Shown: piece by piece, positions 1 to 64,000 of the stretch
How the letters are laid out: the number at the start of each line of letters is the position of its first letter
Numbering within the stretch: position 1 is the stretch's first letter
Origin: a virus
Strand: one strand, 5' to 3'
DNA length: 64,000 bases
Virus record (IMG/VR): IMGVR_UViG_3300049846_001128
Coordinates: 1 to 64,000 of that record
The notes under the pieces: model-generated
What the model was told of the DNA's origin: nothing
Database searches by the model: none
Seen by the model: the letters and a program-made list of their open reading frames with translations, nothing else
Position numbers and translations under genes: made by a program

Positions 1-149
1 GCTACGAAGTCGGCTATAAAGTTGGCTATCAAGTTGGCTATCAAGTTGGCTATAAAGTTGGCTATCAAGTTGGCTATAAAGTTGGCTACGAAGTCGGCTA
101 TAAAGTCGGCTATCAAGTTGGCTATCAAGTTGGCTATAAAGTTGGCTAT
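1..149. repeat. 12-bp tandem repeat (aagt[tc]ggcta[tc][acg]), at least 12 copies, coding
   Basis: Directly visible; encodes S-Q/R-L-x on the minus strand. Confidence 0.95.
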
Positions 150-354
150 TCATAAAAATCTGACAAGCCATCGGAGAATCTAAAAACAAAACAGTCTTAG
201 GTTTTTGCACTTGCATTATTTTTTCATAAAGAAAATTGATAGCATTTGTGGCTTTTTCTCTGTCAATAGTTTCAACTCTTCTACCAACTTTAAGCCATTT
301 ATCTAAGTACAGGGGAATTTGTTCTTCTTGAGCTTTAGTTAAAGACTTAATCAT
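1..354 (-). CDS. DUF6745-like protein with SQL(D/Y/R) tetrapeptide repeats (truncated by window edge)
   Basis: Read manually: ATG at 354-352 with GGAG RBS; MIKSLTKAQEEQIPLYLDKWLKVG...FLDSPMACQIFMNSQLYSQLDSQLDSRLYSRLRSQL..., open to position 1. Confidence 0.75.
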   Translation of the reverse strand, partial: MIKSLTKAQEEQIPLYLDKWLKVGRRVETIDREKATNAINFLYEKIMQVQKPKTVLFLDSPMACQIFMNSQLYSQLDSQLDSRLYSRLRSQLYSQLDSQLYSQLDSQLDSQLYSRLRS

Positions 355-367
355 TTAATACTCCAGT

Positions 368-402
368 AAAAAAGCTGGGAGAGGAATTTACCTCATCCCA
401 GC
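368..402 (-). terminator. Rho-independent terminator after AAA ATPase
   Basis: Minus strand GCTGGGATGAGG-loop-CCTCTCCCAGC followed by TTTTTT. Confidence 0.75.
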
Positions 403-444
403 CGGTGATGACACAAGTATACAGGAGGAAAAACACTGTGTCAA

Positions 445-1590
445 TTACTTTTTAGCATTTTCTTCGCTTGCTTTATAAGCGTCTTTTGACTTCTTAGCTT
501 CTAAACAACGATCAATCAAGTCTTTCTTAGTGTGTAAGTTTTCAAGCAAAACTTGGTTTGTGGTAAATTCTTGAACGTTTTTAAGATTTACCAGTGATGC
601 GTAACAGTTCTCAATAGGAGAGTCCATTAGGAAGTTATAGTAATTGTCAACTTGCTCTTTAGTCAAAGTCTTGTCTTCTAACAAACGCTTTAGCTCTTCA
701 ATAGCACTGTTAGAAACTTGAGAAACAATGTCAGTTCTTGGAGTTTCAAGCTCCTCGCCAGTCTTAGGGTTTTTGAAGTAGCTAACGTAAGTGTTTCTTA
801 CTTTGTTATATTGGTTAAGAATTTCCTTACCATCAACAATCTTGGCTTGACTCTCCTTCCAAGCACCATAAGCAATCATAGCTGTTGTACCAACAATTCC
901 CATGCCGCATTCACGGAAAAGATTGTCAGGAATTCCAGTGTTCTCAAGCTTTTGTAAACGATCCCAAGAACGTCGAGAAGGTTTAACAAAGTCAAGAGTA
1001 ACAGGGGCAAGGTCTAACTCCTCAAGAAGTTTTGTTTGAGTCTGAAGGAATCGAGAAATAGGACTATCTCCGTATTTCTTAGCCATGAATGAATGGAATT
1101 CTTCATGAGTCGGATCAAGGTTAATGTGAACAAAGCGATCAGCAAAAGCTTTGTCGGCAAAGTCAAGCACTGAATAATCATCTGTAGCAGGATTCATTGC
1201 CATAATGATCATCGAGTCAGCCGGAAGTTCATAATCGTGAAGTGTACCTTCCAAAGCAAGCTGGAAAATAGCCTGTAAAAGGTCTTTTGAAGCTCTGTTA
1301 AGCTCGTCAAAGAATAAGATTGACTTAGGCTTTTTAGGAAGCTTAGCCGGGTGAATAAAGCTAACTGAAAGAGCTTTGCCATCTTTGTTGCGATTAAATT
1401 CTGGTAGTCCCAAAATGTCGCCGGTATCTGCCATCTGCCCTAGAAAGTAAGGGTGAAATGAGTAGCCGTTCTCTTTTGCATACTGAGCGACAACGGATGA
1501 CTTACCAATGCCGTGTTTACCGATGATATTTGGTACAAGTCCGGCTTCTTTAAGAAATGGAATAACAGTTTGAAGTTGCGTGATGTTCAT
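445..1590 (-). CDS. MoxR-like AAA+ ATPase
   Basis: Walker A GKHGIGKS, Walker B ILFFDELNRA, MAMNP, FADRF and SRRSW motifs; start moved to ATG 1590 with GGAGG RBS. Confidence 0.85.
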   Translation of the reverse strand: MNITQLQTVIPFLKEAGLVPNIIGKHGIGKSSVVAQYAKENGYSFHPYFLGQMADTGDILGLPEFNRNKDGKALSVSFIHPAKLPKKPKSILFFDELNRASKDLLQAIFQLALEGTLHDYELPADSMIIMAMNPATDDYSVLDFADKAFADRFVHINLDPTHEEFHSFMAKKYGDSPISRFLQTQTKLLEELDLAPVTLDFVKPSRRSWDRLQKLENTGIPDNLFRECGMGIVGTTAMIAYGAWKESQAKIVDGKEILNQYNKVRNTYVSYFKNPKTGEELETPRTDIVSQVSNSAIEELKRLLEDKTLTKEQVDNYYNFLMDSPIENCYASLVNLKNVQEFTTNQVLLENLHTKKDLIDRCLEAKKSKDAYKASEENAKK

Positions 1591-1632
1591 TATTTCCTCC
1601 TGTGGAAAGTTAATCACTTAAATTAGTATAGC

Positions 1633-2112
1633 TTATTTAATTTCCTGTGTCAAACTAATTCTATTAAAATTCTTGCTTTTATTTTCACAAACAACTAGCT
1701 TTTTTTCCACCAGTTTTTTTAAAGCTTTAATACTAGTTTTATAATTCATATTTAACATTGGCAAAAGTTTAGTCAATCCGTTAACTTCACCGGCTTCTTT
1801 AATAGCCGAGTAAAGCATGAATTCACTCGGAGTTAAGTCTGAAAAGAGTTTAGACAAAGGCTTTATTGGAGCTTTTACTTCCCGCTCTTTGTGAATGCGC
1901 TTAGCTTTTACCTTTTTCTGCTTTCCATCAACGATTAAATCAATGGTAAGTTCTTGCCCACCGACTAATATCCTTCTTCCTTTCGGAGTCATTCCTAAAA
2001 TCTCAACTTCAGTGCTGGAAGAAAAGCCCAAGATTGGAGTTGCTTTAAAAATGCTGTTGAAAGTTCCAACGTCTTGAAAAGGTTTTGACTCAAATAATTC
2101 AATTAAATTCAT
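1633..2112 (-). CDS. Winged-helix DNA-binding protein (C-terminal HTH)
   Basis: LTPSEFMLYSAI...LNMNYKTSIKALKKLVEKKLV resembles a MarR-type wHTH. Confidence 0.6.
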   Translation of the reverse strand: MNLIELFESKPFQDVGTFNSIFKATPILGFSSSTEVEILGMTPKGRRILVGGQELTIDLIVDGKQKKVKAKRIHKEREVKAPIKPLSKLFSDLTPSEFMLYSAIKEAGEVNGLTKLLPMLNMNYKTSIKALKKLVEKKLVVCENKSKNFNRISLTQEIK

Positions 2113-2192
2113 TTGCTAATCCTTTTACACTGGTAAGTGCCTTTTACAATCTTAGCGTAGCTTTTTCCCACTTTATCACAATTTGCTTTGTT

Positions 2193-2230
2193 AATAAAAT
2201 GGTAGCCGTGAGTTACGCTCCCGTGTACCA
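2193..2230 (-). terminator. Hairpin, probable terminator
   Basis: Minus strand TGGTACACGGGAG-CGTAA-CTCACGGCTACCA followed by TTTTATT. Confidence 0.45.
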
Positions 2231-2254
2231 TCATAACAGTTAAGACGTAATATG

Positions 2255-2560
2255 TCAACATAAAGCTACCTCTAAATCAGTGGCTTTCCTTACAATGTAG
2301 ATGCTGGCAATTGCTTTACCTTCATACAAGCTAGTGTGCCAAGCTTTTATATAAGGTGAATTAGAGTGTACTAAAACTGCAGGATAATCCGAAGAATTTA
2401 AAATGCTTTGATTTGTTGAACAATCAAACCAAGTTGCTACAACTTTTCCAACAAAACTCTCACCATCCCAGTTTGATGTAGTGTTAAAAACGTACCAACC
2501 ACACTCAACTTCCCCGAGTTTTAGCGTAGCCTTTTCTCGTAAATTCTTTTCCAAATTCAA
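2255..2560 (-). CDS. Hypothetical protein, C-terminal tag family (..ATDLEVALC)
   Basis: ORF track; start uncertain. Confidence 0.6.
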   Translation of the reverse strand: MNLEKNLREKATLKLGEVECGWYVFNTTSNWDGESFVGKVVATWFDCSTNQSILNSSDYPAVLVHSNSPYIKAWHTSLYEGKAIASIYIVRKATDLEVALC

Positions 2561-2774
2561 CTCCTAACTCAATTAAGTTTCTTCTAACAGCTCGCCTTAA
2601 AACATTCCTATTCATGGAAAATCCACTTCGCACAACGTTCCTACGCTTTGCGTTGTAAATCTTCCACTCACCAATAGTATAACACACTGTTGCAAAATAT
2701 TCAACACCTTTTTTGGTCTTAAGCGTATTGCTTTTTAACAAGCCTTTGTGTTCTTTGTAGCTAATGCGAATCAT
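2505..2774 (-). CDS. Basic hypothetical protein
   Basis: ORF with TAATG coupling to the upstream gene. Confidence 0.6.
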   Translation of the reverse strand: MIRISYKEHKGLLKSNTLKTKKGVEYFATVCYTIGEWKIYNAKRRNVVRSGFSMNRNVLRRAVRRNLIELGVEFGKEFTRKGYAKTRGS

Positions 2775-2998
2775 TAAACATTTCCCAAAGCCTTTTTTAT
2801 TTCAGCCATGTCAAGCTTAGAAACTGCAATAGCTTGTTTCACAACTTTTTGGGTTACGTCTTCTCCAGTTCCTTTTTGAGTCACGGTTACACCTTCACCA
2901 TTGGCAAGTTTTGACAAAAGAACGTCAAGATTGACATATTTCTTCTGGGAAAGTGAGTAAGTTTTACGGTTAGAGTAGCGAATAAATTGTTCTTTCAT
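2774..2998 (-). CDS. PhaR/PHB-accumulation-regulator N-terminal DNA-binding domain protein
   Basis: RYSNRKTYSLSQKKYVNL...VTVTQKGTGEDVT matches the KYxNRRLYD..S.YITL...KTGEDLT pattern. Confidence 0.75.
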   Translation of the reverse strand: MKEQFIRYSNRKTYSLSQKKYVNLDVLLSKLANGEGVTVTQKGTGEDVTQKVVKQAIAVSKLDMAEIKKALGNV

Positions 2999-3007
2999 AA
3001 TTTTCTC

Positions 3008-3151
3008 CTATTGTACTGTTAAGTAAATTGTATTTCCATTTAGTTGCTCAACGAGTTCAAAAAGCTCAGCTTCTAACATTTTACGCTCAATTTCTGTTTT
3101 TGCCAAGTCAAGCTTTTCACACGTTTGGTCAATTTTTTGTTCAATATTCAT
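3008..3151 (-). CDS. Hypothetical 47-aa protein
   Basis: Read manually: MNIEQKIDQTCEKLDLAK...; AGGAG RBS. Confidence 0.55.
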   Translation of the reverse strand: MNIEQKIDQTCEKLDLAKTEIERKMLEAELFELVEQLNGNTIYLTVQ

Positions 3152-3158
3152 AAAGCTC

Positions 3159-3401
3159 CTAAAGTTTGCAAAGTTTAATGTTTTCAATAACTATAACTGA
3201 TTTTCCATCTTTTAAGCATTGACGCTTTGCTTCATTCCCATTTACAACGTCTGAAGTAACTCCGATTATAACTGCGGTAATAATTAAAACTATAACACTT
3301 CCGGCAAAAAACTCTCCCTCTTCTTGTCTAAATCCTAAAACAGCTAAGAGAATTGCCACTAAAATAAAAACTCCCAAAATGCCTCCAACTATAATTTCCA
3401 T
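3159..3401 (-). CDS. Small two-TM membrane protein
   Basis: Two hydrophobic segments; AGGAG RBS before ATG 3401. Confidence 0.65.
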   Translation of the reverse strand: MEIIVGGILGVFILVAILLAVLGFRQEEGEFFAGSVIVLIITAVIIGVTSDVVNGNEAKRQCLKDGKSVIVIENIKLCKL

Positions 3402-3432
3402 AAAGCTCCTTTTAAATGCTTTCCTCAAATAA

Positions 3433-3462
3433 ATTATAAACCAACTTAGCACACAATGTCAA
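3433..3462 (-). promoter_or_regulatory. sigma70 promoter
   Basis: TTGACA-18-TATAAT. Confidence 0.7.
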
Positions 3463-3556
3463 CAAAAAATAAACACTAATTAAAACCAAGAATAACTCCT
3501 TGCAAAAGCATTGCTAAGTGAATTGTAACTAAGCCTAAGATTAAATACTTTGCCAT

Positions 3557-3898
3557 TTAAACTACCTCAAAAGTTTTGCCCGTAGTCTTGTCTTTAAAAA
3601 AGCCTTTATCCTTGCTAGGAGTTAACGCTTCTCTAAAAGTACCTAGCTTTTTGCCGCTTTTTCCGGCTTTACCGTCGTTTTCAACTACCATTGAAACGCT
3701 TAGCTTGGCTTTCTTTAAAAATGCGTTTAAAGCCTTTTCCTCGGTTTTATTTCCAGCCTCTATAACTAGTACCGAGTTAGTACCGTCGGCATTGACTCTT
3801 TCAATCTGGCGAAAATTGTAGCCTTGGGAAAGAACAAAGCCAACTAAGTCACGGCGAAGTTCTGGAATAATGTTTAAGTCAATAAAAATTGTTTTCAT
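3557..3898 (-). CDS. Hypothetical protein
   Basis: ORF track, co-oriented in the operon. Confidence 0.65.
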   Translation of the reverse strand: MKTIFIDLNIIPELRRDLVGFVLSQGYNFRQIERVNADGTNSVLVIEAGNKTEEKALNAFLKKAKLSVSMVVENDGKAGKSGKKLGTFREALTPSKDKGFFKDKTTGKTFEVV

Positions 3899-4074
3899 TT
3901 TACCTTCTTTTCAATGCTTTCAATGTTATAAAGCTCGTTGATTGCTTTTTCTTTGCTAACTTGACTTTGACTCATTGCACCGATTCTTACAACAGTTTTT
4001 TGATTGTCTAAAGCTTTTTTCAAAACTTCCACTTCTCTTTCATTTAACGTAATTGTCTTTTCTTTCTTTGCCAT
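3895..4074 (-). CDS. Hypothetical 59-aa protein
   Basis: Read manually: MAKKEKTITLNEREVEVLKKALD...; GGGAGG RBS; ATGA overlap with next gene. Confidence 0.6.
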   Translation of the reverse strand: MAKKEKTITLNEREVEVLKKALDNQKTVVRIGAMSQSQVSKEKAINELYNIESIEKKVK

Positions 4075-4103
4075 AAGTTCCTCCCTCGGCTACCGCCTAA
4101 CTC

Positions 4104-4132
4104 ATTTTAACACAGTGCTTAATTTTTTGCAA
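4104..4132 (-). promoter_or_regulatory. sigma70 promoter
   Basis: TTGCAA-17-TAAAAT. Confidence 0.55.
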
Positions 4133-4499
4133 GTCTTTCTTTAATTCTTTGCCGATTTATTTCCATAGCCTCGGCAGTCGGTTGATAATCATTATAAAAC
4201 TGCTTAGGACAGTCTTTAAAAATGCTTGAGTCAAGGTAGCTAGGGTTATAGCCGCGCCTAAGCATTTCCGCCACTAAAGCCTCAAAACGCTTCTCTAGGA
4301 ATTGCATTTTATCCATGAAGAATTTTACATGCCCACTTCCAAGCTTGTATTCACTAGGAATTTCTGCCATGCTAAAAGGCTTTCCCTTGCGGCTAAGCGA
4401 CGTTTTTAGGTTAGTAGGAAGACGAGTTATCTCCCTGTACTCGGCGATTAAATGCTGGCGAGTTAATTCCTCTACTGGAACGACATTAATTCTTGTCAC
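4119..4499 (-). CDS. denV: Pyrimidine dimer DNA glycosylase (T4 endonuclease V)
   Basis: MTRINVVPVEELTRQHLIAEYREITR...YKLGSGHVKFF...EMLRRGY matches T4 DenV. Confidence 0.93.
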   Translation of the reverse strand: MTRINVVPVEELTRQHLIAEYREITRLPTNLKTSLSRKGKPFSMAEIPSEYKLGSGHVKFFMDKMQFLEKRFEALVAEMLRRGYNPSYLDSSIFKDCPKQFYNDYQPTAEAMEINRQRIKERLAKN

Positions 4500-4506
4500 A
4501 AAACTC

Positions 4507-4788
4507 CTAGGTTAAAGCCATCCGTAAAGCATACTGACCGGTTACTTCTTTCTTATTATAACGCAATGTAACAATTCTGTCAAGGGGGATCGTTCTGTAT
4601 TCCTTCTTTTTTAGGTCAAAAACGACTAAGTTTCCAACTTGCTCTGCATTGTAGCGCAAAGCCCCACCTTTCAAGGCTTTAATAACGCCAAGTCTACCGT
4701 GGATAGTTCTAACTTCTCCATTTTTCTTGACAAAAGTTGCAGAAAAGAATTTCCCTTTTAGTTCTTTTTTAAGCTGAATAATGTTCAT
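4507..4788 (-). CDS. WYL/SH3-fold phage protein
   Basis: FVKKNGEVR...VFDLKKKEYRTIPLDRI pattern. Confidence 0.6.
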   Translation of the reverse strand: MNIIQLKKELKGKFFSATFVKKNGEVRTIHGRLGVIKALKGGALRYNAEQVGNLVVFDLKKKEYRTIPLDRIVTLRYNKKEVTGQYALRMALT

Positions 4789-4793
4789 TTTTT

Positions 4794-4949
4794 TTAATCC
4801 TTTACTTCGTTTAAAATAGCATTTATTATATTTTTCAATTCAGTTTCATAATCCTCTTCTCCAGAATCTTGCCTTTCTAACTCCCATTCTAAAAGTCTAT
4901 GTAAAGTATTCCATTCATCAGAAGTAAGACCTATGTAAATTTTACTCAT
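4794..4949 (-). CDS. Hypothetical 51-aa protein
   Basis: Read manually: MSKIYIGLTSDEWNTLHRLLEWELE...; GAGGG RBS; downstream of a promoter. Confidence 0.6.
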   Translation of the reverse strand: MSKIYIGLTSDEWNTLHRLLEWELERQDSGEEDYETELKNIINAILNEVKD

Positions 4950-4987
4950 TTTAAACCCTCGCTGTTGAAGTTCCCTTTCTTAGCTTT

Positions 4988-5016
4988 ATTCTACGCTAAT
5001 TAACAACGCTTGTCAA
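4988..5016 (-). promoter_or_regulatory. sigma70 promoter
   Basis: TTGACA-17-TAGAAT. Confidence 0.75.
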
Positions 5017-5128
5017 TCCCTTTTGTAAAGCTTTTCATACTCGGCTTGTTTTAACTTTTGACTTTCTTCATACTTAGAAAATACCCAATAAATGAACCAG
5101 ATTTTCAAAATAAAAACTATTGGCATTT

Positions 5129-5446
5129 TTAATCCTTTTTTACTTCGTTTTTAAGCCTATAACAAAGCCTTCCGTCTTGATACTTCTCCCCTGTATTTAC
5201 GTTAAAAAGCTCATAAGTTCCGCAATTTTTAGTATTACTGTTGTAAATACCGCACCAAACTTTTAAGCCCACGGCAATCTTATCATCAACAAAAATTATT
5301 TTGTAATGCTTTTTTGCCCAACTATCAGACTCTTGCAAATAAACTTTATTTAGTTCAAGCTTAATTGCCTTTTCTCTTAGAAACTTTTGATACTCAAGGG
5401 CTTTTTTGTCCCAATAGTCTAACTCGTCGTCAATTTCATTTTCCAT
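5129..5446 (-). CDS. Hypothetical protein
   Basis: ORF track. Confidence 0.6.
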   Translation of the reverse strand: MENEIDDELDYWDKKALEYQKFLREKAIKLELNKVYLQESDSWAKKHYKIIFVDDKIAVGLKVWCGIYNSNTKNCGTYELFNVNTGEKYQDGRLCYRLKNEVKKD

Positions 5447-5449
5447 AAA

Positions 5450-5686
5450 TTAATCCCTATCTTGCATTAAGTCGGCTTTTTTATCACAACAAGCGTCACA
5501 AATTTCTGCGTTATAAAGGAATTCAGTTTCTTCCCTATACTCGCCACAACAGTCACAAATTTGCAAGTTTTCAGCGCAGTCTTCGCAAACTAGCTTATTT
5601 TTTCCAGTGTAATAACTATTTGAATAATCTTTTGAGCCACAAAACTCACAAGCCTCGTCGTGAGCTATCTTAATTGTAAACGTCAT
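5450..5686 (-). CDS. Cys-rich zinc-finger protein
   Basis: Four CxxC pairs. Confidence 0.65.
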   Translation of the reverse strand: MTFTIKIAHDEACEFCGSKDYSNSYYTGKNKLVCEDCAENLQICDCCGEYREETEFLYNAEICDACCDKKADLMQDRD

Positions 5687-5708
5687 AAGTCACTCCCTTG
5701 TTAGCTTT

Positions 5709-5737
5709 AGTTTAGCATTTTTAATTCAATGCGTCAA
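5709..5737 (-). promoter_or_regulatory. sigma70 promoter
   Basis: TTGACG-17-(TG)TAAACT. Confidence 0.7.
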
Positions 5738-5740
5738 TTA

Positions 5741-6010
5741 TTATAAGTCAGACAATGCTTTTTCTTTTAAGGCTTTTTTCTTGTCTTGTATAGCATGGTA
5801 AATAATATCATGCAAAGTTTCATCATCGCCTCTTGAGTGTAAATGTCCTAAAGTTTGACCTTTGAAGTCAATCTTATAAAGGCTATTGTAACGCTCGATA
5901 ATCAAACTATCATCAAAAAAATAAATTATATTGCCTATCCAATTTTCATCAAAGCGTTGACTGCTTTTAATTCTTTCAGCTATTTTATTTACATTGTCAA
6001 GATTAAGCAT
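5741..6010 (-). CDS. Hypothetical protein
   Basis: ORF track; GGGAG RBS. Confidence 0.6.
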   Translation of the reverse strand: MLNLDNVNKIAERIKSSQRFDENWIGNIIYFFDDSLIIERYNSLYKIDFKGQTLGHLHSRGDDETLHDIIYHAIQDKKKALKEKALSDL

Positions 6011-6032
6011 AAATTACTCCCTTAAATTAGTT

Positions 6033-6575
6033 TTAAAACGCTTTTCCCCTAGCCCCCACCCACACCAAGGCTTGTACTTGGTGAGGCTTTAAATTCAATT
6101 CTAAGGCTACTTCTGACAGCCATTGCGAGGCTTGTTTATAACGCTTAGGAGTAATGCTTTTAAAGCCAAAAACTTTTATCATCCAACTATCTATAGTTAC
6201 GTCGTTTGACTCCATTGGCTTGTAAATATTCAAGAAAAATGCTTTAGTCTTATTGCCGCCAAGAATTTCCAAAACTTCCTTTTCAGTTTTTGCGCCAAGA
6301 ATTGCCAAGGCTTTTTTACGTTGGCTAGTGTAAGTTGCAAGATTAGCAATTGACCTAGTGGCACAGAATCTTTCCGCATCTCTTAGGTTAGTCGTAAAGA
6401 TAACCATTGGAGAAAGCGCAGAAATAATGCCCGCAGTTTGAAGCAAAGTCAAGTCGTTTCTTTCTGCCAAGTTTTTAGCATAGTCGTGAAGGATGAAATA
6501 CCAATCCAGAGAGGCTTGGTAATTAGTTTCATCAAGCTTTGCAATAATGTCATAAATCTGTTGTTTCATTGTCAT
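6033..6575 (-). CDS. HhH-GPD glycosylase-like phage protein (DUF7178-like)
   Basis: WY...ISALSP...GNKTKAFFLNI...VTIDSWM...PHQVQALVWV motifs. Confidence 0.6.
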   Translation of the reverse strand: MTMKQQIYDIIAKLDETNYQASLDWYFILHDYAKNLAERNDLTLLQTAGIISALSPMVIFTTNLRDAERFCATRSIANLATYTSQRKKALAILGAKTEKEVLEILGGNKTKAFFLNIYKPMESNDVTIDSWMIKVFGFKSITPKRYKQASQWLSEVALELNLKPHQVQALVWVGARGKAF

Positions 6576-6612
6576 TTCCTTTGTTAGTTGGCTATTTCCT
6601 TAGCCTTGACTC

Positions 6613-6641
6613 ATTGTATCAAAATATTTAACCTTCGTCAA
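6613..6641 (-). promoter_or_regulatory. sigma70 promoter
   Basis: TTGACG-17-(TG)TACAAT. Confidence 0.75.
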
Positions 6642-6789
6642 TAGCTTTTTCCACAATTCTTGTCAAATTTCCAATTACCTCGTGAAGTTTTAAATAATTA
6701 GCACAATTTTTATTTAGTTGACCTTCTAAGCTCATATAAACTAAAGTCATTTTTAAATTGTCAAGTTCTTTTTTAATTTCTTCCATTTT

Positions 6790-6984
6790 CTAATCCTTCC
6801 TATATTTCAAATAAGTTTCGCGGTCAATGCGAGAAATGGGAACTTCCTTTGGAGCGATAATTTTAAGCCTTTTATTTCCATCAGGTGTAATGTAATAAAT
6901 AAGCGTAACATTTCCAACTTGAATGACTTCACTCTGATTTAAGCCAAGGCTTAAGCCTTTTGACAATTCTATTGCTTTATTCAT
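6790..6984 (-). CDS. CsrA/RsmA-like RNA-binding protein
   Basis: LSLGLNQSEVIQVGNVTL...RLKIIAPKEVPISR aligns with CsrA L.LTR..GE.I.IG...VRIGI.APKEV.I.R. Confidence 0.7.
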   Translation of the reverse strand: MNKAIELSKGLSLGLNQSEVIQVGNVTLIYYITPDGNKRLKIIAPKEVPISRIDRETYLKYRKD

Positions 6985-7122
6985 TTAATTCCCTTTGCAA
7001 ACGTCTTTACACGTTGCATTAATGTTTTTTGTTAGCTCGCTAACGCTTGATGTTGGTTGCATTGCCGCCACAACTACGCAAAAAAAGAAAAGTATTAAGA
7101 TTGCCTTCATAATTTTCCCCTT

Positions 7123-7443
7123 TTACACTAACGCTTGGTTTAACGCCGTGGCTTCAATTTTGAAATTTACATGCCTTTTATCGAACATCTCAAAAACTCG
7201 TGAAGTTATACCCTCTTCTCTCTTAATTTCCATTCTTAACATAGAAACTTGTAAAGGGCTTTCAATTGTTTTCATGTTTTCAGCCACGATGGCGCGGGCT
7301 TTTTCAACAATTTCCTCTTTGTTGAAATTTCCATCATTATAGTCAATGCTTCCAAGTTTTAACGCATGTCTATCAGGTTTTCTACAGCGTTTTTTAACGC
7401 CGTTAACATAGATCGTAATTTCAAACTTAACTTCCATTTTCAT
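7123..7443 (-). CDS. Hypothetical protein
   Basis: ORF track; AAAGGA RBS; promoter upstream. Confidence 0.65.
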   Translation of the reverse strand: MKMEVKFEITIYVNGVKKRCRKPDRHALKLGSIDYNDGNFNKEEIVEKARAIVAENMKTIESPLQVSMLRMEIKREEGITSRVFEMFDKRHVNFKIEATALNQALV

Positions 7444-7481
7444 TCCTTTGTTAGAAAAGCTTTAGTGCCTTTCTTTTAATT

Positions 7482-7510
7482 ATTATAGCAAAACTAACAA
7501 CGCTTGTCAA
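7482..7510 (-). promoter_or_regulatory. sigma70 promoter (perfect consensus)
   Basis: TTGACA-17-(TG)TATAAT. Confidence 0.85.
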
Positions 7511-7513
7511 TAA

Positions 7514-7915
7514 CTAAATTAAGCTTTTATTTTCCAGATACTCGCTAACGTCAACGCTTTGAACGTCTGCACGATAGTCAATAAATAGCTGCTCGCCTTT
7601 CTTAATGTCCCTAGCTGCTTGGAAGCGCATTAACTTACGGCTATTCCAGTCAATCAAGCCATAAAGCACATTGGCGTTGTCATCATGGTTGAATATTTCG
7701 CCATCGCCTAAAACTAAACAATCTTGCTTTAGCTCAGCGTTATAAGTGAAAGTGTAATACTGTAAATCAGTTTCATTTACTCTTTTAGTGTCCTCAGGGC
7801 TTAAAACTAAAAGCTCACAATTAGTTATAATCTCACCTAGCTTTATATCCCTCTCGGCAATAACTCCCCTTCCCATGCCTTCAATTAATTGTACTGAATA
7901 AATTGGCTTTTCCAT
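7514..7915 (-). CDS. SET-domain protein (lysine methyltransferase fold)
   Basis: GMGRGVIAERDIKLGEII, FNHDDNANV and AARDIKKGEQLFIDY are SET motifs. Confidence 0.88.
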   Translation of the reverse strand: MEKPIYSVQLIEGMGRGVIAERDIKLGEIITNCELLVLSPEDTKRVNETDLQYYTFTYNAELKQDCLVLGDGEIFNHDDNANVLYGLIDWNSRKLMRFQAARDIKKGEQLFIDYRADVQSVDVSEYLENKSLI

Positions 7916-7947
7916 TGGTCACTCCTTTAAATTAACTACCTTGACTA

Positions 7948-7976
7948 ATTGTATCAAAATTAAAGCGTTGTGTCAA
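7948..7976 (-). promoter_or_regulatory. sigma70 promoter
   Basis: TTGACA-17-(TG)TACAAT. Confidence 0.8.
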
Positions 7977-8023
7977 GCTTTTTAATCCATTATGTCAATC
8001 AGTTTTTGCATAAAATATTTCCT

Positions 8024-8200
8024 TTATTCGATTGTTGCGTTAGCAATCATATTTTCCATTACAAAAGTATCTACCTCATAAGCCCTTGAGTCATATACCT
8101 TAGCTTCCTCAAAGTTGCCACGGCTGAATTGAAAATCTGCTAGGTTTTTGTAATGCTTGGCTAGTTCGATTAAGTTTTGAGTAGTTTGGTCCATTTTCAT
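8024..8200 (-). CDS. Hypothetical 58-aa protein
   Basis: Read manually: MKMDQTTQNLIELAKHYKNLADFQFSRGNFEEAK...; AAAGGA RBS. Confidence 0.6.
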   Translation of the reverse strand: MKMDQTTQNLIELAKHYKNLADFQFSRGNFEEAKVYDSRAYEVDTFVMENMIANATIE

Positions 8201-8241
8201 TTCCTTTGTTCGGCTATCGCCTCGTCATTCTCTTGAATAAG

Positions 8242-8269
8242 ATATTACCACAATGACAAAGGAAGTCAA
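8242..8269 (-). promoter_or_regulatory. sigma70 promoter
   Basis: TTGACT-16-(TG)TAATAT. Confidence 0.55.
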
Positions 8270-8465
8270 TAGGTTTTTTCTTTTTATTTTAGTCTTATCC
8301 TCGTACCATTATACAGATTGACAACCTTATTATATAAGAAGCTTTTTTCCAGCGTTAAAAAGAGGGTTAAGCATGAAGCCCGTAGTATTATGCCCTAAGG
8401 GAAGCCAATAGCATATCTTGTCATCGTGGGATTATGAGACAAGCGCAAGGGGAAAAAAGGTTACA

Positions 8466-8614
8466 TGGCAGTGCTTTTGCATGTGACATTCTTTACATAG
8501 TGCAACCGATTGGCACAAGCCTTGCAGCGAACTAAAGAGAAGTTGTTTGGCATATCAAACTAAATGCTCAGTAGAGTATTAGCTTTGTTATGCTCGGTTG
8601 GCACAGTTTTTGAA
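8466..8614 (+). promoter_or_regulatory. Cluster of sigma54-type -24/-12 boxes
   Basis: TGGCAG-N5-TTGCA (8466), TGGCAC-N5-TTGCA (8511), TGGCAC-N5-TTGAA (8599). Confidence 0.5.
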
Positions 8615-8745
8615 AAGAAAAGCCCAGACAATCATGTATTAAACAAATTGCCTAGGCTTGGTGAATGGGTAAAAAAGCAAGGTTCCTTGCTCTTAGACCT
8701 GTGTTATTTCACAAGCTTAGTGATCCCTAGCCTTGGTCATATCCC

Positions 8746-8774
8746 ATTCTAACATGCCTTACACTCCTTGTCAA
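8746..8774 (-). promoter_or_regulatory. sigma70 promoter
   Basis: TTGACA-17-(TG)TAGAAT. Confidence 0.7.
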
Positions 8775-8882
8775 TAGCTTTTTTCCATTGCCAAGCATTA
8801 TTTTCCAGCTCCTAGCATTTCCAACAACTTAATAGCTTAACCTAAATTGTGGCTAAAGTCACTGCCTGTCAAAAGAAAAGTG

Positions 8883-8911
8883 TTGACATTAATTTTCTGC
8901 CATGGTATAAT
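8883..8911 (+). promoter_or_regulatory. sigma70 promoter (perfect consensus)
   Basis: TTGACA-17-(TG)TATAAT. Confidence 0.85.
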
Positions 8912-8951
8912 TAGTTATGCCGAGGCAATCAAGCCAAGGCGAGCAAAGGAT

Positions 8952-9089
8952 ATGACAATGTTTAGACTTTACTTTCCTAACTTTGACCTAAGCAAATTCT
9001 ATGCCAACGAAGAGGATGCTATAGCAGAAGGTAAGGCGAGTGGCTTTAGCTACACTGTGGCAAAGGTCTATCAAAGCCCATGCCACTAA
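8952..9089 (+). CDS. Hypothetical 45-aa early protein
   Basis: MTMFRLYFPNF...; AAAGGA RBS directly after the promoter. Confidence 0.65.
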   Translation: MTMFRLYFPNFDLSKFYANEEDAIAEGKASGFSYTVAKVYQSPCH

Positions 9090-9220
9090 TGCTAGCCAAG
9101 TGGAAGCCGAGGCACCCCCACTACCTAGGCAAAGGCTAGGGGGGGGGGTAGGTGGTTATGAGTGTGAGTGTGGAGTTGAATATCTACGAATATATATTTG
9201 GCTATTTTTTAATTCATCTG

Positions 9221-9493
9221 TCAATCAATAGCTTCTAACAACTCAGTCTTGTAATCAGCCACTAAATCATACCATTCCCTAGTAACACCATACCTTGAAT
9301 TCTTCTCTTTAGTATATTCGTATCTTTGAACAAATCTGAAATTCTTATATTGTGGGTACTTAGCTTCATAATCTGCCATAAATTGTATAATCTCGCTAAA
9401 CGAGTCTATTCCACTGAACGGGTGTTGTAAAGTCTTATAATCGCCAGAAATGGTGGCTATTTCATTTATTGCAGTTTCTAGTATTACGCTCAT
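9221..9493 (-). CDS. Hypothetical protein, C-terminal tag family (..KTELLEAID)
   Basis: ORF; ATGA overlap. Confidence 0.7.
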   Translation of the reverse strand: MSVILETAINEIATISGDYKTLQHPFSGIDSFSEIIQFMADYEAKYPQYKNFRFVQRYEYTKEKNSRYGVTREWYDLVADYKTELLEAID

Positions 9494-9678
9494 GAGAGTG
9501 CCTTTACTAACTCAGTTGCAACTGTAACACTAATTCTTCTATCTGAGAATATCACTAACTTATCGTTAACATCTCTACCATGTATGTAGTATCCGTCAAA
9601 ATCCAAGTACTTAAATACAGTAGTAGTGCCGCTTTCTAGGTCTTTAGCTACGTACCATTCATTTTTTAGTAAAATCAT
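9490..9678 (-). CDS. Hypothetical protein, C-terminal tag family (..ATELVKALS)
   Basis: ORF; overlapping stop/start. Confidence 0.7.
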   Translation of the reverse strand: MILLKNEWYVAKDLESGTTTVFKYLDFDGYYIHGRDVNDKLVIFSDRRISVTVATELVKALS

Positions 9679-9857
9679 AGGAGTGCCTTCATCAGTTCAG
9701 TCTTTGCCACTTTAACTAGCCAATGTCCTTCATTGTCATAATACTCAATAGAATCGGGAACATATCCAGAATAACCAACACTTGTGTATCTTCTAGTGGC
9801 TTCCACCCATTCCCATAGTTTAGTGAACTCTTCTTCTGTAACCCATTTAATTTTCAC
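9675..9857 (-). CDS. Hypothetical protein, C-terminal tag family (..KTELMKALL)
   Basis: ORF; overlapping stop/start. Confidence 0.7.
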   Translation of the reverse strand: MKIKWVTEEEFTKLWEWVEATRRYTSVGYSGYVPDSIEYYDNEGHWLVKVAKTELMKALL

Positions 9858-10048
9858 AGTAACTCACAGTCTTTACCAAAGTAAAGCTCTTCAATTGGAT
9901 AGCCAAAACCGTTTGAATATTGAACGTAACCTCTTAATTCAGCATCTTTGTCCCAAACTTCAATAATATAGCCCGCCTTTGCCACAATATTACCGTAGCA
10001 GTCGTATAAGTCTCTTAACAGCTTAATTTTATATTTCTTTTTCTTCAT
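9854..10048 (-). CDS. Hypothetical protein
   Basis: ORF; overlapping stop/start. Confidence 0.65.
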   Translation of the reverse strand: MKKKKYKIKLLRDLYDCYGNIVAKAGYIIEVWDKDAELRGYVQYSNGFGYPIEELYFGKDCELL

Positions 10049-10257
10049 AATAATGCCACCTCAAGCGGAGTTAATTCTCTAAATTCCCAATCTTCTAGGT
10101 AGAGCTTACAAGTTCGTCCGTCACTTAAATTCCCTTCAATAAAAGGAACATTGTTTTCCACAGTTATACTTGTGGCAAGGAATGTAACTTCCCTAAGCCA
10201 AGTTCCCCACGTATTACCCTCTGCCTTATACCAAGTTCCAACAGTCATAAAATTCAC
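10045..10257 (-). CDS. Hypothetical protein, C-terminal tag family (..LTPLEVALL)
   Basis: ORF track. Confidence 0.7.
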   Translation of the reverse strand: MNFMTVGTWYKAEGNTWGTWLREVTFLATSITVENNVPFIEGNLSDGRTCKLYLEDWEFRELTPLEVALL

Positions 10258-10276
10258 AGTATCTTATTAATTTAAC

Positions 10277-10528
10277 TTAGTCAAGGGCTTTTCTTAGTGG
10301 GCAATTTCTCCACCATTTATTATGTTTTTCCGCCCGCTTATATTCAGCTGTCATCCTAACTTGGCGGTAGTCCCCATAAAGCCTTTGGGTTAAGATTCTA
10401 ATATTAGGACAGGCTGTTATGTCGTAGCCTTTGTCCTGTAGAAACTTATCCAAGATTAGTTTAAAAAGCATTTCTGAGGCTTCCTGTGGCGTTAGACCTA
10501 GCCAATGCTCTGTTGTGTAGGTCTTCAT
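10277..10528 (-). CDS. Hypothetical protein, C-terminal tag family (..CPLRKALD)
   Basis: ORF track. Confidence 0.65.
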   Translation of the reverse strand: MKTYTTEHWLGLTPQEASEMLFKLILDKFLQDKGYDITACPNIRILTQRLYGDYRQVRMTAEYKRAEKHNKWWRNCPLRKALD

Positions 10529-10750
10529 TTAAAGTAACGCTCTGCCTAGTTCTGTGCTCTTTATAAGCCCTATCCTGCGGTAGGCTTCTTCCATAGCTTC
10601 AATCAAGTCAGACACCGCCATGCCGCTGTAATAACTTGTATCTACGTTCTCAAAGTTATTTGCCACAAGCTTTTCAATAAGTTGCTGTTGTTTTGGAGTG
10701 GCAGGTTTTCCAGTTGCTTGTATTATCATATAATTACTCGATAATGTCAA
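10529..10750 (-). CDS. Hypothetical protein, C-terminal tag family (..STELGRALL)
   Basis: ORF track; start uncertain. Confidence 0.65.
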   Translation of the reverse strand: MTLSSNYMIIQATGKPATPKQQQLIEKLVANNFENVDTSYYSGMAVSDLIEAMEEAYRRIGLIKSTELGRALL

Positions 10751-11096
10751 TAGTATACCCTACGACCTTACCGCCTTTCTTCCTTTTTTTAACCACATAG
10801 GAGCCTTGTTGGCGATGGGTGTTGATTAAAACCCCTCTGCCCGTTATATAAGGTTTAATTTCCATAGCTACTTCATCCTCTTTAGCCAGTTCTAACACTC
10901 TGTCAATCGTGTTAAACGGGTTTAAAGGGTCAACTGGCGTGACATCTATGTTGCGCCCCGTAGCCGGGTCTAACTCAATTGTAGGCGATCCTGAGAAAAA
11001 CTGAGCATCTCCAATATAAATCACCCCACTGGTTAATAACCCCTTTAATTTAGGCTCTTTTTTCTTCCTTACTCTCTTGGGTTTCGTCTGAGACAT
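10734..11096 (-). CDS. Hypothetical protein
   Basis: ORF; GGGGAG RBS. Confidence 0.65.
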   Translation of the reverse strand: MSQTKPKRVRKKKEPKLKGLLTSGVIYIGDAQFFSGSPTIELDPATGRNIDVTPVDPLNPFNTIDRVLELAKEDEVAMEIKPYITGRGVLINTHRQQGSYVVKKRKKGGKVVGYTIDIIE

Positions 11097-11380
11097 ACTA
11101 ACTCCCCTACCATTTTGTTCTTTTCTGTTGAAATTATCGCATTTTCTTCCATAAGTACGTCAAGAATTTGCGTAAATAGTTGTTCTTTAAGGTAATCTTG
11201 ATACTCACTTGGCATATCTTTGTGGTTTAGTACCAATTGTTCGCGTTTTACCGTGGTAAACCAACGATCTATCCACTCGTTCAAAGCTCTTTCTCGCATT
11301 TCTACGTAGTTCCAGTGCTTTTGGTCAGGCATTCTCACCACTTCTCTAAGTTCTTTCATGGCTTTGTCAAAGTTTTTCAC
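11069..11380 (-). CDS. Hypothetical protein
   Basis: ORF; GTGA overlap. Confidence 0.65.
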   Translation of the reverse strand: MKNFDKAMKELREVVRMPDQKHWNYVEMRERALNEWIDRWFTTVKREQLVLNHKDMPSEYQDYLKEQLFTQILDVLMEENAIISTEKNKMVGELVCLRRNPRE

Positions 11381-11610
11381 AATAATGCCTTTAAAAGTGG
11401 TCTTTCTTCAAGCCAGTCTAGAAATTCCCTTTCTGTAGCTGGACTTACCAGTAGCCAGTTGTTATCATTCTCATCCGTCCAAATATAGGAGCTATCTCCA
11501 ACGTAAATATTGGACTCAATACCCACGTAATTTCCACTTGCCAGCATTTTATATATGTGTAAATTGTTATCTGTCATAAATCTTCGTTGTGTATAATATC
11601 CATCTGTCAC
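11377..11610 (-). CDS. Hypothetical protein, C-terminal tag family (..RPLLKALL)
   Basis: ORF track. Confidence 0.65.
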   Translation of the reverse strand: MTDGYYTQRRFMTDNNLHIYKMLASGNYVGIESNIYVGDSSYIWTDENDNNWLLVSPATEREFLDWLEERPLLKALL

Positions 11611-11660
11611 CTTGCCACAAAAGTTGCTACACTTTTTAGTGGGAAACTGTCACACTGGCA

Positions 11661-11873
11661 CTAACCCTCTTGCTCATCCTCGGAGCCTTTACTAAAGTTA
11701 AAACTATCTGGTCCAAAGTTACCCATATTATAACTCACAACGATGGCTTTTGCAATCTGTTCTGAGATGTGACTGATATTTTCTGGATTACCAGAGAACT
11801 CCCATACCACTAGGTCTGTTATTACGTAAGCTCCACGCAGACTCTGCAAAAATGTCATAACACACCCCGTCAT
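11661..11873 (-). CDS. Hypothetical protein
   Basis: ORF track. Confidence 0.45.
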   Translation of the reverse strand: MTGCVMTFLQSLRGAYVITDLVVWEFSGNPENISHISEQIAKAIVVSYNMGNFGPDSFNFSKGSEDEQEG

Positions 11874-11954
11874 ATAAGTGGTTGTTTTTTCGTTCTACCA
11901 AGTAAGGTTGCGGAAACGCCTTTTTGCGTTTCGCAAACACGGAAGTTTGAAATA

Positions 11955-11964
11955 GCAACCTTAT
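11955..11964 (+). promoter_or_regulatory. Putative phage late-promoter motif RCAACCTTAW (copy at start of late operon)
   Basis: Same motif at 8321, 14432, 17527, 22631, 26562, 37871 and 44262, at or next to gene junctions. Confidence 0.7.
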
Positions 11965-11969
11965 ATAAT

Positions 11970-12839
11970 ATGGATAGAAAAAGTGCAATACAGGAATATT
12001 TGAAAATGGTAGAGGAAGGTCGCCCTTTCTCTGAGGACATTATTGGTAAAACTCGTGATATTGAGGACGATGCCCTTCGGGCAAGAAATCTATCTGGAGA
12101 AGCTCTTGCCAATCAGGTTTTAAAAGACACAGGAATTCCTATTCCGGGTAAAGAGGCTTCTCGCTTAAAGCAGGAGGATTTTCTTAACCGTATTGTTAAA
12201 GAAAGATACCCGGAGCTTGAGCCAAATGTTGTTCTTGAACCTTCGAGTTCAGCGGGTGGTTACGCCAAAGGTAAAATAGATATAAACTCAGATTTGGCTA
12301 AAATCTGGACACCGGAAAGAAAAGTAGGAACTTTACTGCATGAGGCAGGTCATCAATATGACGATGAAATTCTCAATAAAGCAGGAAAAAACTTAGACCT
12401 TGGCACTCTTCGCAAATTAAAAGATAGCGGAGTTGATCTTAAATCTATGGACCCTACTGAAGTTTATGAGCTGTATGCTAAAAATCACCATGCAAATATT
12501 CCCGGCTTAAGAGAAGGCACATTTGAGCTTGGTGCTCTTAAGAATTACTTAAAAAAAGGTACTTTTCGTGGCATAGCCCCGGCTATTCTTAAAGGTGCAG
12601 GAGCTATTGCGGGAGGAGCTGCAACACTTGCTGCTGAAGCTTCAGACTCAGAAGAGGAAGGTAGTTCTGCTGAGCAAGCTGCGCTACTTAGAGAGATTGA
12701 TGATAGAAAAATGCGGGAAAAAAATCTCGCGGCTTCGCCGGAAATGAGAGCTGCGTTTGAAAAAATGTATGAAGAGGCTGATACGGGTAAAATGTTTGAT
12801 GCTCGCAGAGATGCGCTTAGAAATTTAGTGAGGAAATAA
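11970..12839 (+). CDS. Zincin (HExxH) domain protein with Gly-rich segment and shared C-terminal signature; putative virion cargo
   Basis: TLLHEAGHQYD; first gene of the late operon. Confidence 0.65.
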   Translation: MDRKSAIQEYLKMVEEGRPFSEDIIGKTRDIEDDALRARNLSGEALANQVLKDTGIPIPGKEASRLKQEDFLNRIVKERYPELEPNVVLEPSSSAGGYAKGKIDINSDLAKIWTPERKVGTLLHEAGHQYDDEILNKAGKNLDLGTLRKLKDSGVDLKSMDPTEVYELYAKNHHANIPGLREGTFELGALKNYLKKGTFRGIAPAILKGAGAIAGGAATLAAEASDSEEEGSSAEQAALLREIDDRKMREKNLAASPEMRAAFEKMYEEADTGKMFDARRDALRNLVRK

Positions 12840-13279
12840 TGAAAAAAGAATTAACTCCTGAGCAGATTGCAGAACTTATTAAATCCGCTGGAGGAAATGC
12901 CTCTATGTCATCCGAAAAAGCTATTGACGCTGGGGTTGGTACTGATTATCGTAAAAACATGTTAAAACTACTTAAACAAATAAAAGCACAATCTCCAGAA
13001 GCTATAAAAGAGGCAGGTCGTCAAGTCTATGGGGAATTAGATGATGCTGCTGGTTCTAGAGTTGCATCTACTTTGGTAAAACGATTACCGGCTGCTGCGT
13101 TAGGAGGAATTGGCTTACTAGGGTCTATGGGAGCTGAAGCAGCAACCACAGAAGATATTGGCGAATCTCCAGAGGAAGAGGCTATAATGCTTGCTGAGAG
13201 AGATGCTACGGAAGATTACAAGAATTCTCCGGCTTTTGCTGCTAGACGAGCCGCTATTGAAAAACTAAGAGGTCGTTAA
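12839..13279 (+). CDS. Putative virion cargo protein, shared C-terminal signature
   Basis: LPAAALGGIGLLG...GESPEEEA...ARRAAIEKL. Confidence 0.6.
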   Translation: MKKELTPEQIAELIKSAGGNASMSSEKAIDAGVGTDYRKNMLKLLKQIKAQSPEAIKEAGRQVYGELDDAAGSRVASTLVKRLPAAALGGIGLLGSMGAEAATTEDIGESPEEEAIMLAERDATEDYKNSPAFAARRAAIEKLRGR

Positions 13280-14238
13280 TGGCTGACGATAATAAACTAT
13301 CTTCTTTAGCAGCTTACTCTGCTGCTTTAAAACAGATTAGTGAATCCCCAGAAGGATTACCTTCTATTAATCCAAAAGCTTCAGCAAAAATAGCAGAAGC
13401 TTACAGTGCATTACAACATAGTCCAGATGATCCTGCAGTCCAACGAGCATATCAAGCATTGATTGATGAAACTGTTCAGCAATACAAAGCAATGCAAGAT
13501 CAGGGTTTAAAAATTTCCAAAATAAAACAAGGAATGGACAATCCTTATCCAAATTCCAAAGCAATGATTAAAGATGTTGCTGAAAATAAACATCTTTGGT
13601 ACTACCCGACTGAGCAAGGTTTCGGTTCTTCTGGGGCGGATAGCTCAAAACATCCCATGTTAAAAGTTACTGATCTTTTAGATGATGAAGGCAAGCCAAT
13701 GTTGGCTAATGACGTGTTTCGCGCAGTTCACGACTACGAAGGACATTACAAAGGTAATAATAAGTTTGGAGCTTTAGGAGAAGAAAGGGCTTATCAACAA
13801 CATAAGAAAATGTTCTCGCCAGAAGCTGTTAAGGCTTTAACCACAGAAACTCGTGGGCAGAATTCTTGGGTTAATTATGGACCTTATGGGGAAGCCAATC
13901 GCGCCAATCCAGCAAAAACAACTTATGCTGATCAGAAAGCAGGGTTACTTCCAGATTGGGCTAGTAAGAATGTTGATGAGATTGCAAATCCTCTTTTATA
14001 TAATGCTAAACAAGCTGGTAAAATGGTAATTAAGACTGGACTTCCAGCAATAGCTATTGGTGCAGCATCCTCTGAACCAGATTTAAGCTCTGCATTCATG
14101 AATACTGTAATTCCGGGTGGAAATCCTGAAGCTGGGGAAAGTCCAGAAGACGAAGCAGCTTTGATAGGTGAAATTCAGGGCTATAAAAATTATCAAAAAG
14201 CTAAGCGGGATGCGCTAAGGGCTTTGCTAAAAAAATGA
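13279..14238 (+). CDS. Polyvalent-protein-like domain (FRAVHDxxGH..GEERAY) with shared C-terminal signature
   Basis: NDVFRAVHDYEGH...FGALGEERAY..H...ETRGQNSWVNYGP is a divergent metal-binding motif. Confidence 0.6.
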   Translation: MADDNKLSSLAAYSAALKQISESPEGLPSINPKASAKIAEAYSALQHSPDDPAVQRAYQALIDETVQQYKAMQDQGLKISKIKQGMDNPYPNSKAMIKDVAENKHLWYYPTEQGFGSSGADSSKHPMLKVTDLLDDEGKPMLANDVFRAVHDYEGHYKGNNKFGALGEERAYQQHKKMFSPEAVKALTTETRGQNSWVNYGPYGEANRANPAKTTYADQKAGLLPDWASKNVDEIANPLLYNAKQAGKMVIKTGLPAIAIGAASSEPDLSSAFMNTVIPGGNPEAGESPEDEAALIGEIQGYKNYQKAKRDALRALLKK

Positions 14239-14432
14239 AAAAGAAAGAATTAGAATCTAATTTACTAAATGATATTTTCTACGCTGCAATGCCTGAGCGA
14301 AAAATTCGCCCAAGTAAGCAAGAGCCACAGGAATCAGAAGAGGATTCTGAGTATCTTGACGATCTGCGTGAAAAGAAACGCGCTCGCTACGAAGCACTAA
14401 AACTTAAAGCCCGTGAAGGTTGGGGCGAATAA
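14235..14432 (+). CDS. Small hypothetical protein
   Basis: ORF; ATGA overlap. Confidence 0.6.
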   Translation: MKKKELESNLLNDIFYAAMPERKIRPSKQEPQESEEDSEYLDDLREKKRARYEALKLKAREGWGE

Positions 14433-14509
14433 CAACCTTATTAGTTGAGACTTAACTGAGCTAAGCCAAATATCAAACGACTTTGGTAAACTCACATAAA
14501 GGATAAACC

Positions 14510-14848
14510 ATGAAAAAATACCTTGACGCATTTCCTGCGTTTGCCTCCCTGTTCTTCCTGATTTACATTGCAATTAATCCAGAAAGCATTGGTCCCATTG
14601 TGGGATTTGTTGCTTCTGTTTGTCTGTTTGCTTACCAACAATATTTATTTAGAACTGAGCAGCCAGACATTGTGGCTGAGCTTGCTAAGGTTAGAGCTGA
14701 GCTTGCTAGTTCTGTTGTTGACTTAAAAGAAAAAGCTGGGAAAGAAATTACACAACTTCGCGATGATGTTGCTAAGTTTAGCTTATCGATGACTAGAGTT
14801 CCGGGTGCGGTTGAGAAGCCTAAAGAACGACAGAAAGTGAGTTTCTAA
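14510..14848 (+). CDS. Two-TM membrane protein with coiled coil (holin-like?)
   Basis: Two N-terminal hydrophobic helices; AAGGA RBS. Confidence 0.55.
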   Translation: MKKYLDAFPAFASLFFLIYIAINPESIGPIVGFVASVCLFAYQQYLFRTEQPDIVAELAKVRAELASSVVDLKEKAGKEITQLRDDVAKFSLSMTRVPGAVEKPKERQKVSF

Positions 14849-14985
14849 TGAACTTTGTATATCCATGGATACGTATTGATAGTAAGCAAATCACTTTAAG
14901 ATTTACAACTTGTATCCATTATATTAAAGACGACATTTTCTTATTTAAAATATTAGGATTTGGTTTTTACAAGGATTTAAAATGA
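14848..14985 (+). CDS. Hypothetical 45-aa protein
   Basis: Read manually: MNFVYPWIRID...; TAATG and ATGA overlaps on both sides. Confidence 0.45.
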   Translation: MNFVYPWIRIDSKQITLRFTTCIHYIKDDIFLFKILGFGFYKDLK

Positions 14986-15335
14986 GTACTTATCCAGAAC
15001 TAGATTCTTTAGAAATCTCTAAACTTAAAAAGCGCATTTCTGAGCTTGAGATTGAACTTACAAAAGCTCAAGAAGTTTTGAAAGAAAATGACTTGCTTGA
15101 TGAAGTTTCCCAAGTCTCTGATACCGAAGCAATTTGTACTAACGAAATAGCCAAGCTTAAAGTTGCTTCTGACAATGGTATTTTAACTTTAGAAGACGTT
15201 AAGATTCTTGACTTGCTTGTTAAGAATTTGCTTGCAATTAAAGGTAAGTCAGTGCCAGAAGAGAAAGGTAAGGGAAAAAAGGGTGTGAAGCCAGTTGCTG
15301 AGCTTTTAAGTATTGTGGAGAAGGCTAAGAAATAA
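14982..15335 (+). CDS. Probable terminase small subunit
   Basis: Helical 117-aa protein upstream of TerL; assignment by position only. Confidence 0.4.
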   Translation: MSTYPELDSLEISKLKKRISELEIELTKAQEVLKENDLLDEVSQVSDTEAICTNEIAKLKVASDNGILTLEDVKILDLLVKNLLAIKGKSVPEEKGKGKKGVKPVAELLSIVEKAKK

Positions 15336-16036
15336 TGAGAAACGTAAGAAAGCCTGATAGATTTATCGAGTATGTAGAGGGTGTAGCTGTTACAATACAA
15401 TGCGCTAGATGTAGACAAGTTAAAAATAGTTGCGATTTTTCTAAGAGTAAATCTCATAGTACAGGATACATGTCTAGTTGTAAATCTTGCTTATCTATTG
15501 AATCAAAAAAATATTATAAAAAGAATAGTGTAAGAATTAGAACTTATGTTAAAAAATATTGCATAGAAAATAAAGAAGAAGTTTTAAGAAAGAAAAAGAT
15601 ATACACAAAAAAAAGACAAAAAGAATTGCAAAAAAACAAAGACTATAGAGAAAAGAGAAAAGCTCAAGCTAAATCTTGGAGAATTAGAAATAATGAAAAA
15701 GTAAAAGCCTATAATAAAAAATATAAAACAGAGAATGCTGAATTATGTAGAGATATTTCAAGAAGAAGAATATCCTCTAAAAGAACTACAAATTTAAACT
15801 TAGATAATTCAATAAAAAATGAATTAGTTAAATTGGCTAATAAAGTAAAATACTTAAATAAGAAAGAAGGTTATCGAGCTTTTCACTTAGATCATATAAT
15901 ACCTTTAAATCATCCAGATGTTTGCGGTCTTCATGTACCTTGGAATTTGCAAATACTGACATATAAAGAAAACTGCTCAAAATCTAATAAGTTTGATGGA
16001 ACATACATTAATGAATCATGGAGGTCTGAAGTATGA
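15335..16036 (+). CDS. HNH homing endonuclease
   Basis: CARC..CKSC zinc finger, basic helix, HLDHIIPL..VCGLHVPWNLQ..NCSKSN; very A-rich. Confidence 0.85.
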   Translation: MRNVRKPDRFIEYVEGVAVTIQCARCRQVKNSCDFSKSKSHSTGYMSSCKSCLSIESKKYYKKNSVRIRTYVKKYCIENKEEVLRKKKIYTKKRQKELQKNKDYREKRKAQAKSWRIRNNEKVKAYNKKYKTENAELCRDISRRRISSKRTTNLNLDNSIKNELVKLANKVKYLNKKEGYRAFHLDHIIPLNHPDVCGLHVPWNLQILTYKENCSKSNKFDGTYINESWRSEV

Positions 16037-17517
16037 CCAGAAAAAATAAGGAAGTATCTGTAGATGATGCTAAAGCCTTACTATGGGAGGCTGGAGAGTT
16101 GTCTTGGAAAATGCGACCAGTTCAACAAGTTATTAAAAAAGGTATATTAGAAGATACTAATAAAATTAGTGTGGTTTTGTGCGGGCGGCGATTGGGTAAA
16201 ACAACTTTAATGTGTATCATGGCACTAGAAGAATGTCTTAAAAGAGAAGGTGCAATTGTTAAATTCATATTTCCAAGACAAAAAGATGCAAAAAGAAATA
16301 TCTTACCATTAATGCGAATGCTCTTGGAAGATTGTCCTAAATCTGTAAAACCTATTTATATGGAAGCTGATAAATGTTTTAGATTTCCACATAATAATAG
16401 TGAAATTCAATTCGCTGGTTCTGAAAATGGAAATGCAGAATCTATTAGAGGTGGATTTGCACATCTTTGCATTTTCGATGAGTGTGGTTTCGCGGATGAC
16501 GTTAAATATATAGTTAGATCAATCTTATCACCTACAGTAAAGACAACTGGAGGTAGAGTTATACTAGTTTCAACTCCACCCAGAAATCCGAATCATGAAT
16601 TTGCTACTGACTATATTTTACCTTATCAGATGGAGAATAGAATTAAAGTTTTTACCATTTATGATAATCCGAATTTTAGTCAAGCTATAGTTGATGAAAT
16701 TATTTCTGAATATCCACAAGGTATTAATGATCCCGACTTCAAACGGGAGTACCTTTGTCTCTTGGATAGAGATTCAAGTCAAGCTATTTTACCTTCTTTA
16801 ACTAATGAAGCTGAGTCTATTATTATTACGGATAAATATGAACGTCCTGCTTTTTATGATGCGTATGTCGGTTTTGATATTGGTGCTGTCGATCTTTCTG
16901 CTTTAGTATTTGGTTATTATGATTATCTAAATGCAACACTTGTAATAGAAGATGAGCTTATTTTTAGTAGAGATGTTAATACAAAAACTGTTGCTGAAGC
17001 TGTTAAAAAGAAGGAGAGTGAGCTTTGGGTAAATCCTATTGATATGTCCCCAATTCCTCCTTATATGCGAGTAGCTGATAATTCCCATTTAATTATGCTA
17101 ACTGACTTACAACGAGATTATGGTCTTACTTTTATCCCTACTAGAAAAGATAATCGTGAGGCAGCTATTAACTCCTTAGATGTGGCAATTTCTCAGCATA
17201 AAATAATAATAAATCCAAAATGCACCCATTTAATCTATCACATGAAGTTTGCAGAGTGGAATAAGACTAGAAGTGCTTTTAAACATCTTAAAGATTCTCC
17301 AAGTGGTCAAATCAAAGGTGGTCACGCCGATGCCTTGGCTGCTCTTATCTACCTTCACCGAAATGTGATTAAATCTAAAAACCCTTATCCTCACGGCTAT
17401 GGAGAAATGTCAGGCTCCCACGTATTCCAAAGCCAGCTAAAAAAAGAAGAGAACGTTGATAACTCCGTGAAATCATGGATGCAAGGAATGACATGGGGCA
17501 GAAAGCGTAAGGATTAG
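16033..17517 (+). CDS. terL: Terminase large subunit
   Basis: GRRLGKT Walker A, IFDECGF Walker B, VSTP, nuclease GFDIG and HADALAA. Confidence 0.92.
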   Translation: MTRKNKEVSVDDAKALLWEAGELSWKMRPVQQVIKKGILEDTNKISVVLCGRRLGKTTLMCIMALEECLKREGAIVKFIFPRQKDAKRNILPLMRMLLEDCPKSVKPIYMEADKCFRFPHNNSEIQFAGSENGNAESIRGGFAHLCIFDECGFADDVKYIVRSILSPTVKTTGGRVILVSTPPRNPNHEFATDYILPYQMENRIKVFTIYDNPNFSQAIVDEIISEYPQGINDPDFKREYLCLLDRDSSQAILPSLTNEAESIIITDKYERPAFYDAYVGFDIGAVDLSALVFGYYDYLNATLVIEDELIFSRDVNTKTVAEAVKKKESELWVNPIDMSPIPPYMRVADNSHLIMLTDLQRDYGLTFIPTRKDNREAAINSLDVAISQHKIIINPKCTHLIYHMKFAEWNKTRSAFKHLKDSPSGQIKGGHADALAALIYLHRNVIKSKNPYPHGYGEMSGSHVFQSQLKKEENVDNSVKSWMQGMTWGRKRKD

Positions 17518-17560
17518 ATAAAAATAGCAACCTTATATCCTAGAAACACAAGGAATTAAA

Positions 17561-19702
17561 ATGGCTTACAAGAATCAAGATACCTACTTTGCCGCTTCAG
17601 ACTCAGAAGACTTAGTTTGCTATTTAAAAGATAAGTCTGATGTATGGTTTAATAGCCTAACAGCTGGAGAATATTTAGATAAAATCAAAAGAAGCTGGCA
17701 AGCTTATTATGGATTTTATTATGAAAATAGCCACGCTATTTCCTTTGGTGGAGAATCCGGCGAACTTGTAAACCTTCCTATTAATCATTACGGTAACTTA
17801 GCTAGTCATATTTTAACTATGGTCACAGCTACTCGTCCGTCTTTTCAAGCACGTTCTGTTAATACTGATGTAAAGTCACAAATTCAGACAAATCTTGCCA
17901 ACGGTCTTCTTGAATATTACATGAGAGATAAAAGACTTGAGCAAGACTTAAAATCCGCTGTAGAATATGCTATTGTAATGGGTTCTGGTTACATTAAAAT
18001 GGAGTGGAACGCTACAACCGGAGAGATTTACGATTTTGTTGAGCCAGAGTATGCTCAAGCTGCTGACGAAATGGGACTGCCAGCTGTAGATGAAAACGGT
18101 CAGCCTATTTACGAGACTGATGAAGATGGAGAACCTGTTGTTTTACGTGAAGGTGTACCTCTTTACTCTGGAGATATTATTTACAAGGTCTTAACTCCTT
18201 TCGATGTGGTTTTTGACCCAACAAAATCAGACAATAATCACGATTGGCAGCTTGCTCGTTCATTTAAAAATAAGTTCGATTTGGCGGCAAAATACCCTGA
18301 ATTTGAAGAAAAAATCAAGAAATTAAAGACAAAATCAGATATTAACACCTCAAGAATAAGTATGACTGCTTATGATGAGACAACTGATGTTCCAGTTTAT
18401 GAGTTCTACCACAGACCCACTGAGTCTCTTCCTAAAGGTCGTTACGTTATGTACCTTGACGAAGAAGTTGTGCTAGAAGATACGGTTCTTATCTATAAAA
18501 ATCTTCCAATCTTTAGAATTGCTTCAAGAAATATAATAGGCACTCCATTTAGCTATACTGCTATGTTTGATTTACTTCCAATTCAAGACGCGGTTAATTC
18601 TTTGTACTCAACTATTATGACTAACCAGAGTACTTTTGGAGTTCAAAACGTTTATGTCGAACGTGGTTCTGATGTTCAGGTTGAGCAAATTGCTGATGGT
18701 TTAAATTTTATTCAAGGTAATCCCGGCTTTAATGCTCCAGTTCCTTTAAACTTAACTAACACTCCGGCTGAAATCTTTAACTTTGTAAAACAGCTTGAAC
18801 AAGCAATGGAAACTATTTCAGGCGTTAACTCAGTTGCTCGTGGTAATCCTGAATCTCAACTTAAGTCTGGAAATGCTTTAGCATTAATTCAGTCCCAAGC
18901 GTTGCAATTTATTTCAAGCTTGCAGCAATCGTATATTCAACTTATAGAAGACGTTGGTACAAATACAATTGAACTTCTTAAAACATTCGCCAAAGTTCCA
19001 AGAGTTGCAGCAATTGCCGGTAAAGCTAACGTTACTTATATGAAAGAGTTCACTTCAGACGACCTTTCTTCTATTTCTCGCGTTATTGTTGACGCTGGTA
19101 ACGCTTTAGCTCAAACTACCGCTGGTCGAGTAGAAATGGCTTCTCAAATGATGCAAATGGGTATTATTACAACCCCAGAGCAATATATTTCTGTTATTAA
19201 CACCGGCAAATTGGAAACAATGACCGAAGGACAAAACAAGGAGCTTTTGCTTGTTAGAGCTGAAAGAGAACGCCTCGTGGATGGTACAACTCCCGTGGTG
19301 GCTGTACTCACTGATGCTCATTCATTGCATATTAGAGAGCATAAGGCTGTGCTTGCTGATCCTGACTTACGTATGGATGCAGAGCTGGTTCAGCGAACCC
19401 TTGCACATATCCAAGAGCACATTAATATCCTCTCTGACCCTAATGTGGCTAATATTCTTACTATGCTAGGTGAGCAGCCTCTTGGTCCAGTCGGAGGTAC
19501 TCCTCCTGCTCCTGAGAATGCAGCTCCTGCTCAACCTAATCAACAAGGTCAAGAAGAGATTGCAGCACTTCAAGCAAATCCACAAGCTCAGTCAGTGTCT
19601 GTTCAGGAAAACCAAGGTCCATTGCCTTCTCCTGCTCAACCTCCAGCGGTAACTGATGCTCAAGGCAACCCAGTCCCTCAACCGACAACACCGGGAGTAT
19701 AA
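17561..19702 (+). CDS. Portal protein (P22-like)
   Basis: 713 aa after TerL; LLPIQDAVN, ETISGVNSVARG, SGNALAL motifs; Pro/Gln-rich tail. Confidence 0.85.
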   Translation: MAYKNQDTYFAASDSEDLVCYLKDKSDVWFNSLTAGEYLDKIKRSWQAYYGFYYENSHAISFGGESGELVNLPINHYGNLASHILTMVTATRPSFQARSVNTDVKSQIQTNLANGLLEYYMRDKRLEQDLKSAVEYAIVMGSGYIKMEWNATTGEIYDFVEPEYAQAADEMGLPAVDENGQPIYETDEDGEPVVLREGVPLYSGDIIYKVLTPFDVVFDPTKSDNNHDWQLARSFKNKFDLAAKYPEFEEKIKKLKTKSDINTSRISMTAYDETTDVPVYEFYHRPTESLPKGRYVMYLDEEVVLEDTVLIYKNLPIFRIASRNIIGTPFSYTAMFDLLPIQDAVNSLYSTIMTNQSTFGVQNVYVERGSDVQVEQIADGLNFIQGNPGFNAPVPLNLTNTPAEIFNFVKQLEQAMETISGVNSVARGNPESQLKSGNALALIQSQALQFISSLQQSYIQLIEDVGTNTIELLKTFAKVPRVAAIAGKANVTYMKEFTSDDLSSISRVIVDAGNALAQTTAGRVEMASQMMQMGIITTPEQYISVINTGKLETMTEGQNKELLLVRAERERLVDGTTPVVAVLTDAHSLHIREHKAVLADPDLRMDAELVQRTLAHIQEHINILSDPNVANILTMLGEQPLGPVGGTPPAPENAAPAQPNQQGQEEIAALQANPQAQSVSVQENQGPLPSPAQPPAVTDAQGNPVPQPTTPGV

Positions 19703-19703
19703 A

Positions 19704-19877
19704 GTGCCAGCTAAAAGTAGGAAGCAGTTTAAGTTTATGAAAGCGGCAGAAAACAATCCAGAATTTGCTAAAAAAGTTGGAATTGAACCTGAAGTAGCTG
19801 CGGAGTTTACAAAAGAAAATGTAGGTAAAAAAAGATTTGCAAAACTTAAGGAGAGAGTAAATGGTAAAAGAAAATAA
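19704..19877 (+). CDS. Small conserved phage protein (MPAKSxKQ..FM..A...FAKKVGI)
   Basis: GTG start at 19704 with GGGAG RBS. Confidence 0.65.
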   Translation: MPAKSRKQFKFMKAAENNPEFAKKVGIEPEVAAEFTKENVGKKRFAKLKERVNGKRK

Positions 19878-20046
19878 AAAAAATTTATGGCAGCAAATGG
19901 GAAGAGATGTTTCTGAAGACGAAGAAATGGAAAACTCTAAGCCTTATGACTGGTCTAAATTAAAATCTAGACTAATCGGTGATAAAAATACAGCAGATAC
20001 TGCTACTGAAGAAATTGAGAAGTTAAAGAAAAAACAAAATTATTAA
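19861..20046 (+). CDS. Hypothetical protein
   Basis: ORF; AGGAG RBS. Confidence 0.6.
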   Translation: MVKENKKNLWQQMGRDVSEDEEMENSKPYDWSKLKSRLIGDKNTADTATEEIEKLKKKQNY

Positions 20047-20121
20047 TATAATAAACAAGACTTATCCCAATAACGGGACAGTCACAAATGCCATACCTAT
20101 ATGATTGGCAAGGAGAATGTT

Positions 20122-21084
20122 ATGTCAGAAGAAAGTTCAGCACCAGAATCAGCAGAGATTTCACAAGAGTCGGCGGAAGCCGCTCCTCAAGAGCATCAAG
20201 CCGAGCAATCTGGCGAAGCTCAAGGTGAACAACAACAGCTACAAGACGCAGTAGAAACTGCACTTGCTAATGGTGCTTCAGAAAAAGAAGTAAAAAATTT
20301 AATCAAAGAATTCCAGTTAAAAGTCAATGGCAAAACCATTTCTAAAAAGATTGATTTGTCCGATGAAGCGGCTCTTAAAAACGAACTTCAACTTTCTGCT
20401 GCAGCTCGTCAAGCTATGCAAGAGGCAGCTAATCTTAAAAAATTATACGAGAAGGAAGTAGGTCGTCTTAAGCAAAACCCTTGGGAAGTTCTACAAGAAC
20501 TTGGAATGGACCCTGATGAGTTGGCTGAACTTCGTATTCAATCTAGAATCGAAGAGATGAAAAAATCACCAGAGCAGCTTGAGCGTGAAAGAATTCAAAA
20601 AGAACTTCAAGAAGCTCGCGAAGAAGCCAAGCGTTTAAAAGAAGAGCGTGAAGCTGAAAATTTTGAAAAACTAAAGCAACAAGCTGCTATTCAAATTGAA
20701 AATGAAATCGAAGCCGCTCTTGACGCGCATAAAACTCTTCCAAAATCTCGTCACATTGTTAAGCGTATTGCTGACTCTCTTCTTTGGGCTATGGATCAAG
20801 GATATGAGGACGCTACAGTTGAAGACGTTCTTCCAATGGTTGAAAAGGAGTGGAGAGATGAGATGAGTAGGCTTATGGATGATTCTTCTGAGGATATTCT
20901 CGAGCAACTTATCGGGCAAAGAAACATTGAAAGACTTCGCGCTAAGAGACTGGCTGGAATGAATCAAGCTCCTAAGACTGCTGCCGCTGTTAAATCTACA
21001 GCAGCTTCAATCCAAAAGCAAGAGCAAACTCCGGCTCAAAAGATGAAACAGCGTGATTTTTTCCGCTCACTAGGCAAAAAATAA
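20122..21084 (+). CDS. Capsid scaffolding protein
   Basis: Acidic N-terminus, KVNG motif, coiled coil, located between portal and MCP; start at MSEES with AGGAG RBS. Confidence 0.75.
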   Translation: MSEESSAPESAEISQESAEAAPQEHQAEQSGEAQGEQQQLQDAVETALANGASEKEVKNLIKEFQLKVNGKTISKKIDLSDEAALKNELQLSAAARQAMQEAANLKKLYEKEVGRLKQNPWEVLQELGMDPDELAELRIQSRIEEMKKSPEQLERERIQKELQEAREEAKRLKEEREAENFEKLKQQAAIQIENEIEAALDAHKTLPKSRHIVKRIADSLLWAMDQGYEDATVEDVLPMVEKEWRDEMSRLMDDSSEDILEQLIGQRNIERLRAKRLAGMNQAPKTAAAVKSTAASIQKQEQTPAQKMKQRDFFRSLGKK

Positions 21085-21293
21085 ATACTAGTAAGTATTT
21101 GAAATTAGGCTAATTATTAATTTTTATAGGTGCTAAGCTAGGAAAATACTTGACTTAGCACCCTTATGTTATAGACGAGCATTTACTAACTTGTATGTCT
21201 CTGGAATATCGAAGGACTTCTAGACAAACTGCTAGCCAAAGAATGTAAGGCTAAAAAAATAAACAAAACAAACAAAAACAAGGAAATCAATTT

Positions 21294-22553
21294 ATGTCAC
21301 AACCAAATACCGTTACTACACTTGACGGTCACTTTAAAGAAGTTTATGCTTCAAAAATCAAAGACCTAGTACCTGAAGGCATGAAAATGCTTAAGATGGC
21401 TGAATTCTCAGCTGCTGAAAAACTTCTTGGTAATCTTTACCACCAGCCAATCGTTCTTGGTTTAGAGCATGGCTTTACTTACGGCGGTTCAGCTGGGGAT
21501 GCATTCCTTCTTAACGCTGCTATCGCTTCTCCAAACCGTGATGCTCAAGTTAAAGGTCACGAGCTAGTTCTAGTTTCTGCTATCTCAGTTGGTGCAGCTT
21601 CTCGTTCTATCTCTTCTAAAGGTGCTTTCGAGCAAGAAACTAAGCGTCTTGTTCAAAACATGCTTAAATCAACTCAAATCCGTATGGAAATTCAATTGAT
21701 GTACGGTCAAGTTGGTATTGCTAAAGTTGAGTCAGTTTCTGGTAATATCATCGCTATCCACGCTCACGAGTGGGCTGCTGGTATCTGGTCTGGTTCTAAA
21801 AATGCTGCTCTAGAAATTCGCTCTTCTGCTGGTACTCTTCGCGGTTACTGTAACGTTGTTAAGCCAAATCTTACAGATAAGACTGTAGAAGTTGACCTAG
21901 TTCCAGTTGGTGTTTCTAGTGATTCTGATCCTGAGAACTCAGCTGCTGATATTATCTACTTCAAAGGTTCTTACAGCAAAGAATTCGCGGGTCTTCATAA
22001 GATGATTGAAAACACTGGCACAATCTTTAACGTAGATGCTTCTGAATTTGATCTTTTCAAAGGTAACACTTTAGAAATGGGAACAAACGCTCACTCTGGT
22101 CGTGCTGTTCTTACTTTCGCTAAAGTAGAAGAGTCTATCGCTGCTTCTATGGAAAAAGGTCTTACTGAAGAAGACGTAGTATGTCTAGTTAACCCTAAAG
22201 TTTGGTCTGCTCTTCTTGCTGAGCAAGCTGCTAAGCGTCAATACGACAGCTCTTACAGCTCTGATAAAATGGAAAACGGTGCTAAGTCTCTAGTTTTCTA
22301 CAGCCAGAATGGTAAGATTGAAATCCACGCTTCTTTATTCTGTAAAGAAGGTTATGCTTATGTATTCCCTCCAAGCGAGCTTGAGCGTATCGGTTCTTCT
22401 GACATTACTTTTGAAAGACCGGGCTTTCCGGGCAAATTCTTCAAAGAAATGGAATCTGCTAACGGATACGAACTTCGTTGTTACTCTGACCAAGCGTTGT
22501 TTTCTGCAGCAATTGGTAAATTGACAATGATCAAGTACATTAAGCCATCTTAA
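21294..22553 (+). CDS. Major capsid protein
   Basis: 419 aa, highly biased codon usage, after scaffold and followed by a terminator. Confidence 0.85.
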   Translation: MSQPNTVTTLDGHFKEVYASKIKDLVPEGMKMLKMAEFSAAEKLLGNLYHQPIVLGLEHGFTYGGSAGDAFLLNAAIASPNRDAQVKGHELVLVSAISVGAASRSISSKGAFEQETKRLVQNMLKSTQIRMEIQLMYGQVGIAKVESVSGNIIAIHAHEWAAGIWSGSKNAALEIRSSAGTLRGYCNVVKPNLTDKTVEVDLVPVGVSSDSDPENSAADIIYFKGSYSKEFAGLHKMIENTGTIFNVDASEFDLFKGNTLEMGTNAHSGRAVLTFAKVEESIAASMEKGLTEEDVVCLVNPKVWSALLAEQAAKRQYDSSYSSDKMENGAKSLVFYSQNGKIEIHASLFCKEGYAYVFPPSELERIGSSDITFERPGFPGKFFKEMESANGYELRCYSDQALFSAAIGKLTMIKYIKPS

Positions 22554-22580
22554 TAGTATTTTCAGGTATTTATCCTACCA

Positions 22581-22607
22581 AGGGGAGCCATTCTGGCTCC
22601 CTTTTTT
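22581..22607 (+). terminator. Rho-independent terminator
   Basis: GGGAGCCA-TTC-TGGCTCCC followed by a T-run. Confidence 0.9.
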
Positions 22608-22658
22608 ATTTTAACTCTTTTGTTGAAATAACAACCTTATATACTAGGAGAGATTAAT

Positions 22659-23132
22659 ATGCCTAAAAATTTAACCGTCGGTAGTGAGGTTTTTGAATTC
22701 CCTCTAGAAGGAGAGAATGCGGGTTATGGCTCAGAGGTTACAGATTGGGCTGAGGCAGTATCCGATGCTTTATCTACCGTTCAAAAACCAAATGATATTC
22801 TTCTAACAACAGCTTCAATTTCAAACAGTGCTACAAGCTTTACTAACATACCGGGATTTTCATTCTCGACTGCAGAAGTAAAAGCAATTCAGTGTAGATA
22901 TTTTGTATCTAGAATTACAACAACTCCATCGGCTAATCTTACAGAAGTAGGCTATATAGAAGGCTACTATGACGGAGCTAATTGGGGAATTTCTATTCGT
23001 ACAACAGGTGACGCTAAAATATATTTACAAATTTTACCATCAGGTCAAATGCAATATAAAGTTGATTCATTGCCGGGTGCAACTCACGTTGGACAGATAA
23101 AATTTGAAGCCAAAGTTATCAATAACACATAA
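22659..23132 (+). CDS. Virion structural protein
   Basis: C-terminus resembles that of 27150-28613 (GQMQY vs GQVQY, IKFEA vs IKFRA). Confidence 0.6.
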   Translation: MPKNLTVGSEVFEFPLEGENAGYGSEVTDWAEAVSDALSTVQKPNDILLTTASISNSATSFTNIPGFSFSTAEVKAIQCRYFVSRITTTPSANLTEVGYIEGYYDGANWGISIRTTGDAKIYLQILPSGQMQYKVDSLPGATHVGQIKFEAKVINNT

Positions 23133-23143
23133 AGGATAGTGCC

Positions 23144-26137
23144 ATGTCATTAAAGAAAACTCGTTTTCGCAAGGGTGTAATTGTAGCTCCAGATACAGAC
23201 GCTTTAGAGGGAATTGAAGGTGAAATTAAGGTAGATTCTGCTGATAAAAAAATAAAGACTACTTTAGACTCAGCTTCTAGAGAAATTGTTACTAACTCCC
23301 AAGCGCAAACTCTAACTAACAAGACATTAACATCTCCTGTTTTAAATGGAGACTTAACTGGCACAGCAATTGATACTGATACGTCCCTTTCTGCTAACTC
23401 TGACACTAAAGTTGCTTCTCAAAAAGCAGTTAAAGCTTATATTGACGCTGGCTTGGCTTCTCAAAACGATGCTTCTGAAATTGTAGTTGTCCCAGCTGGA
23501 ACCATTGCTTCTACGAATGTGCAAGATGCGCTAGAGGAACTTGATGGAGATATTCAAGCACACCTTTCAGATACTGTAGACGCGCACGACGCTTCTACTA
23601 TTTCGATTGTTGACGCTGGCGGTAATTTCACAAGCACTGAAGTTGAAGGTGCTTTGGCTGAATCTATGGACGCAGCTCAAGCTGCTCAAGCAGATGCGAC
23701 TCAGGCTATTGCCGACGCTGCTGCGGCTCAGTCTGACATTGACAATCACATTGCTGACATTTCTGACGCACATGACGCTTCTGCCATTTCAAATATCCCA
23801 GCAGGGAACTTAGCTGCTACTGACGTACAAGGAGCTTTAAACGAGCTTCAAACTGACGTTGACGCAAGACAGCCAACAATAACTGGCGCGGCTACAACAA
23901 TTACAAGTTCTGATTTAACAGCTTCAAGAGCAGTGGTTTCAGACGGCTCTGGTAAAATTGCAGCATCGTCTACCACCTCCACAGAAATTGGTTACGTTTC
24001 AGGTGTAACTTCAGCAATTCAAACACAATTAAACGCCAAAGTAAGTTCTTCTGGCGGAACTTTAACCAATGGATCTGTTGTAACTCCGACAAGGCTTGAC
24101 GTAAAACAAGATACAAAAGCTAATTTACTCACTTACGCAGCGTCAGCAACAAACGGACAATTAGTTTTCGCAACTGATGAAAAGAAAATGTACCAAGTTG
24201 TGGACAACGCTCTTGTCTCTGTTGGCGGAGGTTCAGCCTCCTTGGAAACAATTTTCCAACTTTTAGCCGAGGAAGAAATTACAGACTGGGCTACTGGGGA
24301 CAACGCTACGTTTCTTGGCGGAGGAACTCTCTCTGGTACGTTTGTAAAAAATACTACCAACCCGCTTCAGGGCGATGCCGATTATAAATACACTCAAGCT
24401 GCAGGTTCTTTAAACGACTACTTAGCTTCTCCGGCGCAGGACGTTGATCCTCGCTTTCGTGGCAAAGAAGTTACTCTATTCTTCCCTTACACTTATGACG
24501 GAGCTAATGACGACATTGAAGTAATTTTCTACGATGTTACAAACGCCGCTATAATTCCAAGCTCAGCTTACATTCAAGCTGCTGCAAGCGTTACAATGTT
24601 CAAAACTAATATTGTAATTCCTTCCACTTGTGCCAGCATTAGGGTGGGTTTCCAAGTTAAGGTATTAAACTCAACCAAGATATTTGTATTTGACTCGGTT
24701 CAACTAAGCTCAGACACTACAATCTACGCTGATATTGCTAACATTTCAGATTGGGAAGCATACACTCCTACTTTAACAGGTTTTGGAACCGCTACGTCCG
24801 TAGAATTTGAATGGAGAAGAGTTGGAGATAGTATTGAAATTAGAGGAAAGTGGACTTCTGGTACTTCAACCGCAACAGAAGCTAGGATTAGCTTACCTAA
24901 TAGCTATACTTCCGCCAACACTATTAAAATACCTTCGTTAAAAATAGCAGGTTGGGGGGGACGCACTTCCACAAGTTCTACGTATTTTGGAAGTATTTCA
25001 ACTTTAATTGAACCTAGTGTACAGTATTTAACGCTAGGGCATGGCACTAGTTCAAACTCACCTTTAGGAAAACGCAATGGCTCAGACCTTATGAGTTCTG
25101 GACAGTCTGCCTCTATATTTGCCACAATTCCGGTAGCAGGACTTATATCTTCTAACTCCAACATTCTAACAGCTCCTGAAACATTCTCTACCGACACAGC
25201 TCCGCTTACTTACGCAGGCTCTGGCTCATACACGCTTTCTACTCTAGCTAATGCTCCAGTAGGTACGTACATTACATTTACGTATGCGATTAATACAAAC
25301 ACTAGAACGCAGACTACTACAGCGCCTACGCAAACTACTAGTGATATGAATACTAATGGTATTCTTTTGTATTCAAGACCATATAACGCTGCTAGTACAG
25401 CGGCTCAACCTACTGCGATTGCTATTCAGATTGGTAAGGGGTTAAAGGGCGTAAGTCTTAATCTATATAAAAGTACGGGAAAGACAACAAGTGGTACAAT
25501 TGATTCTTTAGAATTGTCAACTGGTACTATCGCTTATGGTTTAGATTATAAAGATTACAATGAAAGTACGGGTATTTTAATTTTAGATGCTGGTGTAAAC
25601 TCGACTGCAGTAACAAATAAAACCTTTAGATACTCCGATGTTACAACCCAAACCTCTGGCTATCTCGTAATCAACGCAAGCAAAAACCCCGCTTTAACTG
25701 GCTTGAATATTAATGCGGTAGGTGCTAGATATACAAGCACTTCAGGTCAAGCTATTGGAAATTCTGCTACGCTAATTACGTATGAGACTAAAGTAGCAGA
25801 TACTCACGGAGCTTATAATTCTGGGGTCTACACAGTTCCAGAGACTGGTTGGTATCAGATTAATGCAAGCTATCAGACAGGTACTTCGGTCACAATAAGC
25901 ACCACGGCTTCTACCTTTATATGGATGTATATAGACGGTGCGAACTACAAGACTAGTTTCGTAAGGGGCAACGGCGCATCTACAACTTACGGTGTCCACA
26001 TTAGTGAGAGTGTATATCTTAGGAAAAATCAAACAGTGTCTATTTACGGGTCTAGTAGCGTCGCCACTACCGCCTCCACAGGTATTTCAGCTAACGCTTT
26101 TTCAATTGTTAAGACATCTACAGGAACAGGTAACTAA
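23144..26137 (+). CDS. Tail fibre / receptor-binding protein
   Basis: QTLTNKTLTSP, HDASAIS..AATDVQGAL repeats, Ser/Thr-rich beta domains, C1q-like C-terminus. Confidence 0.75.
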   Translation: MSLKKTRFRKGVIVAPDTDALEGIEGEIKVDSADKKIKTTLDSASREIVTNSQAQTLTNKTLTSPVLNGDLTGTAIDTDTSLSANSDTKVASQKAVKAYIDAGLASQNDASEIVVVPAGTIASTNVQDALEELDGDIQAHLSDTVDAHDASTISIVDAGGNFTSTEVEGALAESMDAAQAAQADATQAIADAAAAQSDIDNHIADISDAHDASAISNIPAGNLAATDVQGALNELQTDVDARQPTITGAATTITSSDLTASRAVVSDGSGKIAASSTTSTEIGYVSGVTSAIQTQLNAKVSSSGGTLTNGSVVTPTRLDVKQDTKANLLTYAASATNGQLVFATDEKKMYQVVDNALVSVGGGSASLETIFQLLAEEEITDWATGDNATFLGGGTLSGTFVKNTTNPLQGDADYKYTQAAGSLNDYLASPAQDVDPRFRGKEVTLFFPYTYDGANDDIEVIFYDVTNAAIIPSSAYIQAAASVTMFKTNIVIPSTCASIRVGFQVKVLNSTKIFVFDSVQLSSDTTIYADIANISDWEAYTPTLTGFGTATSVEFEWRRVGDSIEIRGKWTSGTSTATEARISLPNSYTSANTIKIPSLKIAGWGGRTSTSSTYFGSISTLIEPSVQYLTLGHGTSSNSPLGKRNGSDLMSSGQSASIFATIPVAGLISSNSNILTAPETFSTDTAPLTYAGSGSYTLSTLANAPVGTYITFTYAINTNTRTQTTTAPTQTTSDMNTNGILLYSRPYNAASTAAQPTAIAIQIGKGLKGVSLNLYKSTGKTTSGTIDSLELSTGTIAYGLDYKDYNESTGILILDAGVNSTAVTNKTFRYSDVTTQTSGYLVINASKNPALTGLNINAVGARYTSTSGQAIGNSATLITYETKVADTHGAYNSGVYTVPETGWYQINASYQTGTSVTISTTASTFIWMYIDGANYKTSFVRGNGASTTYGVHISESVYLRKNQTVSIYGSSSVATTASTGISANAFSIVKTSTGTGN

Positions 26138-26139
26138 TT

Positions 26140-26547
26140 ATGATTAAAATATCCATCATCAAAAACGCACAAGTTACTAACCAAGCCTCTTTCCCAACCA
26201 TGGAAGAGGCTCAAGCTTGGCTTGATAAGCACGAAGGAATGGGAACGTTTGGTCAGAAAGCTCAAACTATTATGCAACAAGTTGAGATTTTTCCAGCTGT
26301 TGTGGATGAGTCGGGAAAAGAAATAAGTCCTGCTCAGTTTGAGACTCAATCTTTTGATATTCCAGGTTATGTTGTTGAAATTACTGATATAAGTGCTCAA
26401 TTAAGTCAAGAAGCTATAAATAAAGAAGCTTTAGAGTATTTAGCAAATACAGACTGGATGGTAACTAGAAGCATGGAAACTGGCGTTGAAGTTCCTGCTG
26501 AAATTAAGGCAGAAAGGGCTGCGGCAAGGGCTAGAATTATTCGCTAA
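26140..26547 (+). CDS. Tail fibre assembly/chaperone-like protein
   Basis: EALEYLANTDWMVTR..ETG..VPAEIKAERAAAR motif directly after the fibre gene. Confidence 0.65.
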   Translation: MIKISIIKNAQVTNQASFPTMEEAQAWLDKHEGMGTFGQKAQTIMQQVEIFPAVVDESGKEISPAQFETQSFDIPGYVVEITDISAQLSQEAINKEALEYLANTDWMVTRSMETGVEVPAEIKAERAAARARIIR

Positions 26548-26576
26548 TAATTACTTTCCCGGCAACCTTATAGTGT

Positions 26577-26843
26577 ATGAAAGCTTGGCTTCAAAAACTA
26601 ATAAATGCAGCGCATGAAAAAGGACTACCACTACCAATGATAAGAAATCATGGAGTTGGCTCAGTATCTTTAACCTTGCTATGGATTTCCAGTGTTTTTA
26701 TTATACTAGCCTTGCTTCAAATCGGTAAGATTAGCTTTTGGGAAAGTTTAGCGTGGCATGTTACTTCGGCGGTACTTTATTATAACAGAAGTGCCAAGAT
26801 TTCAAAAGATGGCATAGAACTTTCTGGAGAAACTAAAGAATGA
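26577..26843 (+). CDS. Small membrane protein (holin candidate)
   Basis: Two hydrophobic segments, charged C-terminus. Confidence 0.5.
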   Translation: MKAWLQKLINAAHEKGLPLPMIRNHGVGSVSLTLLWISSVFIILALLQIGKISFWESLAWHVTSAVLYYNRSAKISKDGIELSGETKE

Positions 26844-27139
26844 GTATTTATAAAAAAGTAGGGTTTGGAGATAATGGTTCTAGTGGAGGCTCATCAACAC
26901 CGTTCTCTTTTAACTTCTCTTCAACAGAATGGACTATTGACGGTAGCTTGGCATATATAACAGTTGCACAAGCTACTCATTTAAAGGGTTTTTTTCCAAC
27001 TGTTGAAGTGTATGAAATAGTTTCGTTTAACTTAGAAAAAATAAACACAGAGGTTATTTTGAACGCCTCTGGAGATGTAACAATACAAGTATCATTCATA
27101 CCAGACTTAAGATTTTCTGGTAAATTAATAATTTCATAG
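26840..27139 (+). CDS. Small beta-rich structural protein
   Basis: ORF in the structural operon. Confidence 0.6.
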   Translation: MSIYKKVGFGDNGSSGGSSTPFSFNFSSTEWTIDGSLAYITVAQATHLKGFFPTVEVYEIVSFNLEKINTEVILNASGDVTIQVSFIPDLRFSGKLIIS

Positions 27140-27149
27140 GGAGAGAGAT

Positions 27150-28613
27150 ATGGCTGACCAAAAGTTTAAGAGTAAAGTTCGTTTACAAGGTGGGGTTGCT
27201 CTACCTACAGAAAGTATTAACCGCGCACTTTCAATTGATGCAAACGGCGAATTAAAATCAAGCGTTACCACAGATGCTGAATTAGCGCACTTATCGGGAG
27301 TTACTTCAAACGTTCAATCTCAAATTACAGACGCTCAAGCCGATGCTACACAAGCACTTGCTGACGCTGCTGCGGCTCAAGCAGACGCTACTCAAGCTCT
27401 TGCCGATGCAGCTGCTGCACAAGCTACTGCTGATGCTGCTATTCCAAGCTCTGAAAAAGGTGTAGCTCTTGGAGTTGCTACTTTAGATGGCTCTGGTAAA
27501 GTTCCCGTGTCTCAACTTCCTTCTGCAATCATGACTTATGAAGGCGTATGGAATGCTTCTACTAACTCGCCAAGCTTAGCTGACGGTTCAGGCGACGCTG
27601 GTATGGTTTACCGTGTAGGTACTGCTGGCTCTCAAAACCTTGGCTCTGGTTCCATTTCATTTGAAGTTGGTGACTATGTAATCTATAACGGTTCTATCTG
27701 GGAAAAATCAGACACTACTGATGCAGTTGCTTCTGTATTTGGTCGTACTGGTATCGTTTCAGCTCAGTCTGGCGACTACTCAGCTTCTCAGATTACAAAT
27801 ACTCCGGCTGGTTCTATTGCAGCAACAGACGTTCAAGCTGCTATTAACGAGTTAGATGGTGATGTTCAAGCCGCTCAAGCTGACGCTACGCAAGCCTTGG
27901 CTGATGCCGCTGCAGCTCAAGCTGATATTGATGCTCACATTGCACAAGCTACAGGTGCTCACGCCGCTACAGCAATTTCTATAGCTGATGTTTCTTCTCA
28001 GTTTACTTCTGCAAACGTAGAAGGTGCTTTAGATGAGGCTATGGATGCAGCTCAAGCTGCCCAAGCAGACGCAACTCAGGCATTAGCAGATGCCGCAGCA
28101 GCTCAGGCAGATGTTGACGCTCTTGAACCAGATGTTGCTGATTTAATCACTCTTTCTGGTGTTGCAGCTAACTCCTCTGACTTAGGAACATTTACTGGTA
28201 CAATCATTCCAGATGCTTCTACTATCAAAGCTGCGTTACAAGCACTTGAGACTGAAGTTGAAGCTATGGTTGATGGCTCAGCTGGTGATATTGCTGAGAC
28301 AAGTTTTTCAATTACTAACAACCAAGCTTCACCTGCAAGCATTACAGGATTAGCTTTCTCTAACTCTGCAGTTAGAAGTTTTAAAGTCTTACTAAGTGTT
28401 GAAATTGATGCAACTCTTGATTTATTTGAGAGTTTTGAACTTATTGGTATTAACAAAGCAGGTTCGTTTGAGATGGCTCAAAGCGCAGTTGGCGATGAGT
28501 CTGGAATTGTTCTAAGCATTACTGCTGCTGGACAAGTTCAATACACAAGCGCAAACTACTCTGGTTTTGTGTCAGGCGCAATTAAGTTCAGAGCTATTAC
28601 AACTAGTATTTAA
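27150..28613 (+). CDS. Fibre protein with Ala-rich coiled-coil repeats
   Basis: AQADATQALADAAAA repeats; GVATLDGSGKVPVSQLP module. Confidence 0.7.
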   Translation: MADQKFKSKVRLQGGVALPTESINRALSIDANGELKSSVTTDAELAHLSGVTSNVQSQITDAQADATQALADAAAAQADATQALADAAAAQATADAAIPSSEKGVALGVATLDGSGKVPVSQLPSAIMTYEGVWNASTNSPSLADGSGDAGMVYRVGTAGSQNLGSGSISFEVGDYVIYNGSIWEKSDTTDAVASVFGRTGIVSAQSGDYSASQITNTPAGSIAATDVQAAINELDGDVQAAQADATQALADAAAAQADIDAHIAQATGAHAATAISIADVSSQFTSANVEGALDEAMDAAQAAQADATQALADAAAAQADVDALEPDVADLITLSGVAANSSDLGTFTGTIIPDASTIKAALQALETEVEAMVDGSAGDIAETSFSITNNQASPASITGLAFSNSAVRSFKVLLSVEIDATLDLFESFELIGINKAGSFEMAQSAVGDESGIVLSITAAGQVQYTSANYSGFVSGAIKFRAITTSI

Positions 28614-28627
28614 TTAAAAAATAAAGG

Positions 28628-28656
28628 GGAGGGGAAGTGAAAACTTCCCTTCTTTT
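28628..28656 (+). terminator. Rho-independent terminator
   Basis: GGAGGGGAAGT-GAAA-ACTTCCCTTCT-TTT. Confidence 0.75.
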
Positions 28657-28661
28657 CAAAC

Positions 28662-28976
28662 ATGAGTAAGCAAGTTTATAAAGTTGAACAAACTTATACA
28701 GCAAAAGCTACTAGTTTTAACACTGATGTTGTTAATATGGAAGGTTATTTTAACCTATCATGTCAGGTAAATCTAAACAATCCTTCAGGCTTTACAGGCT
28801 CTACGACAATTCAAGTTTCTAATGATTTGACAAATTGGATTGACATGCCAGATTCTGAAGAAGATATTACTGACTGCGTGTTTTACGATATACAGTCTGC
28901 CGCAGCTTTTGTAAGAGTTAAGGTTGTTATATTAACTGGTAGTGCTGATTTTAATGTAGACTGGGTTCTATTATGA
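28662..28976 (+). CDS. Small jelly-roll structural protein
   Basis: IQVSND..NW...FVRV pattern. Confidence 0.6.
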   Translation: MSKQVYKVEQTYTAKATSFNTDVVNMEGYFNLSCQVNLNNPSGFTGSTTIQVSNDLTNWIDMPDSEEDITDCVFYDIQSAAAFVRVKVVILTGSADFNVDWVLL

Positions 28977-29899
28977 TAAAAAAGCCTACTCCTTACGTAA
29001 ACAATCCGGGGACAACCTCAGATCATGTTTTGCGTGATGTGTCTGATTTATATGGAAAAAGCCTTAGAGTTTCTGATGCCTCTTCTGTAGTTGATAAATA
29101 CTACAGTCATTTCAGAGTTACTTATAGTGGCTTAAATCCAACAAGAGTCAAGTACTATCATGGAGTGGAGGCTAGAAGAACTACGTTTACGTTAGGAATG
29201 GCTGATAGCCTAGATGGAAAGTATTTTAAAATATACACAGCCCCTGATAATCACTTACACACTGTGTGGTTTAACCTAGATGGAGCTAGTGCTCAACCTA
29301 GCGTACCAAACACACACGCTTATATTGAAATACCAGTTCAAACAGGAGATGATGCTGCTTTAGTTTGCATGGCTATAAAAATGACCTTGGATGGTCTTTA
29401 TTCAAACTATTTCTATGCTTTTCCTAATGAATCTTATACTAAGATAGAGATTATTACCAGTCAAATGGGTGAGTGTTCCGCATCAGACTCAGGTACTACT
29501 GGTTTTCCAATGACTCAGATTGACGGAAAGCAGGATTTAGTTCAAGACATTGAGATTGAATACCAAGGTAATGACCCTTATTATAACGGAGAGTTACTTA
29601 AAGGCTATCAGTTTGATATTTATAGCGGTAAGTTTGTAAAGAATCCTATAATAAACATAGGACCAATTTCTACTGTAACAGTTACTCCTTCTGTCGATAA
29701 TAATGTAGTGGGTCTAGATACTGTTTCTAAAAATAAATTATTTAGCAAACCTTTAACTGGATTAGAGGTTTTATCAAAAGATGATGACGGAAACCCTTTA
29801 GAGGTTCAGTCATTGTATAACGGAACTCCGGTACAGCTTTTAACAATAACCTACGATACTGATGGTGACTTACTCTCAGCAATCGTAACGGACGTATAA
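28973..29899 (+). CDS. Structural protein
   Basis: ORF track. Confidence 0.6.
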   Translation: MIKKPTPYVNNPGTTSDHVLRDVSDLYGKSLRVSDASSVVDKYYSHFRVTYSGLNPTRVKYYHGVEARRTTFTLGMADSLDGKYFKIYTAPDNHLHTVWFNLDGASAQPSVPNTHAYIEIPVQTGDDAALVCMAIKMTLDGLYSNYFYAFPNESYTKIEIITSQMGECSASDSGTTGFPMTQIDGKQDLVQDIEIEYQGNDPYYNGELLKGYQFDIYSGKFVKNPIINIGPISTVTVTPSVDNNVVGLDTVSKNKLFSKPLTGLEVLSKDDDGNPLEVQSLYNGTPVQLLTITYDTDGDLLSAIVTDV

Positions 29900-29900
29900 A

Positions 29901-30110
29901 ATGGCAAAACCCGTTAAACCTAAGAAAAGAATTGTCATAAATCCTATTGAAAGCACTTTAGATATTGTTACAGACAACAATTTCTCATACGAGAGTGTTC
30001 CAACTGGGAAAAGACTTCAAATTCCTGCTAACATGCAAATGATTGTTGTTGAGGAGTTTGACGTAGAGGGTGAACTTATCCTCGACGGTTCTTTGATCGT
30101 GGAGGAATAA
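29901..30110 (+). CDS. Small structural protein
   Basis: ORF track. Confidence 0.6.
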   Translation: MAKPVKPKKRIVINPIESTLDIVTDNNFSYESVPTGKRLQIPANMQMIVVEEFDVEGELILDGSLIVEE

Positions 30111-30776
30111 ATGTCTACAATACGGTTAAGAAAAACTCCACAGCCATCAGCTCCTTCAGTAGATAAGTCCAGACTTTACGTTGATCAAGCGGATAATCAC
30201 TTAAAGCGCATATTAGATAACGGTACTATTGTAGATTATGACAGTCCTGTTAGTGATGAGCAAATTCAAGATGCAATTGGTGCAATAGTAACGGATACCT
30301 CAACTATTGATCTTACTTATGATGACGGATTAAATGAATTAAAAGCAGATATAGTTCAAGAATCTATAAATGATTTCCATATTTATCAAATAAGTCCTAC
30401 TAAAATAGGGAATGACAAATTTTCATATTTTGATGCTACGCTTAACACAGCTAATAATTCACTGGCTACTGCTTTTATTTTAGACTGCTCTACGGATGGT
30501 ACTATGTTTATAGAAGTAGCAACTACTTGCTTTAGAACAGGTGGAATTAGTGGTAATCCGGGTGATGGAGCTTCTTTTAAAAGATCAATGAGAATTAAAT
30601 CTATAGCAGGTACAGTTACAATTCATGACTTACAATCTGACTACACTTCTAGAGATAATGTTAACATAAAAGTAGAATACATTATAGTAGGTACTGATTT
30701 ATATTTCAGAGTTGGCGGATTAAACAATAATAATTTCAGATGGAATTTAAACATTTCCATAAATAAGAATAGCTAA
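30111..30776 (+). CDS. Fibre-associated protein
   Basis: DEQIQDAIG..DTSTIDLTYDD module shared with the next two genes. Confidence 0.65.
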   Translation: MSTIRLRKTPQPSAPSVDKSRLYVDQADNHLKRILDNGTIVDYDSPVSDEQIQDAIGAIVTDTSTIDLTYDDGLNELKADIVQESINDFHIYQISPTKIGNDKFSYFDATLNTANNSLATAFILDCSTDGTMFIEVATTCFRTGGISGNPGDGASFKRSMRIKSIAGTVTIHDLQSDYTSRDNVNIKVEYIIVGTDLYFRVGGLNNNNFRWNLNISINKNS

Positions 30777-30787
30777 AGGAGGATTTC

Positions 30788-32875
30788 ATGGCTGTTTTAT
30801 TAGATCAAATTACGGTAGGCGATTTAAAGATCGCAGTACTAGACTCGGCACCAGATTCTGGATTGGGGTTTGTAGCTCCTGTTGGATCATTGGCAATGGT
30901 TTCAGGGTCTTCTGGTATTTACCAAAAGGCAAACTCTGGGGACACAGACTGGGAAACTGCTACAGCTACCACTGAGCAGATTCAAGATGCTGTTGCTGCT
31001 TTATTGCAGAATAGTTCTACAATTGAATTTTCTTATAATGATGTATCAAATGAATTAACTCCTTCCATTGTAGCCGAAAGTATTGATAACTCTCTAATCT
31101 CCCCAACTGCAGCTATTGACGCTTCAAAAATTGCAGATGGTTCGGTTTCTAATGCAGAGTTTCAATCTCTTAACGGAGTTACTTCAGGGATTCAAGGTCA
31201 ATTAGACGGATTAGATAGCAGATTAGACACTATTGAAGCCGACTATGCAACTCAAACTTACGTAGACGCTACTTTCATCCCACTTTCGCAAAAAGGCGCT
31301 GCTAACGGTGTAGCAACTCTTGATGGCGGAGGGAAGGTTCCAGTTTCTCAATTGCCTAACGCAGTAATGACTTATGAAGGTATGTGGGATGCTTCACTAA
31401 ACTCCCCAGCTTTGGTTGATGGCTCTGGTGATGCAGGTATGGTTTATAGAGTATCTGTAGCCGGAACTCAAGATTTAGGCTCAGGCTCTATTAGTTTTTC
31501 AGTTGGTGATTATGTAATTTACAGTGGTTCAGTTTGGGAAAAATCAGACGGAACTGATGCCGTGAATTCTGTGTTCGGAAGAGTAGGAATTGTAACAGCT
31601 CAGTCTGGAGATTATACTGCTTCTCAAGTTACAAATGTCCCTGCTGGAAACATTGCCGCTACTACGGTTCAAGCTGCTATTAACGAATTAGATTCTGAAA
31701 AATTTGCTTCTGCTGACTTTGATTCTACTTTTGATGCAAGACTTGCCACTAAAACTACGTCTGACTTAGCTGAAGGCTCTAACCTGTATTTTACAGATGA
31801 AAGAGCACAAGATGCAATCGGCGCAGCCTTACTAGATACAGCATCTATTGACTTAAGCTATGATGATTCTCTTAATCAAATTAGCGCGGTTGTATTGCCA
31901 GCCGGTGTTGATCATGATCAGTTGCAAAATTTTGTAGCAAACGAGCATATTGATCACTCTACTGTTGAAATTCAAGCTGGCACAGGTTTAACTGGAGGCG
32001 GAGATATTACTGCCACTAGAACTATCTCTATGCCTAACGTTGGAACAGCGGGTACTTACGGTTCAGCAAGTTCAGTTCCAGTTATCACTACCGACACTCA
32101 AGGTCGCGTTTCTGCTGTAACTCCTACTGCTATTTCTATAAGTTCTTCTGCTATTACGGATTTTGCTGAAGCAGCTCAAGACGCAGTTGGTGGAGCATTG
32201 ACTAATACAGCTACTGTTAACTTGTCATACAATGATGCTGGTGATGCTATTTCAGCAGACGTTATTCAAGCTGGTATTGATCATGGGTCTATTTCTGGAT
32301 TAGCTGATGATGATCATACTCAATACGCACTCCTTGAAGGTAGAGCTGGCGGACAAATTCTTAAAGGTGGAACAGCTTCCGCTGAAAACCTTACTCTAAA
32401 CTCAACAGCAAACGCTACTAAGGGTAAAATCCTTCTTGGTGCTAACTCTGCTTTAGACGAAGCTAATACTAGACTTGGTGTCGGTACAGCTTCTCCTGAG
32501 TCAGTGCTTGATCTTGTCGAGTCTAGTGTTCGTTTCAACATCAAAAACTCTTCAGCTTCTACAGTTGGAGCGGTAACTGCAGCTTTGGCTACAATTACTC
32601 CGGCTTCTAATTCTGTTGAAATGTTAAAAGCTTTGGTGACTGGTTTTAACGCCGCTAACAACCAATCTGTTGCTTATGAAAGAACAGTTAGAGTTAGAAA
32701 CAATGGCGGAACAGTGACTTTAGGAACAGTTCAATCCGACTACACAGATGAGGGCGCAGGTTTAAATACTGCAAACTGTACATTTGTTGTAAGTGGTTCT
32801 GATGTTCAGGTTCAAGTAACTGGAGTAAGTGCCGTTACATTAAGTTGGAAGTGTGTTCTTCAAAGAATGAGATAA
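30788..32875 (+). CDS. Fibre protein
   Basis: AQDAVG modules, TTSDLAEGSNLYFTDERA, DHG..GLADDDHTQY. Confidence 0.7.
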   Translation: MAVLLDQITVGDLKIAVLDSAPDSGLGFVAPVGSLAMVSGSSGIYQKANSGDTDWETATATTEQIQDAVAALLQNSSTIEFSYNDVSNELTPSIVAESIDNSLISPTAAIDASKIADGSVSNAEFQSLNGVTSGIQGQLDGLDSRLDTIEADYATQTYVDATFIPLSQKGAANGVATLDGGGKVPVSQLPNAVMTYEGMWDASLNSPALVDGSGDAGMVYRVSVAGTQDLGSGSISFSVGDYVIYSGSVWEKSDGTDAVNSVFGRVGIVTAQSGDYTASQVTNVPAGNIAATTVQAAINELDSEKFASADFDSTFDARLATKTTSDLAEGSNLYFTDERAQDAIGAALLDTASIDLSYDDSLNQISAVVLPAGVDHDQLQNFVANEHIDHSTVEIQAGTGLTGGGDITATRTISMPNVGTAGTYGSASSVPVITTDTQGRVSAVTPTAISISSSAITDFAEAAQDAVGGALTNTATVNLSYNDAGDAISADVIQAGIDHGSISGLADDDHTQYALLEGRAGGQILKGGTASAENLTLNSTANATKGKILLGANSALDEANTRLGVGTASPESVLDLVESSVRFNIKNSSASTVGAVTAALATITPASNSVEMLKALVTGFNAANNQSVAYERTVRVRNNGGTVTLGTVQSDYTDEGAGLNTANCTFVVSGSDVQVQVTGVSAVTLSWKCVLQRMR

Positions 32876-32893
32876 TAACAAAAGGTTACTAAA

Positions 32894-35800
32894 ATGGCTA
32901 GAAAAGGTAGTATTACTCTAGAAGAAATCCAATTAATAGAAGTGGACTCTGACCCGTCGCAAGGCGGGTTGGAGGCTCCATCTGGCTCCTTGGCTATCCA
33001 CACTGACTCTGGTATTATATATTCAAAAGCAGGGTCTGAATGGATTAACTTAGGAGACAGTAAGAATATTAAGAGAGTTGCGCCAATTGGTGCTCCTTAT
33101 TCGTCTATTACTGAGGCAATATCTTCTTGCGATACTCCTTCTTCTAGCAATCGTTATATCATTCTATTACAAGCCGGAACTTATGTTGAGAATCAAATCA
33201 ATCTTCCGACATACATTTCTATTGTAGGTGTTGATGAAAAAGCTGTAGTTATACAACCTGCTGGAAATCATCACGTTATTAACTTAGAACATCCTTATAA
33301 TTATCTTTCTTTCTTCTCCATACATGATGCTCCAGTTGGGTATTCTGCAATCAATTGCGTAAATGCTGATAATTATTCTATTGTTCATAAAGTACATATT
33401 CAAAATTGTAGCAACGGTATTTCAGTAACAGCGTCTACAACAGATACCTACTTATATACAGAGTATTGTGATATTGAGGAATGTACTACATCAATTGTTG
33501 TAAACGGAAATGGCGCACTTGCCTATAGTCAAAATGAAAATCTTTACATAGGTAACTACTCTAGTTCTCCTGCTGATGTAGCAATTACAGTTAGTGGAAT
33601 GTCTGAGTATATTATGCAGTCTGGTAGTATTGAAAATATTGCCGCTCCAAATACCGGAGATGGGTTGCGCCTATTTGATGGTGGTAGTGTCAGGATTTCC
33701 AATACTAACATTGTAGGTTGGGATAATGCAATTATCGTTGAAAATACTGGATCAGCACCTAATCTAGAATTAAGAAATCCTATTTTTACAAACAATATAA
33801 CTGATTTTAGTGTTCAACATCTAACTGCAACAGGGTATTTCTTAGGTTATTCTGAGTATTTAAAGCGATCTATAAATTCTACAAACTTTTTTATTGCTAA
33901 CAAAGACGATGCAGTTGTAACTGTTGCTAAGAAAGGTGGAGATTTCTCTAGTATTAAAGCTGCAATTGATTCTATTACAGACAGCTCTAGTGCGAAGCCA
34001 TACACGATAACTGTCGGTCCGGGGATATTCTCTGAGGATGAGATTATCTCAAAGCCATATATTGATATAAAAGGAACCGGACATAATGTTACAGTTGTAA
34101 CCCCTAATGGAAATCACAGTGTTTTTAATCTTGATAAATATAACAAAATATCAGATTTAACAATTAAAGATGTCTCCGCTGGATTTTATGCAGTGGTTTA
34201 TGCTGATAAGGGAGAAACCGGAGCGCATCACTCACATTCCAGAATATCTAATATACACTTAGACGATTGTGACGGTGGTGTTTTTGTAACAGCAACCGAT
34301 CCAGCTAAAGACACGCACTTATTTATTGACTTTATTAATATAGAAGGTACTTTTTCCAGAGGTATTTACGTTCTTAATAACGGAGGAGATTGTGCTTGTG
34401 CTGATATTGTTCACTTAACAAGTACGTCATCAGTTACAACCAGTATTGACTTAGAAGTTTCTGGAGTAGGCTCCGAGGTAATGCTACACGCCGCTATGTT
34501 AATCGGGAACGGAAGTAACACTGGTATTAAACTTCAGAACGGAGTAGACGCTGATATTTCTGCTTCAGTTATATCAGGCTACGATAAAGGGTTAATAATT
34601 CCAAACAATGGAGCTATTTCTAACCTTGTATCATCAGGCTTATCTTTTAAAGAGTGTACTTCAGACCTTGAAATATTACGACCGGGAGTAACAGGTAGTT
34701 TAAGCATTACCGCTGACCGATCTAAGCTGACTGTTGTTGACGGGGCGGAAGTTTCATTCCAAATCTTAGGAGTAACCTCTCCTGCTTTTACTACCGCTGG
34801 ACCTATTTATTACGCTCAAACAGACTATTCTAAAACTTCAGACATTTCTCAGCTTTTAATGAACACTCCTGCGATGGGTGTTATTGATGGAGGACAGCTT
34901 TCCGCTGGAGCCGGACTTAGCTTGAATATTGCTTCAGGTTACGGCTACCAAATGAACGGAACTCCTCCTCTTGATATTGCAACCAGAAGAGATTGGAATT
35001 CTACAAGCCTAACTCTTCCTGCCTCTAGCACTGTTTTTGTATATTTCAACGAGAACTACGTTTTAACAAGTAACGTTGCCGAGCCTGACACTGAAGAGTG
35101 TATTTTATTAGGAAGAGTTACAACAGACGCTTCCTCTATTATATATATCGAACAAACTGAGTTACGCTCTCACCATATGGGTAATACTCTAAGTAAAGCA
35201 CTTAGAGATGCTATTGGTCCAGTTTATACTACAGGCTCTTTAGTAACAGAGGCTGGTACAAGGCAATTAAACGTAAGCTCAGGTAAGTATTATTTTGGAG
35301 AGCATATATTCTCTCCAACTGGTGCTACTCCTGTTAGTTTTGATACCTATTATCAATCTGCAACACCGGGACAGTGGGTTAGAACTGCTAACCAATCAAC
35401 GGTGTCTAACACTCTTTATGACGACGATTCTGGAACTTTAGCGTCTATACCAACTGGGAAGTTTGTAAAGCATTTAGTTCTAGTTATGGGCGGTCCTTCT
35501 GAAAAATATATACTAGTTTATGGACAAGAGCTTTTTGACTCTGCTTCGTTGGCAGAGACTGGAGCTTTGCCTGTTATCCCAGAATTCATGGGAACTTACT
35601 CAAGCTTTGCTAAAGTTTGTTCTATTGTGACAGGACCGGATTCTTCAACATTTAGCATGATTTTAGACGAAAGACCTAGAGTAGGGTTTTCAGCATCTTC
35701 CGTATCTGGAGGAGGTGGAGGAGTAACAGATCATGGCGATTTAACAGGTCTAGCAGATGATGATCATACTCAATACATTTTAGCTAGTGGAGCTAGAGCT

Positions 35801-36967
35801 TTTACTGGGAACATTGATGTTGGTGGAAATCAAATAACAAACGTTGGACTTGTTGACGGAGTTGATGTTTCAGCTCACGCTTCTAGACATTTGCCAAATG
35901 GTGCTGATCCTTTGACAACTGGAACTCCTTCTTCAATTGGAACTACTAATTCGGAAGGAATTGCTAACGCTTTTGCTCGTCAAGACCATATTCACAATCA
36001 CGGAGTTCAAACTGACCCAGCTCATCACGCTGTTGCAACTGGTTCCGATAACGGCTTCATGTCATCTCTGGATAAAACAAAACTGGATGGAATAGAGGCA
36101 GGCGCTACAGCTTACACTGATGAAAAGGCTCAAGACGCAGTAGGTGCAGCTTTAAGCAACACAGCTACTATTAACTTAAGTTACAATGATGTACTTAACC
36201 AATTTTCTGCAGCGGTTAACGATGGCTCAATAACAGACTCTAAGCTTGCTTCTGGAATAGATGCTGCTAAGATTGACGGAGGAACTGTAACAAACACAGA
36301 GTTCGGATACCTTTCCAATGTCACAAGTGATATACAAGCTCAATTGGATGGAAAACAGCCAACTGGCGACTATATTACGGCATTAACTGGGGATGTAACT
36401 GCAGCAGGTCCGGGTTCAGCCGCCGCTACTTTAGCAAACTCTGGAGTTGTAGCCGGAACATACTCCTTAGTTACAGTTGATTCCAAAGGTAGGGTAACTT
36501 TTGGTAGCAATACTGGCTCAATTACAAGGTACTCGTATTTTACAACTTCTCCAAATGTCAACTCTAACGCTACTTACACTACTGTAGCGGAGTTAACAAC
36601 AGCCTCTTTGCCGACGGGATTGTATCGAGTTTCATTCAGAGGCAGAGCGCAATCTGCTAGTACTACTAACGGTACTGGTGTTAGAATCTCAAACGGAACT
36701 GCGGTAGTATCTACTGTTGCGGTAAGTTGGGCAATCGCTCAAGGTGCTAACGGCGTTTCTCAGAAATATCAGTACGATCAGACTGCTGCTAATACTAACG
36801 TAACTTCGACATCAGCTAACGCTGCTAATACAGATTTCGCTATAACAGGGGATGGAGTAATTAGAATTACGTCAGCAGGTACATTGGTGATACAACTCCG
36901 TTCAGAATTAAACGGTACAGCATCAACGCTATTGGCTGATTCATCTTTAGTTTTAGAATTATTATAA
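32894..36967 (+). CDS. Tailspike with beta-helix (pectin lyase-like) domains
   Basis: Two V(A)xxGxxY/FSSI..AI beta-helix entry motifs; fibre modules at the C-terminus. Confidence 0.7.
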   Translation: MARKGSITLEEIQLIEVDSDPSQGGLEAPSGSLAIHTDSGIIYSKAGSEWINLGDSKNIKRVAPIGAPYSSITEAISSCDTPSSSNRYIILLQAGTYVENQINLPTYISIVGVDEKAVVIQPAGNHHVINLEHPYNYLSFFSIHDAPVGYSAINCVNADNYSIVHKVHIQNCSNGISVTASTTDTYLYTEYCDIEECTTSIVVNGNGALAYSQNENLYIGNYSSSPADVAITVSGMSEYIMQSGSIENIAAPNTGDGLRLFDGGSVRISNTNIVGWDNAIIVENTGSAPNLELRNPIFTNNITDFSVQHLTATGYFLGYSEYLKRSINSTNFFIANKDDAVVTVAKKGGDFSSIKAAIDSITDSSSAKPYTITVGPGIFSEDEIISKPYIDIKGTGHNVTVVTPNGNHSVFNLDKYNKISDLTIKDVSAGFYAVVYADKGETGAHHSHSRISNIHLDDCDGGVFVTATDPAKDTHLFIDFINIEGTFSRGIYVLNNGGDCACADIVHLTSTSSVTTSIDLEVSGVGSEVMLHAAMLIGNGSNTGIKLQNGVDADISASVISGYDKGLIIPNNGAISNLVSSGLSFKECTSDLEILRPGVTGSLSITADRSKLTVVDGAEVSFQILGVTSPAFTTAGPIYYAQTDYSKTSDISQLLMNTPAMGVIDGGQLSAGAGLSLNIASGYGYQMNGTPPLDIATRRDWNSTSLTLPASSTVFVYFNENYVLTSNVAEPDTEECILLGRVTTDASSIIYIEQTELRSHHMGNTLSKALRDAIGPVYTTGSLVTEAGTRQLNVSSGKYYFGEHIFSPTGATPVSFDTYYQSATPGQWVRTANQSTVSNTLYDDDSGTLASIPTGKFVKHLVLVMGGPSEKYILVYGQELFDSASLAETGALPVIPEFMGTYSSFAKVCSIVTGPDSSTFSMILDERPRVGFSASSVSGGGGGVTDHGDLTGLADDDHTQYILASGARAFTGNIDVGGNQITNVGLVDGVDVSAHASRHLPNGADPLTTGTPSSIGTTNSEGIANAFARQDHIHNHGVQTDPAHHAVATGSDNGFMSSLDKTKLDGIEAGATAYTDEKAQDAVGAALSNTATINLSYNDVLNQFSAAVNDGSITDSKLASGIDAAKIDGGTVTNTEFGYLSNVTSDIQAQLDGKQPTGDYITALTGDVTAAGPGSAAATLANSGVVAGTYSLVTVDSKGRVTFGSNTGSITRYSYFTTSPNVNSNATYTTVAELTTASLPTGLYRVSFRGRAQSASTTNGTGVRISNGTAVVSTVAVSWAIAQGANGVSQKYQYDQTAANTNVTSTSANAANTDFAITGDGVIRITSAGTLVIQLRSELNGTASTLLADSSLVLELL

Positions 36968-36976
36968 GAGGTATTT

Positions 36977-37393
36977 ATGTTTATTAATGGAACAGAAGTA
37001 ACTACGATAGAAGAATTAGAAGTTTTAATAGCTTCAATGTCTGAAGACACTAAAACTTATCTCAGGAATATATTCAACGGAGTTCCGAACAGCTCCATTC
37101 TTAGTCAGAAAGAGGTTGATTTTCAGAAGTACCTTAAAAGAGCTTCAGTTAAGGATCAGATTATTGCAGAAATGGCTGCAGAGAATATGGAAAGAGTTAG
37201 AGCTGGAGTGTGGTCAGTGGTAGATTTAGTGGGATTAACTCAGGATGCAGAGTTGAAGCTGGTGTTGGATGATATTAACACTCTTAGCTTTGAATTAGCT
37301 CAATCAAAATTAAGCTCAGCTACAAACCCACTTTTAACACAAGCTATAAAAACCGGCTGGATATTAAAACTCCAAGCCAATTTATTTAATTAA
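36977..37393 (+). CDS. Hypothetical protein (possible spike chaperone)
   Basis: ORF; GAGG RBS. Confidence 0.55.
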   Translation: MFINGTEVTTIEELEVLIASMSEDTKTYLRNIFNGVPNSSILSQKEVDFQKYLKRASVKDQIIAEMAAENMERVRAGVWSVVDLVGLTQDAELKLVLDDINTLSFELAQSKLSSATNPLLTQAIKTGWILKLQANLFN

Positions 37394-37394
37394 T

Positions 37395-37880
37395 ATGAAG
37401 ACAATTACAATAGGATTTAGTAAGCCTAAGAATAGATTATTGCCTATCGGTAGTTGGTTAATACGACTGTATCAAAAAACAGAATACTCTCATGTTTATT
37501 TAGAGTTTTATTCTGAGTCTACTAACCGAGGTCTAATTTATGAGGCTGTTGGTTCGGGTATTAGATTTATAGGAACTAAGCAATGGGAATTACATGCTCA
37601 AGAAGTTAAATCTTTTACCATAAGTATAACTAACTGTAATTACGTAGAATTAATGCAATTTTGTATTGATAACTCTGGGAATGAGTATGGTTTTTTACAA
37701 AATATTGGCATATTTATTGCCGACTTGTTTAACCTGAGTAAAAACCCTGTATCAAAAGGGATGAACTGTTCTGAAGTATTAGGTAAGATATTGAAATTAG
37801 AAGGTTATTTATTTGATAAAGAAGACAACCTTTTAACGCCAAAAGATATTGAATTAGCATTGGTTAATAAACAACCTTAA
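37395..37880 (+). CDS. Permuted papain-like NlpC/P60 (YiiX-like) protein
   Basis: YSHVY..IYEA...NCSEV..LLTP, with His before Cys. Confidence 0.7.
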   Translation: MKTITIGFSKPKNRLLPIGSWLIRLYQKTEYSHVYLEFYSESTNRGLIYEAVGSGIRFIGTKQWELHAQEVKSFTISITNCNYVELMQFCIDNSGNEYGFLQNIGIFIADLFNLSKNPVSKGMNCSEVLGKILKLEGYLFDKEDNLLTPKDIELALVNKQP

Positions 37881-37902
37881 TATATAGCAAAGGAGCTATA
37901 AA

Positions 37903-38241
37903 ATGGAAGGAATGTGTGGGGCTAAGAAAGCCATGTTAAAAGAGCTTTCTAAAGAAATGTCGAACGACGCTAACGAACCTCTTAAAGATGTCTTAAGCAA
38001 GAAAAAAGGTCTTAAAAAGGTTACAGTTGCTTCAGACTCTCCAGAAGGTCTTAAGAAAGGTCTTTCTATGGCTGAGAAACTCATGAAGCTTAAGTCTGAG
38101 CAGAATGGGGAAGAAATGGAGGATGAAGAGTCAGAAATGGCTGAGTCTCCAAAAATGGAAGCCGAAGAAGAGATGAGTGAAATGTCTGAAGAAGAGGCTA
38201 TGGCTTTGTACGAGATGCTTAAAAAACGCTTTGAAGCGTAA
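37903..38241 (+). CDS. Acidic hypothetical virion protein
   Basis: ORF; AGGAG RBS; late motif upstream. Confidence 0.65.
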   Translation: MEGMCGAKKAMLKELSKEMSNDANEPLKDVLSKKKGLKKVTVASDSPEGLKKGLSMAEKLMKLKSEQNGEEMEDEESEMAESPKMEAEEEMSEMSEEEAMALYEMLKKRFEA

Positions 38242-38251
38242 GAGGTCTTAG

Positions 38252-39448
38252 ATGTCTTCAATACTTAAATCAGGTGCTTTGATAAACACCATTCGTCGTC
38301 GTGCGTTCATTCCTAAAAGTCAGGAAACCTTTGTAGATACTGACTTCTTAGAGATGGCTACCGAGGAAATAAACCTTGGTTTAGTACCTCTTATTCAAAA
38401 AATGCACGAAGAGCATTTAATTTATTTTGAAGAAATTCCATTAAGTATTGACGTTTTGAAATATCCTATTCCGGCTAGAGCGCATGGTAATAAGCTTCGA
38501 GATATTTTCCTAGTTGATGAGAATGGAAACCTTTTTGAAATGGCTCGTTATTCATTAGGAGAAATTGCTGAGTTTTCTAGCACTACCTCTTATATAAACA
38601 ACCGTGGCTTTTATTTAGAAAATAATAATATCTGTTTAACAAATTTTGAAGTTAATCAGAACTTTAAGCTGCGTGTTTATTTCTACATGCGACCGAATAA
38701 ATTAGTCTCTGAAAATAGGGGAGCTATAGCTGAGACTATAAATACTACATTTGAACAGGATAATATAAACCCTAAATCGGGCACAATCTATTTGATTTCT
38801 GCAGCAACTTCTGCTGTTATTACAACTAGTGGTCACGGTTTACTCAATGGAGACACAGTTTTAATATCTGGAAGTGATTCCACTCCTAGCGTTGATGGCA
38901 TTTATCCAGTAACTATAATAGACGCTAATACTTTCTCAGTGCCAGTAACTACTACGGTGTTAGGTACTGTTGGGGGTTGGTCTAAACAGTTACAAGTAGT
39001 ACAAATTTCTCTAGACACTGTACCTGATAACTTTGCAGACACTCAATACTATGATGTTGTGCAAAATATTTCTCCAAATAAGATCGTACACTATGATCTT
39101 CAAGCAAATAGCTTAGATCAAACAACACTTAGTATAAGTTTTCCAGCCTCAGAAACCAATCAGCTTGTTAGTGGATTTTTTATAACAGCTGCCGAGGAAA
39201 CAATAGTTCCTAATATTCCAACAGAACTCCACCCTATACTGGCACAAAGAGTTGCTATAGCCTGTTTAGAGGCAATGGGTGATGAGCAAAACAAGCAGTC
39301 AGCAGAGAGAAAGTTAAAGCAAATGGAAGATAACGCTATGACTTTTTTAGACAATAGAGTTGAAGGTGCTCAGGTAAAAATTAAATCAAAAAGTTCTACA
39401 TTAGTAAGCACGTTAAATCAATACGCAAGACGAAATAGAAGGTGGTAA
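38252..39448 (+). CDS. Head-tail adaptor / tail tubular protein A-like, with FCCH-like insertion
   Basis: Position; PNIPTELHPIL C-terminal motif; insert AVITTSGHGLLNGDTVLISG..NTFSV. Confidence 0.6.
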   Translation: MSSILKSGALINTIRRRAFIPKSQETFVDTDFLEMATEEINLGLVPLIQKMHEEHLIYFEEIPLSIDVLKYPIPARAHGNKLRDIFLVDENGNLFEMARYSLGEIAEFSSTTSYINNRGFYLENNNICLTNFEVNQNFKLRVYFYMRPNKLVSENRGAIAETINTTFEQDNINPKSGTIYLISAATSAVITTSGHGLLNGDTVLISGSDSTPSVDGIYPVTIIDANTFSVPVTTTVLGTVGGWSKQLQVVQISLDTVPDNFADTQYYDVVQNISPNKIVHYDLQANSLDQTTLSISFPASETNQLVSGFFITAAEETIVPNIPTELHPILAQRVAIACLEAMGDEQNKQSAERKLKQMEDNAMTFLDNRVEGAQVKIKSKSSTLVSTLNQYARRNRRW

Positions 39449-39451
39449 TAA

Positions 39452-42400
39452 ATGCCTAGCCTAACCGCAAGCCGTGGATTAATTACAAGTCCAAACGAGT
39501 TAGCTAGACCTGACGGAGCACTTGAAATAGCTGATAATGTTGTTATTGACTACGACAACACTATAGAACAACGTCGAGGTTTTGCTGAGTTTGGAGATGC
39601 TACTCCTGACGATGAGCAGATTAAACAATTATTAGTTTATAAAGGTAGGATATTAAGGCATTATGCCGATAAGCTTGCGTTTGACTCTACTGGTTCAGGA
39701 TCATTTGTAGAGTTTAATGGAAGTTATATGGAATTAGCCACTAAGCTTCGTATTAAATATCTAGAGTCTAACGGAAACCTATATTTCACAACAACAGAAG
39801 GGATTAAAAAAATCTCTGCTCTTTCAGCATCTGATTTCACATCTAACGCGGGATATATCACAAACGCTGGTGGAGTTAAGGCTGTAGGATTAGAAGGTAA
39901 AATAAAACCAGAGGCATCTGGGTGGCTTCCGGCTCAGTCAAAAGTTGGCTACAGGATTGCTTGGGGAATAAAAGATGCTAATAATAACGTAATACGTGGT
40001 GTCCCAAGCTCTAGATTAGTTATTACAAACAGCTCTAGTGATGTAAATATTGGTGAGAGATTTACTGTTACAGTATTGAATCATGCTGGTATTTCAGACT
40101 CTGACTATTTTACTTTTGACACTCCTTCAAACAAGTTTGCTTTGTGGTTTGATAAAACAGGTTCTGCTACAGCTCCTGTTGCTGCTGAACTTCTTAATCG
40201 CTCTCTCTATAAGGTTGACATTAAAAACTTAACCCTCGACAACGATGTAGCTGCTCAAATTGCAGCAGTTTTATCAACTATATCAGATATTAGCGTTGAG
40301 ATCAGTACGAATGAAGTAACTGTCAGCAACGTAGATGGTGGGGATGTTTTAGACGCGTCAAACGGTACTTTAGACCCTGCTGACGTAATAGTATCTACAA
40401 TATATAACGGACAGACTGCGGTGGGTACTCCTGCTAATGTGCAGTTGACCTTCACAGTGCCTTACGGTGTTGATTCTGACTTATATTTCTATGAGGTTTA
40501 TAGAACGGCAGTCACAACAGTAACAACTGGCGTTACATTGTCCGATCTTGATCCGGGCGATGAGTGTCAAAAAGTTTACGAGTCAGGCGTTACTCAAGCT
40601 GAAATTACTGCAGGGTCTGTAGTGGTTGATGACATCACTCCAGATACTTTCAGGGAAGGCGGAGCTTACTTATATACAAATCCTGTTACAGGAGAAGGTA
40701 TATTACAAGCGAATGAAGCACCTCCTATTGCTAAAGATATTGCCTTGTTTAAAGGCTCTGTTTTCTATGCAAACACGAAAGAAAGACACAGAAACCAGAT
40801 AAACCTATTGTCAGTGTCTGACTTTATTTCAGGAAGCTCCAAAATACATATAGGTAATTCAAACGGAGTAAGAACGTACACATTTAGAGGCATTGCTGAG
40901 GTTTTGGATTTTACAGTTAAGCCCAAATCTGAAACGGTTGGAAATAGCTATGCTATCATTAACTCAGCTCAAGATAGGATTAAGTATAAAATATGGTTTG
41001 ATAAAGGTGAGATTTACCATACGTTTAACTCAACAACAGATGTTGATGATGCAACAGAAACCATCACCGTTGTTAATCATGGTTTCGCTGACGGGGACTC
41101 TGTTATAGCAGGAGGTGTTTTACCTACGGGATTAACCTCTGGTAATACTTACTATGTTATAAACAGAACCGCTAACACATTTCAACTATCTTCTATGGTT
41201 GGAGGGCTAGCTATAGATTTGACTGATGTGGTGGGAAATGGTACACTGACCCACCTCCCTATCGAACCTGTGGTAGCAGACACTATATCTCTTAGAGTAG
41301 CTCTGGAAACATACCCTGATACGCTTCAAGGCTCTGCAGACGCTTTTGTTGATGCTTTTTTTGACATATCTGATTTCAGTCCAGAAGATCAAGGCTCTGG
41401 GTTGGTAAGAGTTTTCAACACAGACAACGGAGCATCTACTGACCCATCAGAATCCACCCCTGCTTCTAGCTGGACTATTAGTGTAAACACTCAAGGAGCT
41501 GGAGAAGACGCTGGCTTAGGCTATGTGTTATTGTCAGGATTATCCTCTGTTGGTCAATCTGTTGAGGACACAGCTCGCTCTCTTGAGAGAGTCATAAACA
41601 AAGACCCTAATAGTTCGGTAAATGCATTTTACTTATCAGGTCCAACAGACCTTCCCGGTATTCTTCTCTTAGAGGCAAGAAGCTTGTCAGACACTGCGTT
41701 TTATGTGGCAGTTAACGACTCTACTATTTCAGATAAATGGAACCCTTCATTACCACTCTCTGCTACTATAACTGATATTCAAATAGTAGGAAACTTGTTC
41801 ACTACCAGCTCCGCTCATAACTTCTCTACCGGAGATAAAGTTTACATTAACGACAATCCAAACGGTACTTCAGTGGAGTTTTCAGGAGTGTATACAGTAG
41901 CTACTACTCCAAGTGCTACAGAATTTACACTCGCTTCAATTACTGTAACAATAAACCAATCTGCTATTAGTGGACTAGTGTTTGAAACAACAGTAGCTTC
42001 TGATAACTCTGCAAATCAGAACAGGGTTTATTTCTCTAAACCTTACCAGCCTGAAGCTGTGCCTTTGGTTAATTACATAGACATTGGACCTAAAGATAAA
42101 GCCATTCAGAGAATATTGGCTCTGAGAGACTCTTTAATTGTTCTAAAAGAAGAAGGTGTTTACTTAATATCAGGTCCATCTGCTCCGGATTTTTCAGTAA
42201 GGCTTGTAGATAGCTCGGCTTTAACACTGGCTCCAGACACGGCTGTTAACCTTAACAATCTTATATATGTCTTAACAACTCAAGGAGTAGTCACAGTCTC
42301 TGAAACTGGAGTTGGAGTATTATCTAGAAATATCGAGAACAAAATTCAAGAAATTGCAAACTCTAAATATGACTACAAGCTTACCAGCTGGGGAGTGGCA

Positions 42401-43504
42401 TCAGAGTCGGATCGTTGCTACATCATCTGGCTACCTTCTAAGCCATCGGACACTGTTGCAACACAGGCGTTTAGATATAACACGTTTACTCGAGCGTGGA
42501 CTAGATGGACAAAACCGGCTAATTGTGGTCTAGTAAATCTCGAAGACGATAAGATTTATTTAGGAGATGCTTCTGGCAGATATTATGTACTAAGGGAAAG
42601 AAAAAATCTTGAACGACAGGACTACGCTGATCGCGACTTTACGCTCCAGCTACCGACTGAATTCGTGAATGGTACAACTTATGATATTTCCTCAGCTATT
42701 GAAATTGAGGCAGGGGATGTGTTAGTTCAAGAACAGTATGTAGACATTAACAAGTTCAACAGAATGTTAAAAAAGTTAGACAGAGAAGTTGCTTTGTCTG
42801 GAACCTATTTGAGTGAGCTTGAAATGGTTATTGGCGATAACATGGAAGTTTCAATACTTGCCTTGTGGAATAAACTCACCTCTGATGGAATTACGCTATC
42901 CCCTTTATCTGGAGGAAACACTGCAGTTCAACTACAAACTGACTTCAACTCCATAGTGTCAGTTTTAAACGATCCACTGTCAATAACTGGAGCTAAGGAC
43001 TATAAAACAGCCGATGATTTGCTAGTTTACGAAACTCTAATCTTGGACGTTAATATTCCTGCAAATCAAGTCACGGTAAAATTCAGCACTAACTTTCTAG
43101 TTGGAAACGTGCAAGTGTTTAAAGCCATTAAGAGTAAAGTTCAGTATGTTCCTCAGCATTTTGGAAAGCCTGAAACTACTAAGCAAATATCGGAAGGTAC
43201 GTTTATATTTGACCAGACAAACTTCTGGGGAGGAACTGTTGGTTACTCAACAGACAGGTCTTATGACTTCTCCAGCATAAGCTTCACAGAGAAAGGACCG
43301 GGAAACTGGGCTGGCTTTGACTGGGGTAGTGCAGTCTGGGGAGGTGGAGGTAATGAAGTACCTGTTAGAGTTTTTGTGCCAAGAGAGAAGACTCGTTGCC
43401 GATATATTCATATCCAGTTCATGCACAGTAATGCAAGAGAGAAGTGGAGACTGTTAGGAGTATCTCTGGAACCTAGAGAAGTTTCTCCACGAGGGTACAG
43501 ATAA
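39452..43504 (+). CDS. Tail nozzle / tubular protein B-like (P22 gp10 or T7 gp12 type)
   Basis: 1350 aa; GALEIADNV..EQRRG N-terminus, NRVYFSKP propeller, FCCH-like inserts. Confidence 0.65.
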   Translation: MPSLTASRGLITSPNELARPDGALEIADNVVIDYDNTIEQRRGFAEFGDATPDDEQIKQLLVYKGRILRHYADKLAFDSTGSGSFVEFNGSYMELATKLRIKYLESNGNLYFTTTEGIKKISALSASDFTSNAGYITNAGGVKAVGLEGKIKPEASGWLPAQSKVGYRIAWGIKDANNNVIRGVPSSRLVITNSSSDVNIGERFTVTVLNHAGISDSDYFTFDTPSNKFALWFDKTGSATAPVAAELLNRSLYKVDIKNLTLDNDVAAQIAAVLSTISDISVEISTNEVTVSNVDGGDVLDASNGTLDPADVIVSTIYNGQTAVGTPANVQLTFTVPYGVDSDLYFYEVYRTAVTTVTTGVTLSDLDPGDECQKVYESGVTQAEITAGSVVVDDITPDTFREGGAYLYTNPVTGEGILQANEAPPIAKDIALFKGSVFYANTKERHRNQINLLSVSDFISGSSKIHIGNSNGVRTYTFRGIAEVLDFTVKPKSETVGNSYAIINSAQDRIKYKIWFDKGEIYHTFNSTTDVDDATETITVVNHGFADGDSVIAGGVLPTGLTSGNTYYVINRTANTFQLSSMVGGLAIDLTDVVGNGTLTHLPIEPVVADTISLRVALETYPDTLQGSADAFVDAFFDISDFSPEDQGSGLVRVFNTDNGASTDPSESTPASSWTISVNTQGAGEDAGLGYVLLSGLSSVGQSVEDTARSLERVINKDPNSSVNAFYLSGPTDLPGILLLEARSLSDTAFYVAVNDSTISDKWNPSLPLSATITDIQIVGNLFTTSSAHNFSTGDKVYINDNPNGTSVEFSGVYTVATTPSATEFTLASITVTINQSAISGLVFETTVASDNSANQNRVYFSKPYQPEAVPLVNYIDIGPKDKAIQRILALRDSLIVLKEEGVYLISGPSAPDFSVRLVDSSALTLAPDTAVNLNNLIYVLTTQGVVTVSETGVGVLSRNIENKIQEIANSKYDYKLTSWGVASESDRCYIIWLPSKPSDTVATQAFRYNTFTRAWTRWTKPANCGLVNLEDDKIYLGDASGRYYVLRERKNLERQDYADRDFTLQLPTEFVNGTTYDISSAIEIEAGDVLVQEQYVDINKFNRMLKKLDREVALSGTYLSELEMVIGDNMEVSILALWNKLTSDGITLSPLSGGNTAVQLQTDFNSIVSVLNDPLSITGAKDYKTADDLLVYETLILDVNIPANQVTVKFSTNFLVGNVQVFKAIKSKVQYVPQHFGKPETTKQISEGTFIFDQTNFWGGTVGYSTDRSYDFSSISFTEKGPGNWAGFDWGSAVWGGGGNEVPVRVFVPREKTRCRYIHIQFMHSNAREKWRLLGVSLEPREVSPRGYR

Positions 43505-43914
43505 TGGCTAAGCTCTCCGACATTAGAAGAATTATACCAGAAGACTTTGCAAAAGAAGACAGAGATGCTGCTGAGAAAATAGCTGGCTCTTATAACGAGT
43601 TCGCTGACGAGGTTTATCAGCTTATAAACGGGAACTTAGACTTTTCCAATCTGGCAAGAAACAAAGTAACTGTTGATGTTACTTTTAAAACAGATGGCAC
43701 ACCCAACGTTCCAACAAATATTGGAACAACACTGTCTTCAGTCTCCATGATTCACATTGGGAATGTTCAAAACATGACCAATTCATCCGAGAGACTTACG
43801 TCCACTCCTTTTATATCGTGGACTTTTATAGGCAGTGGCATTGTTAAGCTCAATTATGGCATTGGATTTACAGCTGGAAGAAAATATAGGTTAACGCTTG
43901 AGCTGGTTAAATAA
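43504..43914 (+). CDS. Tail-associated protein
   Basis: ORF; TAATG coupling. Confidence 0.6.
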   Translation: MAKLSDIRRIIPEDFAKEDRDAAEKIAGSYNEFADEVYQLINGNLDFSNLARNKVTVDVTFKTDGTPNVPTNIGTTLSSVSMIHIGNVQNMTNSSERLTSTPFISWTFIGSGIVKLNYGIGFTAGRKYRLTLELVK

Positions 43915-43929
43915 GCAATTTTAGACATA

Positions 43930-44211
43930 GCTTTACTTATACAGAACAATTGTTCCTTGAAAGTAAAACCAGTCGCTTGCGAGCAAATTGGGCGAAAGGC
44001 TTGGGCTTTTAACCTAAATTTCTCTCTTCTTCAGTGGTCCAAGTTAGAAGTAACACTGATACTAGCTGGCTTTCCGCTGGGTACTTAGTGGCTTTGCGAC
44101 ACCCAGATGACTATTTCGTTTCCTACGCCGGGTCATACATCGGATTCACTTGTAAATCCTCTATTTCACGGTCCAAACTAGCGAAGATAAGTCCTTGATT
44201 TCTCAAAGACT
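43930..44211 (-). ncRNA. Candidate structured non-coding RNA
   Basis: sigma70 promoter upstream; several stems with G-U pairs and a GAAA tetraloop on the minus strand; no credible ORF; 3' end uncertain. Confidence 0.6.
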
Positions 44212-44216
44212 CTAAT

Positions 44217-44245
44217 AGTATAAAGTATTTGGTAGCTTTTGTCAA
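44217..44245 (-). promoter_or_regulatory. sigma70 promoter for the candidate ncRNA
   Basis: TTGACA-17-TATACT. Confidence 0.8.
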
Positions 44246-44289
44246 TAGAAATAGTAAATTAGCAACCTTATAGTGTAGGTGAGGGCATA

Positions 44290-46887
44290 ATGGCATATCT
44301 ACAAGATGACGAACAAGACGAGAACGCGCAAGGGTTAAATCAAACCTTAGCACCTAGTCAAACAGCTCAGCCTGAACAAGAGCAACAACCTGCTCAACCT
44401 CAGCAAACATCGCAACCCGCCACTATCGGGTCTTCCGCTAGTCCTACCACACAAGCATCAAGCTCCCCAACACAAGTTAATCAAAAGGCTGGATCAGGTA
44501 CTTTTACTAATCTTAAGAAATATTTACAAGCTAATCAGGGTAATAGAATTGCTTCTGCTGCAACTCAAAAAGTTGCCAATTTAGGAACTGGGGCGCAAAG
44601 AGGTATTCAAACCGCTCAAACTGGTTTCGGTCAGAAGGTTGAACAAGGTACTTTAAAAGACAGGCAAAAAGCTGTTCAAGACGTTACTGCCACAACTCAA
44701 GCCGCTCGTCAAGTTCAAGCTCAACAGCCTCAACAACAGCAAGGAGTTTTAGACGTTAACACTCCGACTGCCAATGCTGCTGCCACTGCCGCTCCAGCTC
44801 CTACACCTCAAGTGACTCAACCACAGTACTTAACTGATGAGCAAAAAAATCGTTTTGCTGAGGTTATTAACGCACAATACGAAGGACCGGAATCTATTCG
44901 ACAAGCTGGGCTTTTACAACCAGCTCTAGAGAGAGTGCAGGAAGCAAGTCGTCAAATAAGAAACACGCAATCTACTCAAGGTCGTGAAGAGTTACTCAGA
45001 TCAATGTTTGCCAAGAACCGAGACTACACTCAAGGTCAAAGCAAGCTAGACGCGTTACTTCTCAACACTTCTCAGCAGGGTGTGAATCAGTTACAACAGG
45101 CTGCAAAAGCTGGAGGAAATCTTCAACAGCAGCTTCAACAGGCTGAGAATCTGTCCCAAAACTTGGCGAAAAATCGTGCTCAGGAAATTGCTGGAATTCG
45201 CGAACAAGCTAGGAATGTTTTTACTGGCGAAAGAACTGCCGAAGAGCAAGCCACTGAGCAAAGAATTACAGACCTTATCGAAACTCCAGCAAAAGACGAG
45301 GGCGGAAATCCAATACCTAAGCTCGATGCTAAAGGAAATGCTGTACTAGACCCTGAAGGGAAACCTGTATATCTAACAGAATGGGAAAGACTTCCTGAGC
45401 ATTTTCGTCAATCCTTGATGAATAAAAGTAAGTCCAACAAAGTTATCAAAGCCGAACAGATAGCAGGTCTTAAAGAGCAATATGCACCGCAGATACAAGC
45501 GTATAATGCAGCTAAAGTAAACGTAGATAATTTGCAGAAACAGGCAAGCGATTTAAATCGCAGAATAGTTCAGGCTAGTTTTAAGATTTCAGAAGATAAT
45601 GCAAATGGCGGCCCCATTGATTCAGCAGCCGAGAGGAAGTTCTTAGAAAAAGCTGCTCCAAATTTGGAAAAACTTAAGCAGCAATTAAATCAAAGTAAGA
45701 AAGAGCTATTGTCTATTGAAAAATCACCTGAGTATAAACAATATCAAGCTCAGGTAGCTCAAGCTAATAAAATGAACATGAATCAGTGGGTGCTTTCTCC
45801 AGAAGAGGCGGCAATTCTTGGCGTTGCTTCAGGTGAAGGCTTGTATAACATGCGCCCAGATGACATTCGCACAGTTCAGGCTGAGCGTGAAAAATTAATC
45901 ACTCAGGATGAATTTGCCAGACAACAAGCTCTGGCTCAATTAGCTGGACTTGACGCTGCAAAATTACTACAAAAAGATTTAAAGTATAAAGATCAATCAA
46001 AAGCAGGAACTCAGAATTTAATGAGTGCCTTAGATACTGAAGCGTTTAGAAACCAGCTCAATGAAGCCCAAAGACTTTTTGAAGAAAGCGCAGAAGGAGC
46101 AACTCTAACAGGAGTCGGTAAGAAGAAAGTATCTCGCGGAAATATGTTTGGTAAGAAAACAAAGACTTACAAAGCTCAAGTTAAAGGCAATGTTGCTGAC
46201 ATGCTTAAACAAGCTGGTTACGATATTGACAAGATTGACCCCGGACAAGCTCAATCAATCCTAACAGATGAAGACATGCTTAGCCGATTTCTCGGAGCCA
46301 CAGACACACAAAGAGCGGAACAGGGAAATGTAGGTTTTAGCGGAGCTGAAGGTTCCGTAACAGGAGCTGGTGTAGGCACAACAGTAGGCTCTGCCGTACC
46401 GGGAGTTGGGACAGGAATCGGAGCTGCAATTGGGGCAGGAGTGGGTGGAGCTGTTGGAACTAATAGTAGTCTTGACAATCTGCAATATACATCAGACATG
46501 CTCAAAGAACTTGAAGAAAAGTTTGGAATTAAAGGAGCTGGAGCGATAGGTCAAGCTATTCAAACAGGAAGATCAAAAGCTGGGGATTTAGCCGGAACTT
46601 ACTTACAATTAAATCCATTCACTAATGTTGTGGATGATGTTGGTAAGAAATTAGGGCTTGGTTCTTTATCGAGTGGAATTGCTGGAGCCATCGGTGGAAT
46701 TGATACTGGAGCTATGAAAGCCTACGGAAGTGCTATTGCCAAAAGAAACGCCATTATGGATTTAGAGAAGAAGTACGCCAATTATTTGAAAGGTCAAGGT
46801 TTTGCAAATCGTGCCAATATCGCAGACACCGAGACAACTCGCGCTAGAACCCAAGCACTTCTTGATTTATTAAGCAGGAAGGGTTAA
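44290..46887 (+). CDS. Internal virion / DNA ejection protein
   Basis: Gln/Ala-rich helical protein with glycine-zipper GAGVGTTVG..GAAIGAGVGG. Confidence 0.65.
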   Translation: MAYLQDDEQDENAQGLNQTLAPSQTAQPEQEQQPAQPQQTSQPATIGSSASPTTQASSSPTQVNQKAGSGTFTNLKKYLQANQGNRIASAATQKVANLGTGAQRGIQTAQTGFGQKVEQGTLKDRQKAVQDVTATTQAARQVQAQQPQQQQGVLDVNTPTANAAATAAPAPTPQVTQPQYLTDEQKNRFAEVINAQYEGPESIRQAGLLQPALERVQEASRQIRNTQSTQGREELLRSMFAKNRDYTQGQSKLDALLLNTSQQGVNQLQQAAKAGGNLQQQLQQAENLSQNLAKNRAQEIAGIREQARNVFTGERTAEEQATEQRITDLIETPAKDEGGNPIPKLDAKGNAVLDPEGKPVYLTEWERLPEHFRQSLMNKSKSNKVIKAEQIAGLKEQYAPQIQAYNAAKVNVDNLQKQASDLNRRIVQASFKISEDNANGGPIDSAAERKFLEKAAPNLEKLKQQLNQSKKELLSIEKSPEYKQYQAQVAQANKMNMNQWVLSPEEAAILGVASGEGLYNMRPDDIRTVQAEREKLITQDEFARQQALAQLAGLDAAKLLQKDLKYKDQSKAGTQNLMSALDTEAFRNQLNEAQRLFEESAEGATLTGVGKKKVSRGNMFGKKTKTYKAQVKGNVADMLKQAGYDIDKIDPGQAQSILTDEDMLSRFLGATDTQRAEQGNVGFSGAEGSVTGAGVGTTVGSAVPGVGTGIGAAIGAGVGGAVGTNSSLDNLQYTSDMLKELEEKFGIKGAGAIGQAIQTGRSKAGDLAGTYLQLNPFTNVVDDVGKKLGLGSLSSGIAGAIGGIDTGAMKAYGSAIAKRNAIMDLEKKYANYLKGQGFANRANIADTETTRARTQALLDLLSRKG

Positions 46888-46890
46888 GTC

Positions 46891-47253
46891 GTGAAGAATC
46901 CTTCACTCTACGCTGATTTTGTTAAAGAGACAGTTGGTTGGGAAACTTTAGAAGATTCTAACAGTTTTGTAACCTATGAAATACAGAAGATTAAAGGTAT
47001 TCACAACCTTAAAGTTATAGAAATGTTCATCTCCAAAGAAGCCCGTGGACAAAGAAAATGGGAAGATTTGATGGACAAGATTGAGCAAGTTGCCAAAGAG
47101 AATGAGTGTAAAACTATTTCTGCCCAAATCTCTAAAAGCACTAGCGAATTTACGCAGCAAAGAACTGCACACTTATGCAGACTTAACGGAATGCAAAAAA
47201 CATACGAAGATATTTACCAAATTATCTACAGTAGAGGAATAAGAAATGAGTAA
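46891..47253 (+). CDS. GNAT-fold protein (T7 gp13-like position)
   Basis: EMFISKEARGQ..VAKENECK acetyl-CoA-binding-like motif. Confidence 0.6.
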   Translation: MKNPSLYADFVKETVGWETLEDSNSFVTYEIQKIKGIHNLKVIEMFISKEARGQRKWEDLMDKIEQVAKENECKTISAQISKSTSEFTQQRTAHLCRLNGMQKTYEDIYQIIYSRGIRNE

Positions 47254-48109
47254 GAACGCCGGAAAATCGGAAATGTCAGAATCAAATGACTTAATGCGAG
47301 CAAACATTGCCCGTCTTGAAGCCATTGGAATTCCAACCATTGAGGCGCAAAAAATAGCACTTCAAAACCCTGAATTAGTTGAGCCATTAATCGCTGAACA
47401 GCTTGGTGCTTCTGCAATGCAAGACGTTCAAATGGACCCTCGCCTTATGGCGGCTCAACGAGCTGCTTTGGACGAAATGACTGGGTTAGGGCAGACAGGT
47501 CTTGGTGCTGAGGATAGAACTGCTTTTAACCAGCTAAGAAGACAAGCCGCAGCCGCTGCTGAGGCTCAACAAGCTTCTACCTTGCAAGAAATGGCTTCTC
47601 GTGGTATGCTCGACTCTGGTGCAAATCTTGCAGCTCAGTTAGCAGCAGGACAAGCTCAGGCTGACAGAATGAGTCAGGAAGGTGATAGAATTGCAGCTTC
47701 TGCCGCTGAGGCAAGAAGAGCAGCTTTAGGACAGCAAGCAAATATGGCAAGTCAAATGTCAGCTCAAGACATTGGCTTAAAAACAGGCAAGGCTTCAGCA
47801 GCTGACACTATTGCTCAGTTTAATGCTCAGCAAAGAGCCGGTGTAGGCGCAGCTAATAAAGCGTACGAGCAGCAAAGAGCCAACCAACTTGCAGGTCTTA
47901 GACAGCAAGAGGAAATACATAACAGAGGACTTGTTCAGCAGCAGTTCCAAAATAAGATTCAAAAAGCTGGGGGAGTTGCTCAGCAGCAAAGCCAAATGGC
48001 TGCTAATCTTCAGAACCAAGCAGCTGCAGCTCAACAGGCTCAGCAAGCAATGACTTCTGGATTATTAAACCTTGGCGGAACTTTAGGAGCCGCAGCTATA
48101 AAAAAGTAG
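47246..48109 (+). CDS. DNA ejection (pilot) protein; possible -1 frameshift extension to 48189
   Basis: Ala/Gln-rich; ASRGMLDSG motif; ends in A AAA AAG TAG. Confidence 0.7.
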   Translation: MSKNAGKSEMSESNDLMRANIARLEAIGIPTIEAQKIALQNPELVEPLIAEQLGASAMQDVQMDPRLMAAQRAALDEMTGLGQTGLGAEDRTAFNQLRRQAAAAAEAQQASTLQEMASRGMLDSGANLAAQLAAGQAQADRMSQEGDRIAASAAEARRAALGQQANMASQMSAQDIGLKTGKASAADTIAQFNAQQRAGVGAANKAYEQQRANQLAGLRQQEEIHNRGLVQQQFQNKIQKAGGVAQQQSQMAANLQNQAAAAQQAQQAMTSGLLNLGGTLGAAAIKK

Positions 48110-48146
48110 ATAGCAGTGGTCCAGACGCAGCTGGTGGAACTACTGC
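48085..48146 (+). other. Programmed -1 ribosomal frameshift cassette
   Basis: AGGAG 48085-89, A AAA AAG 48100-06, stem-loop 48113-48146. Confidence 0.7.
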
Positions 48147-48190
48147 ATACAGCACAGATTATTTAAACGGTAATACAGGAAAATATTAGC

Positions 48191-49546
48191 ATGAGTAATC
48201 CATTTTTAGATGAATTATTAAAACAACAAAACGTTATTGACGAAGTAGCTTTGGAAGATTATCAACGCAATGCTAACAGTCCAGAAGCTGATAAAAAACA
48301 AATTAACCCATACCTACCGTATGAGGTAAATCCTATGCAGGAAGATGATAGGTCTAATGCTCAGCGACTATCTGATAATATGAAAAGTCCGTTGATGGTT
48401 GCACCTGAGTATTTAGGAAAATTAGGAATAGACGCAATGCCTATACAACAACCAGAGGTTGTCGACAAGCAAACTCCGGCTGTAAATGAACCTAATTTTA
48501 CACAATCTACTAAAGATGGGACTAGTCAACAAGATCAACCACCAAAAATGGATAAAACTGAAATACAGCAAGCCAATGCTACTTTAGACACTTTACCAAT
48601 GTCTCCGCAAGAAAAGCTTTTAGCTGAGTTTAAAGCTATGCAAGAGCGGGATCAAAAAGCCTTGGATGAAGCCCGTTCTTCAGACAGAATGCTTAAGATG
48701 GGCGGAGCTATTGGGGACGCTTTAGCCACAGTTTTGAACGCTCGTGGACAAATGAATGTAAAAGCACCCGGAGCTGGAGTTAAAGAAGGTGCAGGACTTG
48801 GTAAAGTTGCGGATATGTTTCAAACTTCTCCAGAAATTGCTGCTGATTTAAAAAGAAAAAGAGAGGACTTACTCGCTCAATTCAAGACTTTGAAAAACAG
48901 CGGCGAAATGACTCCGTATCAAAAAGCTTATCTTGAAATGAAAATCAGAGATCAAGAATTACGAGAGCAATCTCAGCAAGGAGTGCAAGGCAGACATGAG
49001 GATACTTTAGGTCTTAAACGAGAAGAGAAGGGTCAATTGAGTGATAAAGTTGCTACTTCTTTCGCTGACATGCAAACAGCTAAACAAGAAGCCGCTAGAC
49101 TTCTTCCTAGAGTTAAAGAAGCTGGTCTTGGAATTTTAGGAACTCCTTATCAAAAAGGTAGAGCAGCAATCGGTCTACCTACTAAAGAATTTCAAGCACT
49201 AGAGTCTGACTATGCTGGAATTAGAAACACAATCAGAAATGCATTATTTGGTTCTGCCTTGACTGGACCTGAGATTAGTGCTTTCGAGAAAGAGTTGAAT
49301 GATATTTCAATATCTCAATCAGGATTTGAAGACAACCTTTCTAATTTTATAGACAGAGTTGACCGTAAAATGACCGAAAGAGCTAAAGCTATGGCAAAGG
49401 CTCAGCCTTTGAAAGAAAAAGCTCTTAAGCAGTTTATGGCTCCAGAAAGTAACCAAAACACTGGACCATATGGCGACACTGTTGAAAGAAATGGTAAAAC
49501 TTATAAATGGAACCCAGCGGTTGGTAAATACCAGCCAGTAGGATAA
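48191..49546 (+). CDS. Internal virion / ejection protein
   Basis: Position; helical; RNALFGSALT..E motif. Confidence 0.6.
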   Translation: MSNPFLDELLKQQNVIDEVALEDYQRNANSPEADKKQINPYLPYEVNPMQEDDRSNAQRLSDNMKSPLMVAPEYLGKLGIDAMPIQQPEVVDKQTPAVNEPNFTQSTKDGTSQQDQPPKMDKTEIQQANATLDTLPMSPQEKLLAEFKAMQERDQKALDEARSSDRMLKMGGAIGDALATVLNARGQMNVKAPGAGVKEGAGLGKVADMFQTSPEIAADLKRKREDLLAQFKTLKNSGEMTPYQKAYLEMKIRDQELREQSQQGVQGRHEDTLGLKREEKGQLSDKVATSFADMQTAKQEAARLLPRVKEAGLGILGTPYQKGRAAIGLPTKEFQALESDYAGIRNTIRNALFGSALTGPEISAFEKELNDISISQSGFEDNLSNFIDRVDRKMTERAKAMAKAQPLKEKALKQFMAPESNQNTGPYGDTVERNGKTYKWNPAVGKYQPVG

Positions 49547-49547
49547 T

Positions 49548-51533
49548 ATGGACGATAATTTATTTGACGACGAAAATATCCATCCCCAAGCTTTAGAAAC
49601 AACTCAAGCTATGGACGATTCTTTGTTTGATGATAGTCAAACATTCCAAGAATCTGCGCCACAAGGTTCAGATACTACCATGTCTTACGCTCCAGCAAGA
49701 GTTATAACAGAAACCGTGGCAAAAGCCGGAGCAGCTATTCCCGAGTTGGCTGATAAAGCTCTGACAAAAACTGCGGCAGCATTAGGACCATTTACTGAAG
49801 GTCAGCTTGAACTTGTTAAACAAAATAGAGACCAATTTAAAGCAATTCAGCCACAAGAATCGCTTTCTAAACTGGAAGAATCTTTCCGAGGAATTAACCG
49901 AAATGTTGACGAGCTTGGAAAACAAGCCATTGGTAGTCTTGAACAAGGTCTTACTCCTCAACAGTTGAAAGAAATGGTCGGTCAAACTACTGAGCAATTC
50001 TCAAGACCAGTTAATTTAGAAGACCCAACAATTAAAGCCCAAATGGCGGCAGAAGAGTCTCGACTTACACAAGAGTTTGCGGAAAAAGCTCAGAGAGGAA
50101 TGGAAAAGTCTTCAATTAAACAAGCCCAAGAATTTGCCGCACAGAAAGCAGAAGAGGCTGTTAACCAAGCCAAAGCTGCTAACATGGGAAGTATTTCTGA
50201 CGAAGCTGCGGACGCAATTCGCTCCAGCACCATCGAAACAATCATGGCTGCGCCAGAAAAAGCTGGTTTTAAACCACAACAGACAGAAGAAATGCTCGCT
50301 CAATTTCGTGCTTTAAAAGAAGCTCAAGCTAATATTCCAAAGAAAACAATTGAAAGCCTACAGTCACCACTGGCAAAAACATTTCCTCAGTTAGAGGGAA
50401 GAGTTTTAACAACAGCTAAGCCGAGTGAGTTTACTCGTGCAGCTTCATTACTTCCAGAAGGAACTTTACCTATGACTGGTGAAGAATCTTGGAACATGCT
50501 TCGTCAGCTTAGAGAAGAGGCTTACAAGCCAACTGGTGAAGTTAGTAAAGAAGTGGCGAAAGCTGTAAGTCAGAATGTAAGAAATTATGTCGAGCAAACT
50601 TCTCCGGCTGCTTCTGATTTATTTCGTCAACAAAGCGCAGAGATTGAACGGCTTAAAAAACTTCAGAAAGAAGGTTTGCTTACCCGTGAAAAAGGTATTT
50701 CAAAACACGCACCAGAGTCTGTAAAAGTTGGAGAGAAAGAAGCCAAGAGATTGTTCAACGACATGCTTGGTGGAAAGGTTCAATTGACTGATGATGTTGC
50801 CCAAAAGATTGCCGTTCTTAGAGAAAATATTGATCCTAAATTGTTTGATGAACTAAGACTTGCCGCAATCAAAGCCGCAGCAGAAGACCCAACAAAAGCT
50901 TTTAACATTAAACCGTTTGAAGCGGTTATGGGTTTAAGTGGAATTGGTTCTTTACCAACAGCTGGATATATGGGAGTTAAGTACGCAAAAACGCCAGAAG
51001 GTGCTTTAAAAATTGGTGACTTAGTAAATACCGTTTCTAGTGCAATTCCAGCGGGGATTAAATCTGCAGCAAAGACTACAGGAAAAGTTTTAGGAGAAGC
51101 TTTGCCAATTCTAGGAGCCGGAGCCGGAGCAGCAATGGGCTATCAAGAGGCTACCGAGGCTGGTTTTGACCCTTGGGAAAAAGCCGCCTATACAGCGTTT
51201 GAAGCCGTAAACCCGGTTCCAGTGTCTGGGATTGAAATGGCTAAACAGTATCAAAAGAGTAGCCAAACTACATCAAAAGCTAATATTAATGACTATAGCG
51301 CACAGTTTAGAACTCCAGACTATAGATTCAAGTCAACAGACAGTGCCAATATGCAAAACTTAGCAGATAGATTGGCTGAGTTCCAAGGTAATAAAGCTGC
51401 CCAAATGTGGGCTAAAGAATTATCAGACGTTTCCACTCAGTCAGAGGCGCAAAAAGACGCTACACTGGCAAGACTTAACCAGTTGAAAGAGTTCAGAGAG
51501 CTTGTGAGAAGAACCAAGGGGATTAAAGAGTGA
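49548..51533 (+). CDS. Internal virion / ejection protein
   Basis: Helical, with Gly-rich ALPILGAGAGAAMG segment. Confidence 0.6.
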   Translation: MDDNLFDDENIHPQALETTQAMDDSLFDDSQTFQESAPQGSDTTMSYAPARVITETVAKAGAAIPELADKALTKTAAALGPFTEGQLELVKQNRDQFKAIQPQESLSKLEESFRGINRNVDELGKQAIGSLEQGLTPQQLKEMVGQTTEQFSRPVNLEDPTIKAQMAAEESRLTQEFAEKAQRGMEKSSIKQAQEFAAQKAEEAVNQAKAANMGSISDEAADAIRSSTIETIMAAPEKAGFKPQQTEEMLAQFRALKEAQANIPKKTIESLQSPLAKTFPQLEGRVLTTAKPSEFTRAASLLPEGTLPMTGEESWNMLRQLREEAYKPTGEVSKEVAKAVSQNVRNYVEQTSPAASDLFRQQSAEIERLKKLQKEGLLTREKGISKHAPESVKVGEKEAKRLFNDMLGGKVQLTDDVAQKIAVLRENIDPKLFDELRLAAIKAAAEDPTKAFNIKPFEAVMGLSGIGSLPTAGYMGVKYAKTPEGALKIGDLVNTVSSAIPAGIKSAAKTTGKVLGEALPILGAGAGAAMGYQEATEAGFDPWEKAAYTAFEAVNPVPVSGIEMAKQYQKSSQTTSKANINDYSAQFRTPDYRFKSTDSANMQNLADRLAEFQGNKAAQMWAKELSDVSTQSEAQKDATLARLNQLKEFRELVRRTKGIKE

Positions 51534-52156
51534 AAAATCTGCTTGACGCTTTAAAACAAATGGACGAAATGCCTCAAGACAACTATGTTGAGGCTCCACA
51601 AGCCCCAATTGAGTCTGGAGTTGACTGGAAAACTATTGATCAGTTTGAAGGTGGAAATCAGCAAAAGGGCTACGTCCCAAAATCTGGCAAGTCTGGCGTT
51701 ACTGTTTCTACAGGTTTTGATGTAGGGCAAAGACAGAACTTAGAAGGTCTTTCTCCAGAGGTTCAAGTCAAACTACAGCCGTTTGTAGGAGCAAAAAGGG
51801 ATGAAGCTCAAAGAAGATTAGCTAGTATGGGAGGAGTTGAATTAACTCCAGAGCAAGCCCAAGAAGTAGCCGGTTTTGCTAAGAATGAAACAGAGCAGAA
51901 AATGAGAGATGAGTGGGCAAAAATGTCTGATATTCCTTTTGACAGCCTTACTCCTGCTCAGAAAACAGTTATGGCGAGTATTATACACCAGTACGGCACT
52001 TTTAAACGCGCACCAAGATTTTCCCAGTTTGCAGGAAAAGGTCAGTGGGAAAAAGTTGTTAACGAGCTTAGAAATTTTAATGATGAATATAAGACAAGAA
52101 GAAACCGAGAGGCGGATTATTTGCAAAAGTCCTTAAACAAGTTGGCTAAAAATTAA
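51530..52156 (+). CDS. Pesticin-like (T4-lysozyme fold) muramidase, probably virion-associated
   Basis: FEGG..GYVP..SGVTVSTGFDVGQ...QYG...RRNREA. Confidence 0.8.
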   Translation: MKNLLDALKQMDEMPQDNYVEAPQAPIESGVDWKTIDQFEGGNQQKGYVPKSGKSGVTVSTGFDVGQRQNLEGLSPEVQVKLQPFVGAKRDEAQRRLASMGGVELTPEQAQEVAGFAKNETEQKMRDEWAKMSDIPFDSLTPAQKTVMASIIHQYGTFKRAPRFSQFAGKGQWEKVVNELRNFNDEYKTRRNREADYLQKSLNKLAKN

Positions 52157-52166
52157 AAGGTGAGTT

Positions 52167-52436
52167 ATGTCTGAAAGAATTAAGAATCTCGAAGAAAAAG
52201 TTGACAAAGTTGATGAGAAGCTGGAGAAGATCGTAGAGAAGATTAGTGCTATTGACGTAACGTTAGCTGTAAACACAGAATCCTTAGTGGAACATATTAA
52301 GCGCACAAACTTGCTTGAGCAAGAACTAAAGCCAGTTTCAAAGCACGTAGCAATGATGGAAGGAGCTTTTAAAGTTATTGGAATACTGGCTTCAGTCGCT
52401 GCTTTCGCCGCCGGTATTGCTAAGATGTTCTTTTAA
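52167..52436 (+). CDS. Coiled-coil protein with C-terminal TM (XhlA/holin-like)
   Basis: Heptad N-terminus, hydrophobic C-terminus, follows the lysozyme gene. Confidence 0.55.
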   Translation: MSERIKNLEEKVDKVDEKLEKIVEKISAIDVTLAVNTESLVEHIKRTNLLEQELKPVSKHVAMMEGAFKVIGILASVAAFAAGIAKMFF

Positions 52437-52556
52437 ACCATATAATAAAAAGATTGGAATAACAGCAAAAGCCGCAGTCATTTCTGCAAAGCTATCCAAA
52501 ACAGCCATTGCTCTTAAGCATAAAAAAATTCCAACAATCGCTATAAAAATTCTCAT
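52392..52556 (-). CDS. Small membrane protein
   Basis: Read manually: MRIFIAIVGIFLCLRAMAVLDSF...; ATGA overlap with upstream gene. Confidence 0.45.
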   Translation of the reverse strand: MRIFIAIVGIFLCLRAMAVLDSFAEMTAAFAVIPIFLLYGLKEHLSNTGGESSD

Positions 52557-52903
52557 TTTTTCCAACCTCTACATTCATCCAACCATTTTTGTTTTGCTTT
52601 GTTATAATTATCTACAAAATTCTCATCAAATTTTATCTCAGGAAACAAGACTCCATCGTAATATTCATCACCCTCCGAACCATACTCAAAGGTAATACTA
52701 CAAAGATGTAGAATACTTTGCCCACTCAATTGAGGATTTTTTTTAGTAGAATACCACTTACCTTCGATATACATATCACCTCCTCCATCATAATACCAAG
52801 GGAGAGAGTCTAGGTATATCCTATTAGACCCTTCTATAAAAACTTCACAATCTCCATACTTTTTCTGTTCTTCCAGTAGACTAATTAGTTCTGAAATTTT
52901 CAC
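52553..52903 (-). CDS. Hypothetical protein
   Basis: MKISELISLLEEQKKYGDCEV is a common phage N-terminus. Confidence 0.65.
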   Translation of the reverse strand: MKISELISLLEEQKKYGDCEVFIEGSNRIYLDSLPWYYDGGGDMYIEGKWYSTKKNPQLSGQSILHLCSITFEYGSEGDEYYDGVLFPEIKFDENFVDNYNKAKQKWLDECRGWKK

Positions 52904-53449
52904 CTATTCCTCACTCTCTGTAATTAAATCCTCAATCTCTGTGTCGGACTTTTCTTCCATATTATGAAACTCTTGCAAATCTTCATAACTCAGGTAATTG
53001 TACTCTCTTTTTATCTTATTTTCAACATCAAACCCGCGCTTATAATCGTCCGAATTAATATCTTTTTGCTGCCAAAATCCGTGTAAATTGCCAAGTTTTT
53101 TAGTAACCTTGTCAAAGTCTTCGATTAAGTTCTCAACCTCAACCGGATAAAATCCATTCTCTTCAAAAAATTCTTGATTATCAGCAAGTAAAGCGTTTAT
53201 TTTCTTAAACAATGCTTTAGACTCTTCACTTGTCTTAAACGTAGCGTGATGATATTCCTTGTAAAAATTAGCCAAGTATTTTTTCTCATGCTCATTCATA
53301 GCTCGAATCAAGATATTTCCTTCGTGATCTCTAACCCCGTCTTGGTAATCAGAGTCCATGAATTCTCTACGTTTCGTCCTCGACCCGCTCTTCGATAGAT
53401 GGCGAAATTCTTTTTTGTGCTTCTTTTTTACCCCAGTATTGTCTGTCAT
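52904..53449 (-). CDS. Hypothetical protein
   Basis: ORF track. Confidence 0.65.
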   Translation of the reverse strand: MTDNTGVKKKHKKEFRHLSKSGSRTKRREFMDSDYQDGVRDHEGNILIRAMNEHEKKYLANFYKEYHHATFKTSEESKALFKKINALLADNQEFFEENGFYPVEVENLIEDFDKVTKKLGNLHGFWQQKDINSDDYKRGFDVENKIKREYNYLSYEDLQEFHNMEEKSDTEIEDLITESEE

Positions 53450-53780
53450 ATAACTCCGCTTGCTTTAAAATTTCCTCGTTAACATCAAAAATTCCCTCCT
53501 TAATCATGTAAAATCTCTGCTTTCCGTGTCGATAATCTGGTAAATGCTTTCCAAAAGTTTGGAAGAAAGTAATTTTCTTAGCCTTACCCTTCTCCTGATC
53601 CAACTTCCAAATTCTTCGATAAACGTAAAAGATTAGATAGTTTGGAACAGCGTGAGTGCCAGCTTCAATTCCCATATCTTGGATAAAGTTCATGACACTC
53701 TTGTTATCTTCGGGAGCCTTCCTTCCGGTTGACTCCCTTGATTGAACTAACTTAAGCAATTCTTCAATTGACTTACTCAT
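53367..53780 (-). CDS. Hypothetical protein (possibly winged-helix)
   Basis: ORF track. Confidence 0.6.
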   Translation of the reverse strand: MSKSIEELLKLVQSRESTGRKAPEDNKSVMNFIQDMGIEAGTHAVPNYLIFYVYRRIWKLDQEKGKAKKITFFQTFGKHLPDYRHGKQRFYMIKEGIFDVNEEILKQAELYDRQYWGKKEAQKRISPSIEERVEDET

Positions 53781-54550
53781 TAGAACTCCAGTTTTACCTG
53801 ACGAGTGGCTCGTTTAATAGCTCTTGCGCCAATGCTATTTCCCGCGATTTTCTTACCATTCAGCGAAAAGCCAATCGGCATAGAAATTAGTGGGCATTTT
53901 GAGTACTCAACGCTAGCAGGTCCAAAGATTGTGGCAACGTCCTCAGTGTAAGTTCCAGAGAGAGATTTGTCGCAGATTACAGAAGCAACTTCATCGGCAT
54001 GTTTTTGATTAACAGCGGCTTGTCCACCAATCCAAAGCTCATTAATAATAGCGTTCTGGTAAGCTTCTACAGACATTCCGACTCTCTTAGCAGCCTTTAC
54101 ATTCATTTCATCAAGCACATCCTGAATCATTTTCAGGCGTTGGTTGGCTTCTCCCGGCACTTGTCCAGAAAGACCTGAGATAGCACCTCGGTGAGACATA
54201 AGCATTCCAGAAGAAATAATGTAACGTTTTCCAAGCTCTTGAGTAATTTGGTAGCCCATTGATGCGGCAAAAATTACAACAGTGTGAACTGGGCGATCAA
54301 GGCTCTTCACAAAGTCAATAAAGTTATTCCCAGCCATAACAGAACCGCCGGGAGTGTCTAGTACTAAATAAATAGGTTGAGTTTTAGGAAGGGCTTGGTG
54401 CTTGATTAGAATTTCAAGTTGCTTCTTAGCAACGTAGTCTTCTTTCACTGGCTGGTTAAAAGCCACTGAGTTATTTTCAGACAAAGTAATAGTAGCCGAG
54501 TTGGCGTTTAGTGATGCAGCAAGAAAAGCTGCGGTAACGAATTTAAACAT
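53780..54550 (-). CDS. ClpP-family (S14) serine protease with N-terminal signal peptide
   Basis: LDTPGGSV, AASMG (Ser), LMSH (His); MFKFVTAAFLAASLNANSA signal-like leader. Confidence 0.8.
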   Translation of the reverse strand: MFKFVTAAFLAASLNANSATITLSENNSVAFNQPVKEDYVAKKQLEILIKHQALPKTQPIYLVLDTPGGSVMAGNNFIDFVKSLDRPVHTVVIFAASMGYQITQELGKRYIISSGMLMSHRGAISGLSGQVPGEANQRLKMIQDVLDEMNVKAAKRVGMSVEAYQNAIINELWIGGQAAVNQKHADEVASVICDKSLSGTYTEDVATIFGPASVEYSKCPLISMPIGFSLNGKKIAGNSIGARAIKRATRQVKLEF

Positions 54551-54578
54551 AAATCTCCAAAGTTAATGTGTTAGTTAC

Positions 54579-54607
54579 ACAATATCAAATGGAAATTATT
54601 TTGTCAA
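54579..54607 (-). promoter_or_regulatory. sigma70 promoter
   Basis: TTGACA-17-(TG)TATTGT upstream of the ClpP-like gene. Confidence 0.6.
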
Positions 54608-54609
54608 CA

Positions 54610-54969
54610 TTATTTTTTAAATATTTTAAGAAAACTGTTTTTATCAGAAGCCACAGACTCGTAACCTGAATTATTAATAGCTTGTATTGATTTAACCTTA
54701 TAAGGCTGGTCTTCAAAAAAGTTTACAATAAATCCAGTATAAAGTCTACCATTAGGATAAATAGGGTAAGTAGCTAGAAACTCTTCCTTTGTAAAATTTC
54801 CCCAAAATACTAACTCAGACATATCCCATTTTTCAGGACTACGCCTTCTTTTGGCTTTAAAACTAAAATAAGCCTCATAAATTATATAACAAGGCGTGTA
54901 TACAAAAAATAAAAATAAAAAAATATAAGCAATAAAATTAATCATAAGTTTATTTTTTACAAGGTCCAA
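54610..54969 (-). CDS. Membrane-anchored hypothetical protein
   Basis: N-terminal TM segment. Confidence 0.55.
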   Translation of the reverse strand: MDLVKNKLMINFIAYIFLFLFFVYTPCYIIYEAYFSFKAKRRRSPEKWDMSELVFWGNFTKEEFLATYPIYPNGRLYTGFIVNFFEDQPYKVKSIQAINNSGYESVASDKNSFLKIFKK

Positions 54970-55264
54970 CTAAAACGATTTTTTCAGTAAATCCGCCACG
55001 TTGGCTAAACTTTTTTTCTCTAGCTTCAAACACAGATTCTTCAAATCCATGAGCTTTACACACTGCAGCAAATACCTCAAGAACATCTGCTAGCTCTTCA
55101 AGCAAGTTTTCTGGAGAAGCTGATAAAACTTCGTTGGCCTCTTCCACAAGCTTTTCTTTTAAAAGCTGCAAATATTCAGATTGCTCAGCAATGTAAGTGT
55201 CCATAGCTCTGCCTTCTTTTTCTAAAACCATGGCAGGAAGTTTATCTCGAATAAGTTTTTTCAT
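54950..55264 (-). CDS. MazG-like / phosphoribosyl-ATP pyrophosphohydrolase-like NTP pyrophosphatase
   Basis: KLIRDKLP..KLVEEANE..EELADVLEV..RGGF. Confidence 0.85.
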   Translation of the reverse strand: MKKLIRDKLPAMVLEKEGRAMDTYIAEQSEYLQLLKEKLVEEANEVLSASPENLLEELADVLEVFAAVCKAHGFEESVFEAREKKFSQRGGFTEKIVLVGPCKK

Positions 55265-55476
55265 ACAAGTGCCTTAAGTAGTGGAGTTAATAATATAAAT
55301 GCGTCTTCTTCCAGCTGTTTACAATTATCATATAGTCTTTCAGAGTAACCATAGTGTCCTCCAAAGTCAATGAAAACTCTATAGCCGCCATCATTGGTAA
55401 CTTCCGATATTTCAGCAAAGTCAGGAATTTGCTCGTGGTAGTAGCGAATGAATTTATCGCCAAGTTTGTACTTCAA
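55261..55476 (-). CDS. SH3/KOW-like small protein, C-terminal tag family (..LTPLLKALV)
   Basis: ORF track. Confidence 0.7.
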   Translation of the reverse strand: MKYKLGDKFIRYYHEQIPDFAEISEVTNDGGYRVFIDFGGHYGYSERLYDNCKQLEEDAFILLTPLLKALV

Positions 55477-55652
55477 AATAAAGCCTTCGTTAAATCCGTT
55501 AGTTTCACAACTTCACTTGGTCGGCATTTATAGATACAGTCATAAAAAGTAACGTAAGTAGGAGTTACTTCCTTAATTGTATAAACCTTGCCTTCAAATA
55601 CACTATAACTAGGAACTATAACTTCGTCGCCAACTTTAATTTCTTTTTCCAT
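55473..55652 (-). CDS. SH3/KOW-like small protein, C-terminal tag family (..LTDLTKALF)
   Basis: Read manually: MEKEIKVGDEVIVPSYSVFEGKVYTIKEVTPTYVTFYDCIYKCRPSEVVKLTDLTKALF. Confidence 0.75.
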   Translation of the reverse strand: MEKEIKVGDEVIVPSYSVFEGKVYTIKEVTPTYVTFYDCIYKCRPSEVVKLTDLTKALF

Positions 55653-56020
55653 TCATTCCTCTGGGCATTTTCCGCCAGTGTTTTACTTAAATGGCAACCA
55701 GACTTACACAAAGCCTGTAAGTTATCTTCGCCGCAGAATAGTCTTTTAAAATGCACGTTCCAGTCTCTGTTGCCTTGCACATCTAAAGGCACAACTGGGT
55801 CAATATGATCGACCTCAATCTTGTCTACAATAGCTGTAGGATGGTCTAACTTTATAACGTCGATAGACCTTGCTCCAGAGTAGACAATTTGCCCACAACC
55901 TTCACACTTATAAAGTTCAGGTCCGATCTTTGCTCTTGCCTTTACGTTTTTTATCGGTTGCCACTGCCTCGCTAGTTTCCTCAAGGCTGTGTCCACCTTC
56001 GCTTGAAATCTTTTGTCCAC
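55616..56020 (-). CDS. HNH endonuclease
   Basis: YKCEGC..VDHIDPV..NLQALCKSGCHLSKT. Confidence 0.8.
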   Translation of the reverse strand: MDKRFQAKVDTALRKLARQWQPIKNVKARAKIGPELYKCEGCGQIVYSGARSIDVIKLDHPTAIVDKIEVDHIDPVVPLDVQGNRDWNVHFKRLFCGEDNLQALCKSGCHLSKTLAENAQRNEWKKKLKLATKL

Positions 56021-56303
56021 GGAATATTTCCTTCATTAAGTCTTTTTTAAGAACTGTTAAGCCAACTTGATTGAGCTGATCAAAAGCATCAACCTGCGGC
56101 AAAGTGTTATCGCCATACCTGTGCCATTCGCCTTGCACACAAATATAGTATGTGCCAGCTTGGTCTTGTAACAACGCTCCAGCATTAAAGGCTAGCATGG
56201 TGGCTTTAACTGGAACAATCATAAAAGTGTTGGCAGAATCGGACGGATGTCCGTTCAAAACTATCTCCAAGCTTGTTTTAACGGCTCTTATTGGTCTTTT
56301 CAC
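55917..56303 (-). CDS. Hypothetical protein
   Basis: GTG start at 56303 with GGAG RBS; long overlap with the HNH gene. Confidence 0.45.
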   Translation of the reverse strand: MKRPIRAVKTSLEIVLNGHPSDSANTFMIVPVKATMLAFNAGALLQDQAGTYYICVQGEWHRYGDNTLPQVDAFDQLNQVGLTVLKKDLMKEIFRGQKISSEGGHSLEETSEAVATDKKRKGKSKDRT

Positions 56304-56676
56304 GCTTTTCTCCAAGTTGGTAATGCCTAATGGCTTGTTGAATTTCTTTAACAGAAGTAAACTCCACTCTACTTTCCGCAAACAAAGTACACTCTAGGTT
56401 ATAATAGTATGTGTTAATTCCAGACTCTCGCTCAAGTTGATCGCAAAAATACTCAAACTGAGCTTGCCTTTCTTTTCGCTCATTCTCTCTTTCTAAGTAG
56501 TTCAAATATTTAGTTCTTTTATCCAGTATAGTAACGTTATTATCAAGAGCTATTCCTAGCACTATAGTTGAGATAAAGAAGCAAATAAATAAACCACCGA
56601 AAAAATTTGCAGCTTCATCACAATTTTTTAACCGTTGCTCTAAATTTTTAATAATGTCATCTTTTGTCTTTTTCAT
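56278..56676 (-). CDS. Membrane-anchored hypothetical protein
   Basis: One TM segment. Confidence 0.6.
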   Translation of the reverse strand: MKKTKDDIIKNLEQRLKNCDEAANFFGGLFICFFISTIVLGIALDNNVTILDKRTKYLNYLERENERKERQAQFEYFCDQLERESGINTYYYNLECTLFAESRVEFTSVKEIQQAIRHYQLGEKREKTNKSR

Positions 56677-56942
56677 TTTTTCCTCATCGCTCTATAGCCA
56701 CAGGCTGATTCGCAAAGCTCCAAAGTACCAACTGGTAATTCAGACTCTTTAACTTTTGCGCCACACTTAGGGCATTCTTTATGTTGAGGCTTTACCAACT
56801 TTGGTTTTGCCACTGGTTCTTTTTTATCATGTTTTTCAACTTCACGTAACTTCTTTTTTAACTTAGCAATTTCATTTTTTAAATCAGCTATTTCTCGTTC
56901 CAAAGCGTATTCATGCTCTAAATTTGCTTTGCGGCGGCTCAT
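56673..56942 (-). CDS. Coiled-coil plus zinc-ribbon protein
   Basis: CPKCG..CESACGY; start at MSRRK. Confidence 0.65.
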   Translation of the reverse strand: MSRRKANLEHEYALEREIADLKNEIAKLKKKLREVEKHDKKEPVAKPKLVKPQHKECPKCGAKVKESELPVGTLELCESACGYRAMRKK

Positions 56943-57202
56943 CCTAGTCCTTTGTTGAATCTGTGATTGTGTTTCTTGACGCAGTAATCTGAACAATAAA
57001 CCACTGCTGTTCCAGAATTAGACTCATAAATAAATCTATCAGTGTGTAAGTAGCTATAAATAGTAAAAGCTGCATCTTTAATTCCTAATGGTGCAATCTC
57101 AGGCTGGTTGAATACTTTGCCACATTTTGAACAAGTTACAACTCCAGAAAGTCTGATGCTAGGAGCTTGATTGGATACTTTTCCTTCTAATATTTTGCTC
57201 AT
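56939..57202 (-). CDS. Zinc-binding hypothetical protein
   Basis: CSKCG..YCSDYC. Confidence 0.6.
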   Translation of the reverse strand: MSKILEGKVSNQAPSIRLSGVVTCSKCGKVFNQPEIAPLGIKDAAFTIYSYLHTDRFIYESNSGTAVVYCSDYCVKKHNHRFNKGLG

Positions 57203-57708
57203 TTAAATTTATACCCCTGTTCGTCAATTCTATGCTCTTCAAATCTTACCTTACCTTCAGAAATTAGTCTACGAATATTTCTCTGATTCTCACTTAATTG
57301 AGAAGTACCCATTTTCATTTCAATAAAAACAATGGATTCGTCGCCAAAATAAATGTAGTCCACGGGCTGGAATAAGGGCTTAAGCTTTTTATAATCATAA
57401 GGAAATTCAGCGTGGAATGGTAAAACTTGCTCAGATATTTGCCCAAGTCTTACAGCCTTACTTTGCTGCTCCCCTTTGAGTTTTTCAAAGTTGGCAGAAG
57501 TTTGTTCTAGTTTGTGAATAAGAGAATTGATTTCAGCCTCTTTTTTGTCTACAACCTCTCTGAAATGACTCATAGGAATTGTAGTTCCGGGCTGAGGAAT
57601 TTGCCTCATTAACTCAGCCATTTGTTGAGCCTGATCTGGCTTAGCCGAAAAGAAATGCGTATATAAGGCGTAAATTAATAAGATAACTATAGCAATCGTG
57701 CTAATCAT
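57199..57708 (-). CDS. Holliday-junction-resolvase-like PD-(D/E)xK nuclease (Endonuc_Holl family)
   Basis: GQISEQVLPF..PVDYIYF..FIEMK..QLSENQR; N-terminal TM. Confidence 0.8.
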   Translation of the reverse strand: MISTIAIVILLIYALYTHFFSAKPDQAQQMAELMRQIPQPGTTIPMSHFREVVDKKEAEINSLIHKLEQTSANFEKLKGEQQSKAVRLGQISEQVLPFHAEFPYDYKKLKPLFQPVDYIYFGDESIVFIEMKMGTSQLSENQRNIRRLISEGKVRFEEHRIDEQGYKFK

Positions 57709-57887
57709 AATAAAGCCTCAAGTAGCGGAGTTGGACGAATAAAATTTGTGGGATATGATAAATAAAATGTTTCTTTAAATGTAACTCGGTTTTTAGTAAT
57801 TTCTTCAATAGTATAAATTGTACCAATATCAAACCAAGGATACATGTTTACTAAAACCTTGTCACCAACTTTAAAACTACTCTGCAT
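57705..57887 (-). CDS. SH3/KOW-like small protein, C-terminal tag family (..PTPLLEALL)
   Basis: Start moved to MQSSFKVGDKV. Confidence 0.7.
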   Translation of the reverse strand: MQSSFKVGDKVLVNMYPWFDIGTIYTIEEITKNRVTFKETFYLSYPTNFIRPTPLLEALL

Positions 57888-58120
57888 ACACAGCCAAAGG
57901 CTCGTAAAAAAATAAGTCAAGCTGTAAGTAAAAAGTACCAAGATTAATATGTTTCTTGTCTAAATCTGGATTAACGTAGCTAACCACTACAACATCCCCT
58001 TCTCTTTTAGCTTCAAAAATTTCACCAGTTAAAAAGGAATAGTATATTCCATCAACAGGGCTATAATTTACCGGCTTAGCAAATACTTGTAGAATAAAGT
58101 ATTTACAAAAAAAGTAAAGG

Positions 58121-58411
58121 TCAATGGTTTTGGTTGCCGCCTCTACCACCGTTGCCGTTGTCACTTCCTTCACCTTCGTCCCCGTCATCGTCAGCCTCGC
58201 TACCAAGCCCTGCAAAGTACTCTTCAAGTTCGTTTTCAAAATCAACCTCCATCTGTTTTAAATCAATTAAAGCAAACTTCATTCCACCAAGGTCAAAGCC
58301 TGACGCAATGAGGAATTTTTCAAACTCAGCCACAACTTCTTCCAAACTTTCCGTACTGAAGTTAATAGCAGCTTCGCCTTGTTTGTCTTTTTTCTTAAAT
58401 GTAAATTTCAT
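58121..58411 (-). CDS. Hypothetical acidic phage protein
   Basis: ESLEEVVAEFEKFLIASGF. Confidence 0.65.
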   Translation of the reverse strand: MKFTFKKKDKQGEAAINFSTESLEEVVAEFEKFLIASGFDLGGMKFALIDLKQMEVDFENELEEYFAGLGSEADDDGDEGEGSDNGNGGRGGNQNH

Positions 58412-58584
58412 TAGTTAGCCTTTTTACAAGTATATCGCTCACCATCTACAATAACATGCTGAGTTGTTAAAGAAGCTTTTGCAACAAAGCCTTGGTAGAG
58501 GATAACACTAAAAATAGAAAATGACAACAAAATAGTTATGTAAGCTCCGATTAAAAAACTACTAAAACATTTAATAAATTTCAT
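58411..58584 (-). CDS. Small membrane protein
   Basis: MKFIKCFSS followed by a TM segment. Confidence 0.55.
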   Translation of the reverse strand: MKFIKCFSSFLIGAYITILLSFSIFSVILYQGFVAKASLTTQHVIVDGERYTCKKAN

Positions 58585-58769
58585 TCCAAAGCCTCGATTA
58601 AAGGAGTAACTGGAATGGCATGTTTTGGAAGAAAAGCCCAATCGTAAACTTCTCCAAAATAATAATGCATTCCATCAAAACTGTTTATTCTCTGAATAGT
58701 TCCATTGAAATAAGATAAACCATAATCAGTAGCAGTAATTAAAACTCTGTCGCCAACATTGAATTTCAT
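58581..58769 (-). CDS. SH3/KOW-like small protein, C-terminal tag family (..VTPLIEALE)
   Basis: MKFNVGDRV N-terminus. Confidence 0.7.
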   Translation of the reverse strand: MKFNVGDRVLITATDYGLSYFNGTIQRINSFDGMHYYFGEVYDWAFLPKHAIPVTPLIEALE

Positions 58770-59152
58770 TTCTTCGATTCTCTTTCAATTAATTTGTCTA
58801 AATAAATTTTAGCTTTTTGCAAATCCTTTACCCCGTCTTTTTCTTTATATCGCCAGATGTATTTGAAAATATTTCCTTCCAAAAAGTCCATCTCTTGGTC
58901 TAAAATAACGTCCCAACACTCAAGCTTACCCTTCTTGTTGTAACGCTTAGGCTTTTCAATGTCTTCAGAACTAGTGACAGGAATTAAAGGTTCAGCCAAC
59001 TCCAAGTCACCTACATCAAAAGCTATAGTATGGCAACCAGTCATATCACACATGTAAACCATGAATTGATTCTTTTCTGGAATATATGATTTAATAACTC
59101 CACTTCTAGGGAATACTTCTCTTGTTTTAACATTATCACCAACTTTAAACAT
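58766..59152 (-). CDS. DUF3310 (T7 gp1.7-like nucleotide kinase) fused to N-terminal SH3-like domain
   Basis: PKRYN..ECWDVI..GNIFKYIWRYKEKDGVKDLQKAKIYL. Confidence 0.8.
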   Translation of the reverse strand: MFKVGDNVKTREVFPRSGVIKSYIPEKNQFMVYMCDMTGCHTIAFDVGDLELAEPLIPVTSSEDIEKPKRYNKKGKLECWDVILDQEMDFLEGNIFKYIWRYKEKDGVKDLQKAKIYLDKLIERESKK

Positions 59153-59373
59153 TATTCAACTCCTAGACAAATAATAGTCAATAATTGTCTAACTCTTTCT
59201 GAACTTAAACCCACAGCGTTTGCTGTTTCTTCAATATTATAGCCGCAAAGATAAAGCATTGCAACTCTATATTTTAAAGGATTTTTTGCCCTACCTGCGT
59301 ACAAAGCCTTTTGAACATGCGCTCGACAAGGGTAGTCATATAGTTTCTTATGTAGCCAGAAAATGAACTTCAC
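59152..59373 (-). CDS. Sigma70 region-4-like HTH protein
   Basis: GYNIEETANAVGLSSERVRQL. Confidence 0.7.
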   Translation of the reverse strand: MKFIFWLHKKLYDYPCRAHVQKALYAGRAKNPLKYRVAMLYLCGYNIEETANAVGLSSERVRQLLTIICLGVE

Positions 59374-59549
59374 AACAAAGCCTCCATTAAAGGTGTTAAA
59401 GGTATTAATCTATCCAGCTCACAGTACCAAGTTAAGCCAGTGTAATAACTTGTTACAACAACCCAGCCAGATTTATCACTACTAGTAGGAAAATACTCCA
59501 CAATCTCAGGAATCATGTCTGAGTGAAGTGGGAGGTAAACCATTTTCAT
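59370..59549 (-). CDS. Small protein, C-terminal tag family (..IPLTPLMEALL)
   Basis: Read manually: MKMVYLPLHSDMIPEIVEYFPTSSDKSGWVVVTSYYTGLTWYCELDRLIPLTPLMEALL. Confidence 0.75.
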   Translation of the reverse strand: MKMVYLPLHSDMIPEIVEYFPTSSDKSGWVVVTSYYTGLTWYCELDRLIPLTPLMEALL

Positions 59550-59881
59550 TACTCGCTCTGAAACTTTTCGGCAATCCTATCCGACCATACGATAATGTCT
59601 GGAACATGGTATCCGATAATACTACACATCGTTTCTTCAACCTGATCTGGCGTTAAGTCACTGCTTGTAGTTAAAGACATGTGATATAATACATGTCCAA
59701 GTTCATGTCGAATATCTATTAAAGTCCAGTCTGATTTTCTAAAATGCACTTCATAATTAGGAGGCATCGTAACTCCCGGTCGATCCCCGCCATCTCCGTT
59801 ATGTAGCTTATTAAACTTAGCATCAGAAAGAAGTTTAAACTTCCAATCTCTACCTTTTATATTAAGCGTTATTTCTTTCAT
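59549..59881 (-). CDS. Small zincin-like (HExxH) protein
   Basis: IRHELGH...VEE. Confidence 0.7.
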   Translation of the reverse strand: MKEITLNIKGRDWKFKLLSDAKFNKLHNGDGGDRPGVTMPPNYEVHFRKSDWTLIDIRHELGHVLYHMSLTTSSDLTPDQVEETMCSIIGYHVPDIIVWSDRIAEKFQSE

Positions 59882-59882
59882 A

Positions 59883-60692
59883 CTATTTCTTCTTTTTTTG
59901 TGCAGCCTCGTAAGCCCTAACTGCAGAAGCTACAACTTCAGTCTTATCAAATTTAGCCAAGTTTAGGAAAAGTTCTTCAGTGGCTAACACATCAAAATTA
60001 TTGTAGCGTTCCATTGATTTCCACGCTTTGATATTACCTTTCAAGCATTCGTCCCAAAGCTTAAACCCAGAAAACTCCTCATGATCTTGTTTCTTGTATT
60101 TAGTGTTAAACTTCTTAGACATGTACTCAAGCTTGTTTGAAGTAAATGCAAAGTGTTTTTTAGCCAGTAGGTAAGTATCTATCTTTTTATACTCACTTGG
60201 AACTCCTAAACCATTCTCCAAAAACTTAGCGTTGAGTTTCTTTAAATCGAAAGCCGTGGAGTTTTGCCCCAAGATTATATCAGCCTCGTCCATAAGTTTC
60301 CACAAAGGCTTTAGCAAATCTTTGTCATTTTGAATAGAGTCGCCTTTTTTTGACCTTTGATCTTTATACATAACTTTGTCGTTGTGTAACCATTTAGCTG
60401 TCCAAGAGAGTACAAACCAGTCCCGCTTAATCATGTTCAAAGGAATAGATTGATCGTATAGTCCCCAATGATAGGAAATCATTGGAGCGGTTTCAATGTC
60501 TAAAACTAGAACTTTAGGCAAGTCCTTTTCAATTTCCATACCGTGAGTGTCAATACAGTGCTTTATAGAATCTGGAGTTCTTTTTTGCTGAAACTTGGCA
60601 TTAAAAGCCTTAGCTATTTCAAACCTAGAATAGCCTTTTTTATATTGCTTTAGAACAAACTTTATCTCTCTAGGGTTCCAAGGTTGTTTCAT
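59883..60692 (-). CDS. RNase H-like 3'-5' exonuclease (DEDD) with N-terminal HTH
   Basis: LDIET, QNSTAFD, KIDT and YNNFDV motifs. Confidence 0.85.
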   Translation of the reverse strand: MKQPWNPREIKFVLKQYKKGYSRFEIAKAFNAKFQQKRTPDSIKHCIDTHGMEIEKDLPKVLVLDIETAPMISYHWGLYDQSIPLNMIKRDWFVLSWTAKWLHNDKVMYKDQRSKKGDSIQNDKDLLKPLWKLMDEADIILGQNSTAFDLKKLNAKFLENGLGVPSEYKKIDTYLLAKKHFAFTSNKLEYMSKKFNTKYKKQDHEEFSGFKLWDECLKGNIKAWKSMERYNNFDVLATEELFLNLAKFDKTEVVASAVRAYEAAQKKKK

Positions 60693-60700
60693 TTGTTTCC

Positions 60701-61000
60701 TTATAATAAAGATTTTAATAAATCCGAAATTGGCTTAAGCCTTTTTTGCGGATAGTAGTTGTAGTATATGTTAGTATTATTTTTATTTAATGGCAAGCAT
60801 AAATATTCATAAGGCTTTGCTTTTGGTGAAATATGAATAACTTCACACATTTCCCCATCTAGTAATACAATGTCCCCGAGTTTATATTTAGGCTTTATGA
60901 GTTTCTTATAAAGCCAGTAGTAAGCTTCTCTTAAAGGTCTGTAATGGACTGCTATAATATTAACCAAGAGTAAAATGGCTGTAAGATGGAGAATGTTCAA
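60701..61000 (-). CDS. TM plus SH3-like protein, C-terminal tag family (..ISDLLKSLL)
   Basis: PKYKLGDIV. Confidence 0.65.
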   Translation of the reverse strand: MNILHLTAILLLVNIIAVHYRPLREAYYWLYKKLIKPKYKLGDIVLLDGEMCEVIHISPKAKPYEYLCLPLNKNNTNIYYNYYPQKRLKPISDLLKSLL

Positions 61001-61128
61001 AGCTTATTCCCCAATAGAGTTAAAGTGGCAAGAAGCGTAATGGCTTGAATTACAACCTGAGCAAATTGTAACTTTGCTTGGAACTTTTGGAGCTTGACCC
61101 TTTCTGACTGGTAATCGTGATGTTCCAT
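60997..61128 (-). CDS. Hypothetical 43-aa protein
   Basis: Read manually: MEHHDYQSERVKLQKFQ...; coupled on both sides. Confidence 0.5.
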   Translation of the reverse strand: MEHHDYQSERVKLQKFQAKLQFAQVVIQAITLLATLTLLGNKL

Positions 61129-61337
61129 TATAGTAAAGCCTCCATCAAAGGAGTTAGAGGAATCCAAGGTTCTGATAAAAATGTCTCAACTACCCAACTA
61201 AGGTTTGTTACGGCTCCATAATTATAGCACAGTTTGAAATCTACCACTGTAGTGCGTAAAGCAGTTATAACACAAGTGTCTATAGCTTTAGTTTGCGAGT
61301 TAACCCTATAATAACGTTTTCCAACTAATAATTCCAT
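61128..61337 (-). CDS. Small protein, C-terminal tag family (..IPLTPLMEALL)
   Basis: ORF track. Confidence 0.7.
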   Translation of the reverse strand: MELLVGKRYYRVNSQTKAIDTCVITALRTTVVDFKLCYNYGAVTNLSWVVETFLSEPWIPLTPLMEALL

Positions 61338-61711
61338 CTTCGCTTCTTCCCAACTCTTAAGTCAACGTGGACAAATCCTTTATTCCGTCCGTCACCAACG
61401 GCTTCAAAGTATTTTTCGCACAATAAATATAATTTGTCAAGCTTTTCTTTTGAGCTTACTGTTGGGCGAATGTCAACGGCTTTTCCAAGGCAATGCTGAC
61501 TGGAAGGTGCTCCACCAATTTGCTTATTGTAAGCAGGAGAGCGATAACCAGAGGTAATTGTTAGAGACTCCCCGAATTCTTCTCTAAGTTTATCAAGTTT
61601 GTCAATCAGCTCTTGCTCAATGAAAAACTCTTTGTCAGAGCCGTTTTCAAACTCTTTGGTTGAGAAGTATTTTCCAAGTTTTTTATACTGACCTTTTTTC
61701 CAACAAATCAT
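61325..61711 (-). CDS. Peptidase M15A endolysin
   Basis: ITSGYRS..N..IGGAPSSQH..GKAVD..FVHVD. Confidence 0.88.
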   Translation of the reverse strand: MICWKKGQYKKLGKYFSTKEFENGSDKEFFIEQELIDKLDKLREEFGESLTITSGYRSPAYNKQIGGAPSSQHCLGKAVDIRPTVSSKEKLDKLYLLCEKYFEAVGDGRNKGFVHVDLRVGKKRRWNY

Positions 61712-61896
61712 ACCAATGTCTCAATTAATGGAGTAGCTAATATAAATCTGTGAATGTTCCAATTAGATTCTACTTCAACTAAGCTAATTAATTCATATTC
61801 CTCACTAAACACGCTTTCAATTGTATATACTTCTCCTAAAAATAAATAAGTATTGTGTGGTTTTATACAAATTACTCTATCTCCGACTTTGAACAT
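61708..61896 (-). CDS. SH3/KOW-like small protein, C-terminal tag family (..ATPLIETLV)
   Basis: MFKVGDRVICI. Confidence 0.7.
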   Translation of the reverse strand: MFKVGDRVICIKPHNTYLFLGEVYTIESVFSEEYELISLVEVESNWNIHRFILATPLIETLV

Positions 61897-62758
61897 CTTT
61901 AAGTATCCTATGAAATGGGTGATTTTCTGGGTAATAAGCCTTAAAAAGCTCTACCTCCCAACTCTCTCCTAGCCTGTTGTTATTTGTGTAATTATAAAAT
62001 TGTTTTGCCAGTTTTGTCAAGAAAGTTTCTGTCTCTGTTAACTCAAGGAATCTAAACCGAAACCACCAGAGAACTTTTGTTGAAGTATTATCTTTCTTAA
62101 CACTGGCTAAGAAGGCTGCGAGAAAGAAAGCCACAGACTGTATAAAAGAACACTTCCTACCAATGCCACTAAGATAGATAACAAAATTAGTGACAGAATG
62201 CTTAAAAAAGATAGGGTAAAACCTAGGATGGTTTCTAACAGCTTTCCTAAGCCCTGTTTCCAGCTTTTCATAAGAACGAGCCTCCGTAAAATATGCTTTT
62301 AAATCCTTCCAAAAACCAGCCTTAAAAACGCTTGCCGAGCTATCTATAAGTTCATAGCCGGGAACGTCACAAAAGCGGTTATTGGTCATTTGTGCGTGTT
62401 CTACAATATGTTCGTTAGACTTTAAATCCCCAGCGCACCAGTTGGTGAAGCAAGCCCCAGTTATTTCGTCAAAAGAAACTGGAACAAAGTTAGGCTTACC
62501 GTCCTTTTGTTTGAATCGGTACGGAACTGGATGGCGAGAGTAAAGCCCGGGATAGTTATCAACTTGGCAGGAAGAAATTGCCTTACGCAATGAGTCAAAG
62601 TCTGAGCTTTGAAAATTCCCAATAAGCCTCTGAAGAATGGCTAATTCTCCAGTGTAGAGTAGTTGATTATTAGTAGAAGCTTCTCCACCATTAACAGGCT
62701 TTAAATCCATTCTTCCAAGGTTGTCTTTATAGTATTCAATAGTTGTTTCTAAGTCCAT
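61877..62758 (-). CDS. Hypothetical protein
   Basis: Start moved to MDLET with AAGGA RBS. Confidence 0.65.
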   Translation of the reverse strand: MDLETTIEYYKDNLGRMDLKPVNGGEASTNNQLLYTGELAILQRLIGNFQSSDFDSLRKAISSCQVDNYPGLYSRHPVPYRFKQKDGKPNFVPVSFDEITGACFTNWCAGDLKSNEHIVEHAQMTNNRFCDVPGYELIDSSASVFKAGFWKDLKAYFTEARSYEKLETGLRKAVRNHPRFYPIFFKHSVTNFVIYLSGIGRKCSFIQSVAFFLAAFLASVKKDNTSTKVLWWFRFRFLELTETETFLTKLAKQFYNYTNNNRLGESWEVELFKAYYPENHPFHRILKDVQSRR

Positions 62759-62765
62759 AAATTCC

Positions 62766-62969
62766 TTAAAGAAGAGCCTTTTCAAGGTCAGAAAGCTCTC
62801 TAACTTTGGTGTCACTTCTAGTGGAGCTGAGTGGAATAACTGTATCTAAATGATAAGGTTTAGGACGTCCTAGCCACTCTATAACATACATGTCTTCTTT
62901 TTGTATTTCTAAAATGACATACTCAATATGGTGTGCAGCGCATAGATAAACTTCTCCGACTTTTTTCAT
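62766..62969 (-). CDS. Small protein, C-terminal tag family (..LSDLEKALL)
   Basis: ORF; GGAGG RBS. Confidence 0.7.
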   Translation of the reverse strand: MKKVGEVYLCAAHHIEYVILEIQKEDMYVIEWLGRPKPYHLDTVIPLSSTRSDTKVRELSDLEKALL

Positions 62970-62977
62970 AAGCCCTC

Positions 62978-63184
62978 CTAAATCAATGCTAGCATAAGTT
63001 CAGAAGCTTGTCCAACATATTTGTCGTATTGCATGGCATGAACTGGGAATTGCTCAGCTCCAACATCCATTGTCCAATAGACTGTAACCCAGCCGTTTAG
63101 TTCGTCAATGTCTAAAACAATGTACTCGCCAATAACTTCTCCGTCAAAAGTCTCTTGGTAAATCCCGTGTAAAATTGGTTTCAC
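62978..63184 (-). CDS. Small protein, C-terminal tag family (..ASELMLALI)
   Basis: ORF track. Confidence 0.7.
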   Translation of the reverse strand: MKPILHGIYQETFDGEVIGEYIVLDIDELNGWVTVYWTMDVGAEQFPVHAMQYDKYVGQASELMLALI

Positions 63185-63606
63185 TAAAACTCCAAAGCTA
63201 AGCCAAGTCCGACTTGCTTCTTAGTGTTAACACTTCCAGCAATACTAAGGTTGCCGAAAAATGGCACAATTGCTACGGCTTCTGCGTGAGTTTGACTTAA
63301 TGCGTCAATATCTTTCACGGCAAGTAAGCCAAGAGTTACACCTTTTCCAGACTTTGCCACGATTGATTTGTCAGTCTTAGTTTCTTTCTTTGTAGAAGTG
63401 TCTTCTGTAATAGTTGTGTCAGTGATTTCAGTTCCATCAGGCTTTTTAGTTTTCTTACTCACGACTTTCTTCTTGGTTTCTTTTTTCTCAACTTCTACAC
63501 GTTTTTCTACAACTTTAGTAATAACTTTCGGAGATGGTTGTAGTACATAACGTCCAACAAGAAGAGAGACAGCGGCAATAATTGCGTAGACTTTTAAGTT
63601 TTTCAT
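63184..63606 (-). CDS. Envelope protein (N-terminal signal/TM, C-terminal beta strands ending in F); unimolecular-spanin-like candidate
   Basis: MKNLKVYAIIAAVSLLVG...VGLGLALEF. Confidence 0.5.
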   Translation of the reverse strand: MKNLKVYAIIAAVSLLVGRYVLQPSPKVITKVVEKRVEVEKKETKKKVVSKKTKKPDGTEITDTTITEDTSTKKETKTDKSIVAKSGKGVTLGLLAVKDIDALSQTHAEAVAIVPFFGNLSIAGSVNTKKQVGLGLALEF

Positions 63607-64000
63607 AAATTCTCCAAATAATATTCTTTGTTTGGGATAAAGCAATCCCTAACTTCCCAAGGTGCCAAAACTCTCCAAAACATTAAAGAGTGTGGACAAC
63701 CAGCAGTATAACCGGGATCGTGTCCTAAGTCAAGCTCGCAATGTCCAAGTTCGTGCCACAGGGTAATTTGCTTTTGTTCTTCAGAATACAAATTCCACCA
63801 ATACGGATTAATTGTTATTTCTTTATAACCGTCCGAGCGTTTCTCACAAAACCCAGCAAAGCCTTTATCCATTTTCTTAAAAATTATAGAACTTCTAATA
63901 TTAAGGTTATAAGTTTGCTCAAACTGCTCAGCGTAAGAAGAAAAGGCTGGATCAATTTTCTGCTTTGGTATTTTAGTACCGCAACTTGCTATAAGAATAA
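63603..64000 (-). CDS. Lipoprotein zinc metallopeptidase (truncated at window edge)
   Basis: Open to window end: ILIASCGTK lipobox; LWHELGHCELDLGH and HSLM Met-turn. Confidence 0.7.
   Translation of the reverse strand, partial: ILIASCGTKIPKQKIDPAFSSYAEQFEQTYNLNIRSSIIFKKMDKGFAGFCEKRSDGYKEITINPYWWNLYSEEQKQITLWHELGHCELDLGHDPGYTAGCPHSLMFWRVLAPWEVRDCFIPNKEYYLENL

Follow-up and report, generated by a model that had tools for sequence, protein, structure and literature searches.

Clamp-binding peptides, among them the PIP-box Qxx[LIVM]xx[FY][FY], the bacterial QL[SD]LF and the gp45-binding tails of T4/RB69, plug many different proteins into one hub. They are about 8 residues long, often lie at the extreme C-terminus, and carry spaced aliphatic anchors and a terminal hydrophobic pair. 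The C-terminal tip of SSB, DDDIPF, is a docking tail, and the ankyrin-repeat proteins of poxviruses share a C-terminal PRANC/F-box-like domain of about 40 residues whose reader is SCF. Degrons of the ssrA type end in ALAA-COOH, and the internal proteins of T4 carry an N-terminal capsid-targeting sequence, which the prohead protease cuts and which occurs on late or packaged proteins.

We analysed a window of 64,000 nucleotides, bases 1-64000 of the 84,740 bp record of an uncultured phage of about 85 kb. A first-pass annotation had described 18 minus-strand ORFs in this window as sharing one C-terminal octapeptide; all 18 were confirmed, each with its coordinates and octapeptide, and a nineteenth, weaker member was added. 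Another 20 tagged ORFs were present in the remaining 20.7 kb beyond the window, giving 39 in the genome with listed lengths of 59-139 aa, and in this phage and its relatives roughly one early gene in three carries this one common octapeptide. The reading to which we incline, with slightly better than even confidence, is that the octapeptide is a C-terminal docking peptide for one common reader and also provides the next gene's ribosome-binding site. The tagged ORFs of the window are given below; this phage is G000, its relatives are G001-G008, and tag positions are counted back from the C-terminus.

2255..2560, minus strand: tagged ORF, 101 aa as listed, ending TDLEVALC; no match to the KVGD body HMM
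7123..7443, minus strand: weak 19th member, 106 aa, ending TALNQALV; orthologues end SSLENALN in G002, G004 and G008 and SSLEKALM in G006
9221..9493, minus strand: tagged ORF, 90 aa, ending TELLEAID; stop without overlapping downstream start, -4 codon GAA
9490..9678, minus strand: tagged ORF, 62 aa, ending TELVKALS; AAGG within the tag, ATGA overlap with the start of the next gene
9675..9857, minus strand: tagged ORF, 60 aa, ending TELMKALL; G002 orthologue ends SALIKELL
10045..10257, minus strand: tagged ORF, 70 aa, ending TPLEVALL
10277..10528, minus strand: tagged ORF, 83 aa, ending CPLRKALD; all-alpha model, next start 22 nt downstream, -4 codon AAA
10529..10750, minus strand: tagged ORF, 73 aa, ending TELGRALL; body not KVGD-type, TAA stop followed at once by the next ATG
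11377..11610, minus strand: tagged ORF, 77 aa, ending RPLLKALL; G002 orthologue ends TPLLLELK
55261..55476, minus strand: tagged KVGD-type ORF, 71 aa, ending TPLLKALV
55473..55652, minus strand: tagged KVGD-type ORF, 59 aa, ending TDLTKALF
57705..57941, minus strand: tagged KVGD-type ORF, 78 aa from the first TTG, ending TPLLEALL; the database form is 60 aa and starts at a later ATG
58581..58769, minus strand: tagged KVGD-type ORF, 62 aa, ending TPLIEALE
59370..59549, minus strand: tagged ORF, 59 aa, ending TPLMEALL; no KVGD HMM match
60701..61000, minus strand: tagged ORF, 99 aa, ending SDLLKSLL; hydrophobic N-terminal stretch, then KLGD body; own Shine-Dalgarno (SD) downstream of the TAA stop, -4 codon AAA; orthologues in G001, G002, G004 and G005 end TGLLKELE
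61128..61337, minus strand: tagged KVGD-type ORF, 69 aa, ending TPLMEALL
61708..61896, minus strand: tagged KVGD-type ORF, 62 aa, ending TPLIETLV; G002 orthologue ends SSLIKELM
62766..62969, minus strand: tagged KVGD-type ORF, 67 aa, ending SDLEKALL; TAA stop, next start 10 nt downstream
62978..63184, minus strand: tagged ORF, 68 aa, ending SELMLALI; SD (GAGGG) 3' of the TAG stop, K/E absent at -4

The tag resembles the clamp-binding peptides in length, position, spaced aliphatic anchors and terminal hydrophobic pair, and in the proposed connection of many proteins to one hub. It differs from the clamp consensus in carrying T/S and not Q, in having its first Leu at position 3 and not 4, and in showing Ala/Glu-Leu-x where the clamp peptides have two aromatics; its bearers are dozens of tiny proteins and not replication enzymes, and a scan of roughly 40 ORFs recognised no clamp gene. 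With the SSB tip it shares the use of a terminal short linear motif as a hub connection, but SSB has one tail for many partners while the phage would have many tails for presumably one partner, and the two sequences are unrelated. The poxvirus proteins likewise form a multigene family of viral origin in which the bodies vary and a constant C-terminal element docks all bearers to one host machine; in these eukaryotic viruses, however, that element is a domain some 40 residues long, compared to 8 residues in the phage. Like ssrA, the tag is hydrophobic, lies at the exact C-terminus and contains A-L; unlike ssrA, it has a variable last residue and tolerates extra residues in relatives, and its T/S(-8) and Leu(-6) have no ssrA counterpart. 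As with the T4 capsid-targeting sequence, a short address label is common to unrelated phage proteins, though in this phage it is C-terminal and on early-strand genes.

The strict regular expression [TS][PDE]L..[AST][LI]. was scanned in the six frames of the genome. It gave 45 matches, of which 8 were non-terminal and 37 were followed directly by a stop codon, 36 of the latter on the minus strand. Of 419 ORF ends, 39 scored at least 10 bits with a PSSM, whereas none of the 38,929 internal positions did (Fisher p = 1.9e-78); the PSSM was trained on the same 39 ends, and the real control is the internal zero only. Because of the terminal matches and this contrast between ends and internal positions, a chance origin of the tag is excluded. 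In a crude non-nested ORF set, 35 of the 114 minus-strand ORFs of at least 40 aa were tagged, the non-nested heuristic having lost 4 tagged ORFs from this count. The tag exists and is exactly terminal in this genome, with a variable final residue (L accounts for 21 of 42, the rest being Y, E, V, F, I and others). The earlier assertion that it is always exactly terminal holds for this genome and fails outside it, with 1-3 residues past the motif in 4 of 21 external homologues, and 0-8 in G003.

Comparison with the relatives revealed lineage-specific dialects of the tag. The generic terminal motif occurred 42 times in G000 and 8 times in G006, with A at -3 in 33 and 5 of these, respectively. The -3 residue was E in 12/14 motifs in G001, 20/24 in each of G002 and G004, 9/11 in G005, 6/8 in G007 and 16/19 in G008. 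The generic motif was absent from G003, where 16 KVGD proteins carry ...HP[TI]LVKLW[RQ]LD ahead of the extra residues. Orthologous pairs of G000 and G002 were found with tag-stripped bodies (E 1e-20 to 7e-4), and seven of the eight have A/S/T at -3 in G000 and E in G002. The exception is the 7123 family, which has A at -3 in both, keeps it even within E-dialect genomes, and does not follow the dialect. The cross-genome match was far above any within-genome paralogue for the pairs of 10277, 7123, 60701, 9675 and 11377; for the KVGD-type pairs of 61708, 80249 and 68799 it was better by at best about one order of magnitude. Among 17 further metagenome contigs, one had an A-type 10277-like gene with 3 A neighbours, 15 had a 10277-like gene of E/Q type at -3 with tagged neighbours carrying E, and the odd contig L077 had Y/L at -3. 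Dialects are concordant within genomes, and orthologues of different families follow them. The A-dialect phages G000 and G006 are mutual closest relatives, with terminases 78% identical, and the independent dialect switches are few.

The bodies of the tagged proteins had been called very divergent. This is correct in that an unrelated all-alpha family is also tagged, but 26 of the 39 tagged ORFs matched the KVGD body HMM and are one divergent family with a KOW/SH3-like barrel; the tag is therefore also a family feature for most members. AlphaFold2 models were obtained for two tagged proteins, the KVGD-type 55473 and 10277, the only non-KVGD body folded. In the 55473 model (mean pLDDT 87.8) a small beta-barrel is followed by a C-terminal helix, residues 53-58; the helix itself has a pLDDT of about 90, as would be expected if it were packed on its own barrel. 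Foldseek related this model to KOW domains (TM by query 0.56-0.71, E-values 0.005 or worse), and the KVGD profile gave weak matches to Spt5, eS4 and L24, which bears out the KOW/SH3-like character suggested from sequence; a Pfam scan of the KVGD bodies returned no model at its cut-off. Going by the model, the KVGD bodies would share their fold with the NusG C-terminal domain and the Spt5 KOW, ribosomal L24 and eS4 barrels, KOW domains which to our knowledge lack such a conserved terminal helix. The 10277 model is all-alpha (pLDDT 84.2); in it the tag forms a last helix of its own, at residues 77-82. Both models thus show the tag as a short terminal helix, in line with the helix proposed earlier. 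A tag variant forms the exact end of all 11 members of the 10277 family, 10 of them external homologues, and hhalign of the 10277-family and KVGD-family profiles aligned the last 12 columns only. Judged from the models, the tag is present on at least two unrelated folds, and some of the other 12 non-KVGD tagged ORFs may be remote barrels. Variants such as TGLGKELF carry two glycines and are poor helix formers.

An alternative to docking is that the tagged proteins are all, or nearly all, copies of one barrel in which the helix is a structural cap, placed at the terminus because packed genes stop where the domain stops. We regard this as unlikely for the set as a whole, although in the majority of members the tag could be nothing more than the final helix of the domain. 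The body HMM takes 26 tagged ORFs and only one untagged early-strand ORF below E = 1 (58766, E 0.48), and 25 of the 39 tag-stripped bodies are linked at E <= 0.1; KVGD body and motif occur together in all 21 external homologues, including the four with extra terminal residues, all 16 G003 members are KVGD-type with a non-terminal motif, and the helix is modelled with high confidence. A cap does not account for the all-alpha 10277 family, which resembles the KVGD profile only at its end, for the 13 tagged ORFs outside the HMM, or for the joint replacement of A by E, on the conserved face made up of L(-6), A(-3) and L(-2), that 7 of 8 pairs with different bodies show; were the helix packed intramolecularly, this change would require a separate compensating change in each body. 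The tag could also be a degron or timer, a special case of the common-reader model in which a protease (host ClpXP/ClpAP/Lon, or perhaps a phage ClpP-like protein) clears early proteins on schedule. The hydrophobic, exactly C-terminal tag of this genome would suit such a role, and the early strand has a gene for a ClpP-family protein (53780-54550; Pfam CLP_protease E 5.9e-14) that is conserved in G001-G005. This protein also matches phage head-maturation protease families, however, and may simply be the head protease, since no other prohead protease was found among the 7 late-strand ORFs included in that comparison. The non-terminal forms in G003 and the four external homologues do not agree well with a reader that recognises the free carboxylate in a fixed register, and the last residue is variable; we consider the degron proposal improbable.

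Two further explanations place the cause in translation rather than in the mature protein. In the first, the peptide would be a by-product of coupling, dictated by the SD, spacer and start of an overlapping gene. A start overlaps the stop in 24 of the 39 tagged genes, AAGG or GAGG lies across codons -4/-3 in 18 of these, and -4 K/E codons end in G in 20/20 overlapping compared to 5/10 non-overlapping cases (Fisher p = 0.0018; binomial p = 1.3e-9 for 20/20 against a background of about 0.36). The SD overlay on the K/E-A codons is real and therefore limited to the -4/-3 pair, and the first-pass caveat about a doubling ribosome-binding site applies to these codons only, and there only in genes whose stop overlaps the following start. 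In contrast, synonymous codons of T(-8), L(-6), A(-3) and L(-2) match the genome background (chi-square p = 0.15-0.26; L(-6) is TTA 18, CTT 7, CTA 7, TTG 5 and CTG 2 in the 39 tags), and the information lies at codon positions 1-2, third positions being free. Between the IPLTPLMEALL copies of 59370 and 61128, synonymous differences are present in 6 of the 11 codons. The tag is selected at the amino-acid level, as had been argued, and it persists in the 15 genes lacking an overlapping start (T/S in 14/15, L(-6) in 15/15, A(-3) in 14/15, L or I at -2 in 15/15), while overlapping genes without a tag exist, such as 9854-10048. Nor is the A/E switch explained by a shift of SD register. In genes of at least 120 aa the AAGG spacer is 7-8 in G000, G001, G002 and G003, and the GGAG spacer is 5-6 in G001-G003 and 4-6 in G000; because of this similar placement, K-A (AAGG) and K-E (AAGGAG) stand in one register in both dialects. 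E would give the stronger SD. In G002, E(-3) is often GAA and then yields no GGAG, non-overlapping cases included. As the sole cause of the tag, coupling is largely refuted, and we give it very little credence. The least probable of the explanations considered is that the nascent peptide acts within the ribosome, modulating release or re-initiation at the stop-start overlap. It draws on the association of tags with coupled genes and on the fixed register to the stop codon in G000 and the E-dialect genomes; the 15 uncoupled genes nonetheless keep the tag, the G003 motif is non-terminal, and lineage dialects would not be expected for a conserved ribosome tunnel.

Docking to a common reader remains the reading that we prefer. 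A conserved tag on at least two unrelated folds which changes in step within lineages looks like a docking label for one partner, and, as the first-pass annotation supposed, an undescribed one: a literature search found no published description of this shared C-terminal tag. The genome-wide dialects, followed by different families, lend support at the sequence level to a common reader, and we infer that the common constraint on the tags is a binding partner. The peptide [TS]-x-L-x-x-[A]-L-x-COOH, probably an N-capped two-turn helix kept by protein-level selection, would end an expanded family of KVGD/KOW-like barrels and several unrelated small early proteins, so that about a third of the early-strand ORFs would share one handle for a putative single reader of phage or host origin. 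The specificity of this reader may differ between phage lineages, and all tags of a genome would for that reason share one dialect: A(-3) in this phage and G006, E(-3) in six relatives, and the longer ...LVKLWRLD in G003. Secondarily, the K/E-A codons (RAG-GCN) would have been co-opted as the SD of the next gene because the genes are packed with ATGA-type overlaps.

The AAA+ ATPase (445-1617) had been suggested as the hub. No observation favours this role, and its orthologues score alike, at 580-598 bits, in A- and E-dialect relatives. In 5 of 7 relatives the orthologue of this AAA_5 ATPase has another C-terminal peptide, one resembling the SSB tip, and from its sequence the phage clade seems to use an SSB-tip peptide on this protein.

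The octapeptide ending [TS]-x-L-x-x-A-L-x-COOH (residues numbered -8 to -1 back from the stop codon; ORFs named by first coordinate) was present in all 18 minus-strand ORFs in which the first-pass annotation had reported it, and the window contains one further, weak tagged ORF at 7123-7443. The window covers bases 1-64000 of the full IMG/VR record (84,740 bp; G000), which was rated complete by CheckV. Another 20 tagged ORFs were found in the remainder of the genome, bringing the total to 39.

Remaining 20.7 kb, all minus strand: early and replication genes (PolB, DnaB-like helicase, primase, ERF, PD-(D/E)XK nuclease, ribonucleotide reductase, LAGLIDADG endonuclease)

Tagged ORFs make up roughly one third of the early strand (35 of 114 in a crude non-nested ORF set that left out four tagged ORFs). 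The strict pattern [TS][PDE]L..[AST][LI]. gave 45 six-frame matches, 37 lying directly before a stop codon and 36 of those on the minus strand. With a PSSM of the 39 tags, 39 of the 419 ORF ends reached a score of 10 bits or more, but not one of the 38,929 internal positions did; since the matrix was trained on the same 39 ends, the internal zero is the informative figure. No close cultured relative was found by megablast, nor any near relative by megablast and tblastn against cultured phages, and in the terminase no deposited phage exceeds 29% identity. Several annotated genes lie among the tagged ones.

61325-61711, minus strand: endolysin/peptidase-like gene (phrog_894, E 2.4e-32), its start overlapped by the tagged gene 61708-61896
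55616-56020, minus strand: HNH endonuclease
82127-82942 of the genome, minus strand: LAGLIDADG homing endonuclease

Conservation of the tag fell on codon positions 1 and 2, and synonymous codons for T(-8), L(-6), A(-3) and L(-2) were used at genome background frequencies (chi-square p = 0.15-0.26). The two IPLTPLMEALL endings do differ synonymously in 6 of 11 codons, as had been noticed from the sequence. Position -4 was the exception, with AAG exceeding AAA by 16 to 4 for Lys and GAG exceeding GAA by 9 to 1 for Glu, against a background of about 0.36 G-ending codons. A start codon overlapped the stop (ATGA, GTGA, TTGA or TAATG) in 24 of the 39 tagged genes; 13 others had a start 3-37 nt further downstream, and two had none. 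Coupling was defined by an SD-like tetramer 5-9 nt upstream of a start codon that overlaps the upstream stop. In 18 of the 24 overlapping genes, codons -4/-3 of the upstream gene contain such a tetramer, AAGG or GAGG, 7 nt upstream of the start and in the same register as at other genes. All 20 Lys or Glu codons at -4 in overlapping cases were G-ending, compared with 5 of 10 in non-overlapping cases (Fisher p = 0.0018), and the 15 non-overlapping genes otherwise kept the tag (T/S in 14, L(-6) in 15, A(-3) in 14, L or I(-2) in 15). RAG-GCN therefore also serves the next gene as its Shine-Dalgarno sequence, bearing out an earlier suspicion, and this accounts for the third base of one codon only. 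The locus is a clean natural case of dual coding: the same nucleotides specify a peptide motif and form the ribosome-binding site for the following gene, and selection on each layer can be told apart one codon at a time.

The bodies that carry the tag are extremely divergent. With the last nine residues removed, pairwise phmmer comparison at E <= 0.01 yielded small clusters only (6, 4, 3, 2 and 2 members) and 22 singletons, and 25 of the 39 bodies were linked at E <= 0.1. A common pattern, KVGDxh ... hhIxEV ... h-x-h ... tag, could be aligned in 27 sequences. Iterating an HMM from six tag-stripped KVGD bodies recruited no further sequences at E <= 1e-3. A body-only KVGD HMM recovered 26 tagged ORFs, most of which belonged to its training set; below E = 1, the only untagged ORFs were 58766 on the early strand (a DUF3310 protein, E 0.48) and 27150 on the late strand (E 0.8). 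AlphaFold2 modelled ORF 55473 (46-sequence alignment, pLDDT 87.8) as a small beta-barrel, with a short bridge and strands at residues 10-12, 23-29, 34-36 and 39-43, and with a helix (residues 53-58) after the barrel. In the PDB the model was closest to ribosomal KOW proteins and to the KOW domains of NusG and Spt5 (TM by query 0.56-0.71, Foldseek E >= 0.019), and it also matched many uncharacterised small phage proteins. As modelled, the KVGD bodies thus resemble a KOW/SH3-like small beta-barrel, at the level of fold only. Prediction of a homodimer from two copies of 55473 (alignment A3) scored 0.02 against a mark of 0.42, which bears neither way.

Searches against families gave little. No Pfam family scored above cut-off for any of the 39 tagged proteins, and no family drew matches from two or more members at E <= 0.1; in the KOW / Phage_ProQ_C_like group the best match was PF24203, to a single member, at 19.7 bits against a gathering cut-off of 27. 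The KVGD profile matched PDB sequences only below threshold. A profile search of 1.84 billion representatives returned 64 matches at E <= 1e-3, of which 43 were examined; the other 21 were mostly proteins of 233-918 aa. The 43 comprised 18 of this phage's own proteins, four long, untagged proteins with FKVGD repeated in tandem, and 21 external metagenomic proteins of 60-82 aa with KVGD and the motif. Seventeen of these external proteins end exactly one residue past the AL, VL or TL pair, and four have 1-3 extra residues.

Thirteen of the 39 tagged ORFs were not matched by the KVGD body HMM. One of them, 10277-10528, has 10 external homologues (48-83% identity by alignment), and all 10 end exactly in a tag variant of the TPLRKALE, SPLWKALS, TGLGKELF or TGLGKQLF type. 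AlphaFold2 modelled 10277 as an all-alpha protein of seven helices (pLDDT 84.2), the tag forming a separate last helix at residues 77-82, and hhalign aligned only the final 12 columns of the KVGD profile with this family. ESM Atlas gave no usable feature matches for 10277 and 80514, and its own models of them were poor (pLDDT 0.50 and 0.45). Judged from the two members folded, the tag occurs on at least two unrelated folds, a KOW-like barrel and an all-alpha protein.

Sixteen IMG/VR contigs encode terminases 61-78% identical to that of this phage. The DNA pattern of the exact A-dialect tag, with Ala at -3, was nearly absent from ten relatives (0-1 matches each). Uniqueness of the tag to this phage was nevertheless ruled out, as the ORF ends of relatives carry other dialects. 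We counted a generic terminal motif in G000 and in the relatives G001-G008.

Terminal motifs of the form [TS].L...[LM]. per genome, with the prevailing residue at -3
G000: 42 motifs; A in 33
G001: 14 motifs; E in 12
G002: 24 motifs; E in 20
G003: 0 motifs
G004: 24 motifs; E in 20
G005: 11 motifs; E in 9
G006: 8 motifs; A in 5
G007: 8 motifs; E in 6
G008: 19 motifs; E in 16

G002 has 25 ORFs ending in [ST][ST]LxxEL(L). In G003 (95% complete), 16 KVGD proteins end in ...HP[TI]LVKLW[RQ]LD followed by 0-8 further residues, a third dialect that is longer and non-terminal. These sixteen endings (contigs L031-L034; for example 48081, 52853 and 73760, minus strand) are almost invariant apart from their variable tails and differ far less among themselves than do the tags of other genomes, pointing to a recent expansion. 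An ORF of G006 (contig L024, 8091-8336, minus strand) ends in ...SSLEKAL plus four extra residues (CIGY), as if the stop codon of a tag had been lost.

Dialect, by sequence comparison, cuts across orthology. We paired tag-stripped bodies of G000 and G002 (E 1e-20 to 7e-4), and at position -3 seven of eight orthologous pairs had E in G002 where G000 had A, S or T; the eighth, the 7123 family, retained A. The cross-genome match stood far above any within-genome match in five of the eight pairs, with a small margin in the three KVGD-type pairs. The same behaviour was seen when 10277, 60701 and 7123 were followed through their orthologues in up to seven relatives. On 17 additional metagenome contigs with a 10277-like gene, the residue at -3 agreed with that of neighbouring tagged genes: one was A-type with three A neighbours, 15 were E/Q-type with E neighbours, and one (L077) was odd. 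On contig L076, positions -7 (P/E versus S) and -3 varied independently. Placement of the SD sequence in genes of at least 120 aa was similar in G000, G001, G002 and G003 (AAGG at a spacer of 7-8; GGAG at 5-6 in G001-G003 and 4-6 in G000), so that K-A (AAGG) and K-E (AAGGAG) share one register, in which the stronger SD would come from Glu. Many E(-3) codons of G002 are GAA, some of them in genes with a TAA stop and a separate downstream start. Given the shared register and the frequent GAA, a lineage-wide change of SD preference fails to explain the dialects.

The retention of the tag on extremely divergent bodies and on at least two unrelated folds, together with its in-step change across orthologues, makes one reader the simplest common cause. 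On balance, we lean towards the view that all tags must stay compatible with one common reader; concordance of dialect within genomes gives indirect support for a shared binding partner. On the main rival reading, the tag is no more than a structural helix that closes the members of one expanded family. That reading covers two-thirds of the members and the confidently modelled helix, but leaves the all-alpha family unaccounted for and would not explain a concerted A-to-E change on the conserved i/i+3/i+4 face. A degron, proposed earlier as one role for the tag, would be a special case of the common reader and fits poorly. A carboxylate-anchored degron would need the motif at the free C-terminus in a fixed register. 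That register is fixed in G000; the motif is non-terminal, however, in four of 21 external homologues (1-3 residues beyond it) and in G003 (0-8), so that the claim of an exactly terminal motif holds for G000 and fails for these. Bolder, and in our judgement plausible while falling short of probable, is the possibility that these uncultured ~80-kb phages use, as a clade, an 'address code'. The octapeptide would plug a third of the early proteome (KOW-like barrels and unrelated proteins) into a single reader, and at least two re-tunings of its specificity (A, E, LW) would have been followed by dozens of tags.

Candidates for such a reader were sought within the genome. No large or annotated protein of G000 carried the tag, which was looked for as a clue to the reader.

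445-1617, minus strand: AAA_5/MoxR-like ATPase
53780-54550, minus strand: ClpP-family protease, on the early strand and far from the capsid genes, with a weak match to phage head-maturation protease families

The ATPase, which the first-pass annotation had offered as an example of a hub, was dropped for lack of signal; its similarity to orthologues is no different in A- and E-dialect relatives, and it is itself without the tag. The ClpP-like protein likewise gave no signal and was dropped, and it also matches head-maturation proteases; seven late-strand ORFs scanned alongside it matched no protease family. Clamp-binding C-termini follow the PIP-box consensus Qxx[LIVM]xx[FY][FY] or QL[SD]LF, and none of the 39 tags has an initial Q or two terminal aromatics. 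No sliding clamp family was detected among the ORFs scanned against Pfam or PHROGs, several of which (for example 61877-62815) match nothing at all; a PDB sequence search with 61877-62815 also gave no match.

PHROGs returned only three weak matches for the 18 proteins listed at first, all to families of unknown function, and Pfam gave none above cut-off for the larger tagged proteins and core early ORFs of unknown function. Small-protein queries against cultured phages matched only a Klebsiella phage (E = 0.8) and Amedibacillus phages (2e-3 and 4e-2). A word-indexed search with alignment A3 gave seven matches, none named. By cluster look-up, the 10 external homologues were all metagenomic; two were named 'hypothetical protein', one 'sporulation protein YlmC with PRC-barrel domain', and seven had no name. 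A full-text literature search, judged from titles and the openings of abstracts, found no description of a system of this kind, in line with the earlier statement that none was known. Hub-docking peptides such as clamp-binding tails and the SSB tip are alike in kind to the tag, and poxvirus PRANC is a viral family whose constant docking end makes it alike in kind to the tagged proteins; new with respect to these systems are the tag sequence, its bearers and the putative reader.

Small early phage proteins are virology's largest pool of genes of unknown function, and host-takeover and anti-defence activities are usually found among them. If a third of a phage's small early proteins share one handle, finding the single reader would offer a first way into the function of dozens of orphan proteins at once. 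The tag would then also be a portable 8-residue handle with natural orthogonal dialects (A, E and LW), and would show a viral interaction network co-evolving as a block.

Other C-terminal motifs were observed in these genomes. Orthologues of the AAA_5/MoxR-like ATPase in five of seven relatives (G001, G002, G004, G006 and G008) end in ...(D/E)(S/E)(D/E)IPF, resembling the bacterial SSB C-terminal tip, DDDIPF, and this ending may be SSB-tail mimicry that recruits host SSB partners. The copy in the window ends in ...EENAKK, with IPF absent in every frame nearby; that of G007 ends in ...DTTF, and G003 differs. A conserved 153-aa protein (63184-63645, minus strand; also 64017-64520 of the genome, minus strand) ends in ...VGLGLALEF. 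In four relatives, which include both dialects, the orthologues have the close variants ...GLGIALEF and ...GLGLSLEF, and the one in G003 ends in ...AVGFGVDL. Considered as a form of the tag, this ending was rejected as a different motif that does not vary with dialect. The family matched nothing in Pfam or PHROGs. Its alternating hydrophobic residues followed by Phe resemble an outer-membrane beta-barrel C-terminal signal, which suggests Lom/OmpX-like proteins and a diderm host. Upstream of the terminase (11970-14432, plus strand), three of four adjacent late-strand ORFs end in ...A(R)RDALRxL(x)(R/K)K or ...ARRAAIEKLRGR, a shared motif distinct from the early-gene tag.

Follow-up and report, generated by a model that had tools for sequence, protein, structure and literature searches.

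Structured RNAs of the size considered here (~287 nt) with a conserved tertiary architecture are, to our knowledge, rare, and most such RNAs that have been followed up are ribozymes, sensors or ribonucleoprotein scaffolds, with ROOL and GOLLD still unexplained. The phi29-type pRNA is a structured phage RNA with a host-type early promoter, a multi-helix junction and functionally important loop–loop pairing; it forms a three-way junction of ~120–170 nt, and its loops pair between molecules. A junction combined with kissing loops is also the architecture typical of purine and lysine riboswitch aptamers, and such a combination can form a catalytic or binding pocket, as in riboswitch aptamers or the hairpin ribozyme. 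ROOL and GOLLD belong to the large ornate RNAs of phages and prophages; they are phage-encoded, defined by covariation and built from multiple helices with tertiary contacts, and their function is unknown; in the accessible part of the preprint they are often placed near tRNA islands, one ROOL example measures 659 nt, and many GOLLD RNAs exceed 800 nt (bioRxiv 10.1101/2024.12.08.627333). Candidate structured RNAs of 29–151 nt have been derived from intergenic covariation in uncultured viral contigs of IMG/VR, and, as far as the available part of that article goes, they share both data source and kind of evidence with the RNA described here (Fremin, Bhatt and Kyrpides 2023; PMC10690425). No description of the present RNA was found in the literature; the latter article, as far as its main text was available, names no such element, and its supplementary tables may list an unnamed fragment (PMC10690425).

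The RNA lies in an intergenic gap of the window (the whole stretch of DNA analysed), which covers the opening 64 kb of a record of an uncultured virus, 84,740 bp long and rated complete. It is like ROOL and GOLLD in being phage-encoded, covariation-defined and multi-helical with tertiary contacts and no known function, and differs from them in its length of ~287 nt, in the lack of any tRNA in the 64 kb and in the lack of an Rfam match; ROOL and GOLLD come closest among described RNAs, but the present RNA does not qualify as a member of either. Likewise, a host-type promoter, a multi-helix junction and loop–loop pairing are shared with pRNA, but there is no match to the pRNA Rfam family, and there is no hint of an RNA-dependent motor, since the phage encodes a T4-type large terminase and a P22/SU10-like portal. 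An invariant junction held by a distal loop–loop contact between neighbouring arms recalls the purine and lysine riboswitch aptamers, from which the present RNA differs in being free-standing, equipped with a promoter and end hairpins of its own, and in lacking both an expression platform and an Rfam match. It is not a riboswitch leader, because no same-strand gene lies downstream and the next features are convergent plus-strand genes.

Genomic setting, promoter and predicted ends

The phage looks like a podovirus. In addition to the terminase and portal, a Pfam scan of 40 ORFs recognised a family B DNA polymerase, a DnaB-like helicase, ERF and a ribonucleotide reductase, and among the same 40 ORFs no RNA polymerase and no RNA-binding, reverse transcriptase, Ro, Rsr or ligase genes were recognised. 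The DNA at 43500–44700 had no match in isolate-phage DNA (blastn, distant mode), and tblastn with the portal returned remote relatives only, the best being a Silvanigrella aquatica phage at 26.6% identity, so that the host was not identified. The locus comprises the following features.

43504..43914, plus strand: upstream flanking gene, 136 aa, no family match; marks the syntenic slot
~43925..44211, minus strand: whole predicted type A RNA, ~287 nt
44217..44245, minus strand: sigma70-type promoter, with −35 TTGACA (44245–44240), a 17-nt spacer and −10 TATACT (44222–44217)
44264..44277, plus strand: AACCTTATAGTGTA motif, facing away from the RNA promoter, 26 nt ahead of the ATG at 44290
44290..46887, plus strand: downstream flanking gene, 865 aa, Q-rich, no significant family match

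The preliminary description had placed here a 375-bp gap with a near-perfect minus-strand promoter, and both are present: plus-strand ORFs stop at 43914 and resume at 44290, leaving 43915–44289 free, and the TTGACA-17-TATACT site scores 11/12. Because the same promoter scan found four promoter-like sites in 2 kb with 2.7 expected, the site alone is weak evidence. Its conservation adds to this, as a TTG-type −35 and a −10 occur at the aligned place upstream of every type A copy (n=16), and the aligned TTGnnn-16/17-TAnnnT site is the top-scoring one in 13 of the 16 homologues. An extended −10 TG is found in 13/16 best sites, while the window lacks the TG and has near-consensus hexamers instead; as read from these aligned sites, there is a trade-off within the promoter between consensus hexamers and the extended −10 TG.

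Both ends of the RNA are inferred: the promoter sets the 5′ end, and the final conserved hairpin sets the 3′ end. The conserved RNA stops at ~43925–43928, ~11–14 nt short of the convergent stop codon at 43912–43914, and in a distant genome that also carries the element (G010, see below) the end falls a few nucleotides before the convergent stop codon. The earlier label "antisense" holds for orientation only, since the RNA with these predicted ends overlaps no gene; antisense overlap would need read-through, because the RNA stops before the convergent stop codon. No U-tract follows the terminal hairpin, and no terminator-like site was found, so run-on into the 136-aa tail gene as antisense is not excluded. 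The possibility that the element is only an intrinsic terminator was ruled out by the missing U-tract.

The AACCTTATAGTGTA motif has 12 matches in the window against 3.06 expected, a count reached by none of 100 shuffles, and five of its matches lie 13–32 nt ahead of plus-strand ORF starts (11970, 17561, 22659, 37903, and 44290). A promoter role for this motif is an inference, and a late-promoter role has not been shown.

The sequencing runs in which the stretch occurs are DNA only and labelled freshwater. Contigs of four DNA runs from three studies match it at 95–100% likeness, and the differences listed in those contigs include 43794, 43830, and 44285 onward, in the flanking genes, with none listed within 43925–44245; as cover is patchy, this is at best a weak hint of constraint.

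Homologues, fold and strand of the RNA

The first relative was a single contig with a similar gap, reached via the 136-aa protein, and further copies were collected by exact-motif scans. All 9 stretches of the first viral scan were family members, the 11 stretches of the second comprised nine known members, one distant member (L013) and one chance match (L012), and the 9 stretches of the third were all already known. In metagenomes, 13/25 stretches were members and the other 12 were chance matches, the best of which had an E of 0.15 with the R1 model (L037). None of 11 pattern matches in bacterial genomes was a member; all were GC-rich and coding-looking, without an R1 match at E≤10. A pattern spacing of 93–123 gave two chance matches in coding DNA (L050 and L051), and a spacing of 31–61 gave no matches. 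After removal of eight identical copies (L004, L035, L007, L048, L034, L036, L026, and L039), 15 distinct type A sequences remained. R1 is a 126-nt core model built from type A only, with the window sequence in its training set, and it scores the window copy at 143.6 bits.

Rfam had no match at gathering score in the whole window, and at E≤10 the region 43800–44400 gave only a chance snoRNA match outside the RNA; the homologous elements of L001 and L013 also had no match. This Rfam 15 negative covers GOLLD, ROOL, OLE, HEARO, raiA, 6S, pRNA, RNase P, tmRNA, ribozymes and riboswitches. In keeping with the earlier remark that tRNA and tmRNA hallmarks are missing, ARAGORN found 0 genes in the 64-kb window. 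The elements of the predicted fold are listed below.

44190..44211, minus strand: P0, hairpin at the predicted 5′ end, closed by a GAAA loop (minus-strand MFE fold)
44189–44183 with 44029–44023, minus strand: P1, which encloses the core and P7
44061..44182, minus strand: four-way-junction core (consensus fold, covariation, and model R1)
44182–44173 with 44069–44061, minus strand: P2, closing helix of the core
44171–44169 with 44076–44074, minus strand: P3, which closes the four-way junction
44164–44137, 44135–44108, and 44106–44077, minus strand: P4, P5, and P6, the arms of the four-way junction
G44129, G44128, and C44127 (L5) with C44090, C44091, and G44092 (L6), minus strand: proposed L5–L6 kissing contact (covariation)
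44031..44059, minus strand: P7 hairpin, UCAGUG/CACUGA, 6/7 pairs compensatory
43928..44014, minus strand: 3′ domain, with a hairpin at 44014–44004, a helix at 43995–43973, and a terminal hairpin at 43971–43928 (UGGUUUUAC...GUAAAGCUA)

All helices named in the preliminary description recur when the minus strand is folded by itself (MFE) and again in the RNAalifold consensus of the 15 homologues: the AGUCUUUGA-GAAA-UCAAGGACU hairpin, GCUAGUUUGG/CCAGCUAGU, GGAUUUA/UGAAUCC, AUGAC/GUCAU, CUGGGU/ACCCAG, and UCAGUG/CACUGA. RNAfold z-scores, which had been proposed as a check, were not significant on either strand (minus −1.29, plus −0.69), and the same was true of the single-sequence fold of the G010 type B region (z −0.37); a single sequence proves nothing here, because the fold energy is not unusual for the composition. 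The comparison of related phages is decisive. The consensus of the 15 distinct type A sequences has 79 pairs, 27 of them changed on both sides, and 97.5% of the 1182 cells are paired. None of 500 column shuffles reached the observed pairing, compensatory-pair count or covariation score, and controls in which the partners were slid by 1–3 columns gave 36–47% paired cells and 2–7 compensatory pairs, so that the fold stands clearly above both. The sequences are related and the shuffle figures, made without correction for relatedness, are not probabilities, but the distance to the controls is wide. In addition, the family is narrow (16 type A and five type B sequences, many closely related), and the compensatory changes therefore represent a limited number of events.

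The helices also carry an asymmetry that distinguishes the strands. G–U pairs had been claimed to work only on the minus strand, and the consensus bears this out with 149 G–U cells against 8 A–C cells, for which reason the same helices read on the plus strand would be only 85.6% paired. The RNAalifold consensus is likewise better for the minus strand (−57.5, 79 pairs) than for the plus strand (−45.9, 67 pairs). From the G–U/A–C asymmetry together with the kept promoter, the minus strand is inferred to be the strand that is read. The further claim that the segment is GC-richer than its flanks holds for the directly adjacent segments (0.44 at 44000–44199 vs 0.38) and not for the neighbouring genes (0.48–0.49). 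No conserved ORF is present; in four of the 16 homologues neither strand has an ORF of at least 25 aa, and those found in the other homologues do not agree with one another, which rules out a small protein gene. Mean column identity in the core is 95% where the adjacent protein is only 53–62% identical, and this difference argues for selection on the RNA core.

Within the core, the junction strands GACCGUGAAAUAGAG and AGCGGAAAGCC are unpaired and invariant, and the internal loop GA/GA of P4 is conserved. There is no linker between P3 and P6, and P4 and P5 are separated by a one-base joint. The peripheral parts are more variable: P0 changes in sequence while its hairpin is kept (3/4 scored pairs changed on both sides), P7 is variable in sequence, and P1 is 98.1% paired with 2/7 pairs compensatory. 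The sequence of the terminal hairpin is kept even in the distant type A copy (G010A).

Outside the helices, column 89 covaries with column 124, with U:A in 13 sequences and C:G in two, and these columns extend to a 3-bp contact that joins the first bases of the P5 loop to the central ones of the P6 loop. The three pairs take the following forms.

13 rows: GC, GC, UA
Window and L005: GC, GC, CG
G010A: CG, CG, GA
G010B: CG, GC, UA

In the alignment of both types all three pairs of the contact are changed on both sides and 97% are paired, and the model that guided this alignment did not include the contact. A four-way junction in which P6 stacks directly on the closing helix P3, with a loop–loop contact, is also reminiscent of tRNA-like and Y-RNA-like structures, but the arm lengths and loops are not tRNA-like, and the contact joins arms 2 and 3, not arms 1 and 3.

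The type B paralogue and the slot in related phages

A second copy of the core, termed type B, is present in the window itself.

8337..8464, plus strand: type B core, inside a ~650-nt ORF-free stretch among minus-strand genes

The type A-only model R1 finds this copy, with a match at 8339–8463, at 30.8 bits (E 7.7e-6). A further model, R2, was built from only three type B sequences of other phages (G001, G006, and G007); a MAFFT alignment of five type B cores misaligned the window copy and was not used for a model. R2 finds the type B copy of the window at 45.6 bits (E 4.6e-10); it also finds nine type A copies at 18.6–28.1 bits, that of the window among them at 18.6 bits (E 0.011), and the type B copy of G010 at 23.7 bits, and all of its 11 matches in 154,642 bases are at RNA loci, with nothing else. 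As each type's model finds the other type, types A and B are, as judged by these searches, one family.

The distant member L013 is a type B copy, and its genome, G010 (79,614 bp), also carries type A, which R1 scores at 55.4 bits (E 3e-13). This type A copy occupies the corresponding slot, bordered by homologues of both flanking genes, with the flanking protein 52% identical and a homologous N-terminus of the 865-aa protein after the slot. Its closing helix is fully re-paired, P4 is shortened, and P0, P1, and P7 are absent. Type B is found in G001, G006, and G007 as well, and a comparison of G006 with G007 shows compensatory changes in P3, P5, and P6. With both types and the distant orthologue aligned, 24/38 core pairs are compensatory and 96.8% of cells are paired, although this alignment was fitted to the model helices and favours them. 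In the 95%-complete G005 record, R2 with default filters did not find type B; since the type B copies of G001 and G007 are located close to contig ends, its absence from G005 is not established.

Homologues of the 136-aa gene flank the RNA in relatives. A profile of this protein retrieved 11 viral loci, of which nine have type A right after the gene; the 865-aa protein, used as a query, found no relatives. In the remaining two (L078 and L083), the place of type A is taken by another non-coding sequence, ~330 nt long and likewise on that strand. Its two versions are 89% identical, 9/79 predicted pairs are compensatory (from two sequences only), and promoter-like hexamers were seen by eye upstream on the same strand. 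As a family member this sequence was rejected, R1 and R2 with filters off giving nothing below E 1 at the slot, and Rfam had no match to it.

The features by which the new family is recognised are met by the window RNA, namely the core model, P2/P3, the three arms, GACCGUGAAAUAGAG/AGCGGAAAGCC, the syntenic slot and the minus-strand sigma70-type promoter. Judged on sequence comparison, the RNA and the type B copy are diverged paralogues within a new family that occurs in one group of freshwater podovirus-like phages. New here are the four-way-junction and kissing model, the type B copy, a distant genome that carries both types, and the exchange of the slot's content.

Possible function and rival readings

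The proposal of a new structured minus-strand phage ncRNA is supported by covariation, the G–U asymmetry, the kept promoter, the lack of a conserved ORF and the lack of an Rfam match. The gene-like anatomy, fold, strand and family are established by these comparisons, and for transcription there are no RNA data. Taken as a whole, the best explanation, and in our judgement a probable though far from secure one, is that the gap is an independent ncRNA gene for a trans-acting folded RNA that binds a partner. Host RNA polymerase would read the ~287-nt RNA off the minus strand from the sigma70-type promoter, and the host-type promoter suggests that expression is early. In the predicted fold, P3 would close the four-way junction with P4, P5, and P6 as its arms, the 3-bp contact between the tips of P5 and P6 would fix the shape of GACCGUGAAAUAGAG and AGCGGAAAGCC, and the 5′ and 3′ hairpins would cap the molecule. 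The RNA may then act in trans through its shape, with a protein or small molecule bound at the invariant junction, and base-pairing with a message is inferred not to be its mode of action. Shape is preferred to antisense because the invariant bases are the junction strands and the RNA ends short of the convergent stop codon; the junction strands stay fixed where helices and peripheral hairpins vary, and two copies with different peripheries keep the core, which likewise argues for action through shape. Invariant junctions with free helices are the pattern of protein-binding, ligand-binding or catalytic RNAs, not of base-pairing regulators.

The same junction can be read as the pocket of a ribozyme or of a self-sufficient ligand-binding RNA, formed together with the distal kissing loops. 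The unpaired junction strands, invariant in both types despite free covariation of the helices, and the covariation-supported contact between adjacent arms agree with such a pocket, but no Rfam ribozyme or riboswitch matches even at E≤10, there is no same-strand gene downstream for a riboswitch to control, and the RNA is far larger than the small self-cleaving classes; this reading is unlikely, if worth keeping in view. A slightly smaller chance is given to a role in cis, where an early host-polymerase transcript opposes the late tail and ejection operon, its structure mainly serving stability. This transcript would prevent or hold up late transcription, or base-pair with late mRNA that arises by read-through. 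The orientation opposite to the late genes, a promoter back-to-back with the enriched plus-strand motif before the 865-aa gene, and possible read-through into the 136-aa gene, as no intrinsic terminator follows the last hairpin, all fit this. Such an element, however, needs neither a four-way junction with invariant bases nor a covarying tertiary contact, and does not require a paralogue in a different genomic context; the RNA also ends before the neighbouring stop codon in close and distant relatives alike.

The size of the non-coding gap and its strong host-type promoter, in a phage with its own family B DNA polymerase, DnaB-like helicase and ERF, would also be compatible with an origin of replication that is primed or opened by a host-polymerase RNA. 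A conserved tertiary fold is not normally needed for that purpose, and two paralogous copies together with an unrelated RNA in the relatives' slot fit it poorly, so that an origin is very improbable. Hardly any weight is left for a function of the plus strand as a structured leader or processing site of the 865-aa gene mRNA: the gap does lie directly upstream of that gene, and Watson–Crick helices form on either strand, but the 149 G–U cells would become A–C mismatches and lower the paired cells from 97.5% to 85.6%, the plus-strand consensus is weaker with fewer pairs, the conserved promoter points the other way, and a separate plus-strand motif stands between the element and the ATG.

Among trans-acting roles, a decoy or scaffold is favoured because of the host-type promoter and the slot exchange, which is an inference with function untested; the order preferred is a trans-acting decoy or scaffold, then a ribozyme or aptamer, then cis interference with late transcription. 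The exchange of slot content between sister phages, with unrelated sequence in 2/11 relatives, suggests accessory cargo, and accessory cargo in phages is often aimed at the host. That the RNA serves as an accessory factor in the interaction with the host, perhaps as a decoy for some component of host defence, is the weakest step of the argument and can only be put forward tentatively, as something more doubtful than probable; the anti-defence idea rests only on the early-type promoters and the slot swap. Nothing in the data identifies a binding partner.

A more specific and distinctly speculative version, to which we give little credence, is a free-standing early aptamer-like particle that captures a host defence component, either an immune signalling nucleotide or a defence protein. 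Phages use protein "sponges" against signalling-based immunity, and the RNA would, if this were true, be an RNA counterpart of them, with the paralogue pair and the replacement in the slot by an unrelated structured RNA as arms-race traces in RNA genes. As a variant of this idea, a new class of ribozyme with the invariant junction as its active site is not excluded.

The slot with a different RNA in sister phages hints that phages may exchange RNA genes as accessory cargo, and if this holds, RNA-based takeover of the host or counter-defence becomes open to testing in uncultured freshwater phages. The ~125-nt core is compact enough for probing, crystallography and cryo-EM, and natural compensatory variants are at hand.

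Type B RNA and its flanking motifs

The type B RNA, a diverged second copy of the four-way-junction RNA, lies inside an ORF-free stretch of the window (8200-8850), and related copies occur in the phage genomes G001, G006, G007, and G010. Directly 5' of its core in the window is TTGACAACCTTATTATATAAG, which includes the AACCTTAT motif, and a sigma54-type -24/-12 consensus (TGGCAC-N5-TTGCA) lies on the 3' side.

Type B RNA and neighboring features
Window 8337-8464 (+): type B RNA
Window 8511-8526 (+): TGGCAC-N5-TTGCA, 3' of the type B core
L053 about 425-440, L055 about 1595-1610 (stretches from relatives): same motif
L053 about 575-720 (+), L055 about 1745-1870 (+): further conserved non-coding stretch, on the 3' side of the type B RNA (G001, G007)

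In the window, G001, G006, and G007 alike, the sigma54-type motif is kept on the 3' side of the type B core; it may be a genuine promoter or else a portion of the RNA. The further non-coding stretch may be a third RNA element; it opens by nearly repeating the 5' leader of the type B RNA (GGAUAAG.CUCGC).

With one mismatch permitted, AACCTTATNNTNTA has 12 matches in the window against 3.06 expected, with plus-strand matches at 8323, 11957, 17529, 21160, 22633, 26564, 37873, 44264, and 54606. Five of the 12 lie 13-32 nt upstream of plus-strand ORF starts and one is immediately 5' of the type B RNA. The motif may serve as a phage-specific promoter or -10 context.

A different sequence after the 136-aa gene

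Two related phages carry a different minus-strand sequence in the slot that follows the 136-aa gene; it is ~330 nt long, conserved, and structured (L078:2906-3250; L083:2915-3262). The copies share 89% identity, with compensatory changes in 9 of 79 predicted pairs, and neither matched Rfam or the covariance models R1 (type A core) and R2 (type B).

Other gene content

Annotated loci
Window 51530-52156 (+): pesticin-type lysozyme domain
Window 7514-7915 (-): SET-domain protein
Window 445-1617 (-): MoxR-like AAA ATPase
L066 18942-19766 (-): DUF2201 VWA/metallopeptidase protein
L066 18127-18942 (-): LAGLIDADG endonuclease
Window 9140-9150 (+): ~10-G run (ctagggggggggtagg)

The region surrounding the G run has short ORFs only. 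In the stretch L066, the LAGLIDADG endonuclease gene adjoins the DUF2201 VWA/metallopeptidase gene.

Follow-up and report, generated by a model that had tools for sequence, protein, structure and literature searches.

Organization of the locus

The window analysed here is a stretch of 64,000 nucleotides (positions 1 to 64,000 of IMG/VR record IMGVR_UViG_3300049846_001128) from an 84.7-kb freshwater phage. All features described below lie on the plus strand. Gene 47246..48109 encodes in the zero frame a protein of 287 amino acids (P0001) and ends GCT ATA AAA AAG TAG. The slippery heptamer A_AAA_AAG (48100..48106) lies in the X_XXY_YYZ phase, which was checked, and its 3' end is abutted by the zero-frame stop TAG (48107..48109). 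A Shine–Dalgarno-like (SD-like) AGGAG (48085..48089), located within the Leu-Gly-Ala codons TTA GGA GCC, is found 10 nt 5' of the heptamer. A stem-loop (48113..48146) starts 6 nt 3' of the heptamer, positions 48113–48124 being paired with 48131–48134 and 48139–48146; it consists of 12 base pairs in two stacks (MFE −15.9 kcal/mol).

The −1 frame is open over 48106..48189 and comprises 27 sense codons followed by TAG (48187–48189). The intergenic gap from 48109 to the next ATG (48191) is 81 nt. The downstream gene (48191..49546, 451 amino acids) is syntenic in relatives and has its own AGGA at 48177–48180, 10 nt 5' of its ATG. All of the sequence elements and coordinates given for this junction in the initial annotation were recovered unchanged. 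The phase of the heptamer and the SD-like spacing (10 nt, 10–14 nt being required) are those of the tripartite dnaX/IS3-type signal.

Assembly check

With some sequencing chemistries, runs of a single base are prone to error, and a true genome with seven A's at the junction would simply encode an in-frame long gene. Such an indel had been raised in the initial annotation as a point to be verified. At the contig level, contigs or a unitig from three studies carry the same A6 run with zero indels. Over 47600–48700, the X1 and X2 contigs in Logan (two studies) do not differ from the window; the X1 contig is 55 kb long at a depth of 42.7, although the window may derive from one of these two samples and rare variants are lost from contigs. 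A 151 nt unitig of X5, from the third study, spans 48089–48199 with 0 gaps. It is a variant in which the heptamer is present and the tail remains open; in the −1 frame it has one synonymous change and one Ala>Val replacement. An ending in ..KK is likewise found in the closest protein relatives. An assembly or sequencing error is thus considered very improbable.

The −1 tail

The −1 peptide was matched to the extreme C-terminus of P0038 (17 of 25 residues identical, E = 2e-9) and to the last 25 residues of P0106 (18 of 25 identical, E = 1e-7). An in-frame tail of the same type (type C) is present in five of the 120 best homologues (P0037, P0038, P0039, P0079 and P0106) and at locus L063. The tail is about as well conserved (68–72% identical) as the core (72–73% identical). 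In the first eight relatives 1–11 nt separate the gene from the next one, versus 81 nt in the window. As the tail frame contains no ATG, GTG or TTG codon, the conserved peptide that it encodes can be reached only by a change of frame. Recoding of the TAG was rejected because the tail lies in the −1 frame and not in the zero frame, and because TAG terminates 12 of the 48 ORFs of at least 120 amino acids in the window.

Close relatives that had been called as read-through proteins (P0003 and P0008) were compared with the tail by back-translation. The ungapped test was uninformative, with 13 of 27 positions compatible and a mean of 11.4 in shuffles. In the gapped test, P0003 gained moderate support (6/1000 and 5/1000 shuffles equally good); P0008 gained none against the window tail (266/1000), the value against the P0038 tail being 17/1000. 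When the protein collection was searched with the 60-residue −1-frame peptide, at near and at longer lengths, no close relative was found in which the −1 ORF had been called.

Single elements of the junction were compared with chance expectation. The string AAAAAAG is not enriched: the window has 58 copies and shuffles have 56 ± 6.8. In-phase XXXYYYZ heptamers number 92 in the 48 ORFs of at least 120 amino acids, and seven of these 92 are followed by at least 27 open −1 codons. The stem lies within the 5–9 nt distance expected for such signals but folds only modestly better than shuffles: its z score is −1.67 to −2.0, and equally good folds were obtained in 18/200 and 8/200 dinucleotide shuffles. 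These frequencies would agree with an ordinary intergenic spacer that is open in the −1 frame by accident, but the matches of the −1 peptide to the C-termini of relatives (E values as above) effectively refute that reading. Taken singly, the junction elements lie within chance, and their combination is significant only through the comparison with relatives. One further in-phase site, A_AAA_AAA at 14229, is followed by 65 open −1 codons; it was discarded, being no more than the ATGA overlap of a stop codon with the start of the next small gene.

Frame breaks in relatives

Among loci with DNA available, which comprise 50 distinct gene ends, four (L013, L017, L018 and L024; 51–64% identical to the window) show a −1 frame break at the same junction, with a heptamer other than that of the window. 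The order in all four is an in-phase G_GGA_AAG, three codons and TAG, followed by stem-loops comparable to that of the window. Their −1 tails are 33–34 codons long, end 9–11 nt before the next ATG and match in-frame tails of other relatives (..NYAVNWQPGK..). In-phase heptamers were found in 5/5 split loci versus 0/8 loci with in-frame tails of types A or B.

The SD-like position is occupied by TTA GGA GCN in four of the five split loci, L024 being the one without it; L013, L017 and L018 have the element 13 nt 5' of the heptamer. Of 15 non-split loci in which the motif was found, L004 alone has AGGAG at this position. The AGGAG of the window is made up of conserved Leu-Gly-Ala codons. Stem z scores were −1.67, −2.07, −1.26 and −2.38 for split loci and 0.04, −0.08, −2.02 and 0.12 for in-frame controls, so that one of the four controls (L026, −2.02) is as structured as the split loci.

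The closest relatives (P0002–P0034, 80–86% identical) were compared as protein sequences. P0045 corresponds to the −1 reading of the DNA encoding the last 60 codons and stop of P0011/P0022, a lineage 83% identical to the window. All 60 codons (60/60) are compatible with both frames, the median best run over all 119 proteins being 11. This compatibility requires that Ser-Gly-Lys be encoded by TCG GGA AAG, i.e. by G_GGA_AAG. The deduced order is G_GGA_AAG, one codon and a stop, with the −1 frame open for 30 more codons, from which we infer that the P0011/P0022 lineage shares the frameshift arrangement of the window.

Transcriptional slippage on runs of A's occurs in bacteria and viruses, and addition of one A to the A6 run by RNA polymerase would give an edited mRNA encoding the identical long form. 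The run is, however, of six A's only, and slippage leaves the SD-like element and the stem without a role. G_GGA_AAG, the heptamer of the four split relatives and of the P0011 lineage, contains no long homopolymer, which favours a ribosomal mechanism in the family. Slippage by the polymerase is therefore regarded as improbable.

Family and clade

Homologues of P0001 numbered 312 at E ≤ 1e-5. The window belongs to a clade of 32 rows (SH-aLRT 98) with short C-termini throughout: 26 end ..SGK(A), five end ..KK, and the remaining row is the window itself. The sister rows of this clade carry type C tails in frame. Since the whole clade is short, the stop predates about 14% of protein divergence, and the tail has nonetheless stayed intact. 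The split label requires at least three changes on the tree. A tree-based count of independent frameshift origins was dropped, as exchange of modules between lineages is possible. Searches of GenBank phages with DNA and protein gave zero matches, a scan of genome contigs gave two distant matches only (35% identity), and in three viral-contig scans and one metagenome scan the closest relative was 64% identical.

The age of the stop bears on whether the frame break is a recent mutation. By that account, deletion of one base from an A7 run removed a dispensable tail that had been in frame; what is left in the −1 frame would be an undecayed remnant, and any long form would be incidental leakage that is not under selection. 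Such a deletion in an in-frame ancestor gives exactly ATA AAA AAG TAG, so that the heptamer at the junction is not independent of this alternative. Relatives that have no tail do exist (L005 and L006, with gaps of 1–2 nt), and the tail is hence dispensable in some lineages; L020 also looks truncated, with a 37-nt gap and just six open −1 codons. Set against these are the other 31 rows of the clade, whose short ends argue that the stop is not recent, and a tail that is still intact at the identity to in-frame tails given above. The arrangement is moreover kept in diverged lineages with another heptamer, and the X5 variant retains both heptamer and open tail. We consider a recent mutation unlikely, though the least so of the alternatives weighed.

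From these sequence comparisons the tail appears to be a modular C-terminal peptide, which in relatives is fused in frame, absent or placed behind the same kind of frameshift.

Protein identity and the downstream gene

The gene had been labelled an ejection-protein gene in the initial annotation, a label for which PHROG, Pfam and PDB gave no match. None of the 47 family members was matched by Pfam P22_gp7 (PF25688) at E ≤ 1, the PHROGs search with the window protein gave nothing at E ≤ 0.01, and PDB sequence searches with the family profile and three neighbouring proteins gave nothing meaningful. The sole pointer to an ejection-type protein was a weak lead from Atlas (score 0.92), with 154 features in common and the family present on 32% of that cluster. 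The C-terminal PF13884 domain (Peptidase_S74 intramolecular chaperone) of fibre and spike proteins is absent from the window protein; in P0066, P0111 and P0116 it starts at residue about 289–297, directly after the core. P0001 is Gln/Ala-rich, with a C-terminal Gly/Ala-rich hydrophobic stretch followed by KK, and is all-helical in an AlphaFold model of low confidence (pLDDT 64.3, pTM 0.21).

The downstream gene (48191..49546) was assigned to no known family, and zero tRNA genes were found in the window. It had also been suggested that frameshifting couples translation of the downstream gene. This suggestion was not borne out: relatives with in-frame tails also stop 1–11 nt from the next ATG, and the next gene has its own AGGA. 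As these relatives are equally compact, the adjacency of stop and ATG is the ancestral layout.

Proposed frameshift

The two isoforms by −1 frameshifting that the initial annotation had proposed are upheld by the homology of the tail, the same-junction breaks in four relatives and the third lineage deduced from P0011/P0022. We estimate a probability of about 0.75 that gene 47246–48109 is subject to a real programmed −1 ribosomal frameshift yielding two isoforms. The majority of ribosomes would read AAA AAG and terminate at the TAG at 48107, giving the short form of 287 amino acids. A fraction would pause and then slip back by one base on A_AAA_AAG; the pause would probably be aided by the AGGAG 10 nt 5', the stem-loop 6 nt 3' and the adjacent stop. 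Shifted ribosomes would translate 27 more codons in the −1 frame and produce a long form whose C-terminal tail is hydrophilic. That ribosomes shift at A_AAA_AAG, and that the SD-like element and the stem contribute to shifting, are both presumed from the arrangement and its recurrence in the family.

Read jointly, the data would tentatively describe an unannotated family of phage virion-module proteins in which a C-terminal peptide may be hard-wired, absent or supplied sub-stoichiometrically through −1 frameshifting, with at least two heptamers (A_AAA_AAG and G_GGA_AAG) and at least two tail types, and in which about 32 'short' clade clusters may have hidden −1 tails. We put the chances of this wider picture at somewhat below even.

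Gene callers report short forms or alternative-code read-through (P0003 and P0008), so that the tail is invisible in protein databases. In tailed phages, −1 frameshifts have been annotated almost exclusively in genes for tail assembly chaperones, with a small number in capsid or tail genes, and the window would add a new gene family. In the SEA-PHAGES set, 2397 of 2476 joined genes are tail assembly chaperones, according to PMC10885494. The comparative support is unusually clear in the present case, the same junction being in frame, frameshifted with different heptamers or deleted among relatives. The family is also a natural series in which to examine why selection would hold the proportion of tailed and untailed subunits constant.

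Comparison with known systems

The tau/gamma signal of Escherichia coli dnaX consists of A_AAA_AAG, an SD-like element about 10 nt 5' and a stem-loop about 6 nt 3', and the window has the same tripartite geometry. In dnaX the shift shortens the protein, as the −1 frame stops almost at once, whereas in the window it is the zero frame that stops and the shift adds 27 residues. A cmscan search of 47900–48400 against Rfam (E ≤ 10) found no frameshift element, its four matches being at chance level and to unrelated families; the window site is therefore an analogue of the dnaX signal and not a member of its RNA family. The frameshift of IS3-family (IS911-type) transposases likewise uses A_AAA_AAG with an SD-like element 5' and structure 3', as in the window, but fuses two substantial overlapping ORFs, whereas here a short tail is added to a virion-module protein.

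C-terminally extended isoforms are produced by −1 frameshifting from gene 10A/10B of phages T7 and T3 and from the gene for the major head protein of Lactobacillus phage A2. The window gene would resemble these in that a major short form and a minor long one with an additional C-terminal peptide come from a single gene of the virion module; its product belongs to a different, unannotated family and is not a capsid protein. Conserved frameshifts in tail assembly chaperone genes, that of lambda G/GT among them, were reportedly described by Xu, Hendrix and Duda in 2004, a study cited, like those on the T7/T3 and A2 isoforms, in PMC10885494 and PMC9965538. The G_GGA_AAG of the four split relatives is a heptamer of the lambda G/GT type. 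The window gene is not a tail chaperone gene but one at the distal end of the virion module, and its extension is of about 30 amino acids rather than a whole domain. As in lambda G/GT, the position of the proposed frameshift is conserved across diverged phages.

Layout of the site and assembly

The virus record is 84,740 bp in length, the window representing bases 1–64000, and the runs that hold the window are labelled as freshwater or freshwater-sediment metagenomes. The gene for the 287-aa protein P0001 (47246–48109) ends GCT ATA AAA AAG TAG, with the heptamer A_AAA_AAG (48100–48106) in the phase X_XXY_YYZ. An AGGAG sequence (48085–48089) lies 10 nt 5′ of the heptamer and a stem-loop (48113–48146; MFE −15.9 kcal/mol) starts 6 nt 3′ of it. 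The −1 frame has 27 open codons from 48106 and stops at 48187–48189; the ATG of the next gene is at 48191. All coordinates of the site in the initial annotation were right on re-checking the sequence.

On the local evidence alone, the site does not stand out from chance. The window contains AAAAAAG 58 times (56 expected). The 48 window ORFs of at least 120 aa contain 92 in-phase XXXYYYZ heptamers, after which the −1 frame has a median of six open codons and reaches at least 27 in 7/92. The stem-loop has a z score of −1.67 to −2.0, and the AGGAG is formed by codons for Leu-Gly-Ala within a conserved motif of the protein. Another heptamer, A_AAA_AAA at 14229–14238, right before the stop of ORF 13279–14238 and with 65 open −1 codons, was rejected as a recoding candidate because the next ORF (14235–14432, 65 aa) simply overlaps this stop with its start, as ATGA.

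Logan contigs from two studies (55 kb in run X1 and 1.3 kb in run X2) are identical to the window over 47600–48700, with no indel. A 151-nt unitig from a third study (run X5) spans 48089–48199 with no gaps and three substitutions, including 48132 T>C, synonymous in the −1 frame, and 48146 C>T, which changes Ala to Val in that frame and an outer-stem G-C pair to G-U. The initial annotation had proposed a read-level check for an assembly indel; none was seen in these contigs and this unitig, and they exclude a gross assembly slip at the A6 run, with the caveat that the source sample may be X1 or X2 and that rare variants are hidden in contigs. X1 also holds a 151-nt unitig of depth 2.7 matching only 48077–48114 (38 nt, seven differences); both its flanks are unlike the window, and it probably comes from a distant relative with a common motif–heptamer stretch.

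Homology of the −1 tail

A total of 312 homologues of P0001 were found at E ≤ 1e-5, every one metagenomic and unnamed; none was found among the GenBank phages searched. The family is modular past the conserved motif G-T-L-G-A-A-x-x-K. Some proteins end right at this motif and others carry an in-frame tail of 25–40 aa beyond it, of three recognisable types, ending ..NYAVNWQPGKNPYGNI(G/A) (type A), ..YDDFYMNKLGK (type B) or ..AGGTTxYSxDYLxGKTGKY (type C). A Peptidase_S74 chaperone domain is present in P0066, P0071, P0091, P0111, P0112 and P0116 and in loci L029, L066, L069 and L073, starting at residue about 289–297, at the point of attachment of the small tails.

The −1 peptide of the window is a type C tail, with 17/25 residues identical to the last 25 of homologue P0038 (E 2e-9) and 18/25 to the C-terminus of P0106 (E 1e-7). 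Type C tails are in frame in five of the best 120 matches and in the distant locus L063. Since the peptide is homologous to in-frame tails and its frame contains no ATG, GTG or TTG, the 81 nt past the stop are coding and readable only after a change of frame; it is the comparison with relatives that establishes the tail as coding.

The same break in other lineages

Among 50 distinct gene ends surveyed in the fetched loci, four are split by a −1 frame break, nine have an in-frame tail (four type A, four type B and one type C) and 37 are short or have some other C-terminus. The split loci L013, L017, L018 and L024 (identity to the window 64, 57, 51 and 55%, respectively) read AAG GGA AAG, three codons and TAG in the zero frame, so that G_GGA_AAG is in phase. 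The −1 frame then continues for 33–34 codons as a type A tail, which ends 9–11 nt before the next ATG. In each a stem-loop begins 5–7 nt past the heptamer, and the four −1 tails are mutually different with the type A motif kept. Gene order is kept on both flanks, with shared 865-aa and 120-aa genes upstream and a shared gene downstream. The initial annotation had proposed to look for AAAAAAG plus the stem in homologues: the split relatives have a different in-phase heptamer, G_GGA_AAG, with a stem after it.

The C-terminal part of the database ORF P0045 is the −1 reading of the DNA encoding the last 60 codons and stop of P0011/P0022, which are 83% identical to the window protein and fall within its own clade. 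All 60 codons are two-frame compatible (median best run 11 over all 119 proteins), and only TCG GGA AAG for Ser-Gly-Lys satisfies both readings. In this lineage an in-phase G_GGA_AAG is followed by one codon and the stop, and the −1 frame encodes a type A-like tail over a further 30 codons. We infer from the proteins that this is a third lineage with such a break.

Counting the window as a fifth split locus, AGGAG (TTA GGA GCN) is found in 4/5, L017 and L018 being nearly the same there; of 15 non-split loci whose motif was found, only L004 has it at that place. In-phase heptamers are present in 5/5 split loci versus 0/8 of those whose type A or B tail is in frame, and also in the short forms L020, L047 and L052, with no tail frame after them. 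Stem z scores are −1.67, −2.07, −1.26 and −2.38 for split loci and 0.04, −0.08, −2.02 and 0.12 for in-frame relatives at the corresponding position. These figures are suggestive, not compelling.

The short form at L020 (3335–3404) has A_AAA_AAA in phase with just six open −1 codons, lies 37 nt from the next gene, and may be what is left of a tail or frameshift arrangement after decay. At L011 (3380–3412; identical in L012) and in P0080, P0085 and P0109 the protein ends ..GKKVV, and its stop comes 6 nt after an in-phase A_AAA_AAG. There the −1 frame stays open until it joins the ATG frame of a downstream 432-aa gene, so that a −1 shift would fuse the two products; this may be chance.

Age of the stop

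The tree comprised 117 rows, with four locus translations added and seven database rows left out: two read-through calls (P0003 and P0008), one shifted call (P0045) and four fragments (P0049, P0050, P0090 and P0093). The window lies inside a 32-row clade (SH-aLRT 98) in which all proteins end short (26 ..SGK(A), five ..KK and the window); its sister rows have in-frame type C (P0037–P0039) or type A (P0035) tails. As the whole clade is short, the stop is older than roughly 14–20% protein divergence within the clade. The −1 tail of the window is intact and as conserved as the core, which, with an old stop, favours selection acting on the tail over a fresh mutation.

In P0003 and P0008 the stop of ..SKK-ending relatives is read as Q and the call runs on for ∼31 codons into the start of the next gene, so these relatives also have a long spacer; both are probably alternative-code calls on short contigs, masking the real gene end. 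The −1 frame of the P0003 spacer is compatible with a type C tail (5–6/1000 shuffles as good); for P0008 the match is weak (17/1000 and 266/1000).

Nature of the protein and neighbouring genes

The gene is at the distal end of a virion module with terminase (16033), portal (17561), capsid protein (21294) and tail proteins (27150 and 30788). Its start is overlapped by 8 nt by a 120-aa ORF (46891–47253, +; 55–72% identity in relatives) with weak acetyltransferase PHROG matches (E 9e-6). Two genes downstream, a 208-aa Pesticin/phage-lysozyme ORF (51530–52156, +; PF16754 C-terminal domain, E 1.2e-25; phrog_24780, E 6e-30) is likely to encode an endolysin or virion lysozyme.

P0001 had no match in PHROG, Pfam or PDB, and an Atlas lead to P22 gp7 (score 0.92) found no confirmation, with a match in 0/47 family members. 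The predicted structure, of low confidence, consists of helices throughout, one of them very long. Peptidase_S74 intramolecular chaperone domains typically belong to trimeric fibre and spike proteins, and the occurrence of this domain at the tail junction in relatives hints that the family core is a trimeric fibrous protein. Given the lack of a family match, the gene position, the helical model and S74 in relatives, the initial designation as an ejection protein is unproven, and a fibrous virion protein is no less likely. The proposed translational coupling to the next gene found no support either: in-frame relatives likewise have the tail stop by the next ATG (gaps of 1–11 nt), and the next gene has its own AGGA (48177–48180).

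Mechanism and comparison with known systems

These observations are best explained by a programmed −1 ribosomal frameshift at A_AAA_AAG: without a shift the short 287-aa form would be made, and with a shift a long form extended by 27 residues. An identical long protein would result from transcriptional slippage in the A6 run, but the use of G_GGA_AAG by the relatives speaks against this.

Literature searches, which took in passages of PMC10885494, PMC10386132 and PMC9965538, turned up no account of frameshifting in a gene of this kind. The point of interest is the three-state pattern of the tail (fused, absent or frameshifted) with two heptamers. With dnaX and IS3 elements as the model, the SD-like AGGAG, the stem-loop and the stop next to the heptamer would probably act as enhancers of the shift; the frameshift mechanism is canonical and the gene family is new for it.
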